64,000 nucleotides of DNA from an uncultured Nitrospiraceae bacterium (lineage in GTDB: Bacteria > Nitrospirota > Nitrospiria > Nitrospirales > Nitrospiraceae): NCBI GenBank assembly GCA_963730935.1, contig CAVSTP010000003.1:512001-576000 (forward strand), written 5' to 3'. Positions 1-64,000 of this stretch are shown here, one piece after another. The notes under the pieces were generated by a model. That model did not search any database. It was not told the DNA's origin and was given only the letters and a program-made list of their open reading frames with translations. Numbering within the stretch: the first letter of the stretch is position 1; every line of letters starts with the position of its first letter. The position numbers and the translations under genes are program-made.

Positions 1-138
1 CGAAGTTACTTAAATGTGGGCATCGGGTGCACGGGAGGCCGCCACCGGTCGGTGGTGATTGCCAAACGATTACAAGAGAGCTTTGCTGCTGTCGGACACC
101 ACGTCACCCTGTCTCACCGCGATCTCACTAAACAATAG
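1..138 (+). CDS. rapZ: RNase adapter RapZ (YvcJ family), C-terminal fragment, 5' truncated by window
   Basis: Frame 1 reads [24 protein letters not shown]...HRDLTKQ*, containing the IGCTGGxHRSV and HRD motifs of the RapZ C-terminus. Confidence 0.9.
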
Positions 139-218
139 TCACCAACGTTCCATGGGCGGGTGCCGCTGCGTCCTCCCTGGCCCTATCCTGACCGGCCTGT
201 GAGCTGTGTGCCCTTTTC

Positions 219-246
219 TTGACAGGGAGGGGACACGAACTATACT
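219..246 (+). promoter_or_regulatory. Putative sigma70 promoter of pilMNOPQ
   Basis: TTGACA (219-224), 16 nt spacer, TATACT (241-246). Confidence 0.65.
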
Positions 247-386
247 TAGGGTGCATCGCGAAATCGCTGTATTGAAGCTGCGTTTAGCGTTTCGTGCACC
301 GGCGGGCGGGCAAGCGGGAGCCGAATGTTAGAAAAACATAAAATGATTTGCGCTGGAAAGGAAGTCATGTACAGTCTGAGGCACGT

Positions 387-1496
387 ATGCTGAATTCGCT
401 AAAAAGCCTCGTCGATACAGATATTTTGTCGCTGCTGACTCCGAAGCGGCAGTTGGTCGGGCTGGATATTGGATCCAGCGGGATCAAGCTTGTCCAGCTG
501 AAGGAAAACCGTGGCCGGTACATTCTACAGAAGTTCGGATTCAAGCCACTCGAGCCCGAGGTGATCGTCGACGGTACGGTGATGGACGAAGGCCGCGTCG
601 TGACGGCCATCAAAGAACTGTTCGATGAGTTGAACGTCAAGGTCAAGCAGGTGGCGGTGTCGATTTCAGGCCACGCGGTGATTATCAAGAAAATCAGCCT
701 TCCCCCCATGCCCGACGATGAGTTGGAGGGCCAAGTCAAGTTGGCTGCCGAGCAGTACATTCCCTTCGATATCAATGAAGTGAACATCGATTTTCATGTG
801 CTGCCTCCGGCGGAAGGCGAGGCTTCTGAGGGCGAAATGTCGGTCATCCTTGTCGCGGCGAAAAAGGACAAGATCAACGAGTTGACGGAACTCGTGAAGG
901 GCGCAGGGCTCATGCCGATGGTCATGGATGTGGACGCCTTCGCGATCGAAAACATGCATGCGATCAACTATCCGATGTCCCAGGACGAAACGACGGCCCT
1001 CGTCAATGTCGGCGCGAGCGTGATGAACATCAATATCGTGTCCAAGGGTACGTCGCTGTTTACCCGCGATATCCCCATCGGCGGCAACCGTTATACGGAA
1101 TCCATGCAGCGTGAGTTAGGACTGTCGTACGAGGACGCGGAAGCGCTCAAGAAGGGCGGGAAGCCGTCCGGCAGTAACCAAGCCGCCGCCGCGCAGGGCG
1201 TGATCGAAAGCGTCAATGCCGAAGTGGCGTCTGAAATCGCCCGGACCATCGATTACTTCAAGTCGACGGTGACCGAAGGCGAAGTCCAGCAAGTGTTGCT
1301 GTGCGGTGGCGGGGCGCAAATCGCCGGCCTCGTAAAACAGCTGAGGGACCGGATGCAGGCGGTCGTAGAGGTTGCCAATCCGTTTGCGGAAGTCGATACA
1401 TCGGGAAGTGATTTCGACCAAGCGGCGCTGGCGGACTTGGCTCCGATGGCGTCGGTGAGCGTCGGATTGGCGCTCAGATCGGTAGGCGATCGATGA
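387..1496 (+). CDS. pilM: Type IV pilus assembly protein PilM
   Basis: Actin-like VGLDIGSSGIKLV, YIPFDINEVNIDF and LLCGGGA motifs; first gene of pilMNOPQ; ATG at 387 chosen over TTG at 348. Confidence 0.93.
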   Translation: MLNSLKSLVDTDILSLLTPKRQLVGLDIGSSGIKLVQLKENRGRYILQKFGFKPLEPEVIVDGTVMDEGRVVTAIKELFDELNVKVKQVAVSISGHAVIIKKISLPPMPDDELEGQVKLAAEQYIPFDINEVNIDFHVLPPAEGEASEGEMSVILVAAKKDKINELTELVKGAGLMPMVMDVDAFAIENMHAINYPMSQDETTALVNVGASVMNINIVSKGTSLFTRDIPIGGNRYTESMQRELGLSYEDAEALKKGGKPSGSNQAAAAQGVIESVNAEVASEIARTIDYFKSTVTEGEVQQVLLCGGGAQIAGLVKQLRDRMQAVVEVANPFAEVDTSGSDFDQAALADLAPMASVSVGLALRSVGDR

Positions 1497-2047
1497 TTCG
1501 CATCAATCTATTATCGTCGGGCCCGAAGGGACGCGCGCCCAAGCCACAATACGACGTGCGGGCACAACTGCTCCTTGGCGTCGGCTTGTTGGCCATCACG
1601 TTGAGTGCTTGCTGGTGGTACTCCGTCTCGCTCGACGATGAGATAGCGTCTCGCCAGACTGAGAAAGCCGATAAAGAGAAGCAGGTCGCCCAATTGAAGG
1701 AGCAGGTGAAGCAAGTCGCCGATTTCGAAGCGCGAAAGAAACAACTGGAAGACAAGAATCGCATCATCGACCAGCTGGAGAAGTCGCGTGTGGGCCCTGT
1801 GAAGGTCATGGATCATGTGAGTCAAAGCCTTGAACCGCTGAAGCTCTGGCTCGTGAGGGTGGGCTTGACGGGACAGAGCATTGACTTAGAGGGTCGCGCC
1901 CTGACCAACGACGACGTGGTCGAGTTCGTGAACAACCTGCGCCGTACGGACTATTTCACCGACATCAATCTCCAGGAAAGTCGGGCTGCGGTCGAGAGCC
2001 AGCTCAGCTTGTTCCAATTCAAGCTAGCGTTCCGCCTGAAAGGATAG
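1493..2047 (+). CDS. pilN: Type IV pilus assembly protein PilN
   Basis: N-terminal RINLL motif, TM helix, coiled coil; ATGA overlap with pilM. Confidence 0.92.
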   Translation: MIRINLLSSGPKGRAPKPQYDVRAQLLLGVGLLAITLSACWWYSVSLDDEIASRQTEKADKEKQVAQLKEQVKQVADFEARKKQLEDKNRIIDQLEKSRVGPVKVMDHVSQSLEPLKLWLVRVGLTGQSIDLEGRALTNDDVVEFVNNLRRTDYFTDINLQESRAAVESQLSLFQFKLAFRLKG

Positions 2048-2052
2048 CGAGC

Positions 2053-2676
2053 ATGAAGCTGCCGGCGATGAATCTCGAAGCCATTCGCACGATTCCGCTC
2101 ATGCAGAAGATCGCCTTTGTGGTGCTCATTCTGGCCGGCATCATCGTCATGTTCTATTACTATGTCGTCGAGCCGAAATCGATGGAAATTGCCACTCTTC
2201 AAGGCGAGGTCGGCAAGCTGGACAACGAAATCCAAACCTTGACCATCAAGGTCAAGCACCTCGATGAACTGATTGCCGCCAACAAGCAGTTGGAAATCGA
2301 ACTGGCGAAGAAAAAAGAGCGACTGCCGCCCGAGGAAGAAGCGGTGATGTTGCTCAAGCAGGTGTCCGATCTCGGCATACGGCTTGGATTGGACATCAAG
2401 CTCTGGAAGCCCGGCACCAAGAGCGAGGACGCGTCCAAGTTGTTCGTGCGGCTACCCGTCAATGTGGAGGTCACCGGGGGATACCACACCGCGGCGTTGT
2501 TTTTCGATCGCATCAACAGCTTGCCCCGGATCGTCACCGTGTCGAACCTGAAAATGGGGATGCCCAAAACCGACAAGGGTCGCGTCGTCACTCAGACGAT
2601 CTTCGATCTCATAGCGTACGCGGCTCCTCAAGATGTGAAAGTCGCCGCCGCGGCGCCTGCAGCAGCGCCCAAGTAG
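2053..2676 (+). CDS. pilO: Type IV pilus assembly protein PilO
   Basis: TM + coiled coil + LPVNVEVTGGYH...FFDRINSLPRIV PilO signature; synteny. Confidence 0.92.
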   Translation: MKLPAMNLEAIRTIPLMQKIAFVVLILAGIIVMFYYYVVEPKSMEIATLQGEVGKLDNEIQTLTIKVKHLDELIAANKQLEIELAKKKERLPPEEEAVMLLKQVSDLGIRLGLDIKLWKPGTKSEDASKLFVRLPVNVEVTGGYHTAALFFDRINSLPRIVTVSNLKMGMPKTDKGRVVTQTIFDLIAYAAPQDVKVAAAAPAAAPK

Positions 2677-2721
2677 AGTGGCCGTGAGCCCAGGAGACAG
2701 GGAGTTTCAGCCAAAGGACGG

Positions 2722-3333
2722 ATGCTCGTGAATCAGATCAGTCACAGACACATGTTTGCGGCGCTGTGCGGATGCGTCCTGGTCGCTGGACTCGCCGGAC
2801 CTGCTGCCAGCGAGCCGGGACTCACGTCCCACTTGCGGCAAGTGGCTCCTTTGCGGCAAGACTCGGTGAGAGTACCCTCGCCAGCCGACCTTCCCAAAGA
2901 GACGCCTCCGGCCTCTTTAGCGTCGGCGCCCGCTCCTATGCCCGGTTCCATGGACACAATGCCTGGCGCTCCTCCGCCGCCGTTTGGCGGATATGATCCG
3001 GCCGGGCGCCGCGACCCGTTTGCACCGGTGCTGAGTCAACTGGCCCCCGGCCAAGCCGATCCGACGCTTCCTCCCTTACAACGAGTCGGGCTGACCGATT
3101 TGAATCTGATTGCCATTATTTGGGGAGCCTACGGCTACACGGCGATGGTTCAGACCCCCGATGGGAACGGGTATACCGTCCGCAAAGGCACTCGGGTCGG
3201 TCCCAACGCCGGTGTGGTGAGCGCGGTGACCGAAAAAGGCATTATCGTGCAGGAGCGATTCACGGACGTCTACGGCAGAAAACAGGAGCGAGAGTACGTC
3301 AAGCTTCTCCATCCGAAAGAGGGCCTAGAATGA
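2722..3333 (+). CDS. pilP: Type IV pilus assembly protein PilP
   Basis: YDPAGRRDPF motif and AMVQTPDGNGYTVRKGTRVGPNAGVV beta domain; synteny. Confidence 0.88.
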   Translation: MLVNQISHRHMFAALCGCVLVAGLAGPAASEPGLTSHLRQVAPLRQDSVRVPSPADLPKETPPASLASAPAPMPGSMDTMPGAPPPPFGGYDPAGRRDPFAPVLSQLAPGQADPTLPPLQRVGLTDLNLIAIIWGAYGYTAMVQTPDGNGYTVRKGTRVGPNAGVVSAVTEKGIIVQERFTDVYGRKQEREYVKLLHPKEGLE

Positions 3334-5273
3334 CACACATACGACATGCCACGACCACGTTCCGGATTCTTTCCGCCTTGGCGGCCTTCAGTCTCTCTCT
3401 CGCGGTCCCCTCCACGGCAGCGACTTTGGAGAGGGGCGCCGATGTGGCGATGACGCAGGCCGGTCTGGCATCTGCCGACGTCCCGACGGTGCCGTCCACG
3501 GTCACCGCGATCGAGGTTCGCAAGGAGGCCGAGCGCCTCAGCGTTACCATCAACGGCGAGGGCATGCTGTCGCATGAGGCCGTCAGGGTCGACGAACGCC
3601 GCCTGGTGATCGATATCCCGCGTGCGTCCTCGGCTCTTCGCCGACCAACGGTCCACGTCGGCCATCGGCTCCTCAAACAGATCCGCATCGGCGACCATGC
3701 CGACAAGGTTCGGCTGGTTTTCGATTTGGGACGCCAGGCGGATTACGTCGTCGAGCCTCGTGGCGCACAGCTGCTCGTGACGGTGAAGGATGCGCCGGCG
3801 AGCAACAGCACGTTGGACAGCCAAGTGGCGGCGATAGCAGAGGCCGATCTTCCCCCGGCTCGAATCGAGAGGGTTCAGGAGGGAGGCAAGGCACGGGCGG
3901 TCGCACATAGAGCGGTGCCGGCCTTTCGCGTCCGTCCCATTCAAATGATGGCCGAGCCGGAAGCGGTCGAGAAGCATACTCCGAAAGAGGATCTCGTGGT
4001 TGGTGAAACCCGCTATGTCGGCCGTCGCATTTCCTTGGACTTTCAGCAAGCCGACATCAGCAACGTTCTGCGGCTCATCGCAGAGGTCAGCGGCTTCAAC
4101 ATCGTGATCGGCGATGGCGTGAAAAGCAAAGTCACGATGAAGCTCGTGAGCGTGCCGTGGGATCAAGCGCTGGACATGATTTTAAAGATGAACGGCTTGG
4201 GCAAGATCAAGCAGGGGAACATCCTCTGGATCGATAGCCTGGCCAACATCGCCAAGCAAGAGGATGAAGAGGCGCGGGCCAAGGACGCCAAGGTCAAGGC
4301 TGAAGATCTGGTCGATCGCGTCTTCTATATCCGCAACCTCCAAGCCACCGAGTTGATGACCGCCCTGCGTCAAAATTTGAGCCCGCGCGGACTCATGCAG
4401 ATCAGCCAGGGCACCAATGCCTTGGTGGTGAGGGACACTGAAACCAAGATGGCGGTGCTCAAACAGCTGATCGAAGGCCTGGATCTCGAGGTGCCGCAGG
4501 TGCAGATTGAAGCGCGCATCGTGCAGGCTGACACGGTGTATGCGCGCGGGTTAGGTGTGCAATGGGGTATCGTGAATTCCGATTTCGGCCCCAATACGTT
4601 TTCGTCGGTGGGAAATCTGACCGGTGCGTTCGCCCCCGTCGCGGGCACGGGCGCCACGGCAATTCCGCGTGATTTTCTCGTCAACCTGCCTGCCCAGGTG
4701 GCCGGTCTTCCCTCTGTGCCTGGCATCGGATACACGTTCGGCAAACTCGCGCCCGGGTTCGCGCTGGATTTACGGCTCTCGGCCGGCGAATTGCTGGGCT
4801 TGGCGAAGGTCATCGCGGCACCGAAGATCACGACCCTGGACAAGCGGGAAGCGAAAATTTCACAGGGTGAATCGATTCCGTTCCAGACCACCTCGCTGCA
4901 GGGTACCCAGACGACGTTCGTCGACGCCAATCTGGAGTTGAACGTGACGCCGCAGATCACGTCGCGTGATCCGAGGGAAATCGGCAAGCAGATCATGATG
5001 CGCGTGCGCGCGACCCGCAATGCCGTCGGTGCAAGAAGCAACCCGGCCGGTCCGAGCATCGATCGCCGCGAAGCGAACACCCAGGTCATCGTGCGCGACG
5101 GCGAAACCATGGTAATCGGCGGAGTCTTCATCGATACACAGAACAACAACGTGCAGGGCGTGCCATATCTCTCGCGGATTCCCGTCCTCGGGTGGTTGTT
5201 CAAGAACAAGTCGGAAAGCGTCTCGAAGCAGGAACTGCTGATCTTCCTGACCCCCTCCATCGTCAAGGCCTAG
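3330..5273 (+). CDS. pilQ: Type IV pilus secretin PilQ
   Basis: Signal peptide, AMIN-like domain, ISLDFQQADI N-domain, secretin C-terminus (VPYLSRIPVLGWLFK...ELLIFLTP); ATG at 3330 overlaps the pilP stop. Confidence 0.94.
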   Translation: MTHIRHATTTFRILSALAAFSLSLAVPSTAATLERGADVAMTQAGLASADVPTVPSTVTAIEVRKEAERLSVTINGEGMLSHEAVRVDERRLVIDIPRASSALRRPTVHVGHRLLKQIRIGDHADKVRLVFDLGRQADYVVEPRGAQLLVTVKDAPASNSTLDSQVAAIAEADLPPARIERVQEGGKARAVAHRAVPAFRVRPIQMMAEPEAVEKHTPKEDLVVGETRYVGRRISLDFQQADISNVLRLIAEVSGFNIVIGDGVKSKVTMKLVSVPWDQALDMILKMNGLGKIKQGNILWIDSLANIAKQEDEEARAKDAKVKAEDLVDRVFYIRNLQATELMTALRQNLSPRGLMQISQGTNALVVRDTETKMAVLKQLIEGLDLEVPQVQIEARIVQADTVYARGLGVQWGIVNSDFGPNTFSSVGNLTGAFAPVAGTGATAIPRDFLVNLPAQVAGLPSVPGIGYTFGKLAPGFALDLRLSAGELLGLAKVIAAPKITTLDKREAKISQGESIPFQTTSLQGTQTTFVDANLELNVTPQITSRDPREIGKQIMMRVRATRNAVGARSNPAGPSIDRREANTQVIVRDGETMVIGGVFIDTQNNNVQGVPYLSRIPVLGWLFKNKSESVSKQELLIFLTPSIVKA

Positions 5274-5279
5274 AGGAAT

Positions 5280-5308
5280 GCCGCAGTCCTCGTTCAGGGG
5301 ACTGCGGC
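5280..5308 (+). terminator. Hairpin after pilQ (no U-tract; stabiliser or weak terminator)
   Basis: GCCGCAGTCCTC-gttca-GGGGACTGCGGC. Confidence 0.4.
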
Positions 5309-5477
5309 CGTTGCTCGCTGGTCGTCCCCGCCAGCACTCAGCCAGTCACCTCTGACCCGTTCCCTCTGAACGATACCTCGCCGCCTGCCGACTGAAAGCT
5401 ATTATCTTTTCATTGGGTTGTGCTACCATCGGCAGGATTTGCCCCAAACTGCTCTGGAACGGACCCTTCCAATAGCC

Positions 5478-6614
5478 ATGACACCGGTGACCGGCCAACG
5501 CATACCCGTTTCCCTCGGAGAGCGGAGCTATGAGATTTTCCTCGAGCCAGGCTCGAGCCGAACGCTCGGCGACCGCCTCAAGGCGCTCATCAACACTGCC
5601 AAAATCGGCATCATCACCGACCGTCATGTGGCGCGCCACTATCTCAAGCCCACCGTCGAGTCGCTGAAGCAGGCCGGACTTGATCCGGTGCCCATTGTCT
5701 TGCCGCCGGGTGAGCGCACGAAGACCCTCGCGACCGTCGCGCGGATCCTCGATGTCCTGGCCACACATCGGTTCGAGCGCCGTTCGGTGCTCCTGGCGCT
5801 GGGCGGCGGCGTCATCGGCGACCTCGCGGGGTTCGCCGCCTCGGTCTACCAGCGAGGCATCCCGTATGTGCAGGTCCCTACGACGCTGGTGGCGCAGGTG
5901 GATTCCAGCGTCGGAGGGAAAACAGGCGTCGACCATCGCCTGGGGAAAAATCTCATCGGCGCGTTCCACCAGCCCAAAGCGGTGATCATCGATCCGTTCA
6001 TGCTCCACACCCTGCCGCGCCGCGAGTGGATCGCAGGTCTTGCGGAGGTGATCAAGTACGGCATCATCGCCGATGAAGCCTTGTTTTCGTTTTTAGAAGC
6101 CTCCATGCCGGACCTGCTGAAATTGGACGCGCAGGCCGTCATGCGGGCTGTTGCCCGGTCCTGCGAAATCAAGGCGGAGGTAGTGACGGCGGACGAGAGG
6201 GAATCTGACCGTCGGCGGATTTTGAACTATGGCCATACGATCGGACATGCGCTGGAATCGCTTGGAGGCTATCGCCGCCTGATTCACGGAGAGGCCGTGG
6301 GCATCGGCTTGGTCGCGGAAGCGGATCTGGCCGTCCATCTGGGATTCTGCGGGAAGGACGTTGCCACGAGGATTCGGCGGCTCGTGCTGGCGGCGGGGCT
6401 GCCTGACCGGCTGCCGCCCAGGACGTCGTTTGGCGCCCTGTGGGGCGCTATGCAACACGATAAGAAGGTCGTGGGCGGCAACGTCGTCGGGGTATGGCCG
6501 GTGCGCATCGGGGACGTCGTGATTCGTCCCTTGGCACAAGAGGCATGCGCCGCGTGGTTTCGAACCCTCGAGGCTCCTTCACAACGGCGCAAGCCGGCCA
6601 TGCGAAAGACCTAG
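5478..6614 (+). CDS. aroB: 3-dehydroquinate synthase
   Basis: ALGGGVIGDLAGF, PTTLVAQVDSSVGGKTG, LNYGHTIGHALE and HGEAV motifs. Confidence 0.96.
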   Translation: MTPVTGQRIPVSLGERSYEIFLEPGSSRTLGDRLKALINTAKIGIITDRHVARHYLKPTVESLKQAGLDPVPIVLPPGERTKTLATVARILDVLATHRFERRSVLLALGGGVIGDLAGFAASVYQRGIPYVQVPTTLVAQVDSSVGGKTGVDHRLGKNLIGAFHQPKAVIIDPFMLHTLPRREWIAGLAEVIKYGIIADEALFSFLEASMPDLLKLDAQAVMRAVARSCEIKAEVVTADERESDRRRILNYGHTIGHALESLGGYRRLIHGEAVGIGLVAEADLAVHLGFCGKDVATRIRRLVLAAGLPDRLPPRTSFGALWGAMQHDKKVVGGNVVGVWPVRIGDVVIRPLAQEACAAWFRTLEAPSQRRKPAMRKT

Positions 6615-6618
6615 CACG

Positions 6619-7884
6619 ATGGCGATCAAACGTCCCCCGTCGCTCGCGCAACTGGAACAGGCGCTGAAGGAAAAGACCCGTGAAGTCGATGTGCTGCATC
6701 GAATCACGGATTCGATCAGCAATACCCTTGATCTGGAAGCCGTTCTCAAGCACATCGTGGAGATCGTCGTTGAAGTGACGAAAGCCGACGCCTGTCTGCT
6801 GTACTTGTTGTCCGACGGCCAAGACGAACTGATCCTCCGCGCCTCCAAAAACCCGCACCCCAAGCTGATCGGACGGATTACGATCGGCATGGGCGAGGGC
6901 ATCACCGGGTGGGTGGCCCAAGAGCGCACGCGCGTCGTCATCCCCAGCAATGCCAGCGACGACCCCAGGTTCAAATTCTTCCACAATCTCCCAGAGGACC
7001 GGCATCAGGCCTTCGTGTCGGTCCCGATCATGGCCAAGAAGGAAGTGGTCGGCGTGATCAATGTGCAGCACAAACGTCCCAAGCGATACCGGCCGGATGA
7101 GCTGGCGTTGCTCTCGACCATCGCCAATCAAGTGGGAGGGGCGATCGAAAACGCGCGGCTGTATGAGCAGATGCGGCGCAAGGCCTTGCAGGTCGAGACC
7201 CTGTCACAGGTATCGGAAACGGTTGCCTCCAGCCGCTTGATCGAAGACGTGCTGCAGCTTCTGGTTACGATGACGGCTCAAGTGATGAATTCAAAGATCT
7301 GCTCGATCATGCTGCTGGACGAGACGACCGGAGATCTCCACATCGAGGCCACCCAGAGCCTGAGCGAACACTACCGGCGAAAGCCGAACCTGAAAATTGG
7401 TCAGAGCGTGAGCGGACGCGCGGTGCAGGAGCGCCGGCCGATCATCGTCGGTGATGTGACGAAGGAGCAGGACTACATGTATCCGGACATGGCGAAGAAA
7501 GAAGGCCTCTGTTCGCTCCTGTCCGTGCCCATGATGGTCCGTGAAAAGGCGGTGGGCGTCATCAACAGCTACACATCGGTGCCTCACGCCTTTACAAGTG
7601 AGGAGGTCAAGCTCCTGCAGGCAATCGCCAATCAAGCCGCGATCGCGATCGAGCACACGAATCTCCTGGAAAAGTCATTCGAAATGCAGGAGGCCTTGGC
7701 GGTTCGCAAATTACTCGAGCGGGCGAAGGGGTATCTGATGCGGGCCAAGAAGCTGACCGAAGAAGAGGCCTTCAAGCTGATTCAACGGCAAAGCATGGAT
7801 CTTCGAAAATCGATGCGGGAGATCGCGGAGGCCGTGCTGCTCGCGGGCGAACTGGAAGAACGGGCGGAAAAGCAACGAGGATAG
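6619..7884 (+). CDS. GAF-GAF-ANTAR domain RNA-binding antitermination regulator
   Basis: Two GAF repeats (GEGITGWVA...SVPIMAKKEVVGVINV; GQSVSGRAV...SVPMMVREKAVGVINS), then ANTAR RKLLERAKGYLMRAKKLTEEEAFKLIQRQSMDLRKSMREIAEAV. Confidence 0.93.
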   Translation: MAIKRPPSLAQLEQALKEKTREVDVLHRITDSISNTLDLEAVLKHIVEIVVEVTKADACLLYLLSDGQDELILRASKNPHPKLIGRITIGMGEGITGWVAQERTRVVIPSNASDDPRFKFFHNLPEDRHQAFVSVPIMAKKEVVGVINVQHKRPKRYRPDELALLSTIANQVGGAIENARLYEQMRRKALQVETLSQVSETVASSRLIEDVLQLLVTMTAQVMNSKICSIMLLDETTGDLHIEATQSLSEHYRRKPNLKIGQSVSGRAVQERRPIIVGDVTKEQDYMYPDMAKKEGLCSLLSVPMMVREKAVGVINSYTSVPHAFTSEEVKLLQAIANQAAIAIEHTNLLEKSFEMQEALAVRKLLERAKGYLMRAKKLTEEEAFKLIQRQSMDLRKSMREIAEAVLLAGELEERAEKQRG

Positions 7885-7885
7885 G

Positions 7886-8779
7886 CTACCGTTGAGGGAC
7901 GGTGTGTTGGGGCTGTGAGCGGGCGCGTTCGGCTTGTTGCTCTGCGAGCTGCTTTTTGATCTCCTGTAATTCCTTCCGCAGTGCTTCGATCTCAGCATCC
8001 TTTCGAACCGGTTCAGCGGTCCCTCCATTCGTTGCTTGAGGTGGAGCCGGCGCGGGGGACGACTTCGTCGAGGCAGGGACGCTGGAGGCCTCCGGCAACA
8101 TCGCCAGCAATTCCCAGTCAATCACCAGCGTGTGGCCGGTCGAGCGGGCACCCAGGTAGCTCTCGGGCCGTTTTGCGGCTTCGGGCAGAAACGACACTGT
8201 GCGGTTCGCTAATCCCGTCGCATCCGAGATCTTGCGGTTGGCCATGTTGATGGTTGTTGTTGGTTCCTCTCTCGAGCGATATCGGGTCAATGTGATATAG
8301 AGGGAACGACCATAGGCATACAGGGCGCCGTTCGTGGATTCACGCGGGTGAAAACTCATGAGCGGCTCGGAGCCGACGTCCGCACCGGTGTGTTCCGAGA
8401 GCCCGGGTTGCCCCACCTGCCTTACCGCAAATTCAACCTGTTGATCCGATGCCGCGCGCCTGAGACTTTCGGTGATGAGCGGCGCAAGGTAGCCGACTTC
8501 ACTCCCTGAAAACGCTCGACGGGCGTCCGCGGTTCCGACGCGATTCTGCACCGCCCCCTGATTGTCGTGAATCACGATGCCGCTCAAGGCGAGCGCGATC
8601 GTGCTCGGATCGATTTTGATCGGATGTGCGGCTTGAAATGAGCGTTCCGAGATCCGTTTCAGATAGACCGCCCCTTGAGGGGAATCGTCGATCTTGATAT
8701 CGAGCTCAGGTCCGGTAGAGCAGGCAGGAAATAGGAGTGCGACGAAGAGCGCGCTGGTTATATGACGTCGGGCCGGCAT
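7886..8779 (-). CDS. Hypothetical lipoprotein, paralog 1
   Basis: Lipobox-like LLFPAC; C-terminal coiled coil; clear similarity to the adjacent ORF. Confidence 0.7.
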   Translation of the reverse strand: MPARRHITSALFVALLFPACSTGPELDIKIDDSPQGAVYLKRISERSFQAAHPIKIDPSTIALALSGIVIHDNQGAVQNRVGTADARRAFSGSEVGYLAPLITESLRRAASDQQVEFAVRQVGQPGLSEHTGADVGSEPLMSFHPRESTNGALYAYGRSLYITLTRYRSREEPTTTINMANRKISDATGLANRTVSFLPEAAKRPESYLGARSTGHTLVIDWELLAMLPEASSVPASTKSSPAPAPPQATNGGTAEPVRKDAEIEALRKELQEIKKQLAEQQAERARSQPQHTVPQR

Positions 8780-8812
8780 GGCATCACTCGAGAGAGATAC
8801 TCTCCGCACGCA

Positions 8813-9754
8813 TCAGGGTGCTTTGCCGGACGGTTTTCCCATGTCCCGCCGGATATCTTCCATTTCCTTCTTCAGATTCTCGATTTCGACATCTTTCTTT
8901 TTCATCTCTTCCCGAATCTGCTTGAAGTCCTGGTCCTTGGCGTCCGGAGGGACGTTCGAGTCTGACGGGCGTTTCCCGGTGGCAGCAGCCGGCGGTTCTC
9001 CAATGGCCGGAAGTTGAGCCAACTGTCGATAGTCGATGACGAAGACGGTGTCCGGAGTGCTGCTGAACAGTCCGGCCTTCCCGTTGGACTTCAACGCTTC
9101 TTTCGGCTCAAACACCAATTCTTTGTCCGCTTGACCGGTTGAATCGGGCAACCGCCGGTTGGCCATGTTGATGGTGTCCGGTTGTTCAGCCCGTTTCCCG
9201 AACTCGCTCACGGTCAGATAGAGCCACTGGTCTTGGGCCAACAGATGTCCCGAGGTCGTTTCGAGCAGCGTCGCATTGGTGAGGAGAGGATCGGACGATC
9301 CCACGCCTGCCCCGCTCTTGCTCGCGTAGGAAAGCTCTGGCGGATACTTGTGCACTTGAAACCCGACCTGCTGATCCGGGGCTGCCTGACGGAGCGCCGC
9401 GGCCAGGAAGGGAGCCAGAAAGCGGATATCGTCCTCGGAGAATGCCCGGGTCATGGACGACGGCTTTGAAAACGCCGTTTGAAGGGCAGTTTTCCGCTCC
9501 GTGACCCTGACGCCGCTCAGTGCGCGAGCGATGACCCCTTCCTCGATCGCAATCGGGTGGGCCGCCTTGAACCCGCGGTCCGGAATACGCTCGAGATACA
9601 CCGATCCCCTGGGCGCTTCGTGCACCGACGGTATCCACTTCAGGCGCATGGGCACATCCGTTGATCAGCGCGAGACTCGGCGGCGATCAGTCGAAAGACA
9701 TCGCCGCAGACGTATTGTGGTCCTGTGCGTAGCTCGGTAGACGATGGGAGGCAT
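8813..9754 (-). pseudogene. Hypothetical lipoprotein, paralog 2, with frameshifted signal-peptide region (body 8813-9655 intact)
   Basis: Shares YL.RI..R.F.AAHPI and TINMANR..D.TG.A motifs with paralog 1; lipobox LALINGC lies in another frame; ATG 9754 is in frame with the body but cut by TGA at 9667-9665. Confidence 0.55.
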
Positions 9755-9800
9755 AGTTCGCCGCGAGTGTAGCATAGGGTCTGGTGTCCAGGAAAATGCC

Positions 9801-9829
9801 TTGACAATCTCCAAGCAGGGTCTTATAAG
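9801..9829 (+). promoter_or_regulatory. sigma70 promoter of porin-urtABCDE
   Basis: TTGACA (9801-9806), 17 nt spacer, TATAAG (9824-9829). Confidence 0.75.
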
Positions 9830-9854
9830 CGTGCCTCACGTACCGACAGAGAGA

Positions 9855-9946
9855 AGGACAATGGGGTCCTGATCGACGGTACGGTCATCATGAGGACAAC
9901 GGCGTCCTTTTGGTCCAAGGTCTGGACCGGAAGGGCGTTTTTTTTT
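9855..9946 (+). promoter_or_regulatory. ANTAR-type twin-hairpin leader plus overlapping intrinsic terminator (site 1, urea uptake operon)
   Basis: AGGAC-AATGGG-GTCCT (9855-9870), AGGAC-AACGGC-GTCCT (9893-9908); 17-bp terminator stem incl. G-U pairs 9901-9939, with T9 at 9938-9946. Confidence 0.85.
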
Positions 9947-10005
9947 GTGTGAGGCCCTCCGGTGTCACAAGGTAATGGGATAGCCGAACAGGAGGGAGGT
10001 TTCTC

Positions 10006-11421
10006 ATGACGAGACAGTTCGTGCGAAGCGCCGGGCACGTGGTGTTCGGTGCGATTCTCATGTGCAGCGCCGTGCCTGTATTCGCGCAGGTCAGCGCCGA
10101 AGAAGCCGCTGGGGGCGGACAAATCATCCGCAAGGAAAAGGAAGAACCGTCTGTGGCTCACCTTTGTGCAGGATGCGTTGCCCCCATGTTTACCCAGGGA
10201 AGCAAGGGCACCCTCACTCCGTACGGACGAATCGAACTGGATGGCATCTATAGTACGAGAAATACGAACCCTCTAGATCCTCAGCAGTTCAATGGGTACG
10301 GAACGGCGGCTGGCCGCCAAGACAACAGCAGCTCCACCCTCAATCCCCGCTATAGCGTGTTCGGACTTCGCGCCGACAGAACGGACGGTCAGCACAGCCT
10401 GGCAGGCGTCGTCGAAGTGGACTTCTACGGCCAATCGGACAGCGGCAACAACCTCTTGCCCCGTCTACGTCTGGCCTATGCGAAGTATTCTCCGAACAAC
10501 AGTAAGACGACGTTCATAATCGGGCAGGATTGGAATCCCATCATGGGATTGCTGACTGACAACATCGACTTTTCGATCATGGGCTATACCGGTAACCTCT
10601 GGCAACGTATTCCGCAGATCACGGTGAGGCAGAAGTTTTCAGAAAATTTCGAAGGGCTACTTACAGTGATGCGCTTCGAGCGTGGGTTGTCGAACTGTTG
10701 CGGCAATACCCAAGCCCGACCGACTACCGGCACGGGTGGCAATGGAGGCGGACCTGGAAGTACAAACGCCTTCAGCGATCCGGTGCAAATGCCCTATTTC
10801 GGAACTCGGTTCGCCTACAGCGGGACCGGGAACATGGCGGGGACGATGATTGCCGCGAATGCCGCCTACCGGTACTACCGGTCTGCGCCATTGGTTGGTG
10901 GAGGGGCCAATCCTGCGACCTTCACGTCGGGAAAGGATATTAATTCCTACCTCCTGGGTCTGGAAGTCGTGCATCAACTGACCAAGCAGCTGAGGTTCAT
11001 GGGCGAGCTGGCGTACGGACAGGCGCTCGGGAACGAATGGTTCCGGTGGAATCAAGATCTGAACTTCATCACAGGAGCCCCGGTACGCACGATGACCTCC
11101 TGGTTCCAGCTGAGCTACGCCCATTCGAGGGACTACACGTTCCTGTTTGGGTACGGCCTCGACAATCCCAACGACAAAGATTTGAAAGGTAGCATCAACG
11201 CCTACGGCACCGCACCGGGGTCGGCCGGCTACAACTCCAGCATCCAGTACCTCTCCAACCAGCGTACCTATCTGACGGCGATTCATCCCATTTGGGCGGA
11301 TCTGATGATGGGGTTGGAGTGGCAGCATTTCTGGACCAACTGGGCCCAGCCGACCACCTACTTTTCCAAGGCGTCGAATCAGGCCGATATGTTCACACTG
11401 TCCGCCTGGTACAACTTCTAA
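10006..11421 (+). CDS. Outer-membrane porin (DcaP/FmdC-like), probable urea/amide entry porin
   Basis: Signal peptide, amphipathic beta strands (YGRIELD, VVEVDFYG, PRLRLAY), C-terminal AWYNF; first gene of the urt operon. Confidence 0.75.
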   Translation: MTRQFVRSAGHVVFGAILMCSAVPVFAQVSAEEAAGGGQIIRKEKEEPSVAHLCAGCVAPMFTQGSKGTLTPYGRIELDGIYSTRNTNPLDPQQFNGYGTAAGRQDNSSSTLNPRYSVFGLRADRTDGQHSLAGVVEVDFYGQSDSGNNLLPRLRLAYAKYSPNNSKTTFIIGQDWNPIMGLLTDNIDFSIMGYTGNLWQRIPQITVRQKFSENFEGLLTVMRFERGLSNCCGNTQARPTTGTGGNGGGPGSTNAFSDPVQMPYFGTRFAYSGTGNMAGTMIAANAAYRYYRSAPLVGGGANPATFTSGKDINSYLLGLEVVHQLTKQLRFMGELAYGQALGNEWFRWNQDLNFITGAPVRTMTSWFQLSYAHSRDYTFLFGYGLDNPNDKDLKGSINAYGTAPGSAGYNSSIQYLSNQRTYLTAIHPIWADLMMGLEWQHFWTNWAQPTTYFSKASNQADMFTLSAWYNF

Positions 11422-11457
11422 CGATGGTCTGGACGAAAGACTGCCGACCAAAGGAGA

Positions 11458-12822
11458 TTGAGCATGAGTGAGACCAAAAAAAATGATATGACGACCGCAC
11501 CGCCGCCGGCGGAGCCGGGATCTTCACGCCGGGAATTCCTCGTGCAGGGTTCAAAAACCGCAGCCAGCGTGGGCATCGCCGCGCTGCTCGGCAATCTGGG
11601 TCATTGGGCGCTGTCCTATGCCGCCGACAAGGAGCCGATCAAGGTCGGCGTCCTGCATTCGTTGAGCGGCACGATGGCGATCAGCGAAGTGTCGCTGCGC
11701 GACGTCGTCTTGATGGCCATCGATGAGATCAATGCGAAGGGCGGCATCCTGGGGCGTCAGGTCAAACCAGTCGTGGTCGATCCGGCTTCAAACTGGGATC
11801 TGTTCGCCGAAAAAGCCAAGCAACTCTTGTTGCAGGACAAGGTCGCCGTGGTCTTCGGCTGCTGGACCTCGGTGAGCCGGAAGTCGGTGCTGCCGGTCTT
11901 CGAGAAGAACAACGGTCTGTTGTTCTATCCCGTCCAGTACGAAGGGGAAGAATGTTCGCACAACGTGTTTTACACCGGCGCGGCCGTGAACCAGCAGGCG
12001 GTGCCGGCGGTTGATTACCTGATGAGTAAAGAAGGCGGAGGGTACAAGAAGTTCTATCTGCTGGGCACCGATTACGTCTATCCACGGACCACGAACAAGA
12101 TTCTCCGTGCCATGTTGCTGGCCAAAAAGGTGCCGGAGGCCAACATCATGGAAGAGTACACGCCGTTCCACCACCAGGACTATCAGACCATCGTCGGCAA
12201 GATTAAGAAGTTCTCGGCAGGCGGAGGAGCGGCCGTCATCAGTACGATTAACGGCGACAGTAACGTCCCCTTCTACAAGGAATTTGCCAACCAGGGCCTG
12301 CGCGCCGAAGATGCGCCCATTATGGCCTTTAGCGTGGCCGAAGACGAGTTGCGCGGGATGGATACGACCGCGCTGGTCGGCCATCTGGCGGCCTGGAATT
12401 ACTACCAGAGTGTCGATACGCCGCAGAACAAGAAGTTCGTGGCCGATTTCAAAGCCTATTGCAAGAAGAACAACTTGCCGGACGGCGAGAAGCGGGTCAC
12501 GGACGATCCGATCGAAGCAGCCTATTTTGGCGTCCATGTCTGGAAGCAGGCGGTGGAAAAGGCCGGGAAGACCGATGTTGATGCCGTCCGCAAGGCTGTG
12601 TATGGTCAAAAGTTCCTGGCGCCGGGCGGAGAAATCATGATGGACACCGGCAACCATCATACGCACAAGCCGGTGTTGATCGGAGAAATTCTCAAGGACG
12701 GGCAGTTCAAGACCGTCTCGCGCTCGAAAGGATTGGTCAAGCCGGAGCCCTGGAGCGAGTACACCAATCCTGACAAGGGATGTGACTGGATCAGTCATCA
12801 AGGCACGTATCAGAAAAAGTAA
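11458..12822 (+). CDS. urtA: Urea ABC transporter substrate-binding protein
   Basis: Tat-like [50 protein letters not shown] motifs. Confidence 0.95.
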
Positions 12823-12833
12823 GGGAAGGGGTT

Positions 12834-12987
12834 GAGAGAAGCGGGTCCTGTCATTGACCAGCCCAGCCATCCTCGCACCCCGCCCGGTGTGGGGCCCCGC
12901 TGCGGGTGCTTGGTGAAAGCCGCGTCTCGGCGCGGCAAGGGTGGGGGGGTGAGAAGGCTCCCAGGTCAATGCCACCCGCTTTCTCTC
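12834..12987. repeat. Intergenic palindromic repeat, family A, copy 1
   Basis: gagagaa-gcgggtcctg...ctcgcaccccgcccggtgtgggg...ccacccgc-tttctctc; core also found at 17.4-17.8 kb and 48.0 kb. Confidence 0.75.
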
Positions 12988-13061
12988 TTTGCAAGGGACA
13001 AGGGAGGCGGGACGAACCGATCCCTTCCCCTGTCCAAAAGTGCTTGAATTAAGCGGGTGAC

Positions 13062-14654
13062 GTGAAGAATATCCACGTCACCCGTTTGTCGTATTCAGGA
13101 GCTGCTGCGATTGTGACGCGATTGTCTCTAGGCGTGCTGTGGCTAGCCGGCGCCGTCTGGCTGGTTGCCGCTCACGGGCACGCGGCAAGCCCGCCGCCTC
13201 CTCCCTCCCTCTCGCCGCTTGAGCAGGCACTCTCACACATCACCAGCGAAGACGAAGCGGTTCGTGAGGCGGCACTGCGTGTCGTGATCGAACAAGGCGA
13301 CAGCTCGGCCATTCCGCGCCTCGAGGACATCCGCGCCACTGCCGACCGGCCCATCCGCCTGGCCATCAAACCGGTGATGGACCTGCTCAAGAACCGGGCG
13401 AAACTGGAGAGTCCTGAGGCGGATGTCCGGCGCTCGGCCGCAACGGATCTGGGAATGTTGGGAAGGCCTGTGGCCATTCCCTGGCTGGAACAGGCGGCGG
13501 GCAAAGAGACGAATAAATGGGTGCGCTATACCATGCAGGAGTCCGCGGCACTGCTGAAGCTCGCTGGTGATGATCAGGTTGCCAAGCTGGTCGCTGTGCA
13601 CACGCTGGGGGAACTGGCAAGCCAAAATGCCGTTCCGGCGTTGCAAGAAATTGTGAACGTAGGAACAGCGGAGGGCGCGAGCGAACCTCAACAATCCCTG
13701 GCCAAGGCCGCCCGTGCCTCAATTGAGCGCATCGAAACCTGGGCGGTGTGGTCGGCCGCGATCGAAACGCTGTTCCGAGGCGTCAGCCTCAGCTCGATTC
13801 TCTTGATCATGTCGGTGGGGCTCGCAATCATCTTCGGGCTCATGGGCGTGATCAATATGGCCCATGGTGAGCTGATGATGGTTGGCGCCTATGCGACCTT
13901 CATGACTCAGGAGGCCTTCAGGGCGTTTTTGCCTCCCACCATGTTCGATTATTATTTTGCCGTGGCGATGCCCATGGCCTTCCTTGTTGCAGCCGGCTGC
14001 GGCATGTTGCTCGAGGTGACCGTCATTCGCTTCCTCTATGGCAGGCCGCTGGAAACGATGCTGGCGACCTGGGGCATCAGTCTCGTGCTCATGCAGGCCG
14101 CCAGGGTGTACTTCGGCGATTTGACCGCCGTGACTGCGCCGGCTTGGCTCAGTGGCGGGCTTCAAGTAATGGTCGGGGTCTATCTGCCCAACAACCGGCT
14201 GTTCATCATTCTACTGTCCGTGATCTGCGTCCTGACGATCTATGCCATCTTGTTTCGCTCGGGTCTTGGTCTGCGCGTCCGCGCGGTCACCCAGAACCGG
14301 AACATGAGCGCCTGTCTCGGCATTCCTACGAGAAAAGTCGACGCGTACACGTTTGCATTCGGCTCCGGTCTGGCCGGCATCGCCGGATGGGCCCTGACGC
14401 TGATCGGCAACGTCGATCCGGGACTGGGCCAGAATTACATCGTTGATTCGTTCATGGTGGTGGTGACGGGCGGGGTGGGCAAACTGGCCGGGACGATTGT
14501 CGCCTCACTGGGCATCGGGGGCCTCAATAAGCTGCTCGAGCCGAGCCTCGGCGCCGTCTACGGCAAGGTCTGCATTCTCGTGCTGGTCATTCTCTTTCTT
14601 CAATGGCGCCCGTCCGGATTATTTGCGATCAAAGGACGCCATGCAGATTCGTGA
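13062..14654 (+). CDS. urtB: Urea ABC transporter permease UrtB with N-terminal HEAT-repeat-like domain
   Basis: GLAIIFGLMGVINMAHGELMMVGAY, LYGRPLETMLATWGISL, GQNYIVDSFMVVV. Confidence 0.93.
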   Translation: MKNIHVTRLSYSGAAAIVTRLSLGVLWLAGAVWLVAAHGHAASPPPPPSLSPLEQALSHITSEDEAVREAALRVVIEQGDSSAIPRLEDIRATADRPIRLAIKPVMDLLKNRAKLESPEADVRRSAATDLGMLGRPVAIPWLEQAAGKETNKWVRYTMQESAALLKLAGDDQVAKLVAVHTLGELASQNAVPALQEIVNVGTAEGASEPQQSLAKAARASIERIETWAVWSAAIETLFRGVSLSSILLIMSVGLAIIFGLMGVINMAHGELMMVGAYATFMTQEAFRAFLPPTMFDYYFAVAMPMAFLVAAGCGMLLEVTVIRFLYGRPLETMLATWGISLVLMQAARVYFGDLTAVTAPAWLSGGLQVMVGVYLPNNRLFIILLSVICVLTIYAILFRSGLGLRVRAVTQNRNMSACLGIPTRKVDAYTFAFGSGLAGIAGWALTLIGNVDPGLGQNYIVDSFMVVVTGGVGKLAGTIVASLGIGGLNKLLEPSLGAVYGKVCILVLVILFLQWRPSGLFAIKGRHADS

Positions 14655-14777
14655 GGGGCACTGAAAATGGTTTTACACGGCGTTCTCGGTCGCGCGCGCG
14701 CCTCGACATGCCAGGCACCGTATGCCTCGGCGCTCGAGTTCCCTGCGGCCTTGTGTAAAAACCATTTTGAGTGTCCC
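14655..14777. repeat. MITE/REP-like element, family B, copy 1 (between urtB and urtC)
   Basis: Terminal inverted repeats gggcactgaaaatggttttacac / gtgtaaaaaccattttgagtgtccc; internal cgttctcg...ctcgacat...ctgcggcctt shared with the 57.9 kb copy. Confidence 0.7.
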
Positions 14778-14799
14778 AGACTGTGTCAACGGGGTACGC

Positions 14800-15936
14800 A
14801 TGTCTGACCACGAATCACTCAGGCAAACCCGCGACATCGGTGTGGGCTTCTGGATCACCGGCTGTGTGCTCCTGGTGCTCATGCCGCTGTTGAACGTGTT
14901 GCCGGCCGAAGATTCCTGGCTCCACCTGTCGGATTTTTCGCTCAATCGCTTCGGGAAATTTCTCGCGTTCGCCATCCTGGCGCTCGGCTTGGATCTGATC
15001 TGGGGGTACACCGGCGTGCTCAGTCTTGGGCAGGGGGTGTTTTTCGGTCTTGGCGCCTACTGCATGGGCATGCATATGATGCTGACGATCGGAAAAGAGA
15101 GCGTGTACGGCAGTGACCTGCCGGACTTTATGGTCTGGAACCAGGTCAAGGAATTGCCGTTGTTTTGGAAGCCGTTCTACAGTTTCTCTGCCGCCGTCCT
15201 CGGCGCCATCTTGGTGCCGACGCTTTTTGCACTGGTCTTTGGGTTTCTGGCGTTTCGAAGCCGCATCAAAGGGGTCTACTTCGCGATCATCACCCAGGCC
15301 CTCGCGCTAGTGGCCTGGCTGGTGTTCAACCGCAATGAGACAAATTTAGGCGGAACGAACGGCCTGACCGATTTCAAACAACTGCTCGGATTCCGGCTCT
15401 CCGACGCCGGCACGCAGCGCGCCCTCTACGTGCTGACCGTCATCTGCCTCGGCGGCGCCTATTTTCTCTGCCGGTGGATCACACGATCACGGGCAGGGCG
15501 GGTGCTGATCGCCGTACGCGACAGCGAACCTCGCGTCGTGTTTTCCGGATACACGCCGGCCAACTACAAGCTTTTCGTCTTCGTCGTCGCTGCGGCCCTG
15601 GCGGGTCTGGCCGGCATGCTCTATGTACCGCAAGTCGGAATTATTACGCCCGCACAAATCGGGGTCTTGCCCTCGTTGGAAATGGTCATCTGGGTGGCCG
15701 TGGGCGGCCGCGGGACACTCGCAGGAGCTGTGTTGGGGGCCGTCAGTGTCAATTTAGGCCGTAGTGTGCTTACCAATTACTTCCCAGAGCTTTGGCCATT
15801 CATCCTGGGTGGACTGTTTGTGGTCGTGGTTTTGCTTTTTCCTGACGGACTGATCGGGATCATGCGCCAGGCGAGGGAGCGGATCGGACAGCTCAAGGCC
15901 AAGGCCACCGCGCTTCCGGAAGAGGAACTCGGATGA
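14800..15936 (+). CDS. urtC: Urea ABC transporter permease UrtC
   Basis: LGLDLIWGYTGVLSLGQGVFF, FRSRIKGVYFAIITQA, GGTNGLTDFK, VAVGGRGTL. Confidence 0.94.
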   Translation: MSDHESLRQTRDIGVGFWITGCVLLVLMPLLNVLPAEDSWLHLSDFSLNRFGKFLAFAILALGLDLIWGYTGVLSLGQGVFFGLGAYCMGMHMMLTIGKESVYGSDLPDFMVWNQVKELPLFWKPFYSFSAAVLGAILVPTLFALVFGFLAFRSRIKGVYFAIITQALALVAWLVFNRNETNLGGTNGLTDFKQLLGFRLSDAGTQRALYVLTVICLGGAYFLCRWITRSRAGRVLIAVRDSEPRVVFSGYTPANYKLFVFVVAAALAGLAGMLYVPQVGIITPAQIGVLPSLEMVIWVAVGGRGTLAGAVLGAVSVNLGRSVLTNYFPELWPFILGGLFVVVVLLFPDGLIGIMRQARERIGQLKAKATALPEEELG

Positions 15937-16700
15937 GCGAGCGCGGTTCCATCATCTATCTGGAAGGCGTGGTTGTCGATTACGACGGCTTCAAGGCGCT
16001 GAATAATCTCAACTTCATCGTCGACTACAACGAGCTCCGGGTCGTGATCGGTCCGAATGGAGCCGGCAAGACGACACTGCTTGATGTCATCTGCGGAAAG
16101 ACGAAACCGGCGGCGGGCCGGGTCATCTTCGGCAAGGATCAGGAGCTCATCGGCAAGCGCGAAGATGAAATCGTCAAGCTCGGCATCGGCCGAAAATTTC
16201 AGGCACCTTCGATCTATGCGAATCTGACGGTATGGGAAAATCTCGATCTCTCGCTCAAACGTCCGAGCAAGGGCGTATTTTCGACGCTTCTCGGGGCGTC
16301 GACGGCGGAGGAACGGGAGAAGATCAGCGGGACATTGACGACCATCGGCCTCAAAGACTTCGCCCATGTCAGAGCCGGCTCGCTGTCGCATGGGCAAAAG
16401 CAGTGGCTCGAAATCGGCATGGTGATTTTGCAGGACCCCTCCCTGTTGCTGGTCGATGAGCCGGTCGCGGGGATGACCGACAAGGAAACCGAGCAAACAG
16501 GTCGGCTGCTGCAGTCGTTGGCGGAGAAGCATGCGATTGTAGTGATCGAGCACGACATGGAGTTCGTTCGGCAGATCGCGCGCATGGTCACGGTGCTGCA
16601 CGAGGGCACCGTCATCTGTGAGGGGACGGTGGACAAGGTCCAGTCCGATGAGCGGGTGAGAGAGATTTATCTGGGCCGCCAGAAGGTTGCCCATAGCTGA
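15933..16700 (+). CDS. urtD: Urea ABC transporter ATPase UrtD
   Basis: GPNGAGKTT, GIGRKFQAPS, LSHGQKQWLEIGM. Confidence 0.95.
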   Translation: MSERGSIIYLEGVVVDYDGFKALNNLNFIVDYNELRVVIGPNGAGKTTLLDVICGKTKPAAGRVIFGKDQELIGKREDEIVKLGIGRKFQAPSIYANLTVWENLDLSLKRPSKGVFSTLLGASTAEEREKISGTLTTIGLKDFAHVRAGSLSHGQKQWLEIGMVILQDPSLLLVDEPVAGMTDKETEQTGRLLQSLAEKHAIVVIEHDMEFVRQIARMVTVLHEGTVICEGTVDKVQSDERVREIYLGRQKVAHS

Positions 16701-16712
16701 GGTTGGGATCCG

Positions 16713-17423
16713 GTGCTGGAACTCAAGAACATCAACGCCTATTACGGCGAAAGCCATATTCTCCGGGACGTCTCTTTTACGGTTTCTGCGGGAGAAGTTG
16801 TCTGCCTGATGGGCCGGAACGGCGTCGGAAAAACCACGACGCTCAAAGTCATCACCGGGCTTCTGCCGGCCCGTTCAGGTGACATGCGGTTCGATGGAAG
16901 CACTGTCATGAAGCTGTCCACCGACCGCAGAGCGCGGCGTGGGCTGGCGATCGTGCCCCAGGGCCGCGAAATCATCCCACATTTGACCGTGCGCGAAAAT
17001 TTACAGTTGGGATTTTGGGCGAGATCCGACTCGCCCAACGGGGCCACTGAGAAGGCGGCCTTCGATGAGGTCTATCAGTTGTTTCCGAAACTGACCCAGA
17101 TCCTGCATCGCCCCGGCGGTGTGTTGAGCGGCGGAGAGCAGCAGCAGTTGGCCATCGGGCGGGCGCTGTTGTCGAATCCCAAGTTGCTTCTGCTCGATGA
17201 ACCGACGGAAGGAATCCAGCCCTCGATCGTGGACCAGATCGAAGACGTAATCATCGGCTTCAAACAATCACGACGGTTTGCGATTCTGCTCGTCGAACAG
17301 GGGCTCCACTTTGCCGCGCGATTGGCAGAGAAGTATGTGGTGATGGCCAAAGGGGCGGTGGTGGTGGCGGGCAGGAGTGATGAGTTGAGCGCGGACATGG
17401 TGCGGCAGCATCTCACAGTGTGA
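16713..17423 (+). CDS. urtE: Urea ABC transporter ATPase UrtE
   Basis: GRNGVGKTT, VPQGREI, LSGGEQQQLAI, DEPTEGIQPS. Confidence 0.95.
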   Translation: MLELKNINAYYGESHILRDVSFTVSAGEVVCLMGRNGVGKTTTLKVITGLLPARSGDMRFDGSTVMKLSTDRRARRGLAIVPQGREIIPHLTVRENLQLGFWARSDSPNGATEKAAFDEVYQLFPKLTQILHRPGGVLSGGEQQQLAIGRALLSNPKLLLLDEPTEGIQPSIVDQIEDVIIGFKQSRRFAILLVEQGLHFAARLAEKYVVMAKGAVVVAGRSDELSADMVRQHLTV

Positions 17424-17431
17424 TTAAGCGA

Positions 17432-17807
17432 CGGGTCCTGTCACCGATCAAGCCCGTCTGTGCTCGCACCCCGCCCGGTGTAGGGACCCCGCTCCGCGCA
17501 GACGGGCGCCCAGATCGGTGCCACCCGCCTTACTCGAAGGGTTGCGTGATTCGCGAGGCTGTCGAGACAGCATCCTAACCCGCCTCTGAGGAAGAGGAAA
17601 AAAGAAGATGCAGACCGCCCGGTCCTGCCGTCGAGCCCGCCCGTCCTCGCACCCCGCCCGGTGTAGGAACCCCGTCCCGCGCAGACGGGCGCCCCGGATC
17701 GTTGCCACCTGCCTTACTCGAAGGGTTTCGCGATTCGCAATCCTGGCAGGACATCACCTTGCCCGCTTGTGATCAGGGGAAAAGATAGAAGGTGATCGCC
17801 GCCTCCT
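17432..17807. repeat. Tandem duplication (period ~183 bp) of a family A repeat unit
   Basis: ctcgcaccccgcccggtgtagg at 17463 and 17646; gcgcagacgggcgccc and gccttactcgaagggtt repeated in both units. Confidence 0.85.
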
Positions 17808-17919
17808 GTTAGTTTTGACAGTATCGAGTCCGGGTGAATCCACGTAGAGTCCTCCCCAGCGATTTGCCAATATTTAACTTCAGAGTCGGAGCGACACCGG
17901 CTCTTTGAGAAAGGGAGCG

Positions 17920-18498
17920 ATGATCATGAAAAGCCATGTTTCTCGTAGCCTGCGCAGTATCGCCATGCTTGCATGCTCAATAGTACTCTTCACTGGATGG
18001 TTGTCCGGCTCTGCCTCAGCGGCCTCGGCGAAGGAACTTGACGCAGGTACGGACGACGCCATCGAGAAATTCGAAAAAGAGGTCAAAGGCGGCAAGAGTT
18101 TCCTTGAAAGCAGCAAAGGCATGCTCGTGTTCCCAAGAGTGCTCAAGGGAGGCGCTGGCTTCGGAGGCGAGTACGGAGAGGGGGCATTCCGGGTCAAGGG
18201 CAAAACGGTGGACTACTACAGCATGTTGCAGGGTTCATTCGGACTTCAGCTCGGAGGGGAAATCAAGACCGTCTACCTCGTATTTCTGGATGAGGGAGCC
18301 ATGAATCGGTTTCGGGAAGGAGAAGGCTGGAAGGCCGGAGTTGACGGCTCGGTCTCTCTGGTCACCCTGGGAGCTGGGGGCACGATCGATACAAACAACA
18401 TGAAAGACCCGATCGTCGCATTCGTCCTGGGCCAGAAAGGACTGATGTACAACCTCTCGCTGGAAGGGACGAAATTCACAAAAGAGCATAAGAAATAA
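17920..18498 (+). CDS. Secreted YSC84/SYLF-related domain protein
   Basis: Signal peptide; LVFPRVLKGGAGFGGEYGEG, GSFGLQLGGE, QKGLMYNLSLEGTKF. Confidence 0.8.
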   Translation: MIMKSHVSRSLRSIAMLACSIVLFTGWLSGSASAASAKELDAGTDDAIEKFEKEVKGGKSFLESSKGMLVFPRVLKGGAGFGGEYGEGAFRVKGKTVDYYSMLQGSFGLQLGGEIKTVYLVFLDEGAMNRFREGEGWKAGVDGSVSLVTLGAGGTIDTNNMKDPIVAFVLGQKGLMYNLSLEGTKFTKEHKK

Positions 18499-18600
18499 GT
18501 GTGTGGTCTGAGCTTTTTGTTGGTGCGTAAGGCTGCAGCTTCTCCACCTGCGGCCTGAGAATTTCTTGCCCGTTTCAGCGGAGTAGGGTAAGAAACAGCC

Positions 18601-19893
18601 GTGTCCTATGGCCGCTCGACGATCTGCGCCGCAAGTTGCTGCTTTACGCTATTCGTGACTTGCATTCTCGCCTTAGGGTCCCTCCTTGCCGACGCATCGG
18701 CCGAGGACACACCTGGCCCGGTTGCTCAAAGGCTCGAACACGTTTCACTCAGGTTCAAAGAGGCTGAAAAGGCGGTCGAGAAGCGGTTGCTCTCGGAACG
18801 GTTCGGTTTGCACTTCTATGGGTATTTCGAAGGCTCGTATACCCAGAACTTCAACAACCCTTCCAATCGTATCAATGAATTGCGGATCTTCGATGTGAAT
18901 TCCAACCAGTTTCGACCGAATCTCGCTCAATTTGTTCTGGGAAGAGAGGCAAAATCCGATGGTAATTGGACCGACCGCCTGGGATTCAAGGTGAAGTTCA
19001 ACGCCGGCCGCGACTCAGACTTCATTGGCGGCGTGAATCTCAGCACCTGGGCGGATTTCCAGGAATTCTACGTGCAGTATCTCGCTCCTGTGGGTCGAGG
19101 ACTCAACATCCAGGCCGGACAAATCAACAGCGTGGTCGGCTATGAGGTCGTAGAAAGCCCATACAATGCGAATTACTCCCGATCGTGGCTCTTTGGTCTA
19201 GGGCAACCATTCACCACCCGCGGCGTCCGCGCCTCGTATGTATTCACCAAGCAGGTGTCCTTGTCGGTTGGGGCGATCGCATATATCAACTCGGCAAGAG
19301 CGGACAGTAATTATAATCCACTCGTTGAATACGCGCTGGCTGTCTCACCGACCGACAAGGTGAAACTGACATTCTATGGATTGGCCGGACCAAGGGACGG
19401 TCCTTCCGGCACACCTGGAGGCATGCTGGTGTTGGCCGGAGGATACCTCAGTCTTCACCTGAGCGATCGCACGTCGGCGGTCATCGAGTCCTATTATGCC
19501 AATCAAGCCAACAGCAGCACGATCAGCCCCGGTAGGAACGCACGTTGGGACGGTGTGGCCGCCTATTTGATCCAGGACATCACCAAGGAATGGGGTGTCC
19601 GTCTGCGTGGAGAAATCTTCGAAGATGCTAGCGGGATGGTCACGTGCCAAGGCACGACCGAGTACCAACCAAGAGCCAACGTCTGCTTCGGAGCTACGTC
19701 TTCGGCTTCGGCTCCGCCGGTCGCGCAGACCTTGTGGGAGTTCACCGGCACGGTTCAATACAAGCCATTTGCATCACTGATGACCCGTCTTGAATACCGC
19801 TACGACAAATCCAATCAGAACGTCTTCCAGGTCGGAGGCAGGGCGACCAGCTATCAACCGACGCTGTCTCTCGATGTGATCTATCTGTTCTGA
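18601..19893 (+). CDS. Outer-membrane beta-barrel porin (BBP2/DUF1597-like)
   Basis: Signal peptide; GYEVVESPYNANYSRSWLF, QPFTTRGVR, RLEYRYD; C-terminal DVIYLF. Confidence 0.75.
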   Translation: MSYGRSTICAASCCFTLFVTCILALGSLLADASAEDTPGPVAQRLEHVSLRFKEAEKAVEKRLLSERFGLHFYGYFEGSYTQNFNNPSNRINELRIFDVNSNQFRPNLAQFVLGREAKSDGNWTDRLGFKVKFNAGRDSDFIGGVNLSTWADFQEFYVQYLAPVGRGLNIQAGQINSVVGYEVVESPYNANYSRSWLFGLGQPFTTRGVRASYVFTKQVSLSVGAIAYINSARADSNYNPLVEYALAVSPTDKVKLTFYGLAGPRDGPSGTPGGMLVLAGGYLSLHLSDRTSAVIESYYANQANSSTISPGRNARWDGVAAYLIQDITKEWGVRLRGEIFEDASGMVTCQGTTEYQPRANVCFGATSSASAPPVAQTLWEFTGTVQYKPFASLMTRLEYRYDKSNQNVFQVGGRATSYQPTLSLDVIYLF

Positions 19894-20109
19894 TTCGTCT
19901 CGGTGCCGTTAAGATGTTCCTCCGGTAACTTGGTATCAGCCAGAGTGACAGGAGTCAGGGGACACGAATCGTTCGCGGCCAAGCGCGCCAACCAGCTGCG
20001 AAAAGTATGGAAATAGGGCAATCGTACCGTGCGATGTTTGCGAAAGCAGCGAGCTAGATGGGGAGCGGTCTTTCCTCGATGCCCTGCTTACTGGCAACGA
20101 GGAGAGAAG

Positions 20110-21024
20110 TCAGCGCCACACGAATTTGGGAAGTACCGGTGCTCCGGTTACCGATTGGCGAACAATAGACCAAAACTCACGCACTTTGGCCTGGACCGGC
20201 TCGGTTTCCTGGCCGAGGACCTTGAAGACCAACCCTGCGTCGTTGGGCAGCCTCGAGGCACCGGCGGTCCACTCTTCCTCTAAGTTCACCACCGCAGGGA
20301 TCTGTTCGAAGACCGTATTGGCGTGATGTTTGGGTGTGAGCAACAGGACGTTGGCGAACACATCGAACGTGCCCATGACTCCCACCTGACGCACGTTATG
20401 CGCGTGCGGCTCGATGACAAACTTCTCTGTGAATAGTTCGGCGCCATCGGGCCGTTGGGCCTGAACAGTGGAAGAAAAGACATCATATTCAAACAGCTCT
20501 CCCTCACCGTGATACTTGCGACCTCCCATCATGATCTCGGAGTAGAGCAGCGTGGAGCTGGACGGTATGCGGATGTGGGTGGTGGTGATGAAGCGGGCAT
20601 GTGCGTGTGGGATGACCGGATCAGGGAGATATTCCAGGTACGCATTCTCACCCAAGACGATGTGCTGAGTTTGGGCTGCATAATTCGCATCCATCGAGTG
20701 GATTTTTGTGGCGGCCTGCGTCGTGACATGAGCGCGCGTATCGGGCGCGAGGTCGATTTCAATGTTGAACCGGTCGCCCTGCAGGATGGACCCCGTGGTT
20801 GTGATGATAAAGACGCAAGGCAGATCGGGCAGCGCTTCATCCCAGTACAGTGCCTGCTGCACCAGGAGCGGGGCGCGACGATCCAGATGCGCCAGCACGG
20901 TGCGCTCCCCGCGCCGTTCAAAACCGAGACGCAGGAACGCGTTCTTTCCCACGACACCGCTGGGCAGCTGCCCAGGCTCATCCTGAAACGAAGCAAGTTC
21001 CGGGGGCACATGAGAAGTTGTCAT
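20110..21024 (-). CDS. ureD: Urease accessory protein UreD
   Basis: [26 protein letters not shown]; last gene of the ure operon. Confidence 0.92.
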
Positions 21025-21659
21025 GCGTGCGTCTGGTTGAATGTCATGTCGAACAGCACATTCTGCTGGATGAGTGTGACCAGTTCCATAATGCCCTCAC
21101 CCGTTTTGCAATTGGTAAAGACAAAGGGTTTGTCCCCACGCATTATTCTAGAATCCTTGTCCATCACCTCCAGGCTCGCGCCCACGTATGGGGCGAGGTC
21201 AGTCTTGTTAATGACCAGGATGTCAGACTGGGATATGCCCGGCCCATTTTTCCTCGGAATCTTGTCGCCCGCCGCAACATCAATCACATAGATGAAGAAA
21301 TCGACCAGCGCGGGACTAAAGGTCAGGGTGAGGTTGTCGCCGCCGCTCTCGATGAGCACGAAATCGCTGTCGGGGAACCGGGCTTCCATATCTTCCACTG
21401 CGGCGAGATTCATGCTGGGATCTTCACGCACGGCCGTGTGCGGGCAGGCTCCGGTCTCCACGCCGATAATCCGCTCTTCGAGCAAGACGCCTTTCAAGGT
21501 GCGCTGGACGTGCTTGGCATCTTCCGTGGTGACGATATCATTGGTAACGATCAAGATTTTGACCCCCATCTTGACAAAGATAGGGGTCATGGCCTCGATG
21601 ATGGCAGTTTTACCTGAACCTACCGGACCGCCGACGCCGATTCGTGTTATTTTCTTCAT
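21021..21659 (-). CDS. ureG: Urease accessory GTPase UreG
   Basis: [36 protein letters not shown]. Confidence 0.97.
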
Positions 21660-21675
21660 ACAATGCCCTGGTGAG

Positions 21676-22503
21676 TCAGTTCATGAACATGCGTACGTGC
21701 GCCTTAACATGCGCGGCAGCCAGGATGTCGAGTGAGGGTGAGAACGTCGCCATCTCGTCGAGTGAGGCCCCCGATACGCGCTCGTACTCGATTTCTGTGG
21801 AGGCGTTGACCTCAAAGAGAATGGCTTGTGCGTCGAAGTGATGAATCTTCATGAGCCGCAACGAAGCACTCAGGATCATGCTCGCCGTGCCGTATTGATA
21901 TACAGCAAAGGCATCGTATTCGGGCAAGCCGAGTCCGGCAAACAGCAGGCCAAGCCCGACAGGATAGGTGCCGGGGGTTTCCTTGCGTTCGACGTGCCCC
22001 AGCCAGTCCGTCAGGAGCGGCGTCTGGATCAGGCGGTTCGACAGCTCGCCGAGCTTCTTTCCCATACGCACGGTCATGGACCGCATCTCCTCGTTCATCT
22101 TGCGGTTGAAGAGAGTGACGTCCGCTCGTAGTACTCCGGTCAAATCCTGCGTGCGCGCCGCCCGGTGTGTCACCAGCAGAGCAATGGCATCAGCGGATGC
22201 CGACTGGCGGGTTGTGGTCATGACGAATTGGCGCAGCGTCTCCAAGTCATGAACAATACGATGTTGGATCGCGGACTCTAGTCCATTGGAAAAGGAAAAG
22301 GCACCGACCGGGAGCACCGAGTCGCCAAATTGCAGGATTCGCATCAACTCGGTGATCTTCGGCTGACGATGCCCGGATCGTGTGATTGACGACGGGGTAT
22401 GGTTCGATTCCCCATTGACTTGCGGAGTAGGTTTTTCAACCAGCTCGGGGATTGACGGGGAATGCTCCGACGATCCTGGGTAGGTTTTGATCCTAATGGA
22501 CAT
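21676..22503 (-). CDS. ureF: Urease accessory protein UreF (start uncertain)
   Basis: [20 protein letters not shown] and C-terminal HVRMFMN. Confidence 0.92.
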
Positions 22504-23095
22504 GATCATGCGGGTGAGCGTGATCATGTGGGTGATCGTGATCCTCCACATGAGAATGGACTGGCCCCTCGGCTCCGCCAAACAGACGTCGGGATTCATG
22601 GGGTGCGAGGTAAGGAATGACTTCAGATCCAGGGACAAAGTCGTAGGTGACCCCGCGAAATGCATGAGTCTTCATCACAGAGGCCATAACTTTTTTGTCT
22701 ACTGTGAGAGGAATAAACACGCGATTCCCTTTGACGACAGCAGGCCAATGCTGGTTGCCCAGGGCATGGCCTAGCTCCACACATGTACGAACAAGCATCT
22801 CCGAGGCCTGCGTCTGCAGTGCTCCCAACTCGACCACCATCACTTCTTTGAGGGTGATTCGGGCGACAGTAGCAGCCTGTCGAGCCTCGTCCCACACCAG
22901 GACGTCCCCATCTCGCAAGAGGATGCCACGTGGCAACGAGATGGCCAGATCAATGCCGTTCTGACTCAATTTCCGCAAGCGGCTCTTTTGCGCTTCCCAC
23001 TGGTCGAGCGCCAGCCAATCCAGCGTCGCGTGTTCCAGGCGTGATTTCCAGGCGGTTTCGTGAATGTTGCCGGTGATGGTTTCGATGACGAGCAT
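22493..23095 (-). CDS. ureE: Urease Ni metallochaperone UreE with His-rich tail
   Basis: KSRLR, LRDGDVL, GHALGNQHWP; tail [21 protein letters not shown]. Confidence 0.93.
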   Translation of the reverse strand: MLVIETITGNIHETAWKSRLEHATLDWLALDQWEAQKSRLRKLSQNGIDLAISLPRGILLRDGDVLVWDEARQAATVARITLKEVMVVELGALQTQASEMLVRTCVELGHALGNQHWPAVVKGNRVFIPLTVDKKVMASVMKTHAFRGVTYDFVPGSEVIPYLAPHESRRLFGGAEGPVHSHVEDHDHPHDHAHPHDHVH

Positions 23096-23249
23096 AGGAT
23101 TGGTATTATGAAATGCTCCTGGCCCGTAAATCAACTTCGACGGGCCGTGACCAAGCGCAATTGCATCAAGCCTTCACCCAGTCTCAATCCCAATCTGACA
23201 AGCACAACCCGAGGACCATGCTGAACTCGAGGTAGAGAACGGCCGTGCC

Positions 23250-24968
23250 TCAGCTAAAGAAGTAGAGCTGATTCAGAGAGATGGATTTGGCGGGTTGAAC
23301 AGTGGCATGGACACCATCCACCTTGACGGCAAAGGTTTCAGGATTCACCTCAATTTTTGGCGTCAGCCCGTTGCGCACCATGTCCCGTTTCGTAATCGTG
23401 CGTGTGCCATACACAGGCATGACCTTGCGTTTAAGGCCCAACTTGCTCGCAATACCGTTGTCATAGGCGGCACGCGACACAAAGCTTACGCAAGTCTCGG
23501 AAAGGGCCTGGCCGAATGCGCCGAACATCGGGCGGTAAATAACCGGTTGAGGTGTCGGCAGGGACGCGTTCGGATCTCCCATTATTGACCAGTTGATCAA
23601 GCCACCTTTGATGACCATTTTGGGCTTGGCCCCGAACATGGCCGGTTCCCAAAGGACGAGGTCCGCCATTTTTCCAGGGGTAATCGAACCAAGGACATGG
23701 GAGATACCCTGGGTGATTGCCGGATTAATGGTCACTTTTGCGACATAACGCAGCACGCGGAAGTTATCGTTGTTCGGAGAATCCTCCGGTAACTTACCGA
23801 GACCTTTCTTCATCGCATCGGCTGTCTGAATCGCACGCAACCAGTTCTCGCCGACCCGGCCCATGGCCTGCGAATCGCTCGAGAACATGGAGATCACACC
23901 CATATCGTGGAGCACATTCTCAGCGGCGATGGTTTCGGGGCGGACGCGACTCTCAGCAAAGGCCACGTCCGATGGCACCTTGGGGTTCAAGTTGTGGCAG
24001 ACCATAATCATGTCGAACAATTCCGCCATCGTGTTGACGCCATAGGGCAGCGTCGGATTCGTGGAACTTGGCAGCACGTTGAGTTCGCCCGCCACCTTGA
24101 TGATGTCAGGTGCGTGACCGCCGCCAGCACCTTCCGTGTGGTAGGTGTGGATCGTGCGACCTTCGAACGCCGCGATAGTATCCTCGACAAACCCGCCCTC
24201 GTTGAGGGTGTCTGTATGGATACAGACCTGGACATCCATGTCGTCGGCGACCGAGAGACTCGCTCGAATAGTTGAAGGGGTGGTCCCCCAATCTTCGTGA
24301 ATCTTGAAGCCTGCGGCGCCTGCCAGGACCTGTTCGACCAGGGGTGCTTCGCCTGAGCAGTTACCCTTGCCGAGAAATCCAAAGTTGATAGGCAGCCCTT
24401 CGACTGCCCGGAGCATCATTTCAAGGTTCCAACGTCCGGAGGTGATGGTCGTGCCGTTCGTGCCGTCGGTCGGTCCGATTCCGCCACCGAAGAAGGTGGT
24501 GACGCCGTTGCTCAATGCTGCGTAGACCTGCTGCGGCGAGATGAGATGGATGTGCCCATCGTTGCCCGCCGGCGTCAGAATCAAGTGCTCGGCAGTGATG
24601 GCATCCGTGGCCGGTCCGACCGTGAGTCCAGGGGTGACGCCATCCATGGTGCCGGGATTGCCGGCTTTACCGACGCCTACGATCTTGCCGTCTTTGATGC
24701 CGACGTCGGCTTTGACGACACCGAGGAGCGGGTCCACCACTGTGACGTTGGTGATCACCAGGTCGAGAGCACCGCCCTCGCTCGTGAGCTGGTTGTCCAT
24801 CCCCATGCCATCGCGCAATGTCTTGCCGCCGCCGTAGATGGCTTCATCACCGTATACGCGCAGATCCTTCTCGATTTCGATATAGAGGTCGGTATCACCC
24901 AAGCGGATCTTGTCTCCAACGGTCGGGCCGAACAGGCTCGCGTTTTCCTTTCGAGAAATCTGTGACAT
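23250..24968 (-). CDS. ureC: Urease alpha subunit
   Basis: Ni ligands [42 protein letters not shown]; flap MVCHNL. Confidence 0.98.
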
Positions 24969-25027
24969 GCGGGTATCCTCTTTCTTGGCCCTCCCGGCCA
25001 ATTAGTGTGCCTTGCCGGCGTACCTAA

Positions 25028-25459
25028 TCAGGGTTTCTTGCTCTTAGATTTGAATCCACGTTCGTTGGCGCGCTCAAATCCTTTGTCGAGATTCGGCCGG
25101 TACCCCGGCGTCGGACCGGTTCCGGTCCAGCCGTCTACCAGATTGTTGAATCCGTAGATCCGTTGCTTGCCTCCGAATGGAACAAGGGTCACTTCCTTCT
25201 CGTCACCTGGCTCGAAGCGCAAGCCCGTCGATGCTGGAATGTCCAATCGTTGGCCAAACGCCGCTTTCCGATCAAATTCCAGGGCACGATTGACCTCAAA
25301 GAAATGAAAATGAGAACCCACTTGAATGGGACGGTCACCGGTGTTGCGCACTTTAATCTTGACAGTCGGTCGCCCAGCATTGATTTCAATTGGCTTGTCG
25401 GAAAGGACATAGCCACCGACTGGTGTCTTTGTCGCGGCGGGTGGTTTTTGAGTAGCCAT
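25028..25459 (-). CDS. ureB: Urease beta subunit
   Basis: [34 protein letters not shown]. Confidence 0.97.
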
Positions 25460-25513
25460 TTTCCTTTGCCCTCCGTTGGGTTGGAACGTGCGTCTGGTGA
25501 TGTCTCTCAATTA

Positions 25514-25816
25514 CTACTGAATCGGCCCGTGCACGGTCACCAGGCGGCTGCCATCCGTAAAGACCGCCTCGAGCTGGACCAGCGGGATCATTTCTGCCAC
25601 GCCTTCCATGACATCTTCCCGCGTCAAGGTCGTCCGGGCTTCCTTCATCACCTGCTCCAAGGATTTTCCTTCCCGCGCTCCGTCCAGCGCTGAAGCTGTA
25701 ATCACCGCCACGGCTTCGGGGTGATTTAGCTTCAAGCCCTTCGCTTTGCGCTTCAACGCGACCTCAGCCATCATATAGATCATCAACTTGTCCAATTCTC
25801 TTGGTGTCAAATGCAT
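25514..25816 (-). CDS. ureA: Urease gamma subunit
   Basis: [39 protein letters not shown]. Confidence 0.97.
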
Positions 25817-26016
25817 TTCATACTCCTTTGCAGTAGGGACCCGTACCTCTTCTTAGACAAAATTATCGTCACTACCGTCGCTTAATTGGGCGAAATTCTA
25901 GCCAAATAGTTTCTCCGTCGAAACTGTCAAATCTTACAGGTGTAGTTCCAGGAGGAGAGTGCTAGCCTTTCCTCCCTTGTGAAGCCGCACTGCATAATCG
26001 AGCTAAGGAGGCCTCT

Positions 26017-27066
26017 GTGACTCACCCTGCATGGCAAGATCAATTCCGAGATCATCCCACGCTGGGATTCATCGACTGGGTCTTGCGTGGAATCGGCCAG
26101 GTGGTATTCCAGAATAACCCGATTTCTGGAGCCGTGATTCTTGCAGGGATCTTCTACAACTCCTGGATCTACGGCACGGTGTGCCTGTTCGGCACAATTA
26201 TCAGCACGGCCACAGCCCTGTTTTTCAAAGCTGACAAAGGCATGATCAAGGCTGGGCTATTCGGATTCAACGGCGCGTTGATCGCCGTTGCGTTGGTGGC
26301 CTACACGAGTCCCAACTTCACCACAGGCGAGCTGCCCAATCTCTACCTCTGGTGCTATATCGTGCTTTGTGCCGCTTTCACGACGCTGATCATGCCCGCG
26401 TTTGGAGCCTTACTTGGTCCGCACAAAGTGCCGGGTCTGACGATGCCATTCGTGTTGGCCACCTGGTTCTTTCTCGGTGCGTTGTTGCAGTTCACGACGA
26501 TCGACGTCTCGGACGCCCTCAAGCCGACCTCTCCATCCGACTTTACAGGCCCGCGCCCGGACTATACCGGGATCACCTGGTTTCACGGCATCACGATGGG
26601 AATCGCCGAAATCTTTTTCCAGGACAACTGGGTGACTGGCATCGTCATCCTGATCGGCATTGCGATCAACACTCGCATCGGCGCTGTCATGGCGCTCATC
26701 GGATCGACTCTGGCCGTCGCCGCCGCAGTATTTTACGGTGCCCATGACCATGCAATCCGCGACGGCTTGTTCGGATATAACGCTGCGCTGACGGCGATGG
26801 CGCTCGGCGGCATGTTTCTTGTGTTCAACTGGCCCGGCTTCATCTATACGGTCATCGGCGTACTGGTGACTGCACGTGTATGGGCTTCACTCGGCATCTT
26901 TCTGGAACCCACCGGCATGCCGGTGCTGACCTCCGCGTTCGTCTTCGTCACCTGGTTGTTGCTCCTGGCGAGGAATGGGTTCCCCGGGCTGATCCCGGTT
27001 GCGCCGGCTGATGCCACCACGCCGGAGGAGAATCTGGCGAGGTACCGGGCGAGTCAGAAGAAGTAA
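26017..27066 (+). CDS. yut: Urea transporter (UT/Yut family channel)
   Basis: Duplicated halves LRGIGQVVFQNNP / GIAEIFFQDNW, GLFGFNG / GLFGYNA, GLTMPF / VLTSAF. Confidence 0.9.
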   Translation: MTHPAWQDQFRDHPTLGFIDWVLRGIGQVVFQNNPISGAVILAGIFYNSWIYGTVCLFGTIISTATALFFKADKGMIKAGLFGFNGALIAVALVAYTSPNFTTGELPNLYLWCYIVLCAAFTTLIMPAFGALLGPHKVPGLTMPFVLATWFFLGALLQFTTIDVSDALKPTSPSDFTGPRPDYTGITWFHGITMGIAEIFFQDNWVTGIVILIGIAINTRIGAVMALIGSTLAVAAAVFYGAHDHAIRDGLFGYNAALTAMALGGMFLVFNWPGFIYTVIGVLVTARVWASLGIFLEPTGMPVLTSAFVFVTWLLLLARNGFPGLIPVAPADATTPEENLARYRASQKK

Positions 27067-27159
27067 GGAATAACGTTCTTGGGAACACCGCTTCTCCTGC
27101 GCTCTTGCGAAAGTATTGAATGGCAATCGACTGATCGTGCATCTCGCTGGGGAGGAGGT

Positions 27160-27189
27160 TTGACACCCCGTAAGTCGCGGTGCTATTCT
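27160..27189 (+). promoter_or_regulatory. sigma70 promoter of nadE-amt-glnB-glnD-glnA
   Basis: TTGACA (27160-27165), 18 nt spacer, extended -10 TGc-TATTCT (27184-27189). Confidence 0.65.
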
Positions 27190-27203
27190 CCGCGCACGCA
27201 ATC

Positions 27204-27292
27204 GGAGACAACGGAGTCTCCAGATCACACGGAAACCTCTCACGGACAACGACGTCCTCGGTCCTAGTTAGGATCAGAGGACGTTTTTTTTT
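27204..27292 (+). promoter_or_regulatory. ANTAR-type twin-hairpin leader plus terminator (site 2)
   Basis: GGAGAC-AACGGA-GTCTCC (27204-27221), GGAC-AACGAC-GTCC (27244-27257); terminator GACGTCCTCGGTCCT..AGGATCAGAGGACGTT with T9 ending 27292, 4 nt before the nadE ATG. Confidence 0.85.
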
Positions 27293-27296
27293 GCCT

Positions 27297-29069
27297 ATGC
27301 GTACCTTTCGCATTGCCATGGTCCAGATGAATCCCACGGTGGGGGATCTGGACGGCAACGTGCGACGAATCATCGGATGGCTGCGAGAAGCCAAAAAGGC
27401 CAAGCCGGATCTGGTCGCGTTTCCCGAACTGGCCGTGACCGGCTATCCGCCGGAAGATCTGCTCTTGAAGCCGCAGTTCGTTGCAGACAATCGCCGCGCA
27501 TTGAACGAGGTGATTCGCGCCTGCCGTGACGCCGTCGCGGTGGTCGGATACGTCGGGCAAGGGCCTTTGACTGGCCTGCGGGAGGGAGCGGCAGCAGTTC
27601 TGCCGGCCGGTCGACACGAACTGTACAACGCCGCAGCAGTGATTGCCGACCGGAAGCTGGCCATGACGTATGCGAAATGGTACCTGCCCAATTACGGTGT
27701 CTTCGATGAGAGCCGCTACTTCAATCCGGGCTGCCGCCTGCCGCTGGTCACGGTCAAGGGAACCGTGGTTGGTGTGAATATCTGCGAGGACATTTGGCTG
27801 CCGGAAGGGCCTACTCGAGGCCAGGCCAATGCGGGAGCCGAGGTGATCGTCAACATCAATGCGTCGCCGTTCCATGTCGGCAAAAGCCGCTCGCGTGAGG
27901 AGATGCTGGCCACTCGCGCGCGGGACAACCGCGTGATCTTGACTTATACGAATATGGCCGGCGGACAGGATGAATTGATATTCGACGGCAACAGCGTCGT
28001 CATGGATTACACGGGAGAGGTCATCGCCCGTGCGAAGGGATTCGAAGAAGATCTCCTGGTGGTCGATCTCAATGTGGAGGCGGTCGCCAGAGCCAGGACG
28101 GCGGAAGGACGAAAACCCGAGTTGAGCCGAAAAGGGGCGGCCCCGATCGACCGGATCGTATTGAAAGGCGGACCGTCGCCCAGACGAGCCCGCTTGGTCC
28201 CGTCCATGGAGATGCTCGCCGATCCGTTGGACGAGGTCTATCGCGCGCTGACCCTGGGCGTCCGCGACTACGTCAAAAAGAACGATTTCAAGCAGGTGGT
28301 GATCGGTCTGAGCGGCGGGATTGATTCCGCCTTGACGGCTGTAATCGCCGTGGACGCGCTGGGAGCGGACAACGTGCTGGGCGTCTTCATGCCGTCGCCC
28401 TACACCTCTCGGGAAAGCCGTGATGACAGCCAGGAGTTGGCCCGCCGACTGGGGATTGAACTAAAAACGCTTCCGATCACGCCCCCCTTCAAGTCCTATC
28501 TCCAGACGCTCAAACCGGTGTTTGCCGAGACTAACGTTGGTACGACGGAGGAGAATCTGCAGGCGCGCATCCGCGGAAATCTTTTGATGGCGCTGTCCAA
28601 CAAATTCGGTCATCTTGTCCTGACCACGGGGAACAAGAGCGAAATGAGTGTGGGCTATGCCACGCTCTACGGCGACATGGCCGGCGGCTTCGCCGTGATC
28701 AAGGACGTGCCTAAGACGATGGTCTATGAATTGGCACGGCGTCGTAATGGCGTCGGGAACGCCGTGATCCCCAAACGCATTCTCGATCGGGCGCCGACCG
28801 CTGAGTTGCGGCCCCATCAAAAGGACGAGGACAGCCTTCCGCCGTATCCGGTGTTGGATCCGATCCTGAAAGCCTATGTCGAGGACGATCGATCGGTAGA
28901 GGAAATGGTTGAAATGGGATTCGATCGCAAGACCGTGCTGCGCGCCGTAGGACTGGTGGATCGGAGCGAATACAAGCGTCGTCAGGCGCCGGTCGGCATC
29001 AAGATCACGCATCGCGGCCTGGGAAAGGACCGCCGGATGCCGATCACGAACAAGTATCGGGGCCTGTAG
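27297..29069 (+). CDS. nadE: Glutamine-dependent NAD+ synthetase
   Basis: Nitrilase domain (FPELAVTGYPPEDLL, K..LPNYGVFDE, ICEDIW) plus GLSGGIDS, ENLQARIRG, TGNKSE, YATLYGD. Confidence 0.96.
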   Translation: MRTFRIAMVQMNPTVGDLDGNVRRIIGWLREAKKAKPDLVAFPELAVTGYPPEDLLLKPQFVADNRRALNEVIRACRDAVAVVGYVGQGPLTGLREGAAAVLPAGRHELYNAAAVIADRKLAMTYAKWYLPNYGVFDESRYFNPGCRLPLVTVKGTVVGVNICEDIWLPEGPTRGQANAGAEVIVNINASPFHVGKSRSREEMLATRARDNRVILTYTNMAGGQDELIFDGNSVVMDYTGEVIARAKGFEEDLLVVDLNVEAVARARTAEGRKPELSRKGAAPIDRIVLKGGPSPRRARLVPSMEMLADPLDEVYRALTLGVRDYVKKNDFKQVVIGLSGGIDSALTAVIAVDALGADNVLGVFMPSPYTSRESRDDSQELARRLGIELKTLPITPPFKSYLQTLKPVFAETNVGTTEENLQARIRGNLLMALSNKFGHLVLTTGNKSEMSVGYATLYGDMAGGFAVIKDVPKTMVYELARRRNGVGNAVIPKRILDRAPTAELRPHQKDEDSLPPYPVLDPILKAYVEDDRSVEEMVEMGFDRKTVLRAVGLVDRSEYKRRQAPVGIKITHRGLGKDRRMPITNKYRGL

Positions 29070-29090
29070 TGGGTGACGGAGAATGTCAGT

Positions 29091-29263
29091 CAGGATGCTC
29101 AAAAAGGCCGCCGTTTTCACCCGCCCCGCCCCCACGCGCCGAGACGCGTCGTTTCCACGAGGAGGCGCAGCGAGAAACGAGGCAGGCGAGAAGCAGCTGA
29201 CGGAGGAGTGCGCGTCCCGGCGCGACGGGGTGGGTGGGTGAGAACAGATTTTTCAGCGTCCTG
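29091..29263. repeat. MITE/REP-like element, family B-like, copy 2 (between nadE and amt)
   Basis: Ends caggatgctcaaaaa / tttttcagcgtcctg; same terminus type as the 57.9 kb copy. Confidence 0.7.
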
Positions 29264-29280
29264 CTACGAGAGGAGGCAGC

Positions 29281-30543
29281 ATGTGTGAGTGGCGTCGTGT
29301 AGGCGCGATGGTGGCTTGGTGGGTCCTCTCCGCATCGACGGTATGGGCCGATCAAACGGCGGAGGCGGTCATCGACAGCGGCGATGTTGCCTGGATGTTG
29401 GCGGCATCGGCGTTGGTCGTCGGAATGATGGTTCCGGGACTGGCGTTCTATTATGGCGGGCTGGTCCGCAGCAAGAATGTCATCAGCACGATGGTTCAGG
29501 CATTCTCGATTCTCTGTGTCGTGAGCCTGGTGTGGCTCCTCTGTGGATTCACGCTGTCGTTCGGCCCCGATCGAGGGGGCGTCATCGGAGGATTGGATTG
29601 GGCGCTCCTCATGGACGTCGGAGCGGCTCCTCATCCGGTCTATGCGCCGGCCTTCCCGCTTCAGGCGTTTATGCTCTTCCAACTGATGTTCGCCGCCTTC
29701 ACGCCTGCGTTGATTGCCGGGGCGTTTGCCGAACGCATCAAGTTCGGCGCAATGCTGCTGTTTGCCGGCCTATGGTCGGTATTCGTCTATACGCCCATTG
29801 CCCATTGGATGTGGGGAAACGGCTGGCTGGCGAGACTCGGTGCGATGGATTTTGCCGGAGGTGCGGTGGTCCATATCAGTGCCGGGTTCAGCGCGATGGC
29901 CTGCGCGATCGCCATTGGAAAGCGACGCGGCTGGCGCACCGATTATATGGCGCCGCACAATCTGCCGTTCATCTTATTGGGCGCGGGCATGTTGTGGCTG
30001 GGCTGGTTCGGATTCAACGGGGGCAGCGCGCGGGGCGCGAATGCCGTGGCGGTGAATGCGGTCACCATGACCCATCTCACGGCGGTCTCTGCCGCGCTGG
30101 CCTGGATGGTGGCGGAGTGGAAGCACCGTGGAAAACCGACGGTGCTCGGCATTGCGAGCGGCGCGGTGGCCGGCTTGGCTAGCTCAACCGCCGCAGCAGG
30201 CTTCATCGGCCCGTTGGCCGCTGTTGTGTTGGGAATGGCCGCAGGAATTTGCTCGTATATGGCAATTGTTTGGAAGGGGAAGATCGGCTATGATGACACG
30301 CTCGACGTGATGGGAACGCATGGCGTCGGCGGCATGCTCGGCATGGTGGGGGTCGGATTGTTTGCAGCGCACGGACATCTGGCGATGCAACTCGCTGCCG
30401 TGGTGGCCACCGCCGCCTTTTCTTTTCTCGGCAGCTACGCGATTTTAAAACTCATTGACGGAGCCATGGGTTTACGCGTGAGTCAAGAAGAAGAGGCGAC
30501 AGGTCTCGACCTGACCCAACACAACGAGCGGGCGTATTCGTGA
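29281..30543 (+). CDS. amtB: Ammonium transporter Amt (copy 1)
   Basis: FQLMFA, DFAGGAVVHISAG, WFGFNGGS, DDTLDVMGTHGVGG, GLDLTQHNERAY. Confidence 0.95.
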   Translation: MCEWRRVGAMVAWWVLSASTVWADQTAEAVIDSGDVAWMLAASALVVGMMVPGLAFYYGGLVRSKNVISTMVQAFSILCVVSLVWLLCGFTLSFGPDRGGVIGGLDWALLMDVGAAPHPVYAPAFPLQAFMLFQLMFAAFTPALIAGAFAERIKFGAMLLFAGLWSVFVYTPIAHWMWGNGWLARLGAMDFAGGAVVHISAGFSAMACAIAIGKRRGWRTDYMAPHNLPFILLGAGMLWLGWFGFNGGSARGANAVAVNAVTMTHLTAVSAALAWMVAEWKHRGKPTVLGIASGAVAGLASSTAAAGFIGPLAAVVLGMAAGICSYMAIVWKGKIGYDDTLDVMGTHGVGGMLGMVGVGLFAAHGHLAMQLAAVVATAAFSFLGSYAILKLIDGAMGLRVSQEEEATGLDLTQHNERAYS

Positions 30544-30598
30544 TGCTGAAAATTCACCTCCGCGTTCGGTCATGTGCGCTCCACGCCAACTCCTCTAG

Positions 30599-30946
<348 letters not shown>

Positions 30947-30954
30947 TACCGACC

Positions 30955-33627
30955 ATGGAACTGGAATCCTCCTCCGCCTCCCTTTCACACACGACCAGTA
31001 TCGTCCAGGTGCTTGATGAGCATCGGGCGCTCGTGGCACGCCGCGTGATGGCCGGCGCCTCGGGCGCCGAGACGCTCGCTGCGATGACGGAATTCGTCGA
31101 CGGGTTGATCATCGGGCGGTATCGAGACGCAATGCGACAGGGCGGTGACGAAACGGCGACCGTCGGCATGCAGCAGTGCTGTCTGATGGCCTTGGGCGGC
31201 TATGGGCGGCGTGAGCTGGCGCCACAATCGGATATTGATCTGATGTTTTTGTATCAGGCAGGGTCCGGCAAACCGGTGGAATCGCTCATCCGCGCGGTGC
31301 TGCACCCACTGTGGGATTGCGGATTTCAGGTCGGGCACAGTGTCCGGACCATCGCCGACAGCATCGAGCTGGCGGAAACCGACGCAACCGTGAAGACGTC
31401 CATGATGGAAGCGCGGTTCCTGGCTGGAAGCTCGGACCTCTTTCAGGAGTTTCATCGCAAGTATTGGCGGAAGATTGTGTCCAAGAACAGCGATTTGTAC
31501 CTCGACCAGAAGCTCGAAGAGCGGCGCCGGGAGTATCAGAAATTTGGGGAGACGGTGTATCTGCTGGAGCCGAACGTCAAGAAAAGCAAGGGCGGTCTGC
31601 GGGATCTCCATCTGCTGCAATGGGCGGGCATGGCTCGCTTTCAAGCACCGACCATCCGGGAGCTTTCCGACCGAGGCATCCTTTCGCGGGCGGATTCGCT
31701 GGCGTTGACGGAAGCACGGGAATTCCTGTGGCGCGTGCGTGCGCTTCTCCACGTCCACGCGGGAGCCCCTCAAGAGATCCTCACGTTTGACGAGCAGGTC
31801 TGGCTCGCGCAGCACTTCGGCTATCACGATCAACCGCATTTGCTCGCGGTCGAGCAATTTATGCAGCAGTACTACCAGCACACGATGGGATTGCACGAGC
31901 GCTGCATGCGGTTCGTGGAACGGTGCCGCAGCGTCCCGTTCTGGCAACGCCTGTCCCGCTTTTTGCCAGCTCCTCGAGTCGACGAGTACTTTGTGGTGCG
32001 GGGCAGTTTGCTTTCTGTTGCGGATGAGCATCGCAACAAGGTGCTCGACAGCCCGGCGCTCTTGTTACGGCTGTTCGACCTGGCGCGAGCAAGGAAGTTG
32101 ACGATCGTGCCTCCTTTGATCGAAGACATTCACAGGCACGTCGATCAGGTGCCGGCCGACGCCTACCGCACCGCGGAGGTCAGCAACGGATTTCTGAGAA
32201 TCCTCGCCGGGCCCGGCACGACCGCCACCCTGGAGGCCATGCACCGCGCGCATCTATTGGAGAAGCTCGTGCCGGCGATGGGCACCGTGCGCGGGCTGAT
32301 GCAGTTCAATCAGTACCATAAGTACACCGTGGATGAGCACAGCCTGCTGGCCGTCGGCCGCGCCGAAGCGCTTGGACAGGATGCCGGCGTGCTCGGCGAG
32401 GTCTACCGTGGCATCAAACGCAAGGACATCCTTCACCTGTCGGTCCTGATGCATGATCTGGGCAAAGGGCAGGAGGAGGATCACAGCGACGTCGGAAAGC
32501 GGTTGTCGGAGGAGGTCGCCGTTCGGCTGGGATTCGACGAGCAGGAAACGAGGACGCTTAGCTTTCTCGTGCACCGGCATCTCCTCATGGCGCACACGGC
32601 CTTCCGTCGTGATCCAAACGACGAAAAAGTGGTCCTCCCCTTCGCCCGCGAAGTGGGGACGCCGGAAGTCCTCAAGAAGCTGCTCGCGTTGACGGCAGCC
32701 GACATTGCGGCTGTGGGACCTGGCGTCCTGACGAAATGGAAAGAGTCGTTGTTGATCGAGCTCTACACGAGAACCATGCCGGAAGTGTCGGGCGGTCGTG
32801 ACGAGCAGGGAGCGCCTGAACGATGGTCGAAGGTGGTGGAAGAGGTCTCTCGGAATATGAGCCAGGCCGGCCATGGCGAGAGCGACCACGCATGGATCGA
32901 TGCGCAATTGAAACAATTCCCCGAGCGGTATGTCTACGGCACAGGCGGGGACCGCATTGCAGCCCACTTGACTGCCGTGCGCAGGCTTCACCGCGGCGAC
33001 GTCGTGGTCGAAACGGATTTCGACCGAGAATTGGGCGTCTGCGAGTATTCGGTGATTACGCATGACGATCTGACGCCAGGCATTTTCTCGAAAATCGCCG
33101 GTGTGATGGCGGGCAGCGGGTTGCAGATCCTCGATGCGCAAATTCTCACCCGGGCGGACGGTATTATCGTCGACACCTTTCAGGTGACCGATCCTGATTA
33201 TCAAGGGGAGCCGCCTGTCGAGCGGCGCCAAACCGTCGGCGATCGCATCGCGGCAGTGCTCAAAGGATGGGAGCACGTCGACGACGTACTTCGGCGTGGC
33301 GCCCGGTTGAAGCTCACCAAACCGTTGCCCAAGGCGCCAGAGGCGACTGAGGTGCGCATCGACAACGAGACGTCGGACAGCTGTACGATCATTGATGTCT
33401 TCGCCGACGACCGCCAAGGGTTGCTCCACATCATCACCAACGCGATGTTTCAGCTTGGACTGTCGATTCACGCCGCCAGGATTTCGACTCGCCTGGACCA
33501 AGTGGCTGACGTGTTCTACGTGACCGATCAAGCAGGGGCCAAAGTACAGGACCATGGGCAATTGGAGCGGCTGCGAAGCGGAATCGAACAGGCGATCGAA
33601 AAATTCCTCGAAGTCAAAGCGGCGTGA
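30955..33627 (+). CDS. glnD: [Protein-PII] uridylyltransferase/uridylyl-removing enzyme
   Basis: ALGGYGRRELAPQSDIDL, LEPNVKKSKGGLRD, YHKYTVDEH, HD domain MHDLGKG, two C-terminal ACT domains. Confidence 0.96.
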   Translation: MELESSSASLSHTTSIVQVLDEHRALVARRVMAGASGAETLAAMTEFVDGLIIGRYRDAMRQGGDETATVGMQQCCLMALGGYGRRELAPQSDIDLMFLYQAGSGKPVESLIRAVLHPLWDCGFQVGHSVRTIADSIELAETDATVKTSMMEARFLAGSSDLFQEFHRKYWRKIVSKNSDLYLDQKLEERRREYQKFGETVYLLEPNVKKSKGGLRDLHLLQWAGMARFQAPTIRELSDRGILSRADSLALTEAREFLWRVRALLHVHAGAPQEILTFDEQVWLAQHFGYHDQPHLLAVEQFMQQYYQHTMGLHERCMRFVERCRSVPFWQRLSRFLPAPRVDEYFVVRGSLLSVADEHRNKVLDSPALLLRLFDLARARKLTIVPPLIEDIHRHVDQVPADAYRTAEVSNGFLRILAGPGTTATLEAMHRAHLLEKLVPAMGTVRGLMQFNQYHKYTVDEHSLLAVGRAEALGQDAGVLGEVYRGIKRKDILHLSVLMHDLGKGQEEDHSDVGKRLSEEVAVRLGFDEQETRTLSFLVHRHLLMAHTAFRRDPNDEKVVLPFAREVGTPEVLKKLLALTAADIAAVGPGVLTKWKESLLIELYTRTMPEVSGGRDEQGAPERWSKVVEEVSRNMSQAGHGESDHAWIDAQLKQFPERYVYGTGGDRIAAHLTAVRRLHRGDVVVETDFDRELGVCEYSVITHDDLTPGIFSKIAGVMAGSGLQILDAQILTRADGIIVDTFQVTDPDYQGEPPVERRQTVGDRIAAVLKGWEHVDDVLRRGARLKLTKPLPKAPEATEVRIDNETSDSCTIIDVFADDRQGLLHIITNAMFQLGLSIHAARISTRLDQVADVFYVTDQAGAKVQDHGQLERLRSGIEQAIEKFLEVKAA

Positions 33628-33665
33628 GGCCGGTGGGTTCCCAGGATTTCTGAAAGGAGGAGGGG

Positions 33666-35075
33666 ATGAATGTTCGTGAGGCGTTAGAGTTTGCAAAAAA
33701 GAACAGGGTGCAGGTCGTGGACCTGAAGTTCGTCGATCTGATCGGGACGTGGCAACATTTCACGATTCCGGCCAACGAATTGACGGAAGACCTGTTCAAG
33801 GATGGTTCCGGGTTGGACGGTTCGTCCATCCGCGGATGGAAAGCGATCAATAACAGTGACATGCTCGTTGTGCCTGACCCCGCCACGGCCTGCTTGGACC
33901 CCTTTACGTTGGTGCCGACGCTCAGCCTGATCGGCAATGTGGTCGATCCGATCTCGCGCGAGACCTATGAGCGCGATCCGCGCTACATCGCGCAGAAGGC
34001 GGAAAAATATCTCCAGAGCACCAAGATCGGGGACACATCGTACTGGGGGCCCGAAGCCGAATTCTTCATTTTTGATCACGCGCGGTACGACCAGACGAGC
34101 CATAGCGGCTATTACCACATCGATTCAGATGAAGGCGTGTGGAACATGGGCCAGGACGGCGTCAACCTGGGCGGAAAGATCCGCCACAAGGAAGGCTACT
34201 TCCCGGTGCCGCCGACCGATACGCAACAGGACATCCGCAGCGAGATGATCCTGGAGATGGAGAAGGTGGGCATCGCCGTGGAGAAACATCACCATGAAGT
34301 GGCCACCGCTGGCCAAGCGGAGATCGACATCCGGTTCGACTCACTGGTGCGCACGGCCGACAAAATGATGATGTACAAGTACATCGTCAAGAACGTCGCG
34401 CGCCGGCACGGCAAGACCGTCACCTTCATGCCGAAGCCGATCTTCGGCGACAACGGCAGCGGCATGCACACGCACCAGAGCATCTGGAAAGAGGGGAAGC
34501 CGCTCTTTGCCGGGAAGGAATACGCGGGGGTTTCGCAGATGTGTCTGCACTACATTGGCGGCATCCTCAAGCATGCGCCTGCATTGGCGGCAATCACCAA
34601 CCCCACGACAAACTCCTACAAGCGGCTCACGCCGGGATTCGAAGCGCCTGTGTTGCTGGCCTATTCCAGCAGGAACCGATCCGCCGGCATCCGGATTCCG
34701 ATGTATTCCCCGAGTCCCAAGGCGAAGCGGATCGAAGTCCGGTTCCCCGATCCTGGCGCCAATCCGTACCTGGCCTTCTCCGCCATGCTGATGGCCGGCC
34801 TGGACGGCATCGAGAACAAAATCAATCCGGGCGAACCGGCCGAGAAGGACCTGTACGATTTGGAGGCCAAGGAAGCGGCCAAAATCCGGACCATGCCTGG
34901 CAGCCTCGATGAAGCGCTCAGCAATCTGGAGAAGGATCACAAATTCCTCCTGAAAGGCGGCGTATTTACAGAGGATTTGATTGAGTCGTGGATCGGCTAC
35001 AAGCGGAGCAAGGAAGTTGATCCCATGCGGCTCCGGCCGCATCCCTACGAGTTTTTCCTGTACTACGACATCTAG
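33666..35075 (+). CDS. glnA: Glutamine synthetase type I
   Basis: [43 protein letters not shown], adenylylation-site DLYDL. Confidence 0.98.
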
Positions 35076-35088
35076 TCACTCGGGACTG

Positions 35089-35118
35089 TTGACGAGCGGG
35101 GAAGATGCATGCTACAAG
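35089..35118 (+). promoter_or_regulatory. Putative sigma70 promoter of the cyanate/amt/OCC block
   Basis: TTGACG (35089-35094), 18 nt spacer, TGc-TACAAG (35113-35118). Confidence 0.55.
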
Positions 35119-35132
35119 ATCTTTCAAGCTGA

Positions 35133-35313
35133 GCCAGGCAACGGCGCCTGGTTGAGCGTTCACGAGGTAACGGACAAAGGCGTCCGTCATTCTGCAAGGA
35201 ATGGCGGACGCCTTTCTAGTTTTTCGACATAGACGGCGCGGGTCGCTGCAGATCCGCAAGCACAGGGACAAAGGCGTCCTTCTCTCGACCGGGAGAAGGA
35301 CGCCTTTGTGTTT
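35133..35313 (+). promoter_or_regulatory. Tandem ANTAR-type leaders with two terminators (sites 3a and 3b)
   Basis: GCCAGGC-AACGGC-GCCTGGT (35133-35152), ACGGAC-AAAGGC-GTCCGT (35170-35187), terminator 35176-35224; degenerate CGAC-ATAGAC-GGCG (35225-35238), AGGGAC-AAAGGC-GTCCTT (35264-35281), terminator 35268-35313. Confidence 0.82.
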
Positions 35314-35351
35314 CGAACCCGGGGGATGTGGCTCAGGGAAAGGGGCGCATC

Positions 35352-36644
35352 ATGAGCGATCAAAATTCGGAAGGGTCAAATTCTTCCGAGCGGCACTTGG
35401 AGCGGACCCTCGATCAGGCCGTGACTGCCGCCGTGCTGCAGGCAGCCGGACCAACGCGGCGCCAATTGCTGATCGGTCTGGGAGCGGCGACGCTCAGCGC
35501 CATGATCGCAGAGATGTTTCCCTTGGCTCGACTGAAGGCATTTGCGGCGGATCCAGTGGGCAAGCCGGAGAAGAAGGATGTCAGTATCGCATTCATCCCC
35601 ATTACATGTGGAACGCCGATCATCATGGCCGAGCCGCTAGGGTTCTATAAGAAGCACGGGTTGAACGCATCCGTGAAGCGAGCGGCGGGCTGGGCCATGA
35701 TCCGCGACTGGGCGGTGAACAAGGAAGTCGATGCGGCCCATATGCTCACACCCATGCCTCTGGCGATTACGTTGGGCGCCGGCTCTCAGCCGACGCCGAT
35801 CTACATGCCGGCCGTCGAGAACATCAACGGGCAGGCCATCACGCTGCACATCAAACACAAGGACGTGAAGACTGCGGCCGATATGAAGGGTTTTCGCTTC
35901 TGTGTTCCGTTTGATTTTTCGATGCATAACTATCTGCTGCGGTATTTTCTCGCGGACGGGGGAGTGCATCCGGATAAGGATGTTCAGATCCGGGTGGTTC
36001 CCCCGGCGGAGATGGTCGCAAATCTCAAAGCCGGCAATGTGGACGGCTATCTGGGCCCCGACCCATTCAATCAGCGCGCCGTGTATGAGAATGCCGGGTT
36101 CATCTTCAAACTGTCCAAAGACATCTGGGACCGGCATCCCTGCTGCGCATTCACGGTCACGAAGGAATTCGCGACGACCTATCCCAATACGTTCCTTGCC
36201 ATGTGGCGCGCCATCGTGGACGCGACGCACTACGCGTCGGATCCAGCGCATCGTAAAGAAATCGCCGCAGCGATCGCGCCGACCAACTATTTAAATCAAC
36301 CAGTGACTGTGCTGGAGCAGGTTCTCACCGGCACATATGCCGATGGGCTGGGCAACATCCGGAAGGAACCGAACCGCATCGATTTCGATCCGTATCCCTG
36401 GCATTCGATGGCCATCTGGATTCTCACGCAGATGAAGCGCTGGGGGCATCTGAAGGGAGATGTCAATTACAAGACCGTGGCCGAGCAAGTCTACCGGGCG
36501 GCGGATTGCGACCGCATTGCCAAGGAGCTGGGCTATGCCACGCATCAATCGACGACGGCCAGGCACGTCATTATGGGGAAGGAATTTGACTCCAACAACG
36601 CCGACGCCTATGCGAAGAGTTTCAAAATTCACAGCATGGCCTGA
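35352..36644 (+). CDS. cynA: CynA/NrtA/CmpA-family ABC substrate-binding protein (probably cyanate and/or nitrite)
   Basis: Tat-like TRRQLL; FIPITCGTPIIMA, ENINGQAITL, VPFDFSMHNYLLRY, PDPFNQRAV, HPCCAF; upstream of cynS. Confidence 0.82.
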   Translation: MSDQNSEGSNSSERHLERTLDQAVTAAVLQAAGPTRRQLLIGLGAATLSAMIAEMFPLARLKAFAADPVGKPEKKDVSIAFIPITCGTPIIMAEPLGFYKKHGLNASVKRAAGWAMIRDWAVNKEVDAAHMLTPMPLAITLGAGSQPTPIYMPAVENINGQAITLHIKHKDVKTAADMKGFRFCVPFDFSMHNYLLRYFLADGGVHPDKDVQIRVVPPAEMVANLKAGNVDGYLGPDPFNQRAVYENAGFIFKLSKDIWDRHPCCAFTVTKEFATTYPNTFLAMWRAIVDATHYASDPAHRKEIAAAIAPTNYLNQPVTVLEQVLTGTYADGLGNIRKEPNRIDFDPYPWHSMAIWILTQMKRWGHLKGDVNYKTVAEQVYRAADCDRIAKELGYATHQSTTARHVIMGKEFDSNNADAYAKSFKIHSMA

Positions 36645-36653
36645 GGAGAAGCG

Positions 36654-37709
36654 ATGGAATCGATGAACCGTACGATGGTGCCAGAAGTCCCGACAGTCCC
36701 CGCCGAAGGTTCGATGAGGCTTCATTTCCAGCGGCTCCTGAAGGACTGGCCTTCATCCGCCTGGCAATGGGCGACGGGATGGCGAAGGACCCGGGAGACT
36801 CAGGCGGGGCGAGGAGGAGTCATGGCCGCTCGGTCGCAAGGTAACCCGTGGTACATCGCGGGATTTGTGCTCGTCGTGTTCCTGTTGAGCTGGCATTTCT
36901 TTACGCTTCGCTCGAGCTTCGATCAACGGGGGTTGAGCGAAGAACAGCTGCAGATGATGGAGTTCAACGGCGACATCGTGCGAGCAGCGGATGGAAGCTA
37001 CGCCTGGAATCCGGAAAAGGAGAAAGTCAAAGGCATCCCGGGTCCGCTGGCGGTGCTCGAGAAGGCCCGCGAAGAGCTGTCAGAGGCGTTTGTGAAAAAG
37101 GGCACCAACGATCATGGCATCGCCTATCTGGTGCTCTACACCGTCTCGCGGTTTGCCGGCGGGTTCCTTGCGGCCTCCGTCATCGCGATCATGGTGGGCG
37201 TCATTCTCGGGCTGAACAAAGTGCTCTTTCGTGCCGCGAATCCGTTTATCCAGATCATGAAGCCGATTTCTCCGCTGGCATGGATGCCCCTGTTGCTCTA
37301 TACCGTGAAAGATCCAAAGTGGACGGCGGTCCTTGTCGTGTTCATGGCGGCCGTGTGGCCGACTCTGGCCACGACGGCTTTCGGGGTCAGTTCCTTGAGG
37401 AAGGAGTATTTGCACGTCGCCGCGATCGTGCAGCTCTCATGGTTTCAGCGGCTCTTCAAGGTCATTCTCCCGGGAGCGGCGCCTACGATCGTCAATGGAC
37501 TGCGCATCTCCTTCGGAAGCGCGCTGGTCGCGGTGGTGCCTGCAGAGATGCTGCTCGGAGAACTGGGGGTGGGCTATTTGAGCTGGATCGAATGGAACAA
37601 CCTCGACATCGCCGGCGTCATTTTCGCGATCCTTGTCGTCGGGGTCGTCGGCGTGATTCTCGATGCGGGATTCAACAAACTGGCCGGCCTTGTCACCTAT
37701 CAGGAGTAA
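36654..37709 (+). CDS. cynB: CynB/NrtB-family ABC permease
   Basis: QIMKPISPLAWMPL, ILPGAAPTIVNGLRISFG, VPAEML. Confidence 0.82.
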   Translation: MESMNRTMVPEVPTVPAEGSMRLHFQRLLKDWPSSAWQWATGWRRTRETQAGRGGVMAARSQGNPWYIAGFVLVVFLLSWHFFTLRSSFDQRGLSEEQLQMMEFNGDIVRAADGSYAWNPEKEKVKGIPGPLAVLEKAREELSEAFVKKGTNDHGIAYLVLYTVSRFAGGFLAASVIAIMVGVILGLNKVLFRAANPFIQIMKPISPLAWMPLLLYTVKDPKWTAVLVVFMAAVWPTLATTAFGVSSLRKEYLHVAAIVQLSWFQRLFKVILPGAAPTIVNGLRISFGSALVAVVPAEMLLGELGVGYLSWIEWNNLDIAGVIFAILVVGVVGVILDAGFNKLAGLVTYQE

Positions 37710-37712
37710 CCC

Positions 37713-38573
37713 ATGTCCTTTCTCCAAATCGATCATGTCACGAAGTATTTTCCGAACCCGTCGGGTCCCGGCCAGGTGTGCATCTTCAAGGATGCCACCA
37801 TCAAGATCGAAAAAGGGGAGTTCGTGACCTGCATCGGCCATTCTGGCTGTGGAAAGAGCACGTTGCTCAACATCATTGCCGGGCTGGAAACGCCCAGTGA
37901 GGGCGGCATCATCCTCAACGGCCGTGAAGCCAGCGGGCCGGGGTTGGACCGGATGGTGGTGTTCCAGAACTTCGCGCTGATGCCCTGGATGACGGTATTT
38001 CAAAACATTGCGCTGGCCGTGCGTTCTGCCTATCCCGACTGGAGTCATGAACAAGTCACGGCCCATGTCAACAAATACATCGCGCTCGTCGGGCTCAAGG
38101 GAGCGGAGGACAAGCGGCCTACGGCCTTGTCGGGTGGCATGAAACAACGCGTCGGCCTCGCCCGGGCGTTTTCCATCGAGCCCAAGGTCCTCCTGCTGGA
38201 CGAGCCATTCGCGCAAATCGACGCCTTGACCCGAGGCGTCATTCAAGAGGAATTGATTCAAATGTGGAACACCTCGAGAAATACGGTGTTCATGGTGACG
38301 CACGACGTCGATGAGGCCATTCTGTTGTCCGACCGTATTCTCCTCATGACCAATGGCCCGGAAGCGCGAATCGCCGAGGTGGTGCACGTGTCGATTGCGC
38401 GGCCGCGGTCACGGGAAACGATCATCGAGCATCCGCATTACTATAAGATCAGGAACCATATCATCCACTTCCTCGTTCGCCACGCCAAACATGAGACAGC
38501 GACATCGGGTCCATCCACGAATGGGACGCCTGTCATCGTCAATTTTGAGGAGGGATCGGTTGTGACGCATTAG
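37713..38573 (+). CDS. cynD: CynD/NrtD-family ABC ATPase
   Basis: GHSGCGKST, GPGLDRMVVFQN, LSGGMKQRV, THDVDEA. Confidence 0.85.
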   Translation: MSFLQIDHVTKYFPNPSGPGQVCIFKDATIKIEKGEFVTCIGHSGCGKSTLLNIIAGLETPSEGGIILNGREASGPGLDRMVVFQNFALMPWMTVFQNIALAVRSAYPDWSHEQVTAHVNKYIALVGLKGAEDKRPTALSGGMKQRVGLARAFSIEPKVLLLDEPFAQIDALTRGVIQEELIQMWNTSRNTVFMVTHDVDEAILLSDRILLMTNGPEARIAEVVHVSIARPRSRETIIEHPHYYKIRNHIIHFLVRHAKHETATSGPSTNGTPVIVNFEEGSVVTH

Positions 38574-38679
38574 GCGTCGCGGCGAACGAAATACCTCAGC
38601 AGGGCCGGCACAGCCAGACGGACATCGGATGCAAGAGGCAACAATCGTCAATCACCGTTTCCACCAATGAGGGGGACCT

Positions 38680-39120
38680 ATGGATAAAGAAAAGGTGCGG
38701 ACCATTGTGAAAGAAAAGCGTCAGAAAAAGAATGTCACCATCGCCGAGGTCGCTAAAACCGTCGGCAAGAATCCGACCTTCGTGGCTGCCGCGCTGAATG
38801 GGAACCATCGCTTTACGACCGATGAAGCCAAGAAGGTCGGAGCGTTGCTGGAGCTGGACGGGGAAACGACGGCCGCTCTGAGCAAGTTTCCGGTTCGCAC
38901 CGATTTTCCGAATGCGGCGGATCCGTTCAAATATCGGTTGTTGGAAATTATCGGAGTCTACGGCGATTCGTTGCGCGATCAGGCCAATGAAATGTTCGGC
39001 GACGGCATCATGAGCGCGATCGATTTCACGCTGGACATGGAGAAAGTGACGGGGAGCCAAGGGGAAGCGCGCTGTAAGATCACCTTGAACGGGAAGTGGC
39101 TGGAGTACAAGACCTTTTGA
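38680..39120 (+). CDS. cynS: Cyanate hydratase (cyanase)
   Basis: N-terminal HTH-like domain; DPFKYRLLEI, EMFGDGIMSAIDF, ITLNGKWLEY. Confidence 0.95.
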   Translation: MDKEKVRTIVKEKRQKKNVTIAEVAKTVGKNPTFVAAALNGNHRFTTDEAKKVGALLELDGETTAALSKFPVRTDFPNAADPFKYRLLEIIGVYGDSLRDQANEMFGDGIMSAIDFTLDMEKVTGSQGEARCKITLNGKWLEYKTF

Positions 39121-39180
39121 GTCTTACTGGGAGGGGCTGAAGCCTCCATCGAAACGAGTTCATCGGTTGCGGAGCGGCTG

Positions 39181-39269
39181 AGACAGTGTCGTCTTTAGCC
39201 GGTCCGGGGCAAATGTGAACGGACAAAGGCGTCCGTCATTCGAAGAGAATGGCGGACGCCTTTGTGTTT
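39181..39269 (+). promoter_or_regulatory. ANTAR-type twin-hairpin leader plus terminator (site 4)
   Basis: AGAC-AGTGTC-GTCT (39181-39194), ACGGAC-AAAGGC-GTCCGT (39219-39236); terminator stem 39223-39241/39247-39265 followed by gttt. Confidence 0.8.
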
Positions 39270-39303
39270 GCGGCGATCACCGGAGCAGGAGGGTGGGAAG
39301 CTT

Positions 39304-40626
39304 ATGCAGAGACAGTTCGGGAACGACGCATGGATGACCGCCCTTGTCCTTTGTGCAGGGGTGATGGCGCCGGAGACCGCTTCCGCGGAAACGATTGCCG
39401 CGGCTACCGTAAGCGGGGCGGACACGGCCTGGGTGTTAGTTTCTGCCGCCCTCGTGCTGGCGATGACCGTCCCGGGATTGGCTCTGTTCTATGGCGGGCT
39501 GGTGCGGAGCAAGAACGTGCTCGGCACGATCATGCACAGCTTTGTGATTCTCTGCCTCATCAGCCTCTTCTGGGTGTTGCTCGGCTATAGCCTGGCGTTT
39601 GGACCGGACGTCAAAGGCGTGATCGGCAGCCTGGCCTGGGTCGGCTTGAGCGGCGTCGGCTTATCGCCCCATGCGGTCTATGGCCCGACGATTCCGCATC
39701 AAGCCTTCATGGTGTTTCAGTTGATGTTCGCCGCGATCACGCCCGCCCTCATTACCGGCGCGTTCGCAGAGCGGATGAAGTTTGGTGCGCTGATCCTGTT
39801 TGCACTGCTCTGGTCGCTCCTCATCTATTGTCCCATTGCGCACTGGATCTGGGGCGGTGGATGGCTGGCTGGACTTGGCGCGTTGGATTTTGCCGGCGGC
39901 GCAGTCGTGCACATTAGTTCGGGCATCAGCGCCTTGGTCTGCGCCCTGGTGCTGGGAAGGCGTCAGGGCTACGGCACGGACTATATGGCTCCGCACAATC
40001 TGCCGATGGTGCTGTTGGGAACAGGCCTCCTCTGGGTCGGATGGTTCGGCTTCAATGCGGGCAGCGCGCTCGGCGCCAATGAAACGGCAGTTGTGGCGTT
40101 CGTCGCCACCCACACCGCGGCGGTCACGGCTGCCTTGACCTGGATGACCGTGGAGTGGTGGCACCGCGGAACGCCGACGGTGCTTGGAATTGCGAGCGGT
40201 GCCGTGGCGGGACTGGCCATGGTCACGCCAGGCGCCGGATTCGTGACCCCCTTCTCGGCGCTTTTCATGGGAATGGCTGCTGGAGGGTTGTCGTATGTCG
40301 CCATCATGAAGAAGGGGGGGCTCGGCTATGACGATTCGCTGGATGTGGTCGGGATCCACGGCGTAGCGGGAGTCGGCGGCATTCTAATGACGGGTCTCTT
40401 CGCCTCGAAAGCGGTCAATGCCGCAGGCGCTGATGGTCTCTTGCAAGGAAATGGCGCTTTTTTTGCGGTGCAGGCGCTGACAGTCGTTGTCGTTGGACTG
40501 TTCTCTGCCGGAGGCACATGGGTGATCCTCAAAGTCGTGGATCGGGCTGTCGGGTTGCGCGTGACGCCGGAGGAGGAGCGCATGGGTCTGGATCTGAGTC
40601 AGCATAACGAGCGTGCCTATTCATAA
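39304..40626 (+). CDS. amtB: Ammonium transporter Amt (copy 2)
   Basis: FQLMFAAITPALI, DFAGGAVVHISSG, WFGFNAGS, DDSLDVVGIHGVAG. Confidence 0.96.
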   Translation: MQRQFGNDAWMTALVLCAGVMAPETASAETIAAATVSGADTAWVLVSAALVLAMTVPGLALFYGGLVRSKNVLGTIMHSFVILCLISLFWVLLGYSLAFGPDVKGVIGSLAWVGLSGVGLSPHAVYGPTIPHQAFMVFQLMFAAITPALITGAFAERMKFGALILFALLWSLLIYCPIAHWIWGGGWLAGLGALDFAGGAVVHISSGISALVCALVLGRRQGYGTDYMAPHNLPMVLLGTGLLWVGWFGFNAGSALGANETAVVAFVATHTAAVTAALTWMTVEWWHRGTPTVLGIASGAVAGLAMVTPGAGFVTPFSALFMGMAAGGLSYVAIMKKGGLGYDDSLDVVGIHGVAGVGGILMTGLFASKAVNAAGADGLLQGNGAFFAVQALTVVVVGLFSAGGTWVILKVVDRAVGLRVTPEEERMGLDLSQHNERAYS

Positions 40627-40653
40627 ACAGTCTCAGATGAAAGGAGGCGTAGC

Positions 40654-40884
40654 ATGATCATGTCTGAAGAACGGTCATGTGAAGGAACGACATGTGAAAG
40701 GCGGCTTTTGGAAATTCTGCGTCAACAAGGACCGCAGACGCTCGACACTTTGTGCGAACTGCCGGAATTCACGTGGGCGCAGGTACTGCTGGCCGTCGAT
40801 CACCTGAGCCGCTCCAGGGATATCTTGCTGGAGCTGGTCGGACCGCGAGAGTACCAAGTCTCGTTGGCGGAAAGGCGAGCGTGA
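40654..40884 (+). CDS. Small winged-helix-like hypothetical protein
   Basis: Strong RBS aaggagg; LLEILRQQGPQTLDTL..FTWAQVLLAVDHLSRSRDI pattern; stop overlaps the next GTG. Confidence 0.65.
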   Translation: MIMSEERSCEGTTCERRLLEILRQQGPQTLDTLCELPEFTWAQVLLAVDHLSRSRDILLELVGPREYQVSLAERRA

Positions 40885-42047
40885 GGGCGCCAGGCGATCA
40901 GACGCTGTGGCTGTTGGTGTCCTCGACGCTGCTGGCGTTGGCCGTGCCAGGCGTCGCGCTGTTTTACGGCGGCATGGTGAGAAAGAAAAACATCATGAAC
41001 ACGATCGCGCTCCCGTTTGTCGCGCTGGCGGTCGTATCGCTCGCATGGACGCTCGTCGGCAGCGGCTGGGCAGCCTGGAACGGGGCCGAACACGCCGCGG
41101 GTCATGAAGAGGCGCTGCGTTCGTTGTATCGAGGCATGATGGCGTCGGTCGCCCTGGCTTTGGTGGCCGGAGGCATCGTTGAGCGTATCCGCTTTTCGTT
41201 CTTTCTCGTCTTCGGACTCTGTTGGGTGGCAACGGTCTATGTTCCATTAGCGCAATCGTTATGGGGAGTGAACGGGTGGCTGGCAAATCTCGGCAGCCTG
41301 GACTTTGCGGGGGGCGCAGTGATCCACATTAGTGCCGGTGTTAGCGCGCTGGTGATGGCGATCACCATCGGGCCGCGGCATGGATATGGACGCATCGACA
41401 TGATGCCGAACCATTTGCCGTTCTCCTTCTGCGGGGCCGCGTTCATGTGGGTGGGCTGGTTCGGATTCACCGGAGCCGCCGCATCAGTGTCGATGGCGGT
41501 GGTGACCAGCGCCTTTGTGGCCATCCAGTTGTCGACGGTCGCCGCGGCGCTTGCCTGGATGGCAGTCGAGTGGCTCCAGCGGGATAAGCCGACGGCCTTG
41601 GGAGCCATGAGCGGCGCCGTCGCAGGCCTGGTGGCCATCGCGCCGGCGGCAGGCTACGTGAGCCCGTTGTCTTCGCTCGTGATCGGCGTAGGAGCGGGAG
41701 GCCTCTGCTACATGGTGGTCAATTACGTAAAGCTCATTCTGGGGTACGACGACTCCCTGGATGTCTTCGGAATGCACGGGGTTGGAGGCACCTGGGGGAT
41801 GATTGCGACCGGTTTGTTTGCATCGACTGAAGTCAACGCAGGGGGAAGCGACGGGTTGTTCTACGGATATCCATATCAGTTTTTCGCTCAGGTGGTGGCC
41901 GCCCTTGCCGCGTGGGTCGTGGCCGGCGTGATGACCTGGCTGTTGGTGAAGGTTCTCACGATGATCGTCGCGCCGCGCGTCGACGAAGAGGCGGAACGGA
42001 TGGGATTGGATCTTCATCAACACGGTGAGAAAGGCTACACGGGGTAA
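40881..42047 (+). CDS. Divergent ammonium transporter Amt (copy 3)
   Basis: DFAGGAVIHISAG, DDSLDVFGMHGVGG, GLDLHQHGEKGY retained; FQxMFA and FNxGS motifs altered. Confidence 0.9.
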   Translation: MRAPGDQTLWLLVSSTLLALAVPGVALFYGGMVRKKNIMNTIALPFVALAVVSLAWTLVGSGWAAWNGAEHAAGHEEALRSLYRGMMASVALALVAGGIVERIRFSFFLVFGLCWVATVYVPLAQSLWGVNGWLANLGSLDFAGGAVIHISAGVSALVMAITIGPRHGYGRIDMMPNHLPFSFCGAAFMWVGWFGFTGAAASVSMAVVTSAFVAIQLSTVAAALAWMAVEWLQRDKPTALGAMSGAVAGLVAIAPAAGYVSPLSSLVIGVGAGGLCYMVVNYVKLILGYDDSLDVFGMHGVGGTWGMIATGLFASTEVNAGGSDGLFYGYPYQFFAQVVAALAAWVVAGVMTWLLVKVLTMIVAPRVDEEAERMGLDLHQHGEKGYTG

Positions 42048-42051
42048 GGCC

Positions 42052-42498
42052 ATGGCCATTGTACACGACGATATCGGGCGGCGCCGTTTCCTGAGCCAGG
42101 CCGTGATGGGATTTGGGATGCTGTTCGGCATTGGCACGCTCGGCTTCCGCTTCCTGCAGTTTCTCTTACCGACACAGACCCGCAGGGAATCGGAGGCCGT
42201 GCTGATCGGCGCGGAGTCCCGCATTCCGCTTGGAGAAGCCGTGCCCATGGATCTTGGCGGCCGCAAGATTCTGGTGTTGAGGACAGAAGACGGTGTCGCG
42301 GCCTTTTCTCGACGCTGCACGGACCTGGGCTGCCTCGTGTCGTGGAACAAGGAGCGGTCGCAGTTCATCTGCCCCTGCCATCAGGGCACGTTCGACCGCA
42401 CCGGTCTGAACATTGCCGGGCCTCCTCCCCGGCCGTTGGACCGGTTGCAGATCGTCAAACGTGGCGAGCAGTTATACGTGAATATTCAGGCGACGTAG
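42052..42498 (+). CDS. Tat-anchored Rieske [2Fe-2S] protein with atypical box 1
   Basis: GRRRFLS signal/TM; CTDLGC and CPCHQGTFD; GPPPRPL. Confidence 0.9.
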   Translation: MAIVHDDIGRRRFLSQAVMGFGMLFGIGTLGFRFLQFLLPTQTRRESEAVLIGAESRIPLGEAVPMDLGGRKILVLRTEDGVAAFSRRCTDLGCLVSWNKERSQFICPCHQGTFDRTGLNIAGPPPRPLDRLQIVKRGEQLYVNIQAT

Positions 42499-42538
42499 CG
42501 AGACTCCGAAATCATCACCTATTCCGTAGGGTGAACGC

Positions 42539-43564
42539 GTGGCATCGACTGTTTCCGAGAATGCGAAACAAGAACCGGGCGAAAAATCCTGGGTGGATTA
42601 CATCCAGAAGGACCTGCCCCAGCATCTTGATTGGTGGCCCTATACGCTGGGAGCGCTGCCGCTGACCCTATTCGGCCTCTTGGTCGGGACCGGTCTGCTG
42701 CTGACGTTTTATTACGTGCCGTCACCGGAACGAGCCTATGAGAGCGTCGATGAGATTACCAACGAGATCTACCTCGGGTGGTTCGTGCGGGGCCTGCACA
42801 AGACCTCGGTGGATCTCATGATCCTGTTCTTGTTCTTCCATGTCATCCGAGTGTTCATCACGCGTGCCTATCGAACGCCCGGCGAGCTGAAGTGGGTGAG
42901 CGGCTCGATCGTGCTGTTCGTCACGCTGGCGATGGGGTTCACTGGCTATTCGCTCATCTTCGACAACGTCTCCTATTGGGGCATGACGGTCGTGACCAAC
43001 ATGATCGGGACGCTTCCGGTAATCGGCACCCCGCTGCTCCATCTGTTGCGAGGTGGTGAGGAAGTCTCGGGCGTCACGTTATTGCGACTGTACGACCTCC
43101 ATACCAAGCTGCTGCCCGTGTTATTGGGCGGGCTGGTCCTCGGCCATGTGGTGATCGTACGCCTGTTGGGGTTTGCGGAGGTGAAAGGCAGCCGCGGGTT
43201 CCATTCCTTCTACCCCGAGCACACCTTGAAGATGGGCGCCATGGCGACGGGACTGCTTTTGTTAATCGTCAATATCGTCATGATCTTTCCGCCGCTGTTG
43301 GGACCGCCGGCTAACGTCCAGGAGGTGGCATCAGACGTGTCGCCCCCCTGGTATTTTTCCGCGCCGTTCATGTGGATTACCTTGCTGCCTGGCCCTCTGG
43401 CGCTGTGGAGCCTCCTCGGCTTTGCCGGGCTCTTTGTCGTGTATCCCTTTCTGGACCGGGTGCTGGATGAACGCGGATGGCCGATGGAGATCGTCAATGC
43501 CCTTGTGGCAGCCACCGTGGTCTGCGCGATGGCAGGACTGATGTATCTCGATACGCTGATGTGA
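42539..43564 (+). CDS. Cytochrome b (b6-like core fused to subunit IV-like part)
   Basis: LLLTFYYVPSPERAYESV, RGLH..FH, GFTGYSL, YDLH..GH heme ligands, PPWY at the PEWY position. Confidence 0.92.
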   Translation: MASTVSENAKQEPGEKSWVDYIQKDLPQHLDWWPYTLGALPLTLFGLLVGTGLLLTFYYVPSPERAYESVDEITNEIYLGWFVRGLHKTSVDLMILFLFFHVIRVFITRAYRTPGELKWVSGSIVLFVTLAMGFTGYSLIFDNVSYWGMTVVTNMIGTLPVIGTPLLHLLRGGEEVSGVTLLRLYDLHTKLLPVLLGGLVLGHVVIVRLLGFAEVKGSRGFHSFYPEHTLKMGAMATGLLLLIVNIVMIFPPLLGPPANVQEVASDVSPPWYFSAPFMWITLLPGPLALWSLLGFAGLFVVYPFLDRVLDERGWPMEIVNALVAATVVCAMAGLMYLDTLM

Positions 43565-43612
43565 AGATTGGGCGCTCAGCCGTCCGCTTTTGATGGCTTA
43601 CAAGGAGGTTAC

Positions 43613-45043
43613 ATGGACGAGCGCAATAGACAGCCTGATGAACGTGAGGACGAACATGCCCGTTCGAGCAACGGCAAGAAAAACTTCGCCCGCTATATGA
43701 TCGGCGGGCTCTGCCTGATCCTCTTTCTCGCACTCACGGGCGTCGGCTATGTCCAGGTCGAAGAGCGGCGAGGCGGCGGTCTCCGGCCGTTTGTTTCCGG
43801 AGAAAACAAGAAATGCATCGACTGCCACATGGCCAAAGACGTCGCCGTGGGGGGCATCAACGATTGGAAAGTCAGCCGCCATGCGCCGAAGGGGATCGGC
43901 TGCGTCGAATGCCATCGGGCTGAGAAGGGCGAAGCGGACGCCTACGACCACGAGGGATTTCTCATCTCGACGCTCGTCACTCCCAAGGATTGCATGCGAT
44001 GCCACGATCGAGAGGCCAAGGAATTTGCCAAGTCCCATCACGCCAAAGCTGCGCAGTTTACCGGCTCATTGGACAATTTTCTGGGCAACGTCGTCGAAGG
44101 TCCGGAGATCGTGACCACCGGGTGCGCCGGCTGTCACGGCAGCGTGGTGAAGGTGATGGAGAAGGGCAAGCTCCATCCGGCCACCTGGCCCAACTCCGGC
44201 ATCGGGCGGGTGAATCCCGACGGCTCGAAAGGCACCTGCTCCGCTTGTCATGCACGGCATAGCTTCTCGGTAGCCCAAGCCAGGCAGCCGGAGAGCTGCG
44301 GCCGCTGCCACATGGGGCCCGACCATCCGCAGATTGAAGCCTATTATGAAAGCAAGCATGGCGTCATGTACGAGGCCAACAAGGAGAAGATGAAGCTCGC
44401 GGACCCGACGGAGAAGTGGCATCCAGGCAAGGATTATCTGTATCCCACCTGCGCTACCTGTCACATGAGCGCGACGGGGACACAGGAGGTGACGCACGAT
44501 GTGGGAGACCGTATCAGCTGGACGCTACGGCCGGTGATCTCCACGCGTCTCGAGAACTACGAAGACCGGCGCAAAGCCATGCGGCAAGTCTGCGCGTCGT
44601 GCCATAGCGAACAGATCGTGGACCGGTTCTTTACCTCGATGGACCAGGGCATCAACCTGTACAACGACAAATTCGGCAAACCTGCGAAAGTAGCGATGGA
44701 CCAGCTGCTGGCCATGAAGAAGCTTACGCCAACGCCATACGACGAAAAGATCGAATGGATCTTCTATGAATTGTGGCACCACGAGGGACGGCGCGCGCGG
44801 CACGGGCTGTCCAAGATCGCGCCTGATTACGTCCACTGGCAGGGGTTCTACGAAGTGGCCAAGACGTTCTACACCAAGTTTCTCCCGCTGGTGCGGGAGC
44901 TGTCGCCGCAGGTGGCGGAGGAGATGCTTCGTCATGAGAGCCACCGCTGGATCGAAAAAGGCATGACAAAGGAAGAAATTGGCCAGATGTTGGAGTTCTA
45001 TAACAAGGAAATGCAGGGAAAGAGGGGAGGAGTGGATGGGTAG
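43613..45043 (+). CDS. Membrane-anchored octaheme cytochrome c, HAO family (probable assimilatory nitrite reductase)
   Basis: Eight CxxCH motifs (CIDCH, CVECH, CMRCH, CAGCH, CSACH, CGRCH, CATCH, CASCH); CHMGPDHPQIE and PDYVHWQG; N-terminal TM; RBS aaggagg. Confidence 0.9.
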   Translation: MDERNRQPDEREDEHARSSNGKKNFARYMIGGLCLILFLALTGVGYVQVEERRGGGLRPFVSGENKKCIDCHMAKDVAVGGINDWKVSRHAPKGIGCVECHRAEKGEADAYDHEGFLISTLVTPKDCMRCHDREAKEFAKSHHAKAAQFTGSLDNFLGNVVEGPEIVTTGCAGCHGSVVKVMEKGKLHPATWPNSGIGRVNPDGSKGTCSACHARHSFSVAQARQPESCGRCHMGPDHPQIEAYYESKHGVMYEANKEKMKLADPTEKWHPGKDYLYPTCATCHMSATGTQEVTHDVGDRISWTLRPVISTRLENYEDRRKAMRQVCASCHSEQIVDRFFTSMDQGINLYNDKFGKPAKVAMDQLLAMKKLTPTPYDEKIEWIFYELWHHEGRRARHGLSKIAPDYVHWQGFYEVAKTFYTKFLPLVRELSPQVAEEMLRHESHRWIEKGMTKEEIGQMLEFYNKEMQGKRGGVDG

Positions 45044-45115
45044 GCTCCACGCTGTTCCCCTTGAGCAACGTCCGCGGTTGCGCTATCCTGCGTCTCGCCA
45101 TTCAAGAGGGACGCA

Positions 45116-45871
45116 ATGCCAAAACGGGTTCGCAGTGGGTTAACACGTACTGACATTCTTCACCGCTACGTGGAGCGGTTCAGACAACAACTGATCAAGC
45201 TGCGGCTGTTCCTCTCCCGCAAGCGGAGCACGACGACCATTGAGGACTTTGATGAGGCGGCGGAAGAGCTGATCAGCCAGGTGTTCGGAGCTGCCTCGGA
45301 TGAAGCCGAGGCCTATTTCTACGCTAAGAGTGGGGAGTCCGCCTTATTGCCTGAGGAGGCCCAGGAAAACGGAACGCACGACGTTGAGCGTGAAAGCCTC
45401 CAACAACGCCGGCAAGTATTGGAAAGTTGCCTGGCCGATCTCGAGATGCGTCGCGTGGTGCAGGCAGCACGACATGGCAACGGCAAAGAATTTTCAAAGT
45501 CGAAAGTCGAAGACTACATGTCCCACGACGTGCGCAGCATCCATCGAGCGGCCACCATTAAGGAAGCCGGGCTGCTGTTTCAGAAATACAAGGTGGGTTC
45601 GCTGATCGTGGACGACGGATCCCGCTATATCGGCATCGTCACGGATTCCGATCTCAGTCGAAAAGCCGTCGCCAAGGGTCTGGACCCAAACACGACGACC
45701 GTCACGTCCTGTATGAGCAAATCGCTCGTGACGATCGAAGAAGACGAGTTGCTGTCGGAAGCCATGGGGCTGATGAAAAAGCAGGGGATCCGTCACCTGC
45801 CCGTGACCGCCGACGGCACGATCATCGGCGTGTTGTCCGTCGCGGACCTCCTTCGCGCCTTGACCGACTGA
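45116..45871 (+). CDS. CBS-pair domain protein with N-terminal helical domain
   Basis: VEDYMSHDV, VGSLIV, IGIVTDSDL, IRHLPV, IGVLSVADLL. Confidence 0.85.
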   Translation: MPKRVRSGLTRTDILHRYVERFRQQLIKLRLFLSRKRSTTTIEDFDEAAEELISQVFGAASDEAEAYFYAKSGESALLPEEAQENGTHDVERESLQQRRQVLESCLADLEMRRVVQAARHGNGKEFSKSKVEDYMSHDVRSIHRAATIKEAGLLFQKYKVGSLIVDDGSRYIGIVTDSDLSRKAVAKGLDPNTTTVTSCMSKSLVTIEEDELLSEAMGLMKKQGIRHLPVTADGTIIGVLSVADLLRALTD

Positions 45872-45960
45872 CCGGCCTCCTGGTCAGTCGCGCGCAGAGA
45901 CTTCTTCCTCAAAAGCCTGAACCTCCCCATCAATTGTTTGGCTACGGCGACCCGGCGCGA

Positions 45961-46112
45961 TCATCGGCCCGAGCGTTGGCGCCGATAGAATCGGACACCA
46001 CACCGATTGCAGTGCCAGGGGGGAACATACCCAACAGACGGAAGAGAAAATCCTGCCAACTGTGACGGGTGGCACGATGGCATTCTTCTGATGAACAGTA
46101 CCGGCAGTGCAT
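45961..46112 (-). pseudogene. Small zinc-ribbon-like protein frameshifted in a C6 tract
   Basis: MHCRYCSSEE...LLGMFP / WHCNRCGVRFYRRQRSGR*; the two CxxC halves join only if the G6 run at 46018-46023 changes length. Confidence 0.6.
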
Positions 46113-46217
46113 CCGGGACGCTGGGCTGTATCTGCCGCCTCTCTCCAGCATGAGCCACTCGGTTGTCACTCGCTCCGCTCGCGCCGCCTGGAGGATCGGC
46201 CGCGTGAGATAAGAAGG

Positions 46218-46619
46218 TTAAGAAGAGACGGGAGTCAGCATGTTCGCATCGCGAGCCAGCACCCATTTGCCGTGGTGCTTCTTGAGCACCGATAGCGTAT
46301 GACCCGCACGGGTCACGGATGAGCCGCCGGCCGACGGTGTCATGACGACTGAAAGCTTGGTCCAGATGAAGGCCCACTCGCCGAGAACGGTGATTTCTTG
46401 GATCTCGCTGGTCCCGTCGAACTTCGGTGCGTCTTTTCCCATTTGAGCACCTGCTGCCGCCGCAAAGTCGGCCTTGCGCATGGGTGGCTGGCCAGGCATG
46501 AGAAATACGACGTCATCGGACATCAAGGATAGAACCTTCTCGATGTCACCGGCCTTAGTGGCCGCGATCCAGGTGGACACTAATTCACGAATCTGCTGCT
46601 CATCGCTCTGAGTGGACAT
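46218..46619 (-). CDS. NTF2-like/SnoaL (DUF4440-type) protein
   Basis: IRELVSTWIAATKAGDIEKVLSLMSDDVVF, GHTLSVLKK..GKWVLARDAN. Confidence 0.85.
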   Translation of the reverse strand: MSTQSDEQQIRELVSTWIAATKAGDIEKVLSLMSDDVVFLMPGQPPMRKADFAAAAGAQMGKDAPKFDGTSEIQEITVLGEWAFIWTKLSVVMTPSAGGSSVTRAGHTLSVLKKHHGKWVLARDANMLTPVSS

Positions 46620-46794
46620 GGCCCCGCAAGGCTATTCTTGGGAACCAAGTCGAGTCAACTGGTAGAAGGCGTTGGTGTGACCGGTTGGAGGGCGGAGAGG
46701 ACGTCGCTCCTGTCAGGAATTTTCAGCGTGCGAGCGGTAATGATGGGCTACAGGGAGCGGATTGATCCAGATCCGATCCGCTCTCCTTGCGGCT

Positions 46795-47850
46795 TCAAGC
46801 TTTCCTGGGGGACAGCCTCTCCTCTTTCCCAAAATTCCAGATCGTTTCCGCTTTGCTGCCGATGTACCAGAAGCTGGCTGCCAGCAGCGCGAAGAAAATC
46901 GCCTTATGGAGGTTGTTCCAAAATAATTCGAAGAAGCGGGTATAGAGGTTGATGCCCAGGAATGTGACGCCGAAGCCTTTGGTGATATCGTTGTCGTGCC
47001 GCAAGCCGTGATAGATCGCCCACCCCGCCACCGCTGCGAACAGGATCGACCAATGGAACAGCTCGATCTGCTTCACCCGTTCCCACGCATGCATGTCTCC
47101 ATAATTGCCGAATATGGACATGATCCATAACGCAATGAAGAGATAGAGCAGGCCCATGACCAGCGTGCTGCGATGGAATCGTGCCGCCACCGGATGGGGT
47201 TCCAAGGCCAACGCGCATCCCGTCAGCACGGTGCCGAAGAGGACGAAGCGTAGCGGATAGTTCATTCCCAGATAATAGGCTCCCCAGCCGGACATATAGC
47301 CGGTCTCCGTTCCCATCCAGCCGCCGAGTGAAGCCAGTGCAAACACCCAGATCAGATTCGATTCCAGCGCGACGCCGAGGATGGCGTAGACGAGAAACGA
47401 CAGCAGCAGCAACAGCGAATAGTGGCCGCTGCCCGTATCAAGCGCCGCCCCGAGCTGTGATACAGCGCCGGCGGTCGTCAGCACGCCGAGAAAGAAGATC
47501 GCTTCGTTGCGATAGACACGATCCGGAGCCTGTTGCCGCTTGCTGAGTCCCAGGCGGTACAATCCTGCCGCCACGACAGCCAGGACCGCGCATTTAAGCA
47601 AGGGAGGGGCCTTGAAGATAACTTCGAGCAAATCTTGAAGCATCCGATCGGAGAGCGCCGCACTGACCGACGAAATGATCGAGAAGAGCGCAATCCAGAA
47701 CGAGTACTTGGCCAACTTCCGCCAATCGAAATACTGCACTTCAATCGTGCCGGCAAGTATTGCGGCCTGCGCCTCAGGAATCACGCCGTCCTGTTTCCAT
47801 CGTGCGATGGCCTCTTGGACCACGGCAGCCTGCTTGCGGGGAAGCTTCAT
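46795..47850 (-). CDS. Multi-pass membrane protein (DUF2157-like)
   Basis: N-terminal IARWKQDGVIPEAQA, about 10 TM helices, NLYTRFFELFW. Confidence 0.75.
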   Translation of the reverse strand: MKLPRKQAAVVQEAIARWKQDGVIPEAQAAILAGTIEVQYFDWRKLAKYSFWIALFSIISSVSAALSDRMLQDLLEVIFKAPPLLKCAVLAVVAAGLYRLGLSKRQQAPDRVYRNEAIFFLGVLTTAGAVSQLGAALDTGSGHYSLLLLLSFLVYAILGVALESNLIWVFALASLGGWMGTETGYMSGWGAYYLGMNYPLRFVLFGTVLTGCALALEPHPVAARFHRSTLVMGLLYLFIALWIMSIFGNYGDMHAWERVKQIELFHWSILFAAVAGWAIYHGLRHDNDITKGFGVTFLGINLYTRFFELFWNNLHKAIFFALLAASFWYIGSKAETIWNFGKEERLSPRKA

Positions 47851-48030
47851 GGCGGGCCCTCGTTGAGGTGAGAAGCGAGTGGGAATCGGGTGAGCCGATT
47901 ATAGAGCGGATTGGAATTACCAGCTATCGAAAGGAGAAATGGTGCGCCAGCTCGCAACGAAATATGATGCTCCTTCCGAGCTTGCTGGTCCTTCCTTTCC
48001 CTAAAGCTTTTAGAGAGCTCTTCCTCTTTG

Positions 48031-48127
48031 GCGGGTGACGCTGACCTGGGCGCCCAGTCGCCTGCAGCGGGGTCCCCACACCGGGCGGGGTGCGAAGCCG
48101 ACTGGGCTGGTCAGCGGCAGGACCCGC
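48031..48127 (-). repeat. Intergenic palindromic repeat, family A, inverted copy
   Basis: Reverse complement gcgggtcctg..gaccagcccag..tcgcaccccgcccggtgtgggg..cccaggtca..cacccgc matches 12841-12979. Confidence 0.8.
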
Positions 48128-48148
48128 CTTTCTTGTTCCTCTCACAGC

Positions 48149-49399
48149 TCAATTCGCTCCTCCCGCGCTCACATAGCTCTTTCGGTACGTGGTGACCTTT
48201 TCCAAATAATTGCGGGTTTCTTGATAGGGAAGATCGGCCCGTAACTTGTCGTAGAGGACGGCGGGTTGAAGGCCATTGATCTGCTGTACGGCGGTTGTCC
48301 GATTCTTGGAGAAGGTACGCAGGACGTTGCCGGGGCCCGTGTTGTACGCGGCGATCACACAATATTCGCGCGAAACCTCGTTGGCCACCTCCTCCAGTTG
48401 ATTGAACGTGAGCACGTTCAGATAGGCCGTGCCGAGCTCCACGTTGTTCTGGGGGTCAAAGAGATAGTCCCTGGTTGGCGCGACATCCTCTCCCTTCGCC
48501 CGGCGATAGGCTTCGCGACCGCCGCTCGTCGGCACCAGTTGCATGAGGCCATAGGCCGGGGCCGAACTGACGGCGTAGGGATTGAAATTGCTTTCAGTCC
48601 TGATGATCGCGAACACCAGGCTCGGACTCATCTTGTACTGTTCGGCATAACGAAGCACCATTGTACGATATTTCTCCGCCTGCTTTTGCGGAAGGTTCAC
48701 CACCATGTTCATGTTCACGAACGTGGCTTGTTTCCTGCTTTCGCCCTGTTCGATGACTCTCGTGCCGATTTTCTTGTCCAACAGGTGGTTGGCGAAGGCT
48801 TCCGCCTCAGCCTGCGTGCGTACCGGTTTCCCATGTTGGTCCAACACGAGTCCGAGCAGGTAGGGTTCTTCGTTGTTGTTTACCGGGACCTCTTTATCCG
48901 AAAAGACATCCACCACACGGGGATCCTGCGGCGTCAATAGTGTCATTACCACGGCATGGCTGAGGCTCTCCTGAGGATTCTTTTCATCCACCGTTTCCAC
49001 GGTAATCTGCCCGCGGTCGAAATCGACGATGGCACGGCTTCGATAGTTTTGCGTGTATTTCACATATTTCTTCTTCTCGGGAAGCTTAACTTCTTTTGGT
49101 CCCCACTTTTCTTTGACGTTACCAGTCAGGGCATCGTACAGCGCCTGGAATTCGTGCTGAGCGGCATGAAGGTCCTTGAGCAGCCGTTCAGGGTCACGCG
49201 CATAGTCATCGAGCCGCCCCTTGGCGATCTTTGAAGGGTCTTTCCCTCCAATGAGCGCGACGACATCCCTCCCGGTCCGGCCCGCGACTGCGTGCTCGGT
49301 GGCCTTTAGCATTCGATCCGTCGACTCGCAGCTAAGTAGAGCCAGCGAGAGGAAGGGCAATACAAATACGCGAAGCGTCAGACCCAGCATGGGGGGCAT
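48149..49399 (-). CDS. mltC: Membrane-bound lytic murein transglycosylase, MltC-like
   Basis: Lipobox LLSC; YVKYTQNYRSRAIVDFDRG; SLT motifs IRTESNFNP, AYGLMQLVP, AAYNTGPG. Confidence 0.85.
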   Translation of the reverse strand: MPPMLGLTLRVFVLPFLSLALLSCESTDRMLKATEHAVAGRTGRDVVALIGGKDPSKIAKGRLDDYARDPERLLKDLHAAQHEFQALYDALTGNVKEKWGPKEVKLPEKKKYVKYTQNYRSRAIVDFDRGQITVETVDEKNPQESLSHAVVMTLLTPQDPRVVDVFSDKEVPVNNNEEPYLLGLVLDQHGKPVRTQAEAEAFANHLLDKKIGTRVIEQGESRKQATFVNMNMVVNLPQKQAEKYRTMVLRYAEQYKMSPSLVFAIIRTESNFNPYAVSSAPAYGLMQLVPTSGGREAYRRAKGEDVAPTRDYLFDPQNNVELGTAYLNVLTFNQLEEVANEVSREYCVIAAYNTGPGNVLRTFSKNRTTAVQQINGLQPAVLYDKLRADLPYQETRNYLEKVTTYRKSYVSAGGAN

Positions 49400-49496
49400 T
49401 TTACTACAGGAAAGACACTCAGTCCTCTGAAAGTTTTGTTTTGTCTCCAGAAAAAATAGATTACAGAAATTTTACATCATCCTTACCAAGGACCGA

Positions 49497-50675
49497 TTGA
49501 ATCCGAATGACTTTCTGATTACATTCGGACGCATGCATGACATTCTAAAATTTACACTCTTCTGTGTGTTGTTCCTTGGTCACGACTCGGTCTGGGCAGG
49601 CGGGGACGAATGGAAAACGAGCCCAAAACCGGCGGACACGTCCTGGTACCAGGCCAGGCTCACCCCAATGTCCGATGGTGTTCCCATGGCGCCGCCCAAC
49701 GTGCGGAATCTGACGCCCGATACCGATCGGCCGCGCACACAAGGGATCCTGGCATCGACGACGTGGCTCAAAGGCGCATTCTCTACGGAAACGGAAGTCG
49801 CGACCAATCAAGCGATCTCTCCGGGAGACGATCCCTCAAGTCGCATGATGCGACTCGGCGTCAGCGGCTCGGCGGGGCTCGTGCGCTACGGCATGACCTA
49901 TCGCACGGCGGATCAGACTTTCTCTCAGACACCAGGCCAAGAGCAGAGGGAAGCCTGGGGAGAGTGGAAGAACGGAGCGATGGCGATCCGCAGCGCCGTC
50001 GGACAACGAAGTCAACTCGACGCCGACGCTACAGGCAATCGAGTGCAACAGAGTTACAACCGGATCGATGTGTTATGGGGCAAGCCTGCATGGCCGCATC
50101 TCGCACTCAAATATGCGCAGAATGCTGCGAGCAACACGATAGATCCCTTGAGCCTGGTTCCGCAGAGGGCCGATCATCACCGGGTCGAGGCAGTGGTCGG
50201 CTATGGCGGTGCGATGTGGAAGGCCAGCCTGGCCTCCAGCTATGGCCTTGAAACCGATCTCATGAACCATGGCGCGGAGAGACAAGTCAAAACGCAATCC
50301 ATCACGGCCTCGTTGCGTCCGCATGAGTCGCTCACCATCACGCCCACGCTTGGCTATCGTGCCGAGCAGCAAGAATGGTCGGGCGGGCGGATAGATTCGC
50401 CATCAGCATCCCTCTCCATGAATTACACACAGAGCCCGCGGATGAACTTTTCTGCGACGGGGAACTACTCTGGCCTGCGATCCACCGATAAGCTCATCGA
50501 GTTGGACAGCATCGGCGGGAAAGGCATCGTCTCATTGGAACTCGAACCGGTAAAAGACTGGAAACCGCAGCTCTCTCTGGAGGGTGGCTATAATCTACAA
50601 GTCAATCGACTCATGCCCTCGGCTCAAACCGAAAACCTCTCCGGCCTCCTGCGCCTCGTCCTGGCCACGATGTAG
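49497..50675 (+). CDS. Hypothetical secreted or outer-membrane beta-rich protein (start uncertain)
   Basis: Long ORF, signal-like N-terminus, alternating beta-strand pattern. Confidence 0.6.
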   Translation: MNPNDFLITFGRMHDILKFTLFCVLFLGHDSVWAGGDEWKTSPKPADTSWYQARLTPMSDGVPMAPPNVRNLTPDTDRPRTQGILASTTWLKGAFSTETEVATNQAISPGDDPSSRMMRLGVSGSAGLVRYGMTYRTADQTFSQTPGQEQREAWGEWKNGAMAIRSAVGQRSQLDADATGNRVQQSYNRIDVLWGKPAWPHLALKYAQNAASNTIDPLSLVPQRADHHRVEAVVGYGGAMWKASLASSYGLETDLMNHGAERQVKTQSITASLRPHESLTITPTLGYRAEQQEWSGGRIDSPSASLSMNYTQSPRMNFSATGNYSGLRSTDKLIELDSIGGKGIVSLELEPVKDWKPQLSLEGGYNLQVNRLMPSAQTENLSGLLRLVLATM

Positions 50676-50853
50676 AATTCACCGCGAGTAGCCTGTCCCG
50701 ATGTTTGTCCCATCAGAGCTGAGGCTTGGTCTCGGTTGACTTCTCGCCAACGGACACGTAGAACAAAGGCCCTGGCATCCTTGCCCGCCCTGGCTCGAGT
50801 CATCCTGCCTGCGCGTTCATCACCCGATCTGAGAACCAGTTCGCCATCATCTT

Positions 50854-52680
50854 ATGCCACCGACCATGCTGCTCAGTTGTGAGTCCATTAGCAAGAGTTA
50901 CGGGGTGAAACCGCTTTTCTCCGACCTGTCGCTCGGGCTCTGTGAAGGTGATCACGTCGGGCTGATCGGTCCCAACGGATCCGGCAAGTCGACGTTGCTC
51001 AAAATACTGGCCGGCCTTGATGAGCCGGATCGCGGGAGCCGGTCAATTCGGCGCCAAGTCCGCATTGGCTATGTCCCCCAAGAACCGTCGTTTTCCACGT
51101 CTCACACGGTCGAGGAAGCGCTCACCCAAGTTCTCCTCGATGGTGGTCTGGACCCCCATGAGCACGGCGGCCGAATGGCCAAGGCCCTCAGCCTCGGAGG
51201 CTTCATAGCCGTCGACCAGTCCGTCGCTACCCTCTCCGGAGGTTGGAAGAAGCGTCTGGCGATCACGCAGTCGTTGATGCTGGAACCAGACGTGTTGCTG
51301 ATGGATGAACCGACCAATCATCTGGACGTTGAGGGAATACTCTGGTTGGAAAAAGTGTTGCAAGCCGAACCCCATGCGTTTCTCGTCGTCAGCCATGACC
51401 GGCGGTTTCTGGAATCGGTGGCCTCCCGCATCTGGGAATTAAACCGCTGTTATCCAAACGGCGTGTTTCAAGCGAACGGCCGGTATAGTGATTTTTTGGA
51501 ACAGCGCGATGCGGCACTGCAGGCGCAGGCCGATTATCAATCCTCCCTGGCAAATCGTGTGCGGCGCGAAGTGGAATGGCTCCGCCGCGGGCCCAAGGCC
51601 CGAACGACGAAAGCCAAAGCGCGTGTAGACGCAGCCGGGCGCCTGATTGACGAGTTGCAGACCATCGAATCCCGTCAGGCACAGAGTACCGCAGGGATCG
51701 ACTTTACGGCGTCCGGGCGAAAGTCCAAACGGCTTCTGGCGGCTGCCAGGCTCGGCAAATCGCTTGGCGGGAAGCCGATCATCAGGGATCTCGACTTGCA
51801 GGTTGGCCCCGGCGAACGAATCGGGCTTCTTGGCCCCAACGGTAGCGGGAAGACCACTCTTCTGAAGTTGCTGGCCGGAACTCTGCAACCGGATACCGGA
51901 ACCATCACCTGCGCCGACCGGCTGCGCGTCGTCACCTTCGAGCAACACCGCGAATCACTGGATCAGCAAGCCACACTACGGCGCTCTCTTGCACCCTCGG
52001 GCGACGCCGTCGTCTATCAAGACCGGTCCGTCCATGTGATCTCATGGGCGAAGCGTTTCCTGTTCAAACCGGAGCAACTGGATCTACCGGTCTCCCGCCT
52101 GTCCGGCGGGGAGCAGGCCCGATTGCTCATCGCACAGCTGATGCTCCAGCCGGCCGATCTGCTGATTCTGGACGAGCCAACGAACGATTTGGATATTCCT
52201 ACGCTCGACGTGCTCGAGGACAGCCTGTTGGAATTCACGGGAGCGCTTGTCCTCGTGACGCACGACCGGTGGTTGCTGGACCGTATCTCCACGCGGCTCC
52301 TCGCACTAGACGGCACGGGCCGCGTCGAGTGGTTTGCCGACTATGCCCAATGGGAAGCCTCACAAGTGCGGAATGCCGGAGATGCTAGTCGGTCCGCGGC
52401 TGCACTTGCCGGCACGGTGAAGAATTCTTCCAAACGGAAAGGGTTGTCCTACCGCGAACAACAGGAGTGGGACAAGATCGAGGAGCAGATTCTCAAGGCC
52501 GAGAAAGCCGTAACGAGCTGTCAGGCGGCAGCGAACGATCCAGCTATCGCTTCCTGCGCGGAAGCCCTCCATGAACGGTACAACGCGCTTCAAGCTGCGC
52601 AGGCCGAAGTCGAACGTCTCTACGCACGCTGGACCGAACTCGATGAGAAACGTACCAAGACTGTGAACAGCGCGCAATAG
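50854..52680 (+). CDS. uup: ABC-F family ATPase (Uup-like)
   Basis: Two ABC domains, linker EVEWLRRGPKARTTKAKAR, C-terminal LSYREQQEW coiled coil. Confidence 0.88.
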   Translation: MPPTMLLSCESISKSYGVKPLFSDLSLGLCEGDHVGLIGPNGSGKSTLLKILAGLDEPDRGSRSIRRQVRIGYVPQEPSFSTSHTVEEALTQVLLDGGLDPHEHGGRMAKALSLGGFIAVDQSVATLSGGWKKRLAITQSLMLEPDVLLMDEPTNHLDVEGILWLEKVLQAEPHAFLVVSHDRRFLESVASRIWELNRCYPNGVFQANGRYSDFLEQRDAALQAQADYQSSLANRVRREVEWLRRGPKARTTKAKARVDAAGRLIDELQTIESRQAQSTAGIDFTASGRKSKRLLAAARLGKSLGGKPIIRDLDLQVGPGERIGLLGPNGSGKTTLLKLLAGTLQPDTGTITCADRLRVVTFEQHRESLDQQATLRRSLAPSGDAVVYQDRSVHVISWAKRFLFKPEQLDLPVSRLSGGEQARLLIAQLMLQPADLLILDEPTNDLDIPTLDVLEDSLLEFTGALVLVTHDRWLLDRISTRLLALDGTGRVEWFADYAQWEASQVRNAGDASRSAAALAGTVKNSSKRKGLSYREQQEWDKIEEQILKAEKAVTSCQAAANDPAIASCAEALHERYNALQAAQAEVERLYARWTELDEKRTKTVNSAQ

Positions 52681-53054
52681 CACTCGGCAATCGACCTGCA
52701 AGGCTGCCGCTCATTCCGAACGCCGCGCTAGATGCCGAGGCTTTGAGAAACGTTATAACGGAAGGTGCTTGAGATCAGGCGGCGACGTTTGATTGTGGCT
52801 TCTCAGACGTGTCCTTGCCTTCGGTATTGTCTCTCAAGCGGTGTGCCTGACGAAACTCGGCCAAGGCCTTCGGTCCGAGGAAGAAAAAACCAATCACACA
52901 TGCCGCCAATGTTATGAGTTTTAGCATTAGAGGGTGTCCTGTACGAGAGTGCCTAGCCGAAATCTAGCTCCATCATCCACATCCGGTCGCCTCGGAACCT
53001 CTCTAGCAAACAAGTCGTGTAAAATCCTTCGTAAGAAGCCGGCGTCTCCAGCAT

Positions 53055-53531
53055 CTAGAACGTTTCTCCAGCTGTCTCAACGGCCAGGATGGCAGCCTGG
53101 CGCGCCTGTTCGAGACCGGCACGAGCCAGTGCGTCCACACGTTCGTTATCCGTGTGACCTGAATGTCCTCTGACCCAATGCCATTCGAGCGTGTGACCAA
53201 CGGTCAACGCATCGAGACGACGCCACAGATCCTCATTCTTGACGGGCTCATTGCTCGCTGTTTTCCAGCCGCGTCGCTTCCAATTATGAATCCAGATGCT
53301 GATACCCTTCTGCACGTACTGGGAATCGGTATAGATTCGCGCCTCGACCGGATGCCTGAGACTTTGCAAGGCCTCAATGACGGCACGCAGCTCCATGCGA
53401 TTGTTGGTCGTCGCCGGCTCACCTCCGAACAGCTCCGTCTCGATGCTCTCCACGCGTAGTAAGACGCCCCAACCGCCAATTCCTGGATTTCCACAACAGG
53501 CACCGTCCGTATAGATTTCAATCCTGTCCAC
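53055..53531 (-). CDS. rnhA: Ribonuclease HI
   Basis: [46 protein letters not shown]. Confidence 0.96.
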
Positions 53532-53586
53532 GTTTTCTTATGTGCTCCGCTTAAAGGAATCAGGGCTCACTACGGTCTATGTGGGC

Positions 53587-53913
53587 TCACGGCTCTCCGA
53601 TCGCTTGAATGCAGCTCGAACCAACCAACAAGATGTAGAAATTGGTGATCTGAAGGGTGCGTATTCGCTTAATAGGCGTTCGATCATTGAGTTTTATCCG
53701 CGAGCGGAACTCGCCAACGTCTCCCATTGGCCTGCCGTCTTTTTGCGCACCTTCGATGGTGTTCGTGCCGAGCCCCATACCGAGCACAATAGGGGTGCAG
53801 TCTTCTCCCATCAGCACGCCTTTGACGTCGGCATTGCTCGGCTGTAGCTCGGTGGTGATATTGATGCAACCTGACAGGAGCAGCGTGAACAGGAAGACGA
53901 ACACAAGCTGCAT
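53587..53913 (-). CDS. Small lipoprotein (TRL-like)
   Basis: Lipobox LLSGC; GEDC..VLG and C-terminal CIQAIG. Confidence 0.65.
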   Translation of the reverse strand: MQLVFVFLFTLLLSGCINITTELQPSNADVKGVLMGEDCTPIVLGMGLGTNTIEGAQKDGRPMGDVGEFRSRIKLNDRTPIKRIRTLQITNFYILLVGSSCIQAIGEP

Positions 53914-54330
53914 CGGACGGACTCCTTCTTGAATGTGGGAACATGAAAAAGCCAGACAGGCTACCGGTGCGGGAAGGGGTGTGTCAATCGTGATAGAGGC
54001 AACAGGAGTATTAATGTTGTTATCCCGACGCTAGAGAGAGCAGTGCATAGGAATGCGAGCATGAATCGCATCAGTTTCTGGCTCCGTTCTTGAATGCTCT
54101 TCCCCGCGACTTGCGAAGACTCATATCATACAGGCGCTCGCCCAGAGACGTTTCCTCCAGCGTCAATGAGTGATTCGGCCTTCTCCTTAGCCATAGCTAT
54201 CAATTTTCGGCGTGAGGTATGAAAATACGGCCGCTGGATCGCCTGGATTCGGATGCCATATCGAGCGCAGCTCTGCTTGAGGTGCAGTGATATGTAAAGC
54301 ACCGCCCGCCCACATGGAATGGAGGGAGAC

Positions 54331-55314
54331 ATGAAATCTCTCATTGCAGGTTTACTCTTCTTCATCACTCTCATTCAGGGATGTTCCACTCTCTCAGAGG
54401 GGCGGGGAACGCCTGCATCTACGAACACGTACTACGAACGCCGATGCAGTTCCGGGGTTCTGTTGGAGCCGCTCGATGCCGAAGCGCAGCTGTCGCCCGA
54501 GCGCCTGGCATTGTTGAGAGGGCAGTTCTCCATCACGGCATTTGAGACCGCGGCCGCGCTTGGAGTGGTTCCTTTTCTGGATCACCTCTTAACTCTCGAG
54601 ACCCAAGTAGGTCCACGTGGAGAAGGGCCGGCGCTCGAGTATGTTCGGGAACGCCGGCATATCACAGATCGCATTACGTTAGGAATTCTGGACGTATCGA
54701 GTGTTGCCGTCGAGGCGGGGTGCGAGCAAGGCCGCGCGACCTTGTTGGCCGAGCACTTGCAAAAGTCGCTCGACAAGCGCCAGAACGTCTATACCATCCT
54801 CGGTTTGGTCGGCAGCGGTGTCCTTACAGTCATCAGCGGAGCCATCGGGGTAGGGGCTTCCAGCATCGGCGTCTTGAACACGGCGAATGTTGCCACGGTG
54901 ATCGGCGGAGCCAGCGAGCTCATTTTTGGATCAGCCGCGTTGATTGACACGACCGGAACTGAGGAACTTCATCACGAGCGCAATCTTCTAAAAGACATTT
55001 GGACCGGAGAGAACAGCACCTTTGTCCCCGCCGTCTGGTCCTTCCTGAACACCCGATTGACGGACGAGCCGGCTCAGCCGACCTTGCGAGAAACCCTGAT
55101 TATGAGGTGGCGAGAAGAGGGCCGCCTTGGTCCACCAGGGTCGGAGGACGAACAGCACCGGATCGACCTCTTTTTTGGAAAGGGAGGCCGTTACACGATC
55201 GATGAGCTCCGAGCGAGAGCGGCGATGCTCGATCTCCTCGAGATCGATATCAGTCTGATGCACCAAGGAATGAACCGACTGATCCGGGAGCTCTTGAGGC
55301 GAGACAAGGTCTAG
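54331..55314 (+). CDS. Hypothetical lipoprotein with central hydrophobic hairpin
   Basis: RBS ggaggga; lipobox-like IQGC; long ORF. Confidence 0.7.
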   Translation: MKSLIAGLLFFITLIQGCSTLSEGRGTPASTNTYYERRCSSGVLLEPLDAEAQLSPERLALLRGQFSITAFETAAALGVVPFLDHLLTLETQVGPRGEGPALEYVRERRHITDRITLGILDVSSVAVEAGCEQGRATLLAEHLQKSLDKRQNVYTILGLVGSGVLTVISGAIGVGASSIGVLNTANVATVIGGASELIFGSAALIDTTGTEELHHERNLLKDIWTGENSTFVPAVWSFLNTRLTDEPAQPTLRETLIMRWREEGRLGPPGSEDEQHRIDLFFGKGGRYTIDELRARAAMLDLLEIDISLMHQGMNRLIRELLRRDKV

Positions 55315-55594
55315 CTGACGGTCCTTCCGAGCTTGCGTGTACTTCCCGTCCCTTCGGGCAGGTCAGAGACGGATGTCTTGCCTGCGATTTTAGCGAAGGC
55401 GAGGGGTACCGTCGACTCGGCCGGCGACTTTGACGGTTGGCATGGTGGTGGACTTCGGTCGCTTTAGCGACGGCTCTGTATGTCAGATGGTCCGTTGACG
55501 AACGTCACAATGGACCGAGTTTACAGAGCCGAGGCGTCTAGTGACCATGCGTTTTCAACCGTCGCGGAGCCGGCGCACCGAATCCCTGCAAGCC

Positions 55595-57868
55595 TCACAA
55601 CTTTCCAAACGTCCTCTCCCAAAACTCCCTCACCTTCCCCATATGCTCTTCAACATCTGTCTTCAAATGCCTCGCTCCCGCCTGCCAGTCGTCGGTGGTG
55701 TAGCCGACGCGGCGCGCCAGAAAGATAAACTCGTCTGAATCGGCGGGCGGAAGGACCAAGTCCTTGGCATGGCCTCGCACCATGCGTAGTCCGTCGATCA
55801 GCATCCGGATAAACAGGTACGCCTTTCGGAGATTCTCGCCGTTCTGCCGGCTGACAATCCCGCACTCAACAAGTCCCGCAAGCGCCTGCATAGCGTTCGG
55901 CGTGCGCAGCACCGCATGACGGTGCCCGTGCATGAGCTGGAGGTATTGAATGGCGTATTCGATGTCGACGACCCCTCCGGGACTGAGCTTGGCGTTCACA
56001 GTGCCGCGCTCGACGAGTTGTTTGAGTTGTTGCCGGCGCAGGTCGAGGGCGGAGGCCACATCCCACGGCGCCGCGCTATAGACATACCGGTCCCGATGGA
56101 CTTCGACCTGTTTCCCGAGGGCGGCATCGCCGGCGACGTGGCGGAGCTTGATCATGGCCTGCCGTTCGAACGGCACGGCGAGTCCTTGCTCACTGTAATA
56201 CGCGGTGATTTCGTCCAAAGGATTGGCCAGAAAGCCTTTGCTCCCGTGGGGACGCAGACGGACGTCGAGATGAAAGATGCCTTCCTGCTTGGCCTCGATC
56301 CACTGCAGCAACTCCTGCGTGAGCCGCTCGAAGTATTCGCTGTTCTCGATGCCGGCTTTGCCGTTGGTACGGCCGGCGCCGCCGTAGACGAACAGGACTT
56401 CGATATCAGACGCATAGCCCAACTCCCGGCCGCCGAACTTGCCCGCGCCCATCACGGCAAAGGAGCAGGGCTTGCCGTTCGTCAACCGGGGGGCGCCGTA
56501 CATCTTGTTGAGTTTCGCCTGGCAGTCTTTCAGGCTGCGTTCGACGATCACTTCGGCTAACTGAGTCAGGGCGAGGGAGAAGTCGGCGAGGCTCGTGTCG
56601 GGCTCGACGATGTGCTTCATGTCGATGCGGAACAGTTCCTGATCCTTGAAGCGATTCAGCGCGTCTTTCCGTCCAGCGTCATCTTTGGCTCGGTCCACGA
56701 CGCGGTCGAGCGCCTTGCGGAGCGCCGCGCGCGGCGTGATGAGAGGCGCGTCACGATAGTCGTGAAGCAGCGGCAGGAGGTGATCATGCTGACGGCGGAG
56801 AAAGTCTTCCCAGAGAAAATCGCTGGCGCCGAGGAGCCGGGCCAAGAGCGGAAACGTTTTCTTGTCGCTTAGAAAGGCCAGGGCTTCCTCACGAGCCTTG
56901 CCCTTCGTCTCCTGAACGGTGAGATCGAGAAATTGGTCAAAGGCTTCCAGGGCCTTGGTCGGGTCCGGCGCCCAGGTGAGGGCGTGGGTGAACTGCTTGA
57001 TGAGGACAGCCGTCAACCGCAACTGCTGCTGCTCAGCCGGGTCGGTCAGTTTCTGGCCGTAACGGTTACGTACGGCAAACCGGTCATGCAGCTTGCCGCC
57101 GTCGAGGTCGATGCGGGCTGTCGTGATATACACGTTTCTCATCGCAAGCGCATTGGCGAAGGCATAGAGGAAGGCGGGCGTATCGTCCGAGCGGATGTCC
57201 ATGATCGTGTCGGTCGGCGATTGGCTGTTGTCGAACCCAATTTGGACCGGATGCAGCAAGCCGCTGAATGAGCCTCGCCGCTTGCCCAGATGTTCTACCA
57301 GGTGACGATTCACCGCATGCCGGGCTTCCTCGGACTTGCCTTCGTCCAGCAGGCCGATCAACGTACGGAGTTCGCCTTTGAAGCGCACTTGATCGTCCGG
57401 TGTGAAGGAGGCGTCGCCGACCGGTTGCACGCGAAAAACGTCCACAATCTTTTTCCGGCTCAAGCCGGGACGCTGCTTGGGGCGTTGGCGCGGACCTTCG
57501 CTGTAGGCGGGCCTCGTGGACGGGCTGGAAACCGCCCCCTCACTGAATGTGTAGATCTGACCTTCCTCGATGTTCAGTCCGAATGCCGACAGGAGGCCAC
57601 AGATGGTGGCGAATTCTGCAAAGTAATCGTAGGCGACGACCGTCAGCTCGAAGTGGCCGTTGCGAAATTCGGACACGGAGCACTCGGATAGATGATCCGG
57701 CGTCAATACCGCTGCCAACCGGACATGCTGTGCGATCGTAGGGAGGGGGATGTGGCGGAAATACTCCCCGTCCATCCGGGTGACAAAATCACGAAGAATA
57801 TCCGGCGGGACGTCCGTAGAGAGGGGACTGAGGGCCTGAAGCAACTCTTCACGGTCCGAATTGGCCAT
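55595..57868 (-). CDS. ACT-ACT-GlnE adenylyltransferase-domain fusion protein
   Basis: GlnD-type ACT domains (ELTVVAYDYFAEFATICGLL..LNIEEGQI; FDNSQSPTDTIMDIRSDDTPAFLY), then GKFGGRELGYASDIE, DVRLRPHGSKG, KLSPGGVVDIEY. Confidence 0.85.
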   Translation of the reverse strand: MANSDREELLQALSPLSTDVPPDILRDFVTRMDGEYFRHIPLPTIAQHVRLAAVLTPDHLSECSVSEFRNGHFELTVVAYDYFAEFATICGLLSAFGLNIEEGQIYTFSEGAVSSPSTRPAYSEGPRQRPKQRPGLSRKKIVDVFRVQPVGDASFTPDDQVRFKGELRTLIGLLDEGKSEEARHAVNRHLVEHLGKRRGSFSGLLHPVQIGFDNSQSPTDTIMDIRSDDTPAFLYAFANALAMRNVYITTARIDLDGGKLHDRFAVRNRYGQKLTDPAEQQQLRLTAVLIKQFTHALTWAPDPTKALEAFDQFLDLTVQETKGKAREEALAFLSDKKTFPLLARLLGASDFLWEDFLRRQHDHLLPLLHDYRDAPLITPRAALRKALDRVVDRAKDDAGRKDALNRFKDQELFRIDMKHIVEPDTSLADFSLALTQLAEVIVERSLKDCQAKLNKMYGAPRLTNGKPCSFAVMGAGKFGGRELGYASDIEVLFVYGGAGRTNGKAGIENSEYFERLTQELLQWIEAKQEGIFHLDVRLRPHGSKGFLANPLDEITAYYSEQGLAVPFERQAMIKLRHVAGDAALGKQVEVHRDRYVYSAAPWDVASALDLRRQQLKQLVERGTVNAKLSPGGVVDIEYAIQYLQLMHGHRHAVLRTPNAMQALAGLVECGIVSRQNGENLRKAYLFIRMLIDGLRMVRGHAKDLVLPPADSDEFIFLARRVGYTTDDWQAGARHLKTDVEEHMGKVREFWERTFGKL

Positions 57869-57898
57869 TGGGCAGTCAGTATATCTCACGAGTGTTCA

Positions 57899-57927
57899 TT
57901 GTGCGCAATACAGGCTGACAGTATAAT
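57899..57927 (+). promoter_or_regulatory. Putative sigma70 promoter of the + strand glnE-domain gene
   Basis: TTGTGC (57899-57904), 17 nt spacer, TATAAT (57922-57927). Confidence 0.5.
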
Positions 57928-57936
57928 GCCGCGCCG

Positions 57937-58103
57937 GCAGGATGTTGAAAAAGGTCGTCAGCTACGTTCTCGCATCGCTCAGCGGCTCGACATACGCACC
58001 CCGGAAAGAGCTGTTCCGGAAGCTCGGGGCGGGCGGGTGAGGAAGGTCTGCGTCACCGCTTCGCTCGCTGCGGCCTTACCGACGACCTTTTTGACCAGTC
58101 TGC
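57937..58103. repeat. MITE/REP-like element, family B, copy 3
   Basis: gcaggatgttgaaaaaggtcgtc ... gacgacctttttgaccagtctgc terminal inverted repeats. Confidence 0.75.
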
Positions 58104-58125
58104 GGGATATTGGTCTCATCAACTC

Positions 58126-59886
58126 ATGTTTGCCGAGGAGAGCTTGGGTACCAAAAAGGCATACCGTCGCCCGTTGAGCAAGCGAGAATCCTCGAAGTCG
58201 GCTCCGTTTCTAGTCCAACCTGCGATCGGAAAGCCCGACCCCACGCCGCTGTTGCTTGCGTCGGAACGCAATCCCCAGGAGGTACGCGGCATCCTGACGG
58301 CCTACGGAGTGACGGACGTCGAACAAGCGGATCGTAATCTCCAATCCATGGCCGGTCACCCGCACGAGCGCCATCAGCTCGTCGCCATCCTGCCGATGCT
58401 GATGGAGTCCATTGCGCGCACCGCCGATCCGGATCAGGCGCTGAACCATTGGGAGCGGCTTCTCGAGAACATGACGCGTTCCACCTTTCTCGACTATCTG
58501 CACAGCTCTCCGCGGATGCTCGACCTGTTATCCACCATTTTCGGCAACAGCGATTCACTCGCCTTCACGATCATCCGAGATCCCATGTTGGTCTATTGGT
58601 TGGCCGAAGAGGACGTGCTCTCCAAACCGTCGACGAGAGCCGGTCTCGAGCAGGCCATCCAAAAGCAATTGGCCCGTCTCACCGTGAAAGAGCTGAAACT
58701 GGCGGCGCTCCGCCGGTTTCGCCGGCGTGAGATGCTCCGCATCGGTGTGCGGGATCTGCTGCGGCTGGCGGACGTGTCCGAGACGACGGCATCCCTGTCG
58801 GATCTGGCCGCACTCCTGATTCATGCGGGCTATGAAATTGTTGATGCCGACCTGCGCCGGCAATACGGCCGGCCCATGCATAAGAGCCGGCAGGGGAAAT
58901 GGGTGGAGACGGGTTTCGCCGTCATAGGGATGGGAAAGCTCGGCGGGCACGAGCTGAACTACAGCTCGGATGTAGATCTGATCTTCGTCTACGCGTCTCA
59001 CGAAGGAGAAACCCGAGCGAGGCAAGCTGCCGCCAAGGCGGTGGCTGCCGGCATTGCGAATGAGGAGTATTTCGAGATCCTCTCGCGCGAACTCACCAAG
59101 GCCTTGAGCGAGCCGACCAAGGAAGGGTACGTCTTCCGTGTCGACCTGCGCCTTCGTGCGGAGGGATCGGTGGGACAACTCGCCCGGTCGTTGGATGACT
59201 ATCGAAGGTACTATCTGACACGGGGCCAGATCTGGGAGCGACTCGCCCTGCTCAAAGCCTGGCCGGTGGCCGGCTCTTCTGAAGTGGGCAAGGCGTTCTT
59301 AAGGGTGGTGGCGCCATTTGTGTTGGGACGAGGCAATGCCAATCCTGGCCTGGCCGGCGCCATGGCCGTCATCGACGATGTGCGAACGGTCAAAGAAATG
59401 ATCGATGCCAAGATGGCCGATCGGGGACATGAGCAGCGCAACGTCAAGCTTGGCACCGGCGGCATCAGGGAAATCGAATTCTTGGTGCAGACCATTCAAG
59501 TGCTGGCCGGTAGAGCCGTTCCGACATTGCTCGACCGAAGTACGCTTGGGTCGTTGAGGGCGTTTGCGGCGAAGAAACTGTTGCCGGCGAAGGAGCGCGA
59601 TGCCCTTTCGGCCGCCTATCTGTTCCTCCGGGACGTCGAACACAAGCTGCAGATGGTGCACGATCTGCAAACGCACTCGTTGCCGGATAGGGCTGAAGAA
59701 CTTGCGCACTGCGCGATTCGGATGGGATACGACACGAAAGATCGAGCGCGAGGTGTGACCCAGTTTCTGGCCGATCATCAATACCACACCGAACTCGTCA
59801 ATCGGACGTTCCGGGCCTTCTTTCATGAGCGCAAGACATCGCGCCTCCTGAAAAAAGTCCTGCAGTCGATCCGCGCTCGCCGCTGA
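58126..59886 (+). CDS. glnE: Single-domain GlnE protein (adenylyl-removase-like half)
   Basis: GMGKLGGHELNYSSDVDLIFVY, FRVDLRLRAEGSVG, WERLALLKA, NVKLGTGGIREIEF. Confidence 0.88.
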   Translation: MFAEESLGTKKAYRRPLSKRESSKSAPFLVQPAIGKPDPTPLLLASERNPQEVRGILTAYGVTDVEQADRNLQSMAGHPHERHQLVAILPMLMESIARTADPDQALNHWERLLENMTRSTFLDYLHSSPRMLDLLSTIFGNSDSLAFTIIRDPMLVYWLAEEDVLSKPSTRAGLEQAIQKQLARLTVKELKLAALRRFRRREMLRIGVRDLLRLADVSETTASLSDLAALLIHAGYEIVDADLRRQYGRPMHKSRQGKWVETGFAVIGMGKLGGHELNYSSDVDLIFVYASHEGETRARQAAAKAVAAGIANEEYFEILSRELTKALSEPTKEGYVFRVDLRLRAEGSVGQLARSLDDYRRYYLTRGQIWERLALLKAWPVAGSSEVGKAFLRVVAPFVLGRGNANPGLAGAMAVIDDVRTVKEMIDAKMADRGHEQRNVKLGTGGIREIEFLVQTIQVLAGRAVPTLLDRSTLGSLRAFAAKKLLPAKERDALSAAYLFLRDVEHKLQMVHDLQTHSLPDRAEELAHCAIRMGYDTKDRARGVTQFLADHQYHTELVNRTFRAFFHERKTSRLLKKVLQSIRARR

Positions 59887-59980
59887 GTATAAATCCCTCT
59901 TCCAGGACGCGCCTCGGTGTCTGGATCGCTCCTAGGAAATCAAGTTGGAGAATTCTGCCGTGATCGGATTCGTGTGGGTG

Positions 59981-60607
59981 TCAAAACCTATAGCCCACTT
60001 CGATGATGTACAGGTCCACACCCAGGGCATCAGAACCGTAGAGACCGGCATCGGAGAAGTGCTGAAGACGGAATCCCGCAAATGCGTGAGGGATTGGATG
60101 GATTTGCAGTCCAGTGGTTCCCACAATTTGGACGTGCCCCCCGAAGTCCTGTGTGCCGTATTTGTCCCGACCGAAGAACCCTAGTCCCAATCCTGCGTCA
60201 AGCGACACGAATCCATCCCAGCCGCTTAAGGCTATATTGGGTACAACAGTCGCTATGAACCCCGTGTCTCCTCCACCATAGAGGGCCCCCGCACTGGTGA
60301 TCAGTCTTGTCTCGACATTCCAAGGACTTTCACCAAGCGGCCATGACCAAGGAAGTCGGAAGGTGGCGGCTACGTCGAAAAGGTTAAAATTGTATGTCTG
60401 TTGTTTTCCCAAAAGGGGACTTTTCCCACTGAACCCATACCGTGGGCCGATGCTCAAGAGAGTGATATCCCCCGCAATGCTCTTTCCATCAATCAGGATG
60501 AACAGCCCCAGAATAGCGATTGTAGCAACCAGGGTGTGAAGGATGAATGAGTCGGAACCACCCAGCCTTGGCAGGTTGGCTTTCTTTAATCCAATGAAAG
60601 GCAGCAT
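59981..60607 (-). CDS. PagL-like lipid A 3-O-deacylase / acyloxyacyl hydrolase beta barrel (start uncertain)
   Basis: QDFGGHVQI, RLQHFSDAGLY..GVD, C-terminal VGYRF. Confidence 0.7.
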   Translation of the reverse strand: MLPFIGLKKANLPRLGGSDSFILHTLVATIAILGLFILIDGKSIAGDITLLSIGPRYGFSGKSPLLGKQQTYNFNLFDVAATFRLPWSWPLGESPWNVETRLITSAGALYGGGDTGFIATVVPNIALSGWDGFVSLDAGLGLGFFGRDKYGTQDFGGHVQIVGTTGLQIHPIPHAFAGFRLQHFSDAGLYGSDALGVDLYIIEVGYRF

Positions 60608-60732
60608 CGTTCCATCCTGCCACGAAAAGTGCAGAGATTTTTGTCCAAATAAGACGATGGTGTACCAGAGTATTAAGTTGGTCAAGCAGAAGTACGGAGC
60701 TAGTATCCCGGCGGAAACCTCATGCGTCGTCG

Positions 60733-61101
60733 CTATGAAGGGGAAGCATCCCCATACCGGAGGTCGCGCTCGCTGGAAAGCGAGAGATGCGTCTCGCCCC
60801 ATTGATGGGAACTGGCGAGACTCCACGGCTCTTCCATAGTAATCGGTTTGAACCGCAACCCGTACAGGCCGCCGTAGACAAGATAGGCCAGACCTGAACC
60901 GGAGTCTTCGACGAGTTGCCCATAGGCCGGACAGGGAGGCGACTCCACGTTGTCGCTCCATCCTGTCACCCAGTACCACTCGCCGGCGGAGTTTCGATCA
61001 TAGAGCCGCACTTGAATGACCGGCTTGGCGGGCCCAGCATCCTTGAACCGGGCGAAGACACCGTCTACGCAATTCTCGTTGGACTCGACTTCGATGATCA
61101 C
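60733..61101 (-). CDS. Hypothetical protein
   Basis: GTG start with aagga RBS; protein-like composition; downstream of the groEL terminator. Confidence 0.65.
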   Translation of the reverse strand: MIIEVESNENCVDGVFARFKDAGPAKPVIQVRLYDRNSAGEWYWVTGWSDNVESPPCPAYGQLVEDSGSGLAYLVYGGLYGLRFKPITMEEPWSLASSHQWGETHLSLSSERDLRYGDASPS

Positions 61102-61160
61102 GTCAGATCCTTGGAGGAGGTGATCTATTGTAGTCCCGGCGCCGCGGCGCAACAAACACG

Positions 61161-61190
61161 AAGGGCCCGGCGGTTGCCCGCCGAGCCCTT
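61161..61190 (-). terminator. Intrinsic terminator after groEL
   Basis: aagggcccggcgg-ttgc-ccgccgagccctt inverted repeat followed on the minus strand by cgtgtttgtt. Confidence 0.65.
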
Positions 61191-61234
61191 CAATGCGTTC
61201 ACCGAGCTCTCAGCGAGCTCGATCGCCGTCTTCT

Positions 61235-62890
<1,656 letters not shown>

Positions 62891-62921
62891 TTAAAGTCAG
62901 TCGTCTGGTGGTTGATTCAGA

Positions 62922-63221
62922 TTAGTTAGTAAAAACCCCGAGGATATCTTCTTCTTTGAGGATCAAGCACTCTTCGTCCTCGATCCGAAGCTTGCTGCCT
63001 GAATACTTATCAAACAGGACCTGATCGCCGACCTTGACGTTTTCCACCTTCTTGCCGACGGCTTGAACGATTCCCCGTTGGGGTTTTTCCTTGGCCGAGT
63101 CCGGCACATAGATCCCGCCTGACGTCCGATCCAATTCTTCAGTGTAGGTCACGAAAACCCTGTCGCCGAGGGGCTGGAAGCCCTTGGCCACGTTCTTCTT
63201 CTCCTTCGCCGCTGTGCTCAT
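62922..63221 (-). CDS. groS: Co-chaperonin GroES
   Basis: PLGDRV, TSGGIYVPDSAKEKP, VKVGDQVLF, EEDILG. Confidence 0.97.
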   Translation of the reverse strand: MSTAAKEKKNVAKGFQPLGDRVFVTYTEELDRTSGGIYVPDSAKEKPQRGIVQAVGKKVENVKVGDQVLFDKYSGSKLRIEDEECLILKEEDILGVFTN

Positions 63222-63489
63222 AACGCAAACCTCCTCGTGGTGTAAGTTAACCCGAAAGATGTCGACAATTTAGAACGGGTTCGCACTCGATGGCGCAGGT
63301 CTAAGACCCCAGCGCGAGCAGAATCCCTGATCTTGCGAAGCTGAGCGAGAGATAGCCCCGTCTTCGATTGAGTCAAGGGGGACCCGCCGAAAAAATCTTT
63401 TGGCCCCCCGAGCGCTCGGGAAGTGGGGATAATACCGGAAGGTCATCCGGATATGCCAGACTATTCGGCGGAAAGGTGGGAAAAATGAC

Positions 63490-64000
63490 TCAGGCGCGTA
63501 ACCGGTCGAAATCCTTTATATCTTTCTTCATGTAGTCCCGCAGGCGCTTGATGATGCGGGCCTCCAGCTGGCGGGTCCGCTCCTTGGTGATACCGTATTT
63601 GGCACCCAGATCGTCGAGGGTCAGGGGCGTTTCGGACAGGAGGCGGTTGCGCAGAATGTCCTCGTCGCGTTCGTCGAGGGTCTTCACGAATTCAGCCAGC
63701 TTCTCCCGGAAGAGGGTTTGCAACTGGTCATGGGCGAGCTGCTCGTCGGCCGGTACTTGTTGGGACGGCAGAATATCGAGCAGGCTGCCGTCCTGGTCTT
63801 CTCCGATGGGTTGATCGAGCGACAACTCCCAATTGCCGAGCCGCTGGTCCATCTCGACCACGTCGCGCTCGCGGACGTTCAACCGATCAGCCAGCAATTT
63901 GGTGTCCGGTGCGAACCCCTCACGCTCGAGCTTGGATTTTTCCTTTTTGAGGTTATAGAAGAGTTTGCGTTGGTCCTGCGTGGTCCCGATCTTGACCAGT
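63490..64000 (-). CDS. rpoH: RpoH-like (sigma-32 family) sigma factor, 5' truncated by window
   Basis: Minus strand reads LVKIGTTQDQRKLFYNLKKE (RpoH box) and region 4 TLDDLGAKYGITKERTRQLE. Confidence 0.85.
   Translation of the reverse strand, partial: LVKIGTTQDQRKLFYNLKKEKSKLEREGFAPDTKLLADRLNVRERDVVEMDQRLGNWELSLDQPIGEDQDGSLLDILPSQQVPADEQLAHDQLQTLFREKLAEFVKTLDERDEDILRNRLLSETPLTLDDLGAKYGITKERTRQLEARIIKRLRDYMKKDIKDFDRLRA

Follow-up and report, generated by a model that had tools for sequence, protein, structure and literature searches.

Predicted ANTAR-type transcription attenuators in the leaders of four nitrogen operons of a Nitrospira genome

The leaders of the eut genes of Enterococcus faecalis, read by EutV/EutW, carry two hairpins whose hexaloops have A at position 1 (A1) and G at position 4 (G4), the second hairpin being mutually exclusive with an intrinsic terminator (PMC3369931, PMC8934654). 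EutV itself, a response regulator of the REC-ANTAR type, answers to a kinase and controls ethanolamine use. ANTAR antitermination of nitrogen-source genes is known from Klebsiella oxytoca (NasR with the nasF leader), from NasS/NasT and from AmiC/AmiR; in NasR, NasT and AmiR the sensor is NIT or a partner protein (NasS, AmiC), and each system is for one pathway. In Geobacter sulfurreducens the GnfK/GnfR system described by Ueki and Lovley 2010 (PMC2995071) has an ANTAR antiterminator that acts on terminators before nifH, glnK and amtB; GnfR, a REC-ANTAR protein, ranks below the sigma-54-dependent GnfL/GnfM as the second step of a cascade. Ramesh et al. 2012 (PMC3369931) predicted ANTAR regulons linked to nitrogen in many phyla, with PII, glutamine synthetase and transporters of ammonium, urea and nitrate/nitrite among the predicted targets; Nitrospira is unmentioned in the main text and seven supplement files of that paper, which does not take up the type of sensor. 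GAF-ANTAR proteins are presented in PMC7496416 as a large class, none of which had been characterised by 2020.

The regulator gene and its protein

A gene for a 421 aa GAF-GAF-ANTAR protein is found at 6619..7884 of the window, i.e. the whole 64,000-nucleotide stretch analysed, on the + strand (as are the promoters, attenuator units and operons described below), starting 4 nt after the stop codon of aroB. Pfam confirms the domain reading made in the initial annotation, with GAF_2/GAF matches in two stretches and an ANTAR domain spanning residues 356-407, whose score of 67.4 bits exceeds the cut-off of 27.3. This is the only match to PF03861 in the genome, and the gene is thus its sole ANTAR gene. 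Homologues have 86-98% identity and are mostly 421 aa long.

The ANTAR domain is alignable to those of Rv1626, EutV and NasR. When compared with the 11 EutV residues listed as contacting RNA by Walshe 2022 (PMC8934654), six are identical (R142, K143, K149, E160, M172 and R175), two are conservatively replaced (K147 to R and Y164 to F) and three differ (R168 to Q, N173 to D and R177 to S). Rv1626 likewise has F, Q and D at the positions of Y164, R168 and N173, and T replaces R177. The closest structures to GAF-A (residues 21-181) are the PtsP GAF domains 3ci6 (E 1.6e-23) and 3trc (E 2.1e-17), and the NCBIfam PtsP model matches the protein partially (136 bits). The PtsP GAF is reported to bind glutamine (PMC4848567), and a nitrogen-status signal is proposed because GAF-A is most similar to this glutamine-binding GAF of PtsP/EI-Ntr. 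Judged by this similarity, the GAF domains are likely to sense cellular nitrogen status directly.

Attenuator units and the operons that follow them

Five attenuator units are distributed over four leaders: 9855-9946 (U1), 27204-27292 (U2), 35132-35313 (U3a and U3b) and 39180-39269 (U4). Four of the five have a canonical pair of hairpins. In U1, hairpin 1 is AGGAC-AATGGG-GTCCT (9855..9870; sequence, hairpin script and fold) and hairpin 2, the candidate antiterminator, is GAGGAC-AACGGC-GTCCTT (9892..9909; sequence and hairpin script), with a loop-to-loop distance of 38 nt. The U2 pair (27204..27257), also 38 nt apart, consists of GGAGAC-AACGGA-GTCTCC (27204-27221) and GGAC-AACGAC-GTCC (27244-27257). 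In U3a (35132..35187), AGCCAGGC-AACGGC-GCCTGGTT (35132-35153) is followed at a loop-to-loop distance of 36 nt by ACGGAC-AAAGGC-GTCCGT (35170-35187), and in U4 (39180..39236), GAGAC-AGTGTC-GTCTT (39180-39195) is followed at one of 40 nt by ACGGAC-AAAGGC-GTCCGT (39219-39236). U3b (35225..35279; 23.1 bits in covariance model R1, described below) has the second hairpin GGAC-AAAGGC-GTCC at 35266-35279, while its first hairpin is ambiguous, being either weak or non-canonical.

The nine hexaloops of the initial annotation were reproduced exactly, with A1 and G4 in all nine, as were the spacings of 38, 38, 36 and 40 nt. The fifth spacing, 41 nt for U3b, stands less firmly: it leads to ATAGAC at 35229, which has A1 and G4 and a CGAC/GGCG stem with three of four pairs, and this hairpin is missing from the minimum-energy fold, where a 7-bp GCGGGTC-GCTGCA-GATCCGC hairpin (35238-35257) lies 25 nt 5' of loop 2. 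In the minimum-energy fold of every unit hairpin 1 is retained and a terminator takes the place of hairpin 2, the terminator 5' arm beginning within or just past the hairpin-2 loop. The mutual exclusion of hairpin 2 and terminator claimed earlier was therefore recovered in five of five units.

The U1 terminator (9901..9946) has a 17-bp stem followed by T9 and is ranked first by the terminator scan; that of U2 (27251..27292) also ends in T9. The U3a terminator (35176..35224) has an 18-bp stem and the tail CTAGTTTTT, and those of U3b (35268..35313) and U4 (39225..39269) both have the tail GTGTTT and interrupted U-tracts (TTTGTGTTT). Only the U1 and U3a terminators are listed by the simple terminator scan.

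Sigma-70-like promoters precede three of the leaders. Those of U1 (TTGACA-17 nt-TATAAG, 9801..9829) and U3a (TTGACG-18 nt-TACAAG, 35089..35118) were found by sequence reading and are unlisted by the promoter scanner, which, as it bears on U1, accepts a -10 hexamer only if its sixth base is T; that of U2 (TTGACA-18 nt-TATTCT with an upstream TG, 27160..27189) was found by the scanner with 10 of 12 positions matching. No recognisable promoter precedes U4, and the window contains no site within one mismatch of the sigma-54 consensus.

Behind U1 lies operon 1 (10006..17423), which comprises a conserved ORF (10006-11421) without a family match and urtA, urtB, urtC, urtD and urtE. UrtA matches TIGR03407 (585 bits), the permease and ATPase are assigned by Pfam, and the order of ORF and urtA is repeated at three leaders of relatives (L031, L035 and L053). 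U2 precedes operon 2 (27297..35075: nadE, amt, glnB encoding PII, glnD and glnA), in which the nadE start codon lies 4 nt past the T-run. U3a and U3b stand before operon 3 (35328..39120), an NrtA/CynA-type ABC transporter (binding protein, permease and ATPase) with the cyanase gene cynS; the Pfam matches are NMT1_2, BPD_transp_1, ABC_tran and Cyanate_lyase, and the ATPase also scores 335 bits against ntrCD, above the cut-off. U4 belongs to operon 4 (39262..45043), which encodes two Amt proteins, a Rieske protein, cytochrome b and a multihaem (octahaem-type) cytochrome c.

Specificity, conservation and co-occurrence with the ANTAR gene

Covariance model R1 was trained on four units, with U3b left out, and R2 is a broader model. 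Over the whole 4,045,564-base genome, R1 recovers the four training units and U3b with nothing else significant (next-best match 15.3 bits, E above 2), and R2 recovers the same five sites (next match 17.8 bits, E 0.32). The five copies of the motif in this genome all fall in the nitrogen island, and since only these sites are recovered genome-wide, the motif finds are beyond chance.

In 36 of 36 further family genomes R1 finds matches, as a rule some four in each, clustered within approximately 40 kb. Among the 29 leaders examined in relatives, 27 stand before a gene for UrtA, NadE, Amt, GlnD, NirA, a BBP2 porin (alone or together with Amt) or the NMT1_2 binding protein of a cyanate/nitrate-type ABC transporter. 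Outside the order, there are two weak motif matches, each immediately 5' of glnA. In several relatives the ANTAR gene lies 1-2 kb from the first leader.

Hairpin 1 covaries: over 68 distinct sites, 99.6% of cells are paired and three of four pairs have changes on both sides, and its covariation scores 0.317, compared with 0.140 for shuffles (0 of 500 shuffles reach 0.317; slid partners give at most 0.09). None of the 68 sites departs from the GGAC/GTCC core of hairpin 2, whose pairing is therefore supported by complementarity and not by covariation. Among the first hairpins of relatives, 67 of 68 have a hexaloop. G4 is universal (67/67 hairpin-1 hexaloops and 69/69 hairpin-2 loops) and A1 frequent (59/67 and 62/69, respectively). 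The 3' arm of hairpin 2 is taken up by a stem further downstream, with at least five T in the 14 nt behind it, at 67 of 69 distinct sites.

The motif and the ANTAR gene have been gained and lost together in the family. Across 151 genomes, 123 have both and 21 neither; the seven discordant genomes comprise four with the ANTAR gene and no motif match under stricter filters (G222 and three g18 genomes) and three with the motif and no ANTAR match (G020, G220 and G311). These results agree with both expectations of the initial annotation, namely motif matches concentrated upstream of nitrogen genes and co-occurrence with the GAF-GAF-ANTAR orthologue.

Co-loss is seen in genus g14, where amoA-positive (comammox) genomes lack the ANTAR gene in 20 of 20 cases and the motif in 19 of 20, and all eight amoA-negative genomes have both. 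In one amoA-positive g14 genome aroB adjoins nadE-glnB-glnA, with neither ANTAR gene nor leader. A second amoA-bearing lineage retains regulator and leaders. Comammox clades are described as differing in Rh-type versus Amt-type ammonium transporters (PMC6311188); the loss in one amoA-bearing lineage and the retention in the other parallel this split and suggest rewired nitrogen control in complete nitrifiers.

Proposed mechanism, alternatives and relation to known systems

Taking these results together, the four leaders are very probably ANTAR-type transcription attenuators read by the GAF-GAF-ANTAR protein. Transcription of U1, U2 and U3a would start at constitutive-looking sigma-70-type promoters, and U4 may be an attenuator inside a transcript continuing past cynS. 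By default the nascent RNA would form hairpin 1 and the long terminator, and RNA polymerase would halt at the T-run before the first gene. The active protein, probably dimeric like EutV, would bind both hairpins at their hexaloops (consensus C-A..G..-G); hairpin 2, held closed, would sequester the terminator 5' arm and allow read-through into urtABCDE, nadE-amt-glnB-glnD-glnA, the transporter with cynS, and amt-amt-Rieske-cytochrome b-octahaem cytochrome. The cyanate/nitrate-type transporter and cynS would be controlled by two attenuators in series (U3a and U3b). Low glutamine and/or high 2-oxoglutarate would presumably turn the regulator on.

If the leaders were genuine attenuators read by a metabolite (riboswitch) or another RNA-binding protein, with the ANTAR protein acting on other targets, an invariant hairpin-2 core, as in many ligand-binding RNAs, and the three genomes with motif and no detectable ANTAR gene would be accounted for. 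We consider this unlikely, as the loops obey the A1/G4 rule for ANTAR hexaloops, motif and ANTAR gene occur together in 123 of 151 family genomes and are jointly missing from 21, and the gene lies close to the first leader in several relatives. Nor was there a match to an Rfam family, either at gathering score for the curated models in the whole window (the class may have no Rfam 15 model) or at E up to 10 for 9700-10000, which includes the U1 leader.

It is very improbable that the terminators are mere 3' ends or insulators of the upstream UT, glnA and cynS genes, with the small hairpins as RNA-stability elements and no regulated read-through. The U2, U3a and U4 terminators do each lie 100-200 nt past a same-strand upstream gene, and U4 is the leader without a visible promoter; against this, at both U2 and U3a a promoter-like site follows the preceding gene's stop codon and comes before the hairpins, and U1 is preceded by divergent genes, so its terminator cannot be a 3' end. 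Moreover, the hairpin-2/terminator overlap is retained in relatives despite differing terminator sequences, and the leaders vanish together with the ANTAR gene. Binding of the hairpins by the protein with an effect on translation or RNA stability rather than termination would recall the actinobacterial ANTAR targets reported as translationally repressed (bioRxiv 10.1101/660928), and the nadE start codon is indeed very close to the U2 T-run. Nevertheless, every unit has a strong stem and T-run, and the hairpins are clear of ribosome-binding sites and start codons, which leaves this reading with only a slight chance of being correct.

Control of four operons by this single regulator is supported by the lone ANTAR gene, the island-only motifs, the conserved leaders and the co-loss, and remains a prediction from sequence. 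The term "master switch" used for it in the initial annotation is overstated: the motif is absent from both the urease genes and the UT urea channel, and 24 matches to the NtrC family occur in the genome, none of them above the equivalog cut-off. A wider reading is possible, though we hold it doubtful: that this one-component protein acts as a global nitrogen regulator in Nitrospirota, directly sensing glutamine or 2-oxoglutarate and gating nearly all nitrogen uptake and assimilation (ammonium, urea, cyanate, nitrite and GS/PII/GlnD) post-initiation in place of NtrBC-type control, and that one comammox lineage discarded it completely when ammonia became its energy substrate. Were it true, the leader/gene read ratio would be an in situ gauge of nitrifier nitrogen status.

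A literature search found no paper on an ANTAR regulon in Nitrospira, in agreement with the earlier impression that it is undescribed there, and nothing in print on the regulation of Nitrospira nitrogen assimilation. Nitrospira are the chief nitrite oxidisers of soils and wastewater treatment, for which the regulon offers a concrete testable circuit of one regulator, five RNA sites and four operons, and also a tractable way into GAF-ANTAR proteins.

The kind of system is not new, in view of the regulons predicted by Ramesh et al. 2012; the leaders are a well-supported further case of a mechanism already known, ANTAR antitermination, here for nitrogen uptake and assimilation in Nitrospira. The leaders resemble those of eut in their paired A1/G4 hexaloop hairpins and the exclusion of the second by the terminator, and at the 11 RNA-contact positions of EutV the ANTAR domain is identical at six, conservatively changed at two and different at three. 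Unlike EutV, however, the Nitrospira regulator has a single component and carries two GAF domains, its predicted targets are operons for taking up and assimilating nitrogen, and the sequence of the GGAC/GTCC stem of hairpin 2 does not vary. The conserved element of GnfR, given as CAGGCAANGGCGCC in PMC2995071, resembles hairpin 1 of U3a (GCCAGGC-AACGGC-GCCTGG), whereas the Nitrospira promoters are sigma-70-like. NasR is likewise a one-component ANTAR protein, but the Nitrospira protein would join GAF-GAF sensing to several operons, a multi-operon reach like that of the regulon predicted in Desulfotomaculum acetoxidans, with 13 motifs in six transcription units (PMC3369931).

Leader anatomy and operon organization

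The GAF-GAF-ANTAR gene (6619-7884) and the leaders of four operons in the window form a real, conserved ANTAR regulon. The leaders contain five attenuator units, each made up of a first hairpin, a second hairpin and an overlapping terminator: U1 (9855-9946), U2 (27204-27292), U3a and U3b (both within 35132-35313) and U4 (39180-39269). Their sequences were read directly and scanned with a hairpin script, and folding was carried out with ViennaRNA. Two hairpins with six-base loops are present in U1 (AATGGG and AACGGC), U2 (AACGGA and AACGAC), U3a (AACGGC and AAAGGC) and U4 (AGTGTC and AAAGGC), and the loop-to-loop spacings proposed in the initial annotation (38, 38, 36 and 40 nt, respectively) were reproduced exactly by both the reading and the script. 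The 41 nt spacing proposed for U3b leads to the loop ATAGAC at 35229, the stem of which (CGAC/GGCG) pairs at only three of four positions, and the minimum-energy fold has instead a 7-bp hairpin with the loop GCUGCA at 35238-35257. The second hairpin of U3b (35266-35279) reads GGAC-AAAGGC-GTCC.

All five units fold as hairpin 1 followed by a long terminator, the 5' arm of which starts in or just past the hairpin-2 loop. Hairpin 2 and the terminator are therefore mutually exclusive in every unit, as had been claimed. In a simple terminator scan the U1 and U3a stems ranked top in their regions, while U2 (bulged stem), U3b and U4 (tail TTTGTGTTT) were not listed. At the U2 terminator, the T9 run is separated by just 4 nt from the ATG of nadE (27297), with no Shine-Dalgarno sequence visible (region 27284-27299); in relatives the spacer is longer.

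Gene calls downstream of the leaders were confirmed by Pfam and NCBIfam. U1 precedes a conserved ORF without a family match and then urtABCDE, U2 precedes nadE-amt-glnB-glnD-glnA, the two units U3a and U3b stand in series as a double attenuator before an NrtA/CynA-type ABC transporter and cyanase, and U4 precedes amt-amt-Rieske-cytochrome b-multihaem cytochrome. Neither the urease genes (minus strand, 20110-25816) nor the UT urea channel gene (26017-27066) has the motif. The UrtB permease (13062-14654, plus strand) carries N-terminal HEAT repeats (PF13646). The only Rfam match in the whole window is to 5_ureB_sRNA (24518-24818, plus strand, 64.1 bits); it lies opposite the minus-strand gene for the urease alpha subunit, and conserved urease coding sequence alone may account for it; around U1 (9700-10000), nothing is found in Rfam at E up to 10.

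Sigma-70-like promoters precede U1 (TTGACA-17-TATAAG, by eye from the sequence), U2 (TTGACA-18-TATTCT, from a promoter scan) and U3a (TTGACG-18-TACAAG, by eye), and none is visible upstream of U4. The sigma-54 consensus is TGGCACN5TTGCW; allowing at most one mismatch it has no match in the window against 2.1 expected by chance, and the count is hence uninformative. With the NtrC equivalog model, all 24 family matches fall short of the cut-off of 558.6 bits (the best scores 478), and these scores neither establish nor rule out NtrC.

Specificity and structural conservation

A covariance model built from four units, with U3b left out of training (R1), was searched against the whole 4.05-Mb genome that holds the window. 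It recovered the four training units and the untrained U3b, and the next match scored 15.3 bits with E above 2. A broader model from 74 sites in relatives (R2) found the same five sites, followed by a gap down to 17.8 bits. The genome scan that the initial annotation had called for thus places all five matches above the gap inside the island and, as the genome encodes a single ANTAR gene, the regulator and every detectable target lie inside it. Two weak model matches elsewhere in the genome, C2:167322 and C2:515001, are coding-like, have no terminator and were taken as chance. Looser searches were discarded: the expression GAC-A..G..-GTC had hundreds of coding-site matches and was useless as a motif search, and a script scan for tandem A..G.. 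hexaloop pairs returned 221 in the genome, 15 of them with a T-run of 5 or more, including only three island units; being too unspecific, it was replaced by the covariance models. Public metatranscriptome contigs contain at most 0.26 of the words, and those of four runs (X1, X2, X4 and X5) over 26500-45500 are short pieces from related strains in which leaders show neither starts nor ends nor bridging, so that they are uninformative on termination.

Covariation was analysed over 68 distinct sites. For hairpin 1, 99.6% of cells are paired and three of the four pairs show two-sided changes; its covariation score of 0.317 compares with 0.140 for shuffled alignments (none of 500 shuffles reaching 0.317), and slid partners score no higher than 0.09. 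Neither the GGAC/GTCC core of hairpin 2 nor the closing C:G pair varies at any site, which is uninformative about pairing and suggests a sequence-specific constraint. G at loop position 4 is found in 67/67 hairpin-1 and 69/69 hairpin-2 loops, and A at position 1 in 59/67 and 62/69, respectively. At 67 of 69 distinct sites the hairpin-2 3' arm forms part of a stem further downstream, after which at least 5 of 14 nt are T, and the other two are near misses.

Distribution of the motif and the ANTAR gene

R1 matched 41 of the 61 genomes searched, own genome counted, including 36/36 other genomes of the family, typically with four sites within ~40 kb. In the order's three other families it matched 3/10, 1/9 and 0/5 genomes. 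Thirty sites from 13 genomes were retrieved for inspection, and one of these, an incomplete coding-region match (L056 of genome G041), was dropped as an apparent false positive. The remaining 29 all have the same leader design. Downstream of them lie an unknown ORF and then UrtA (3), NadE (4), an NMT1_2 binding protein (6), Amt directly (5), a BBP2 porin (6, with Amt next in 2), small ORFs and then Amt (1), GlnD (1), a NirA-type nitrite/sulfite reductase (1) and ORFs without a Pfam match (2). The double attenuator before the ABC-transporter operon is kept in relatives (loci L033, L037, L041, L043, L047 and L052), and the first-hairpin loop of its second unit has the G at position 4 without the A at position 1.

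Outside the order, ANTAR genes are common in our phylum sample, but R2 matched only 1 of 125 genomes there; it recognises the Nitrospirales variant specifically. Weak R2 matches lie directly upstream of glnA in G165 (locus L078, another family of the class) and G079 (locus L083, a family outside the class), both with a GAC-AAAGNC-GTC hairpin overlapping a terminator. The first hairpin is divergent in L078 and none is recognisable in L083. These glnA leaders suggest that the phylum has long had this system. Within the order, neither ANTAR gene nor motif was found in any of the five genomes (1.9-2.3 Mb) of family f4 (genus g8).

Among 151 family genomes with completeness of at least 90%, 127 encode the ANTAR protein, 126 carry the motif and 36 carry the comammox marker amoA. 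The predicted co-occurrence of motif and ANTAR orthologue is borne out, with both in 123 genomes, neither in 21 and seven discordant, although related genomes in this tally are not independent. The discordant genomes have ANTAR only (four: G222 and three of genus g18) or motif only (three: G020, G220 and G311). Two unpublished genomes, G205 and G234, are positive for both; without them, the tallies are 125/149 for ANTAR, 124/149 for the motif and 121 for both.

amoA is found in 20/28 genomes of genus g14, 15/28 of g18 and 1/1 of g79. None of the 20 amoA-positive g14 genomes has ANTAR, and the motif is likewise missing from 19 of them, while both are present in all eight amoA-negative genomes of the genus. 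A loss by all comammox bacteria is ruled out by the retention of ANTAR in every amoA-positive genome of g18 (15/15) and g79 (1/1), and the g14 loss was probably a single event. One amoA-positive g14 genome, G161, has nadE-glnB-glnA directly after aroB (locus L076, 11500-16009), with no amt, glnD, ANTAR gene or leader there; with R2 filters off, the best match was 15 bits, on the wrong strand. G311, also amoA-positive, has no ANTAR match and retains one intact-looking nadE-type dual-hairpin/terminator leader (locus L088, minus strand, ~1500), with no match to any window protein in the 1.5 kb downstream. In five amoA-positive g18 genomes the motif precedes BBP2 porins, urtA, a Cache/PAS-domain protein and carbonic anhydrase. 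In G285 (amoA-positive g18, locus L092), one copy of the motif stands before a eukaryotic-type carbonic anhydrase ~3.6 kb from amoA. Comammox clades are described as split by Rh-type versus Amt-type transporters (PMC6311188); the division between g14 and g18/g79 in ANTAR content parallels this split.

The predicted regulator and comparison with known ANTAR systems

The 6619-7884 product is a 421 aa protein with two GAF domains and, as the initial annotation had it, a C-terminal ANTAR domain (67.4 bits versus a Pfam cut-off of 27.3). Between its gene and U1 lie two minus-strand ORFs of 307 and 280 aa (7886-9655) without a Pfam or NCBIfam match; several relatives have just ~1-2 kb between the ANTAR gene and the urt leader. 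Homologues with 86-98% identity carry no label more specific than GAF or GAF-and-ANTAR protein of Nitrospira or Nitrospiraceae.

The ANTAR domain can be aligned with those of Rv1626, EutV and NasR. At the EutV residues with a reported hexaloop contact (PMC8934654), the protein is identical to EutV in six (R142, K143, K149, E160, M172 and R175), has conservative replacements in two (K147 to R, Y164 to F) and differs in three (R168 to Q, N173 to D, R177 to S). Binding of the hairpins by the GAF-GAF-ANTAR protein is predicted, and from leader anatomy and comparative genomics we infer that it would act by antitermination. The nearest solved domains to the first GAF domain (GAF-A) are those of PtsP (3ci6, 3trc), and it has partial matches to the NifA and PtsP NCBIfam models. 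Glutamine is bound by the PtsP GAF (PMC4848567), and this is the sole basis on which the protein might, by analogy, sense cellular nitrogen status (glutamine or 2-oxoglutarate).

Literature searches on ANTAR proteins or antitermination in Nitrospira, in which relevance was partly judged by title, found no published account. Nitrospira is unmentioned in the searched text and supplements of Ramesh et al. 2012 (PMC3369931), and the sections seen of a 2025 review (PMC12591593) name no characterised GAF-ANTAR protein. According to PMC7496416, no one-component ANTAR protein besides NasR and PAL had been characterised by 2020. The regulon nevertheless belongs to an already known type of system: Ramesh et al. 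defined this RNA motif and, across many phyla, predicted ANTAR regulons linked to nitrogen, with genes for PII, for ammonium and urea transporters and for glutamine synthetase downstream, and in Geobacter there is experimental support for GnfR as an ANTAR regulator of nitrogen genes (PMC2995071).
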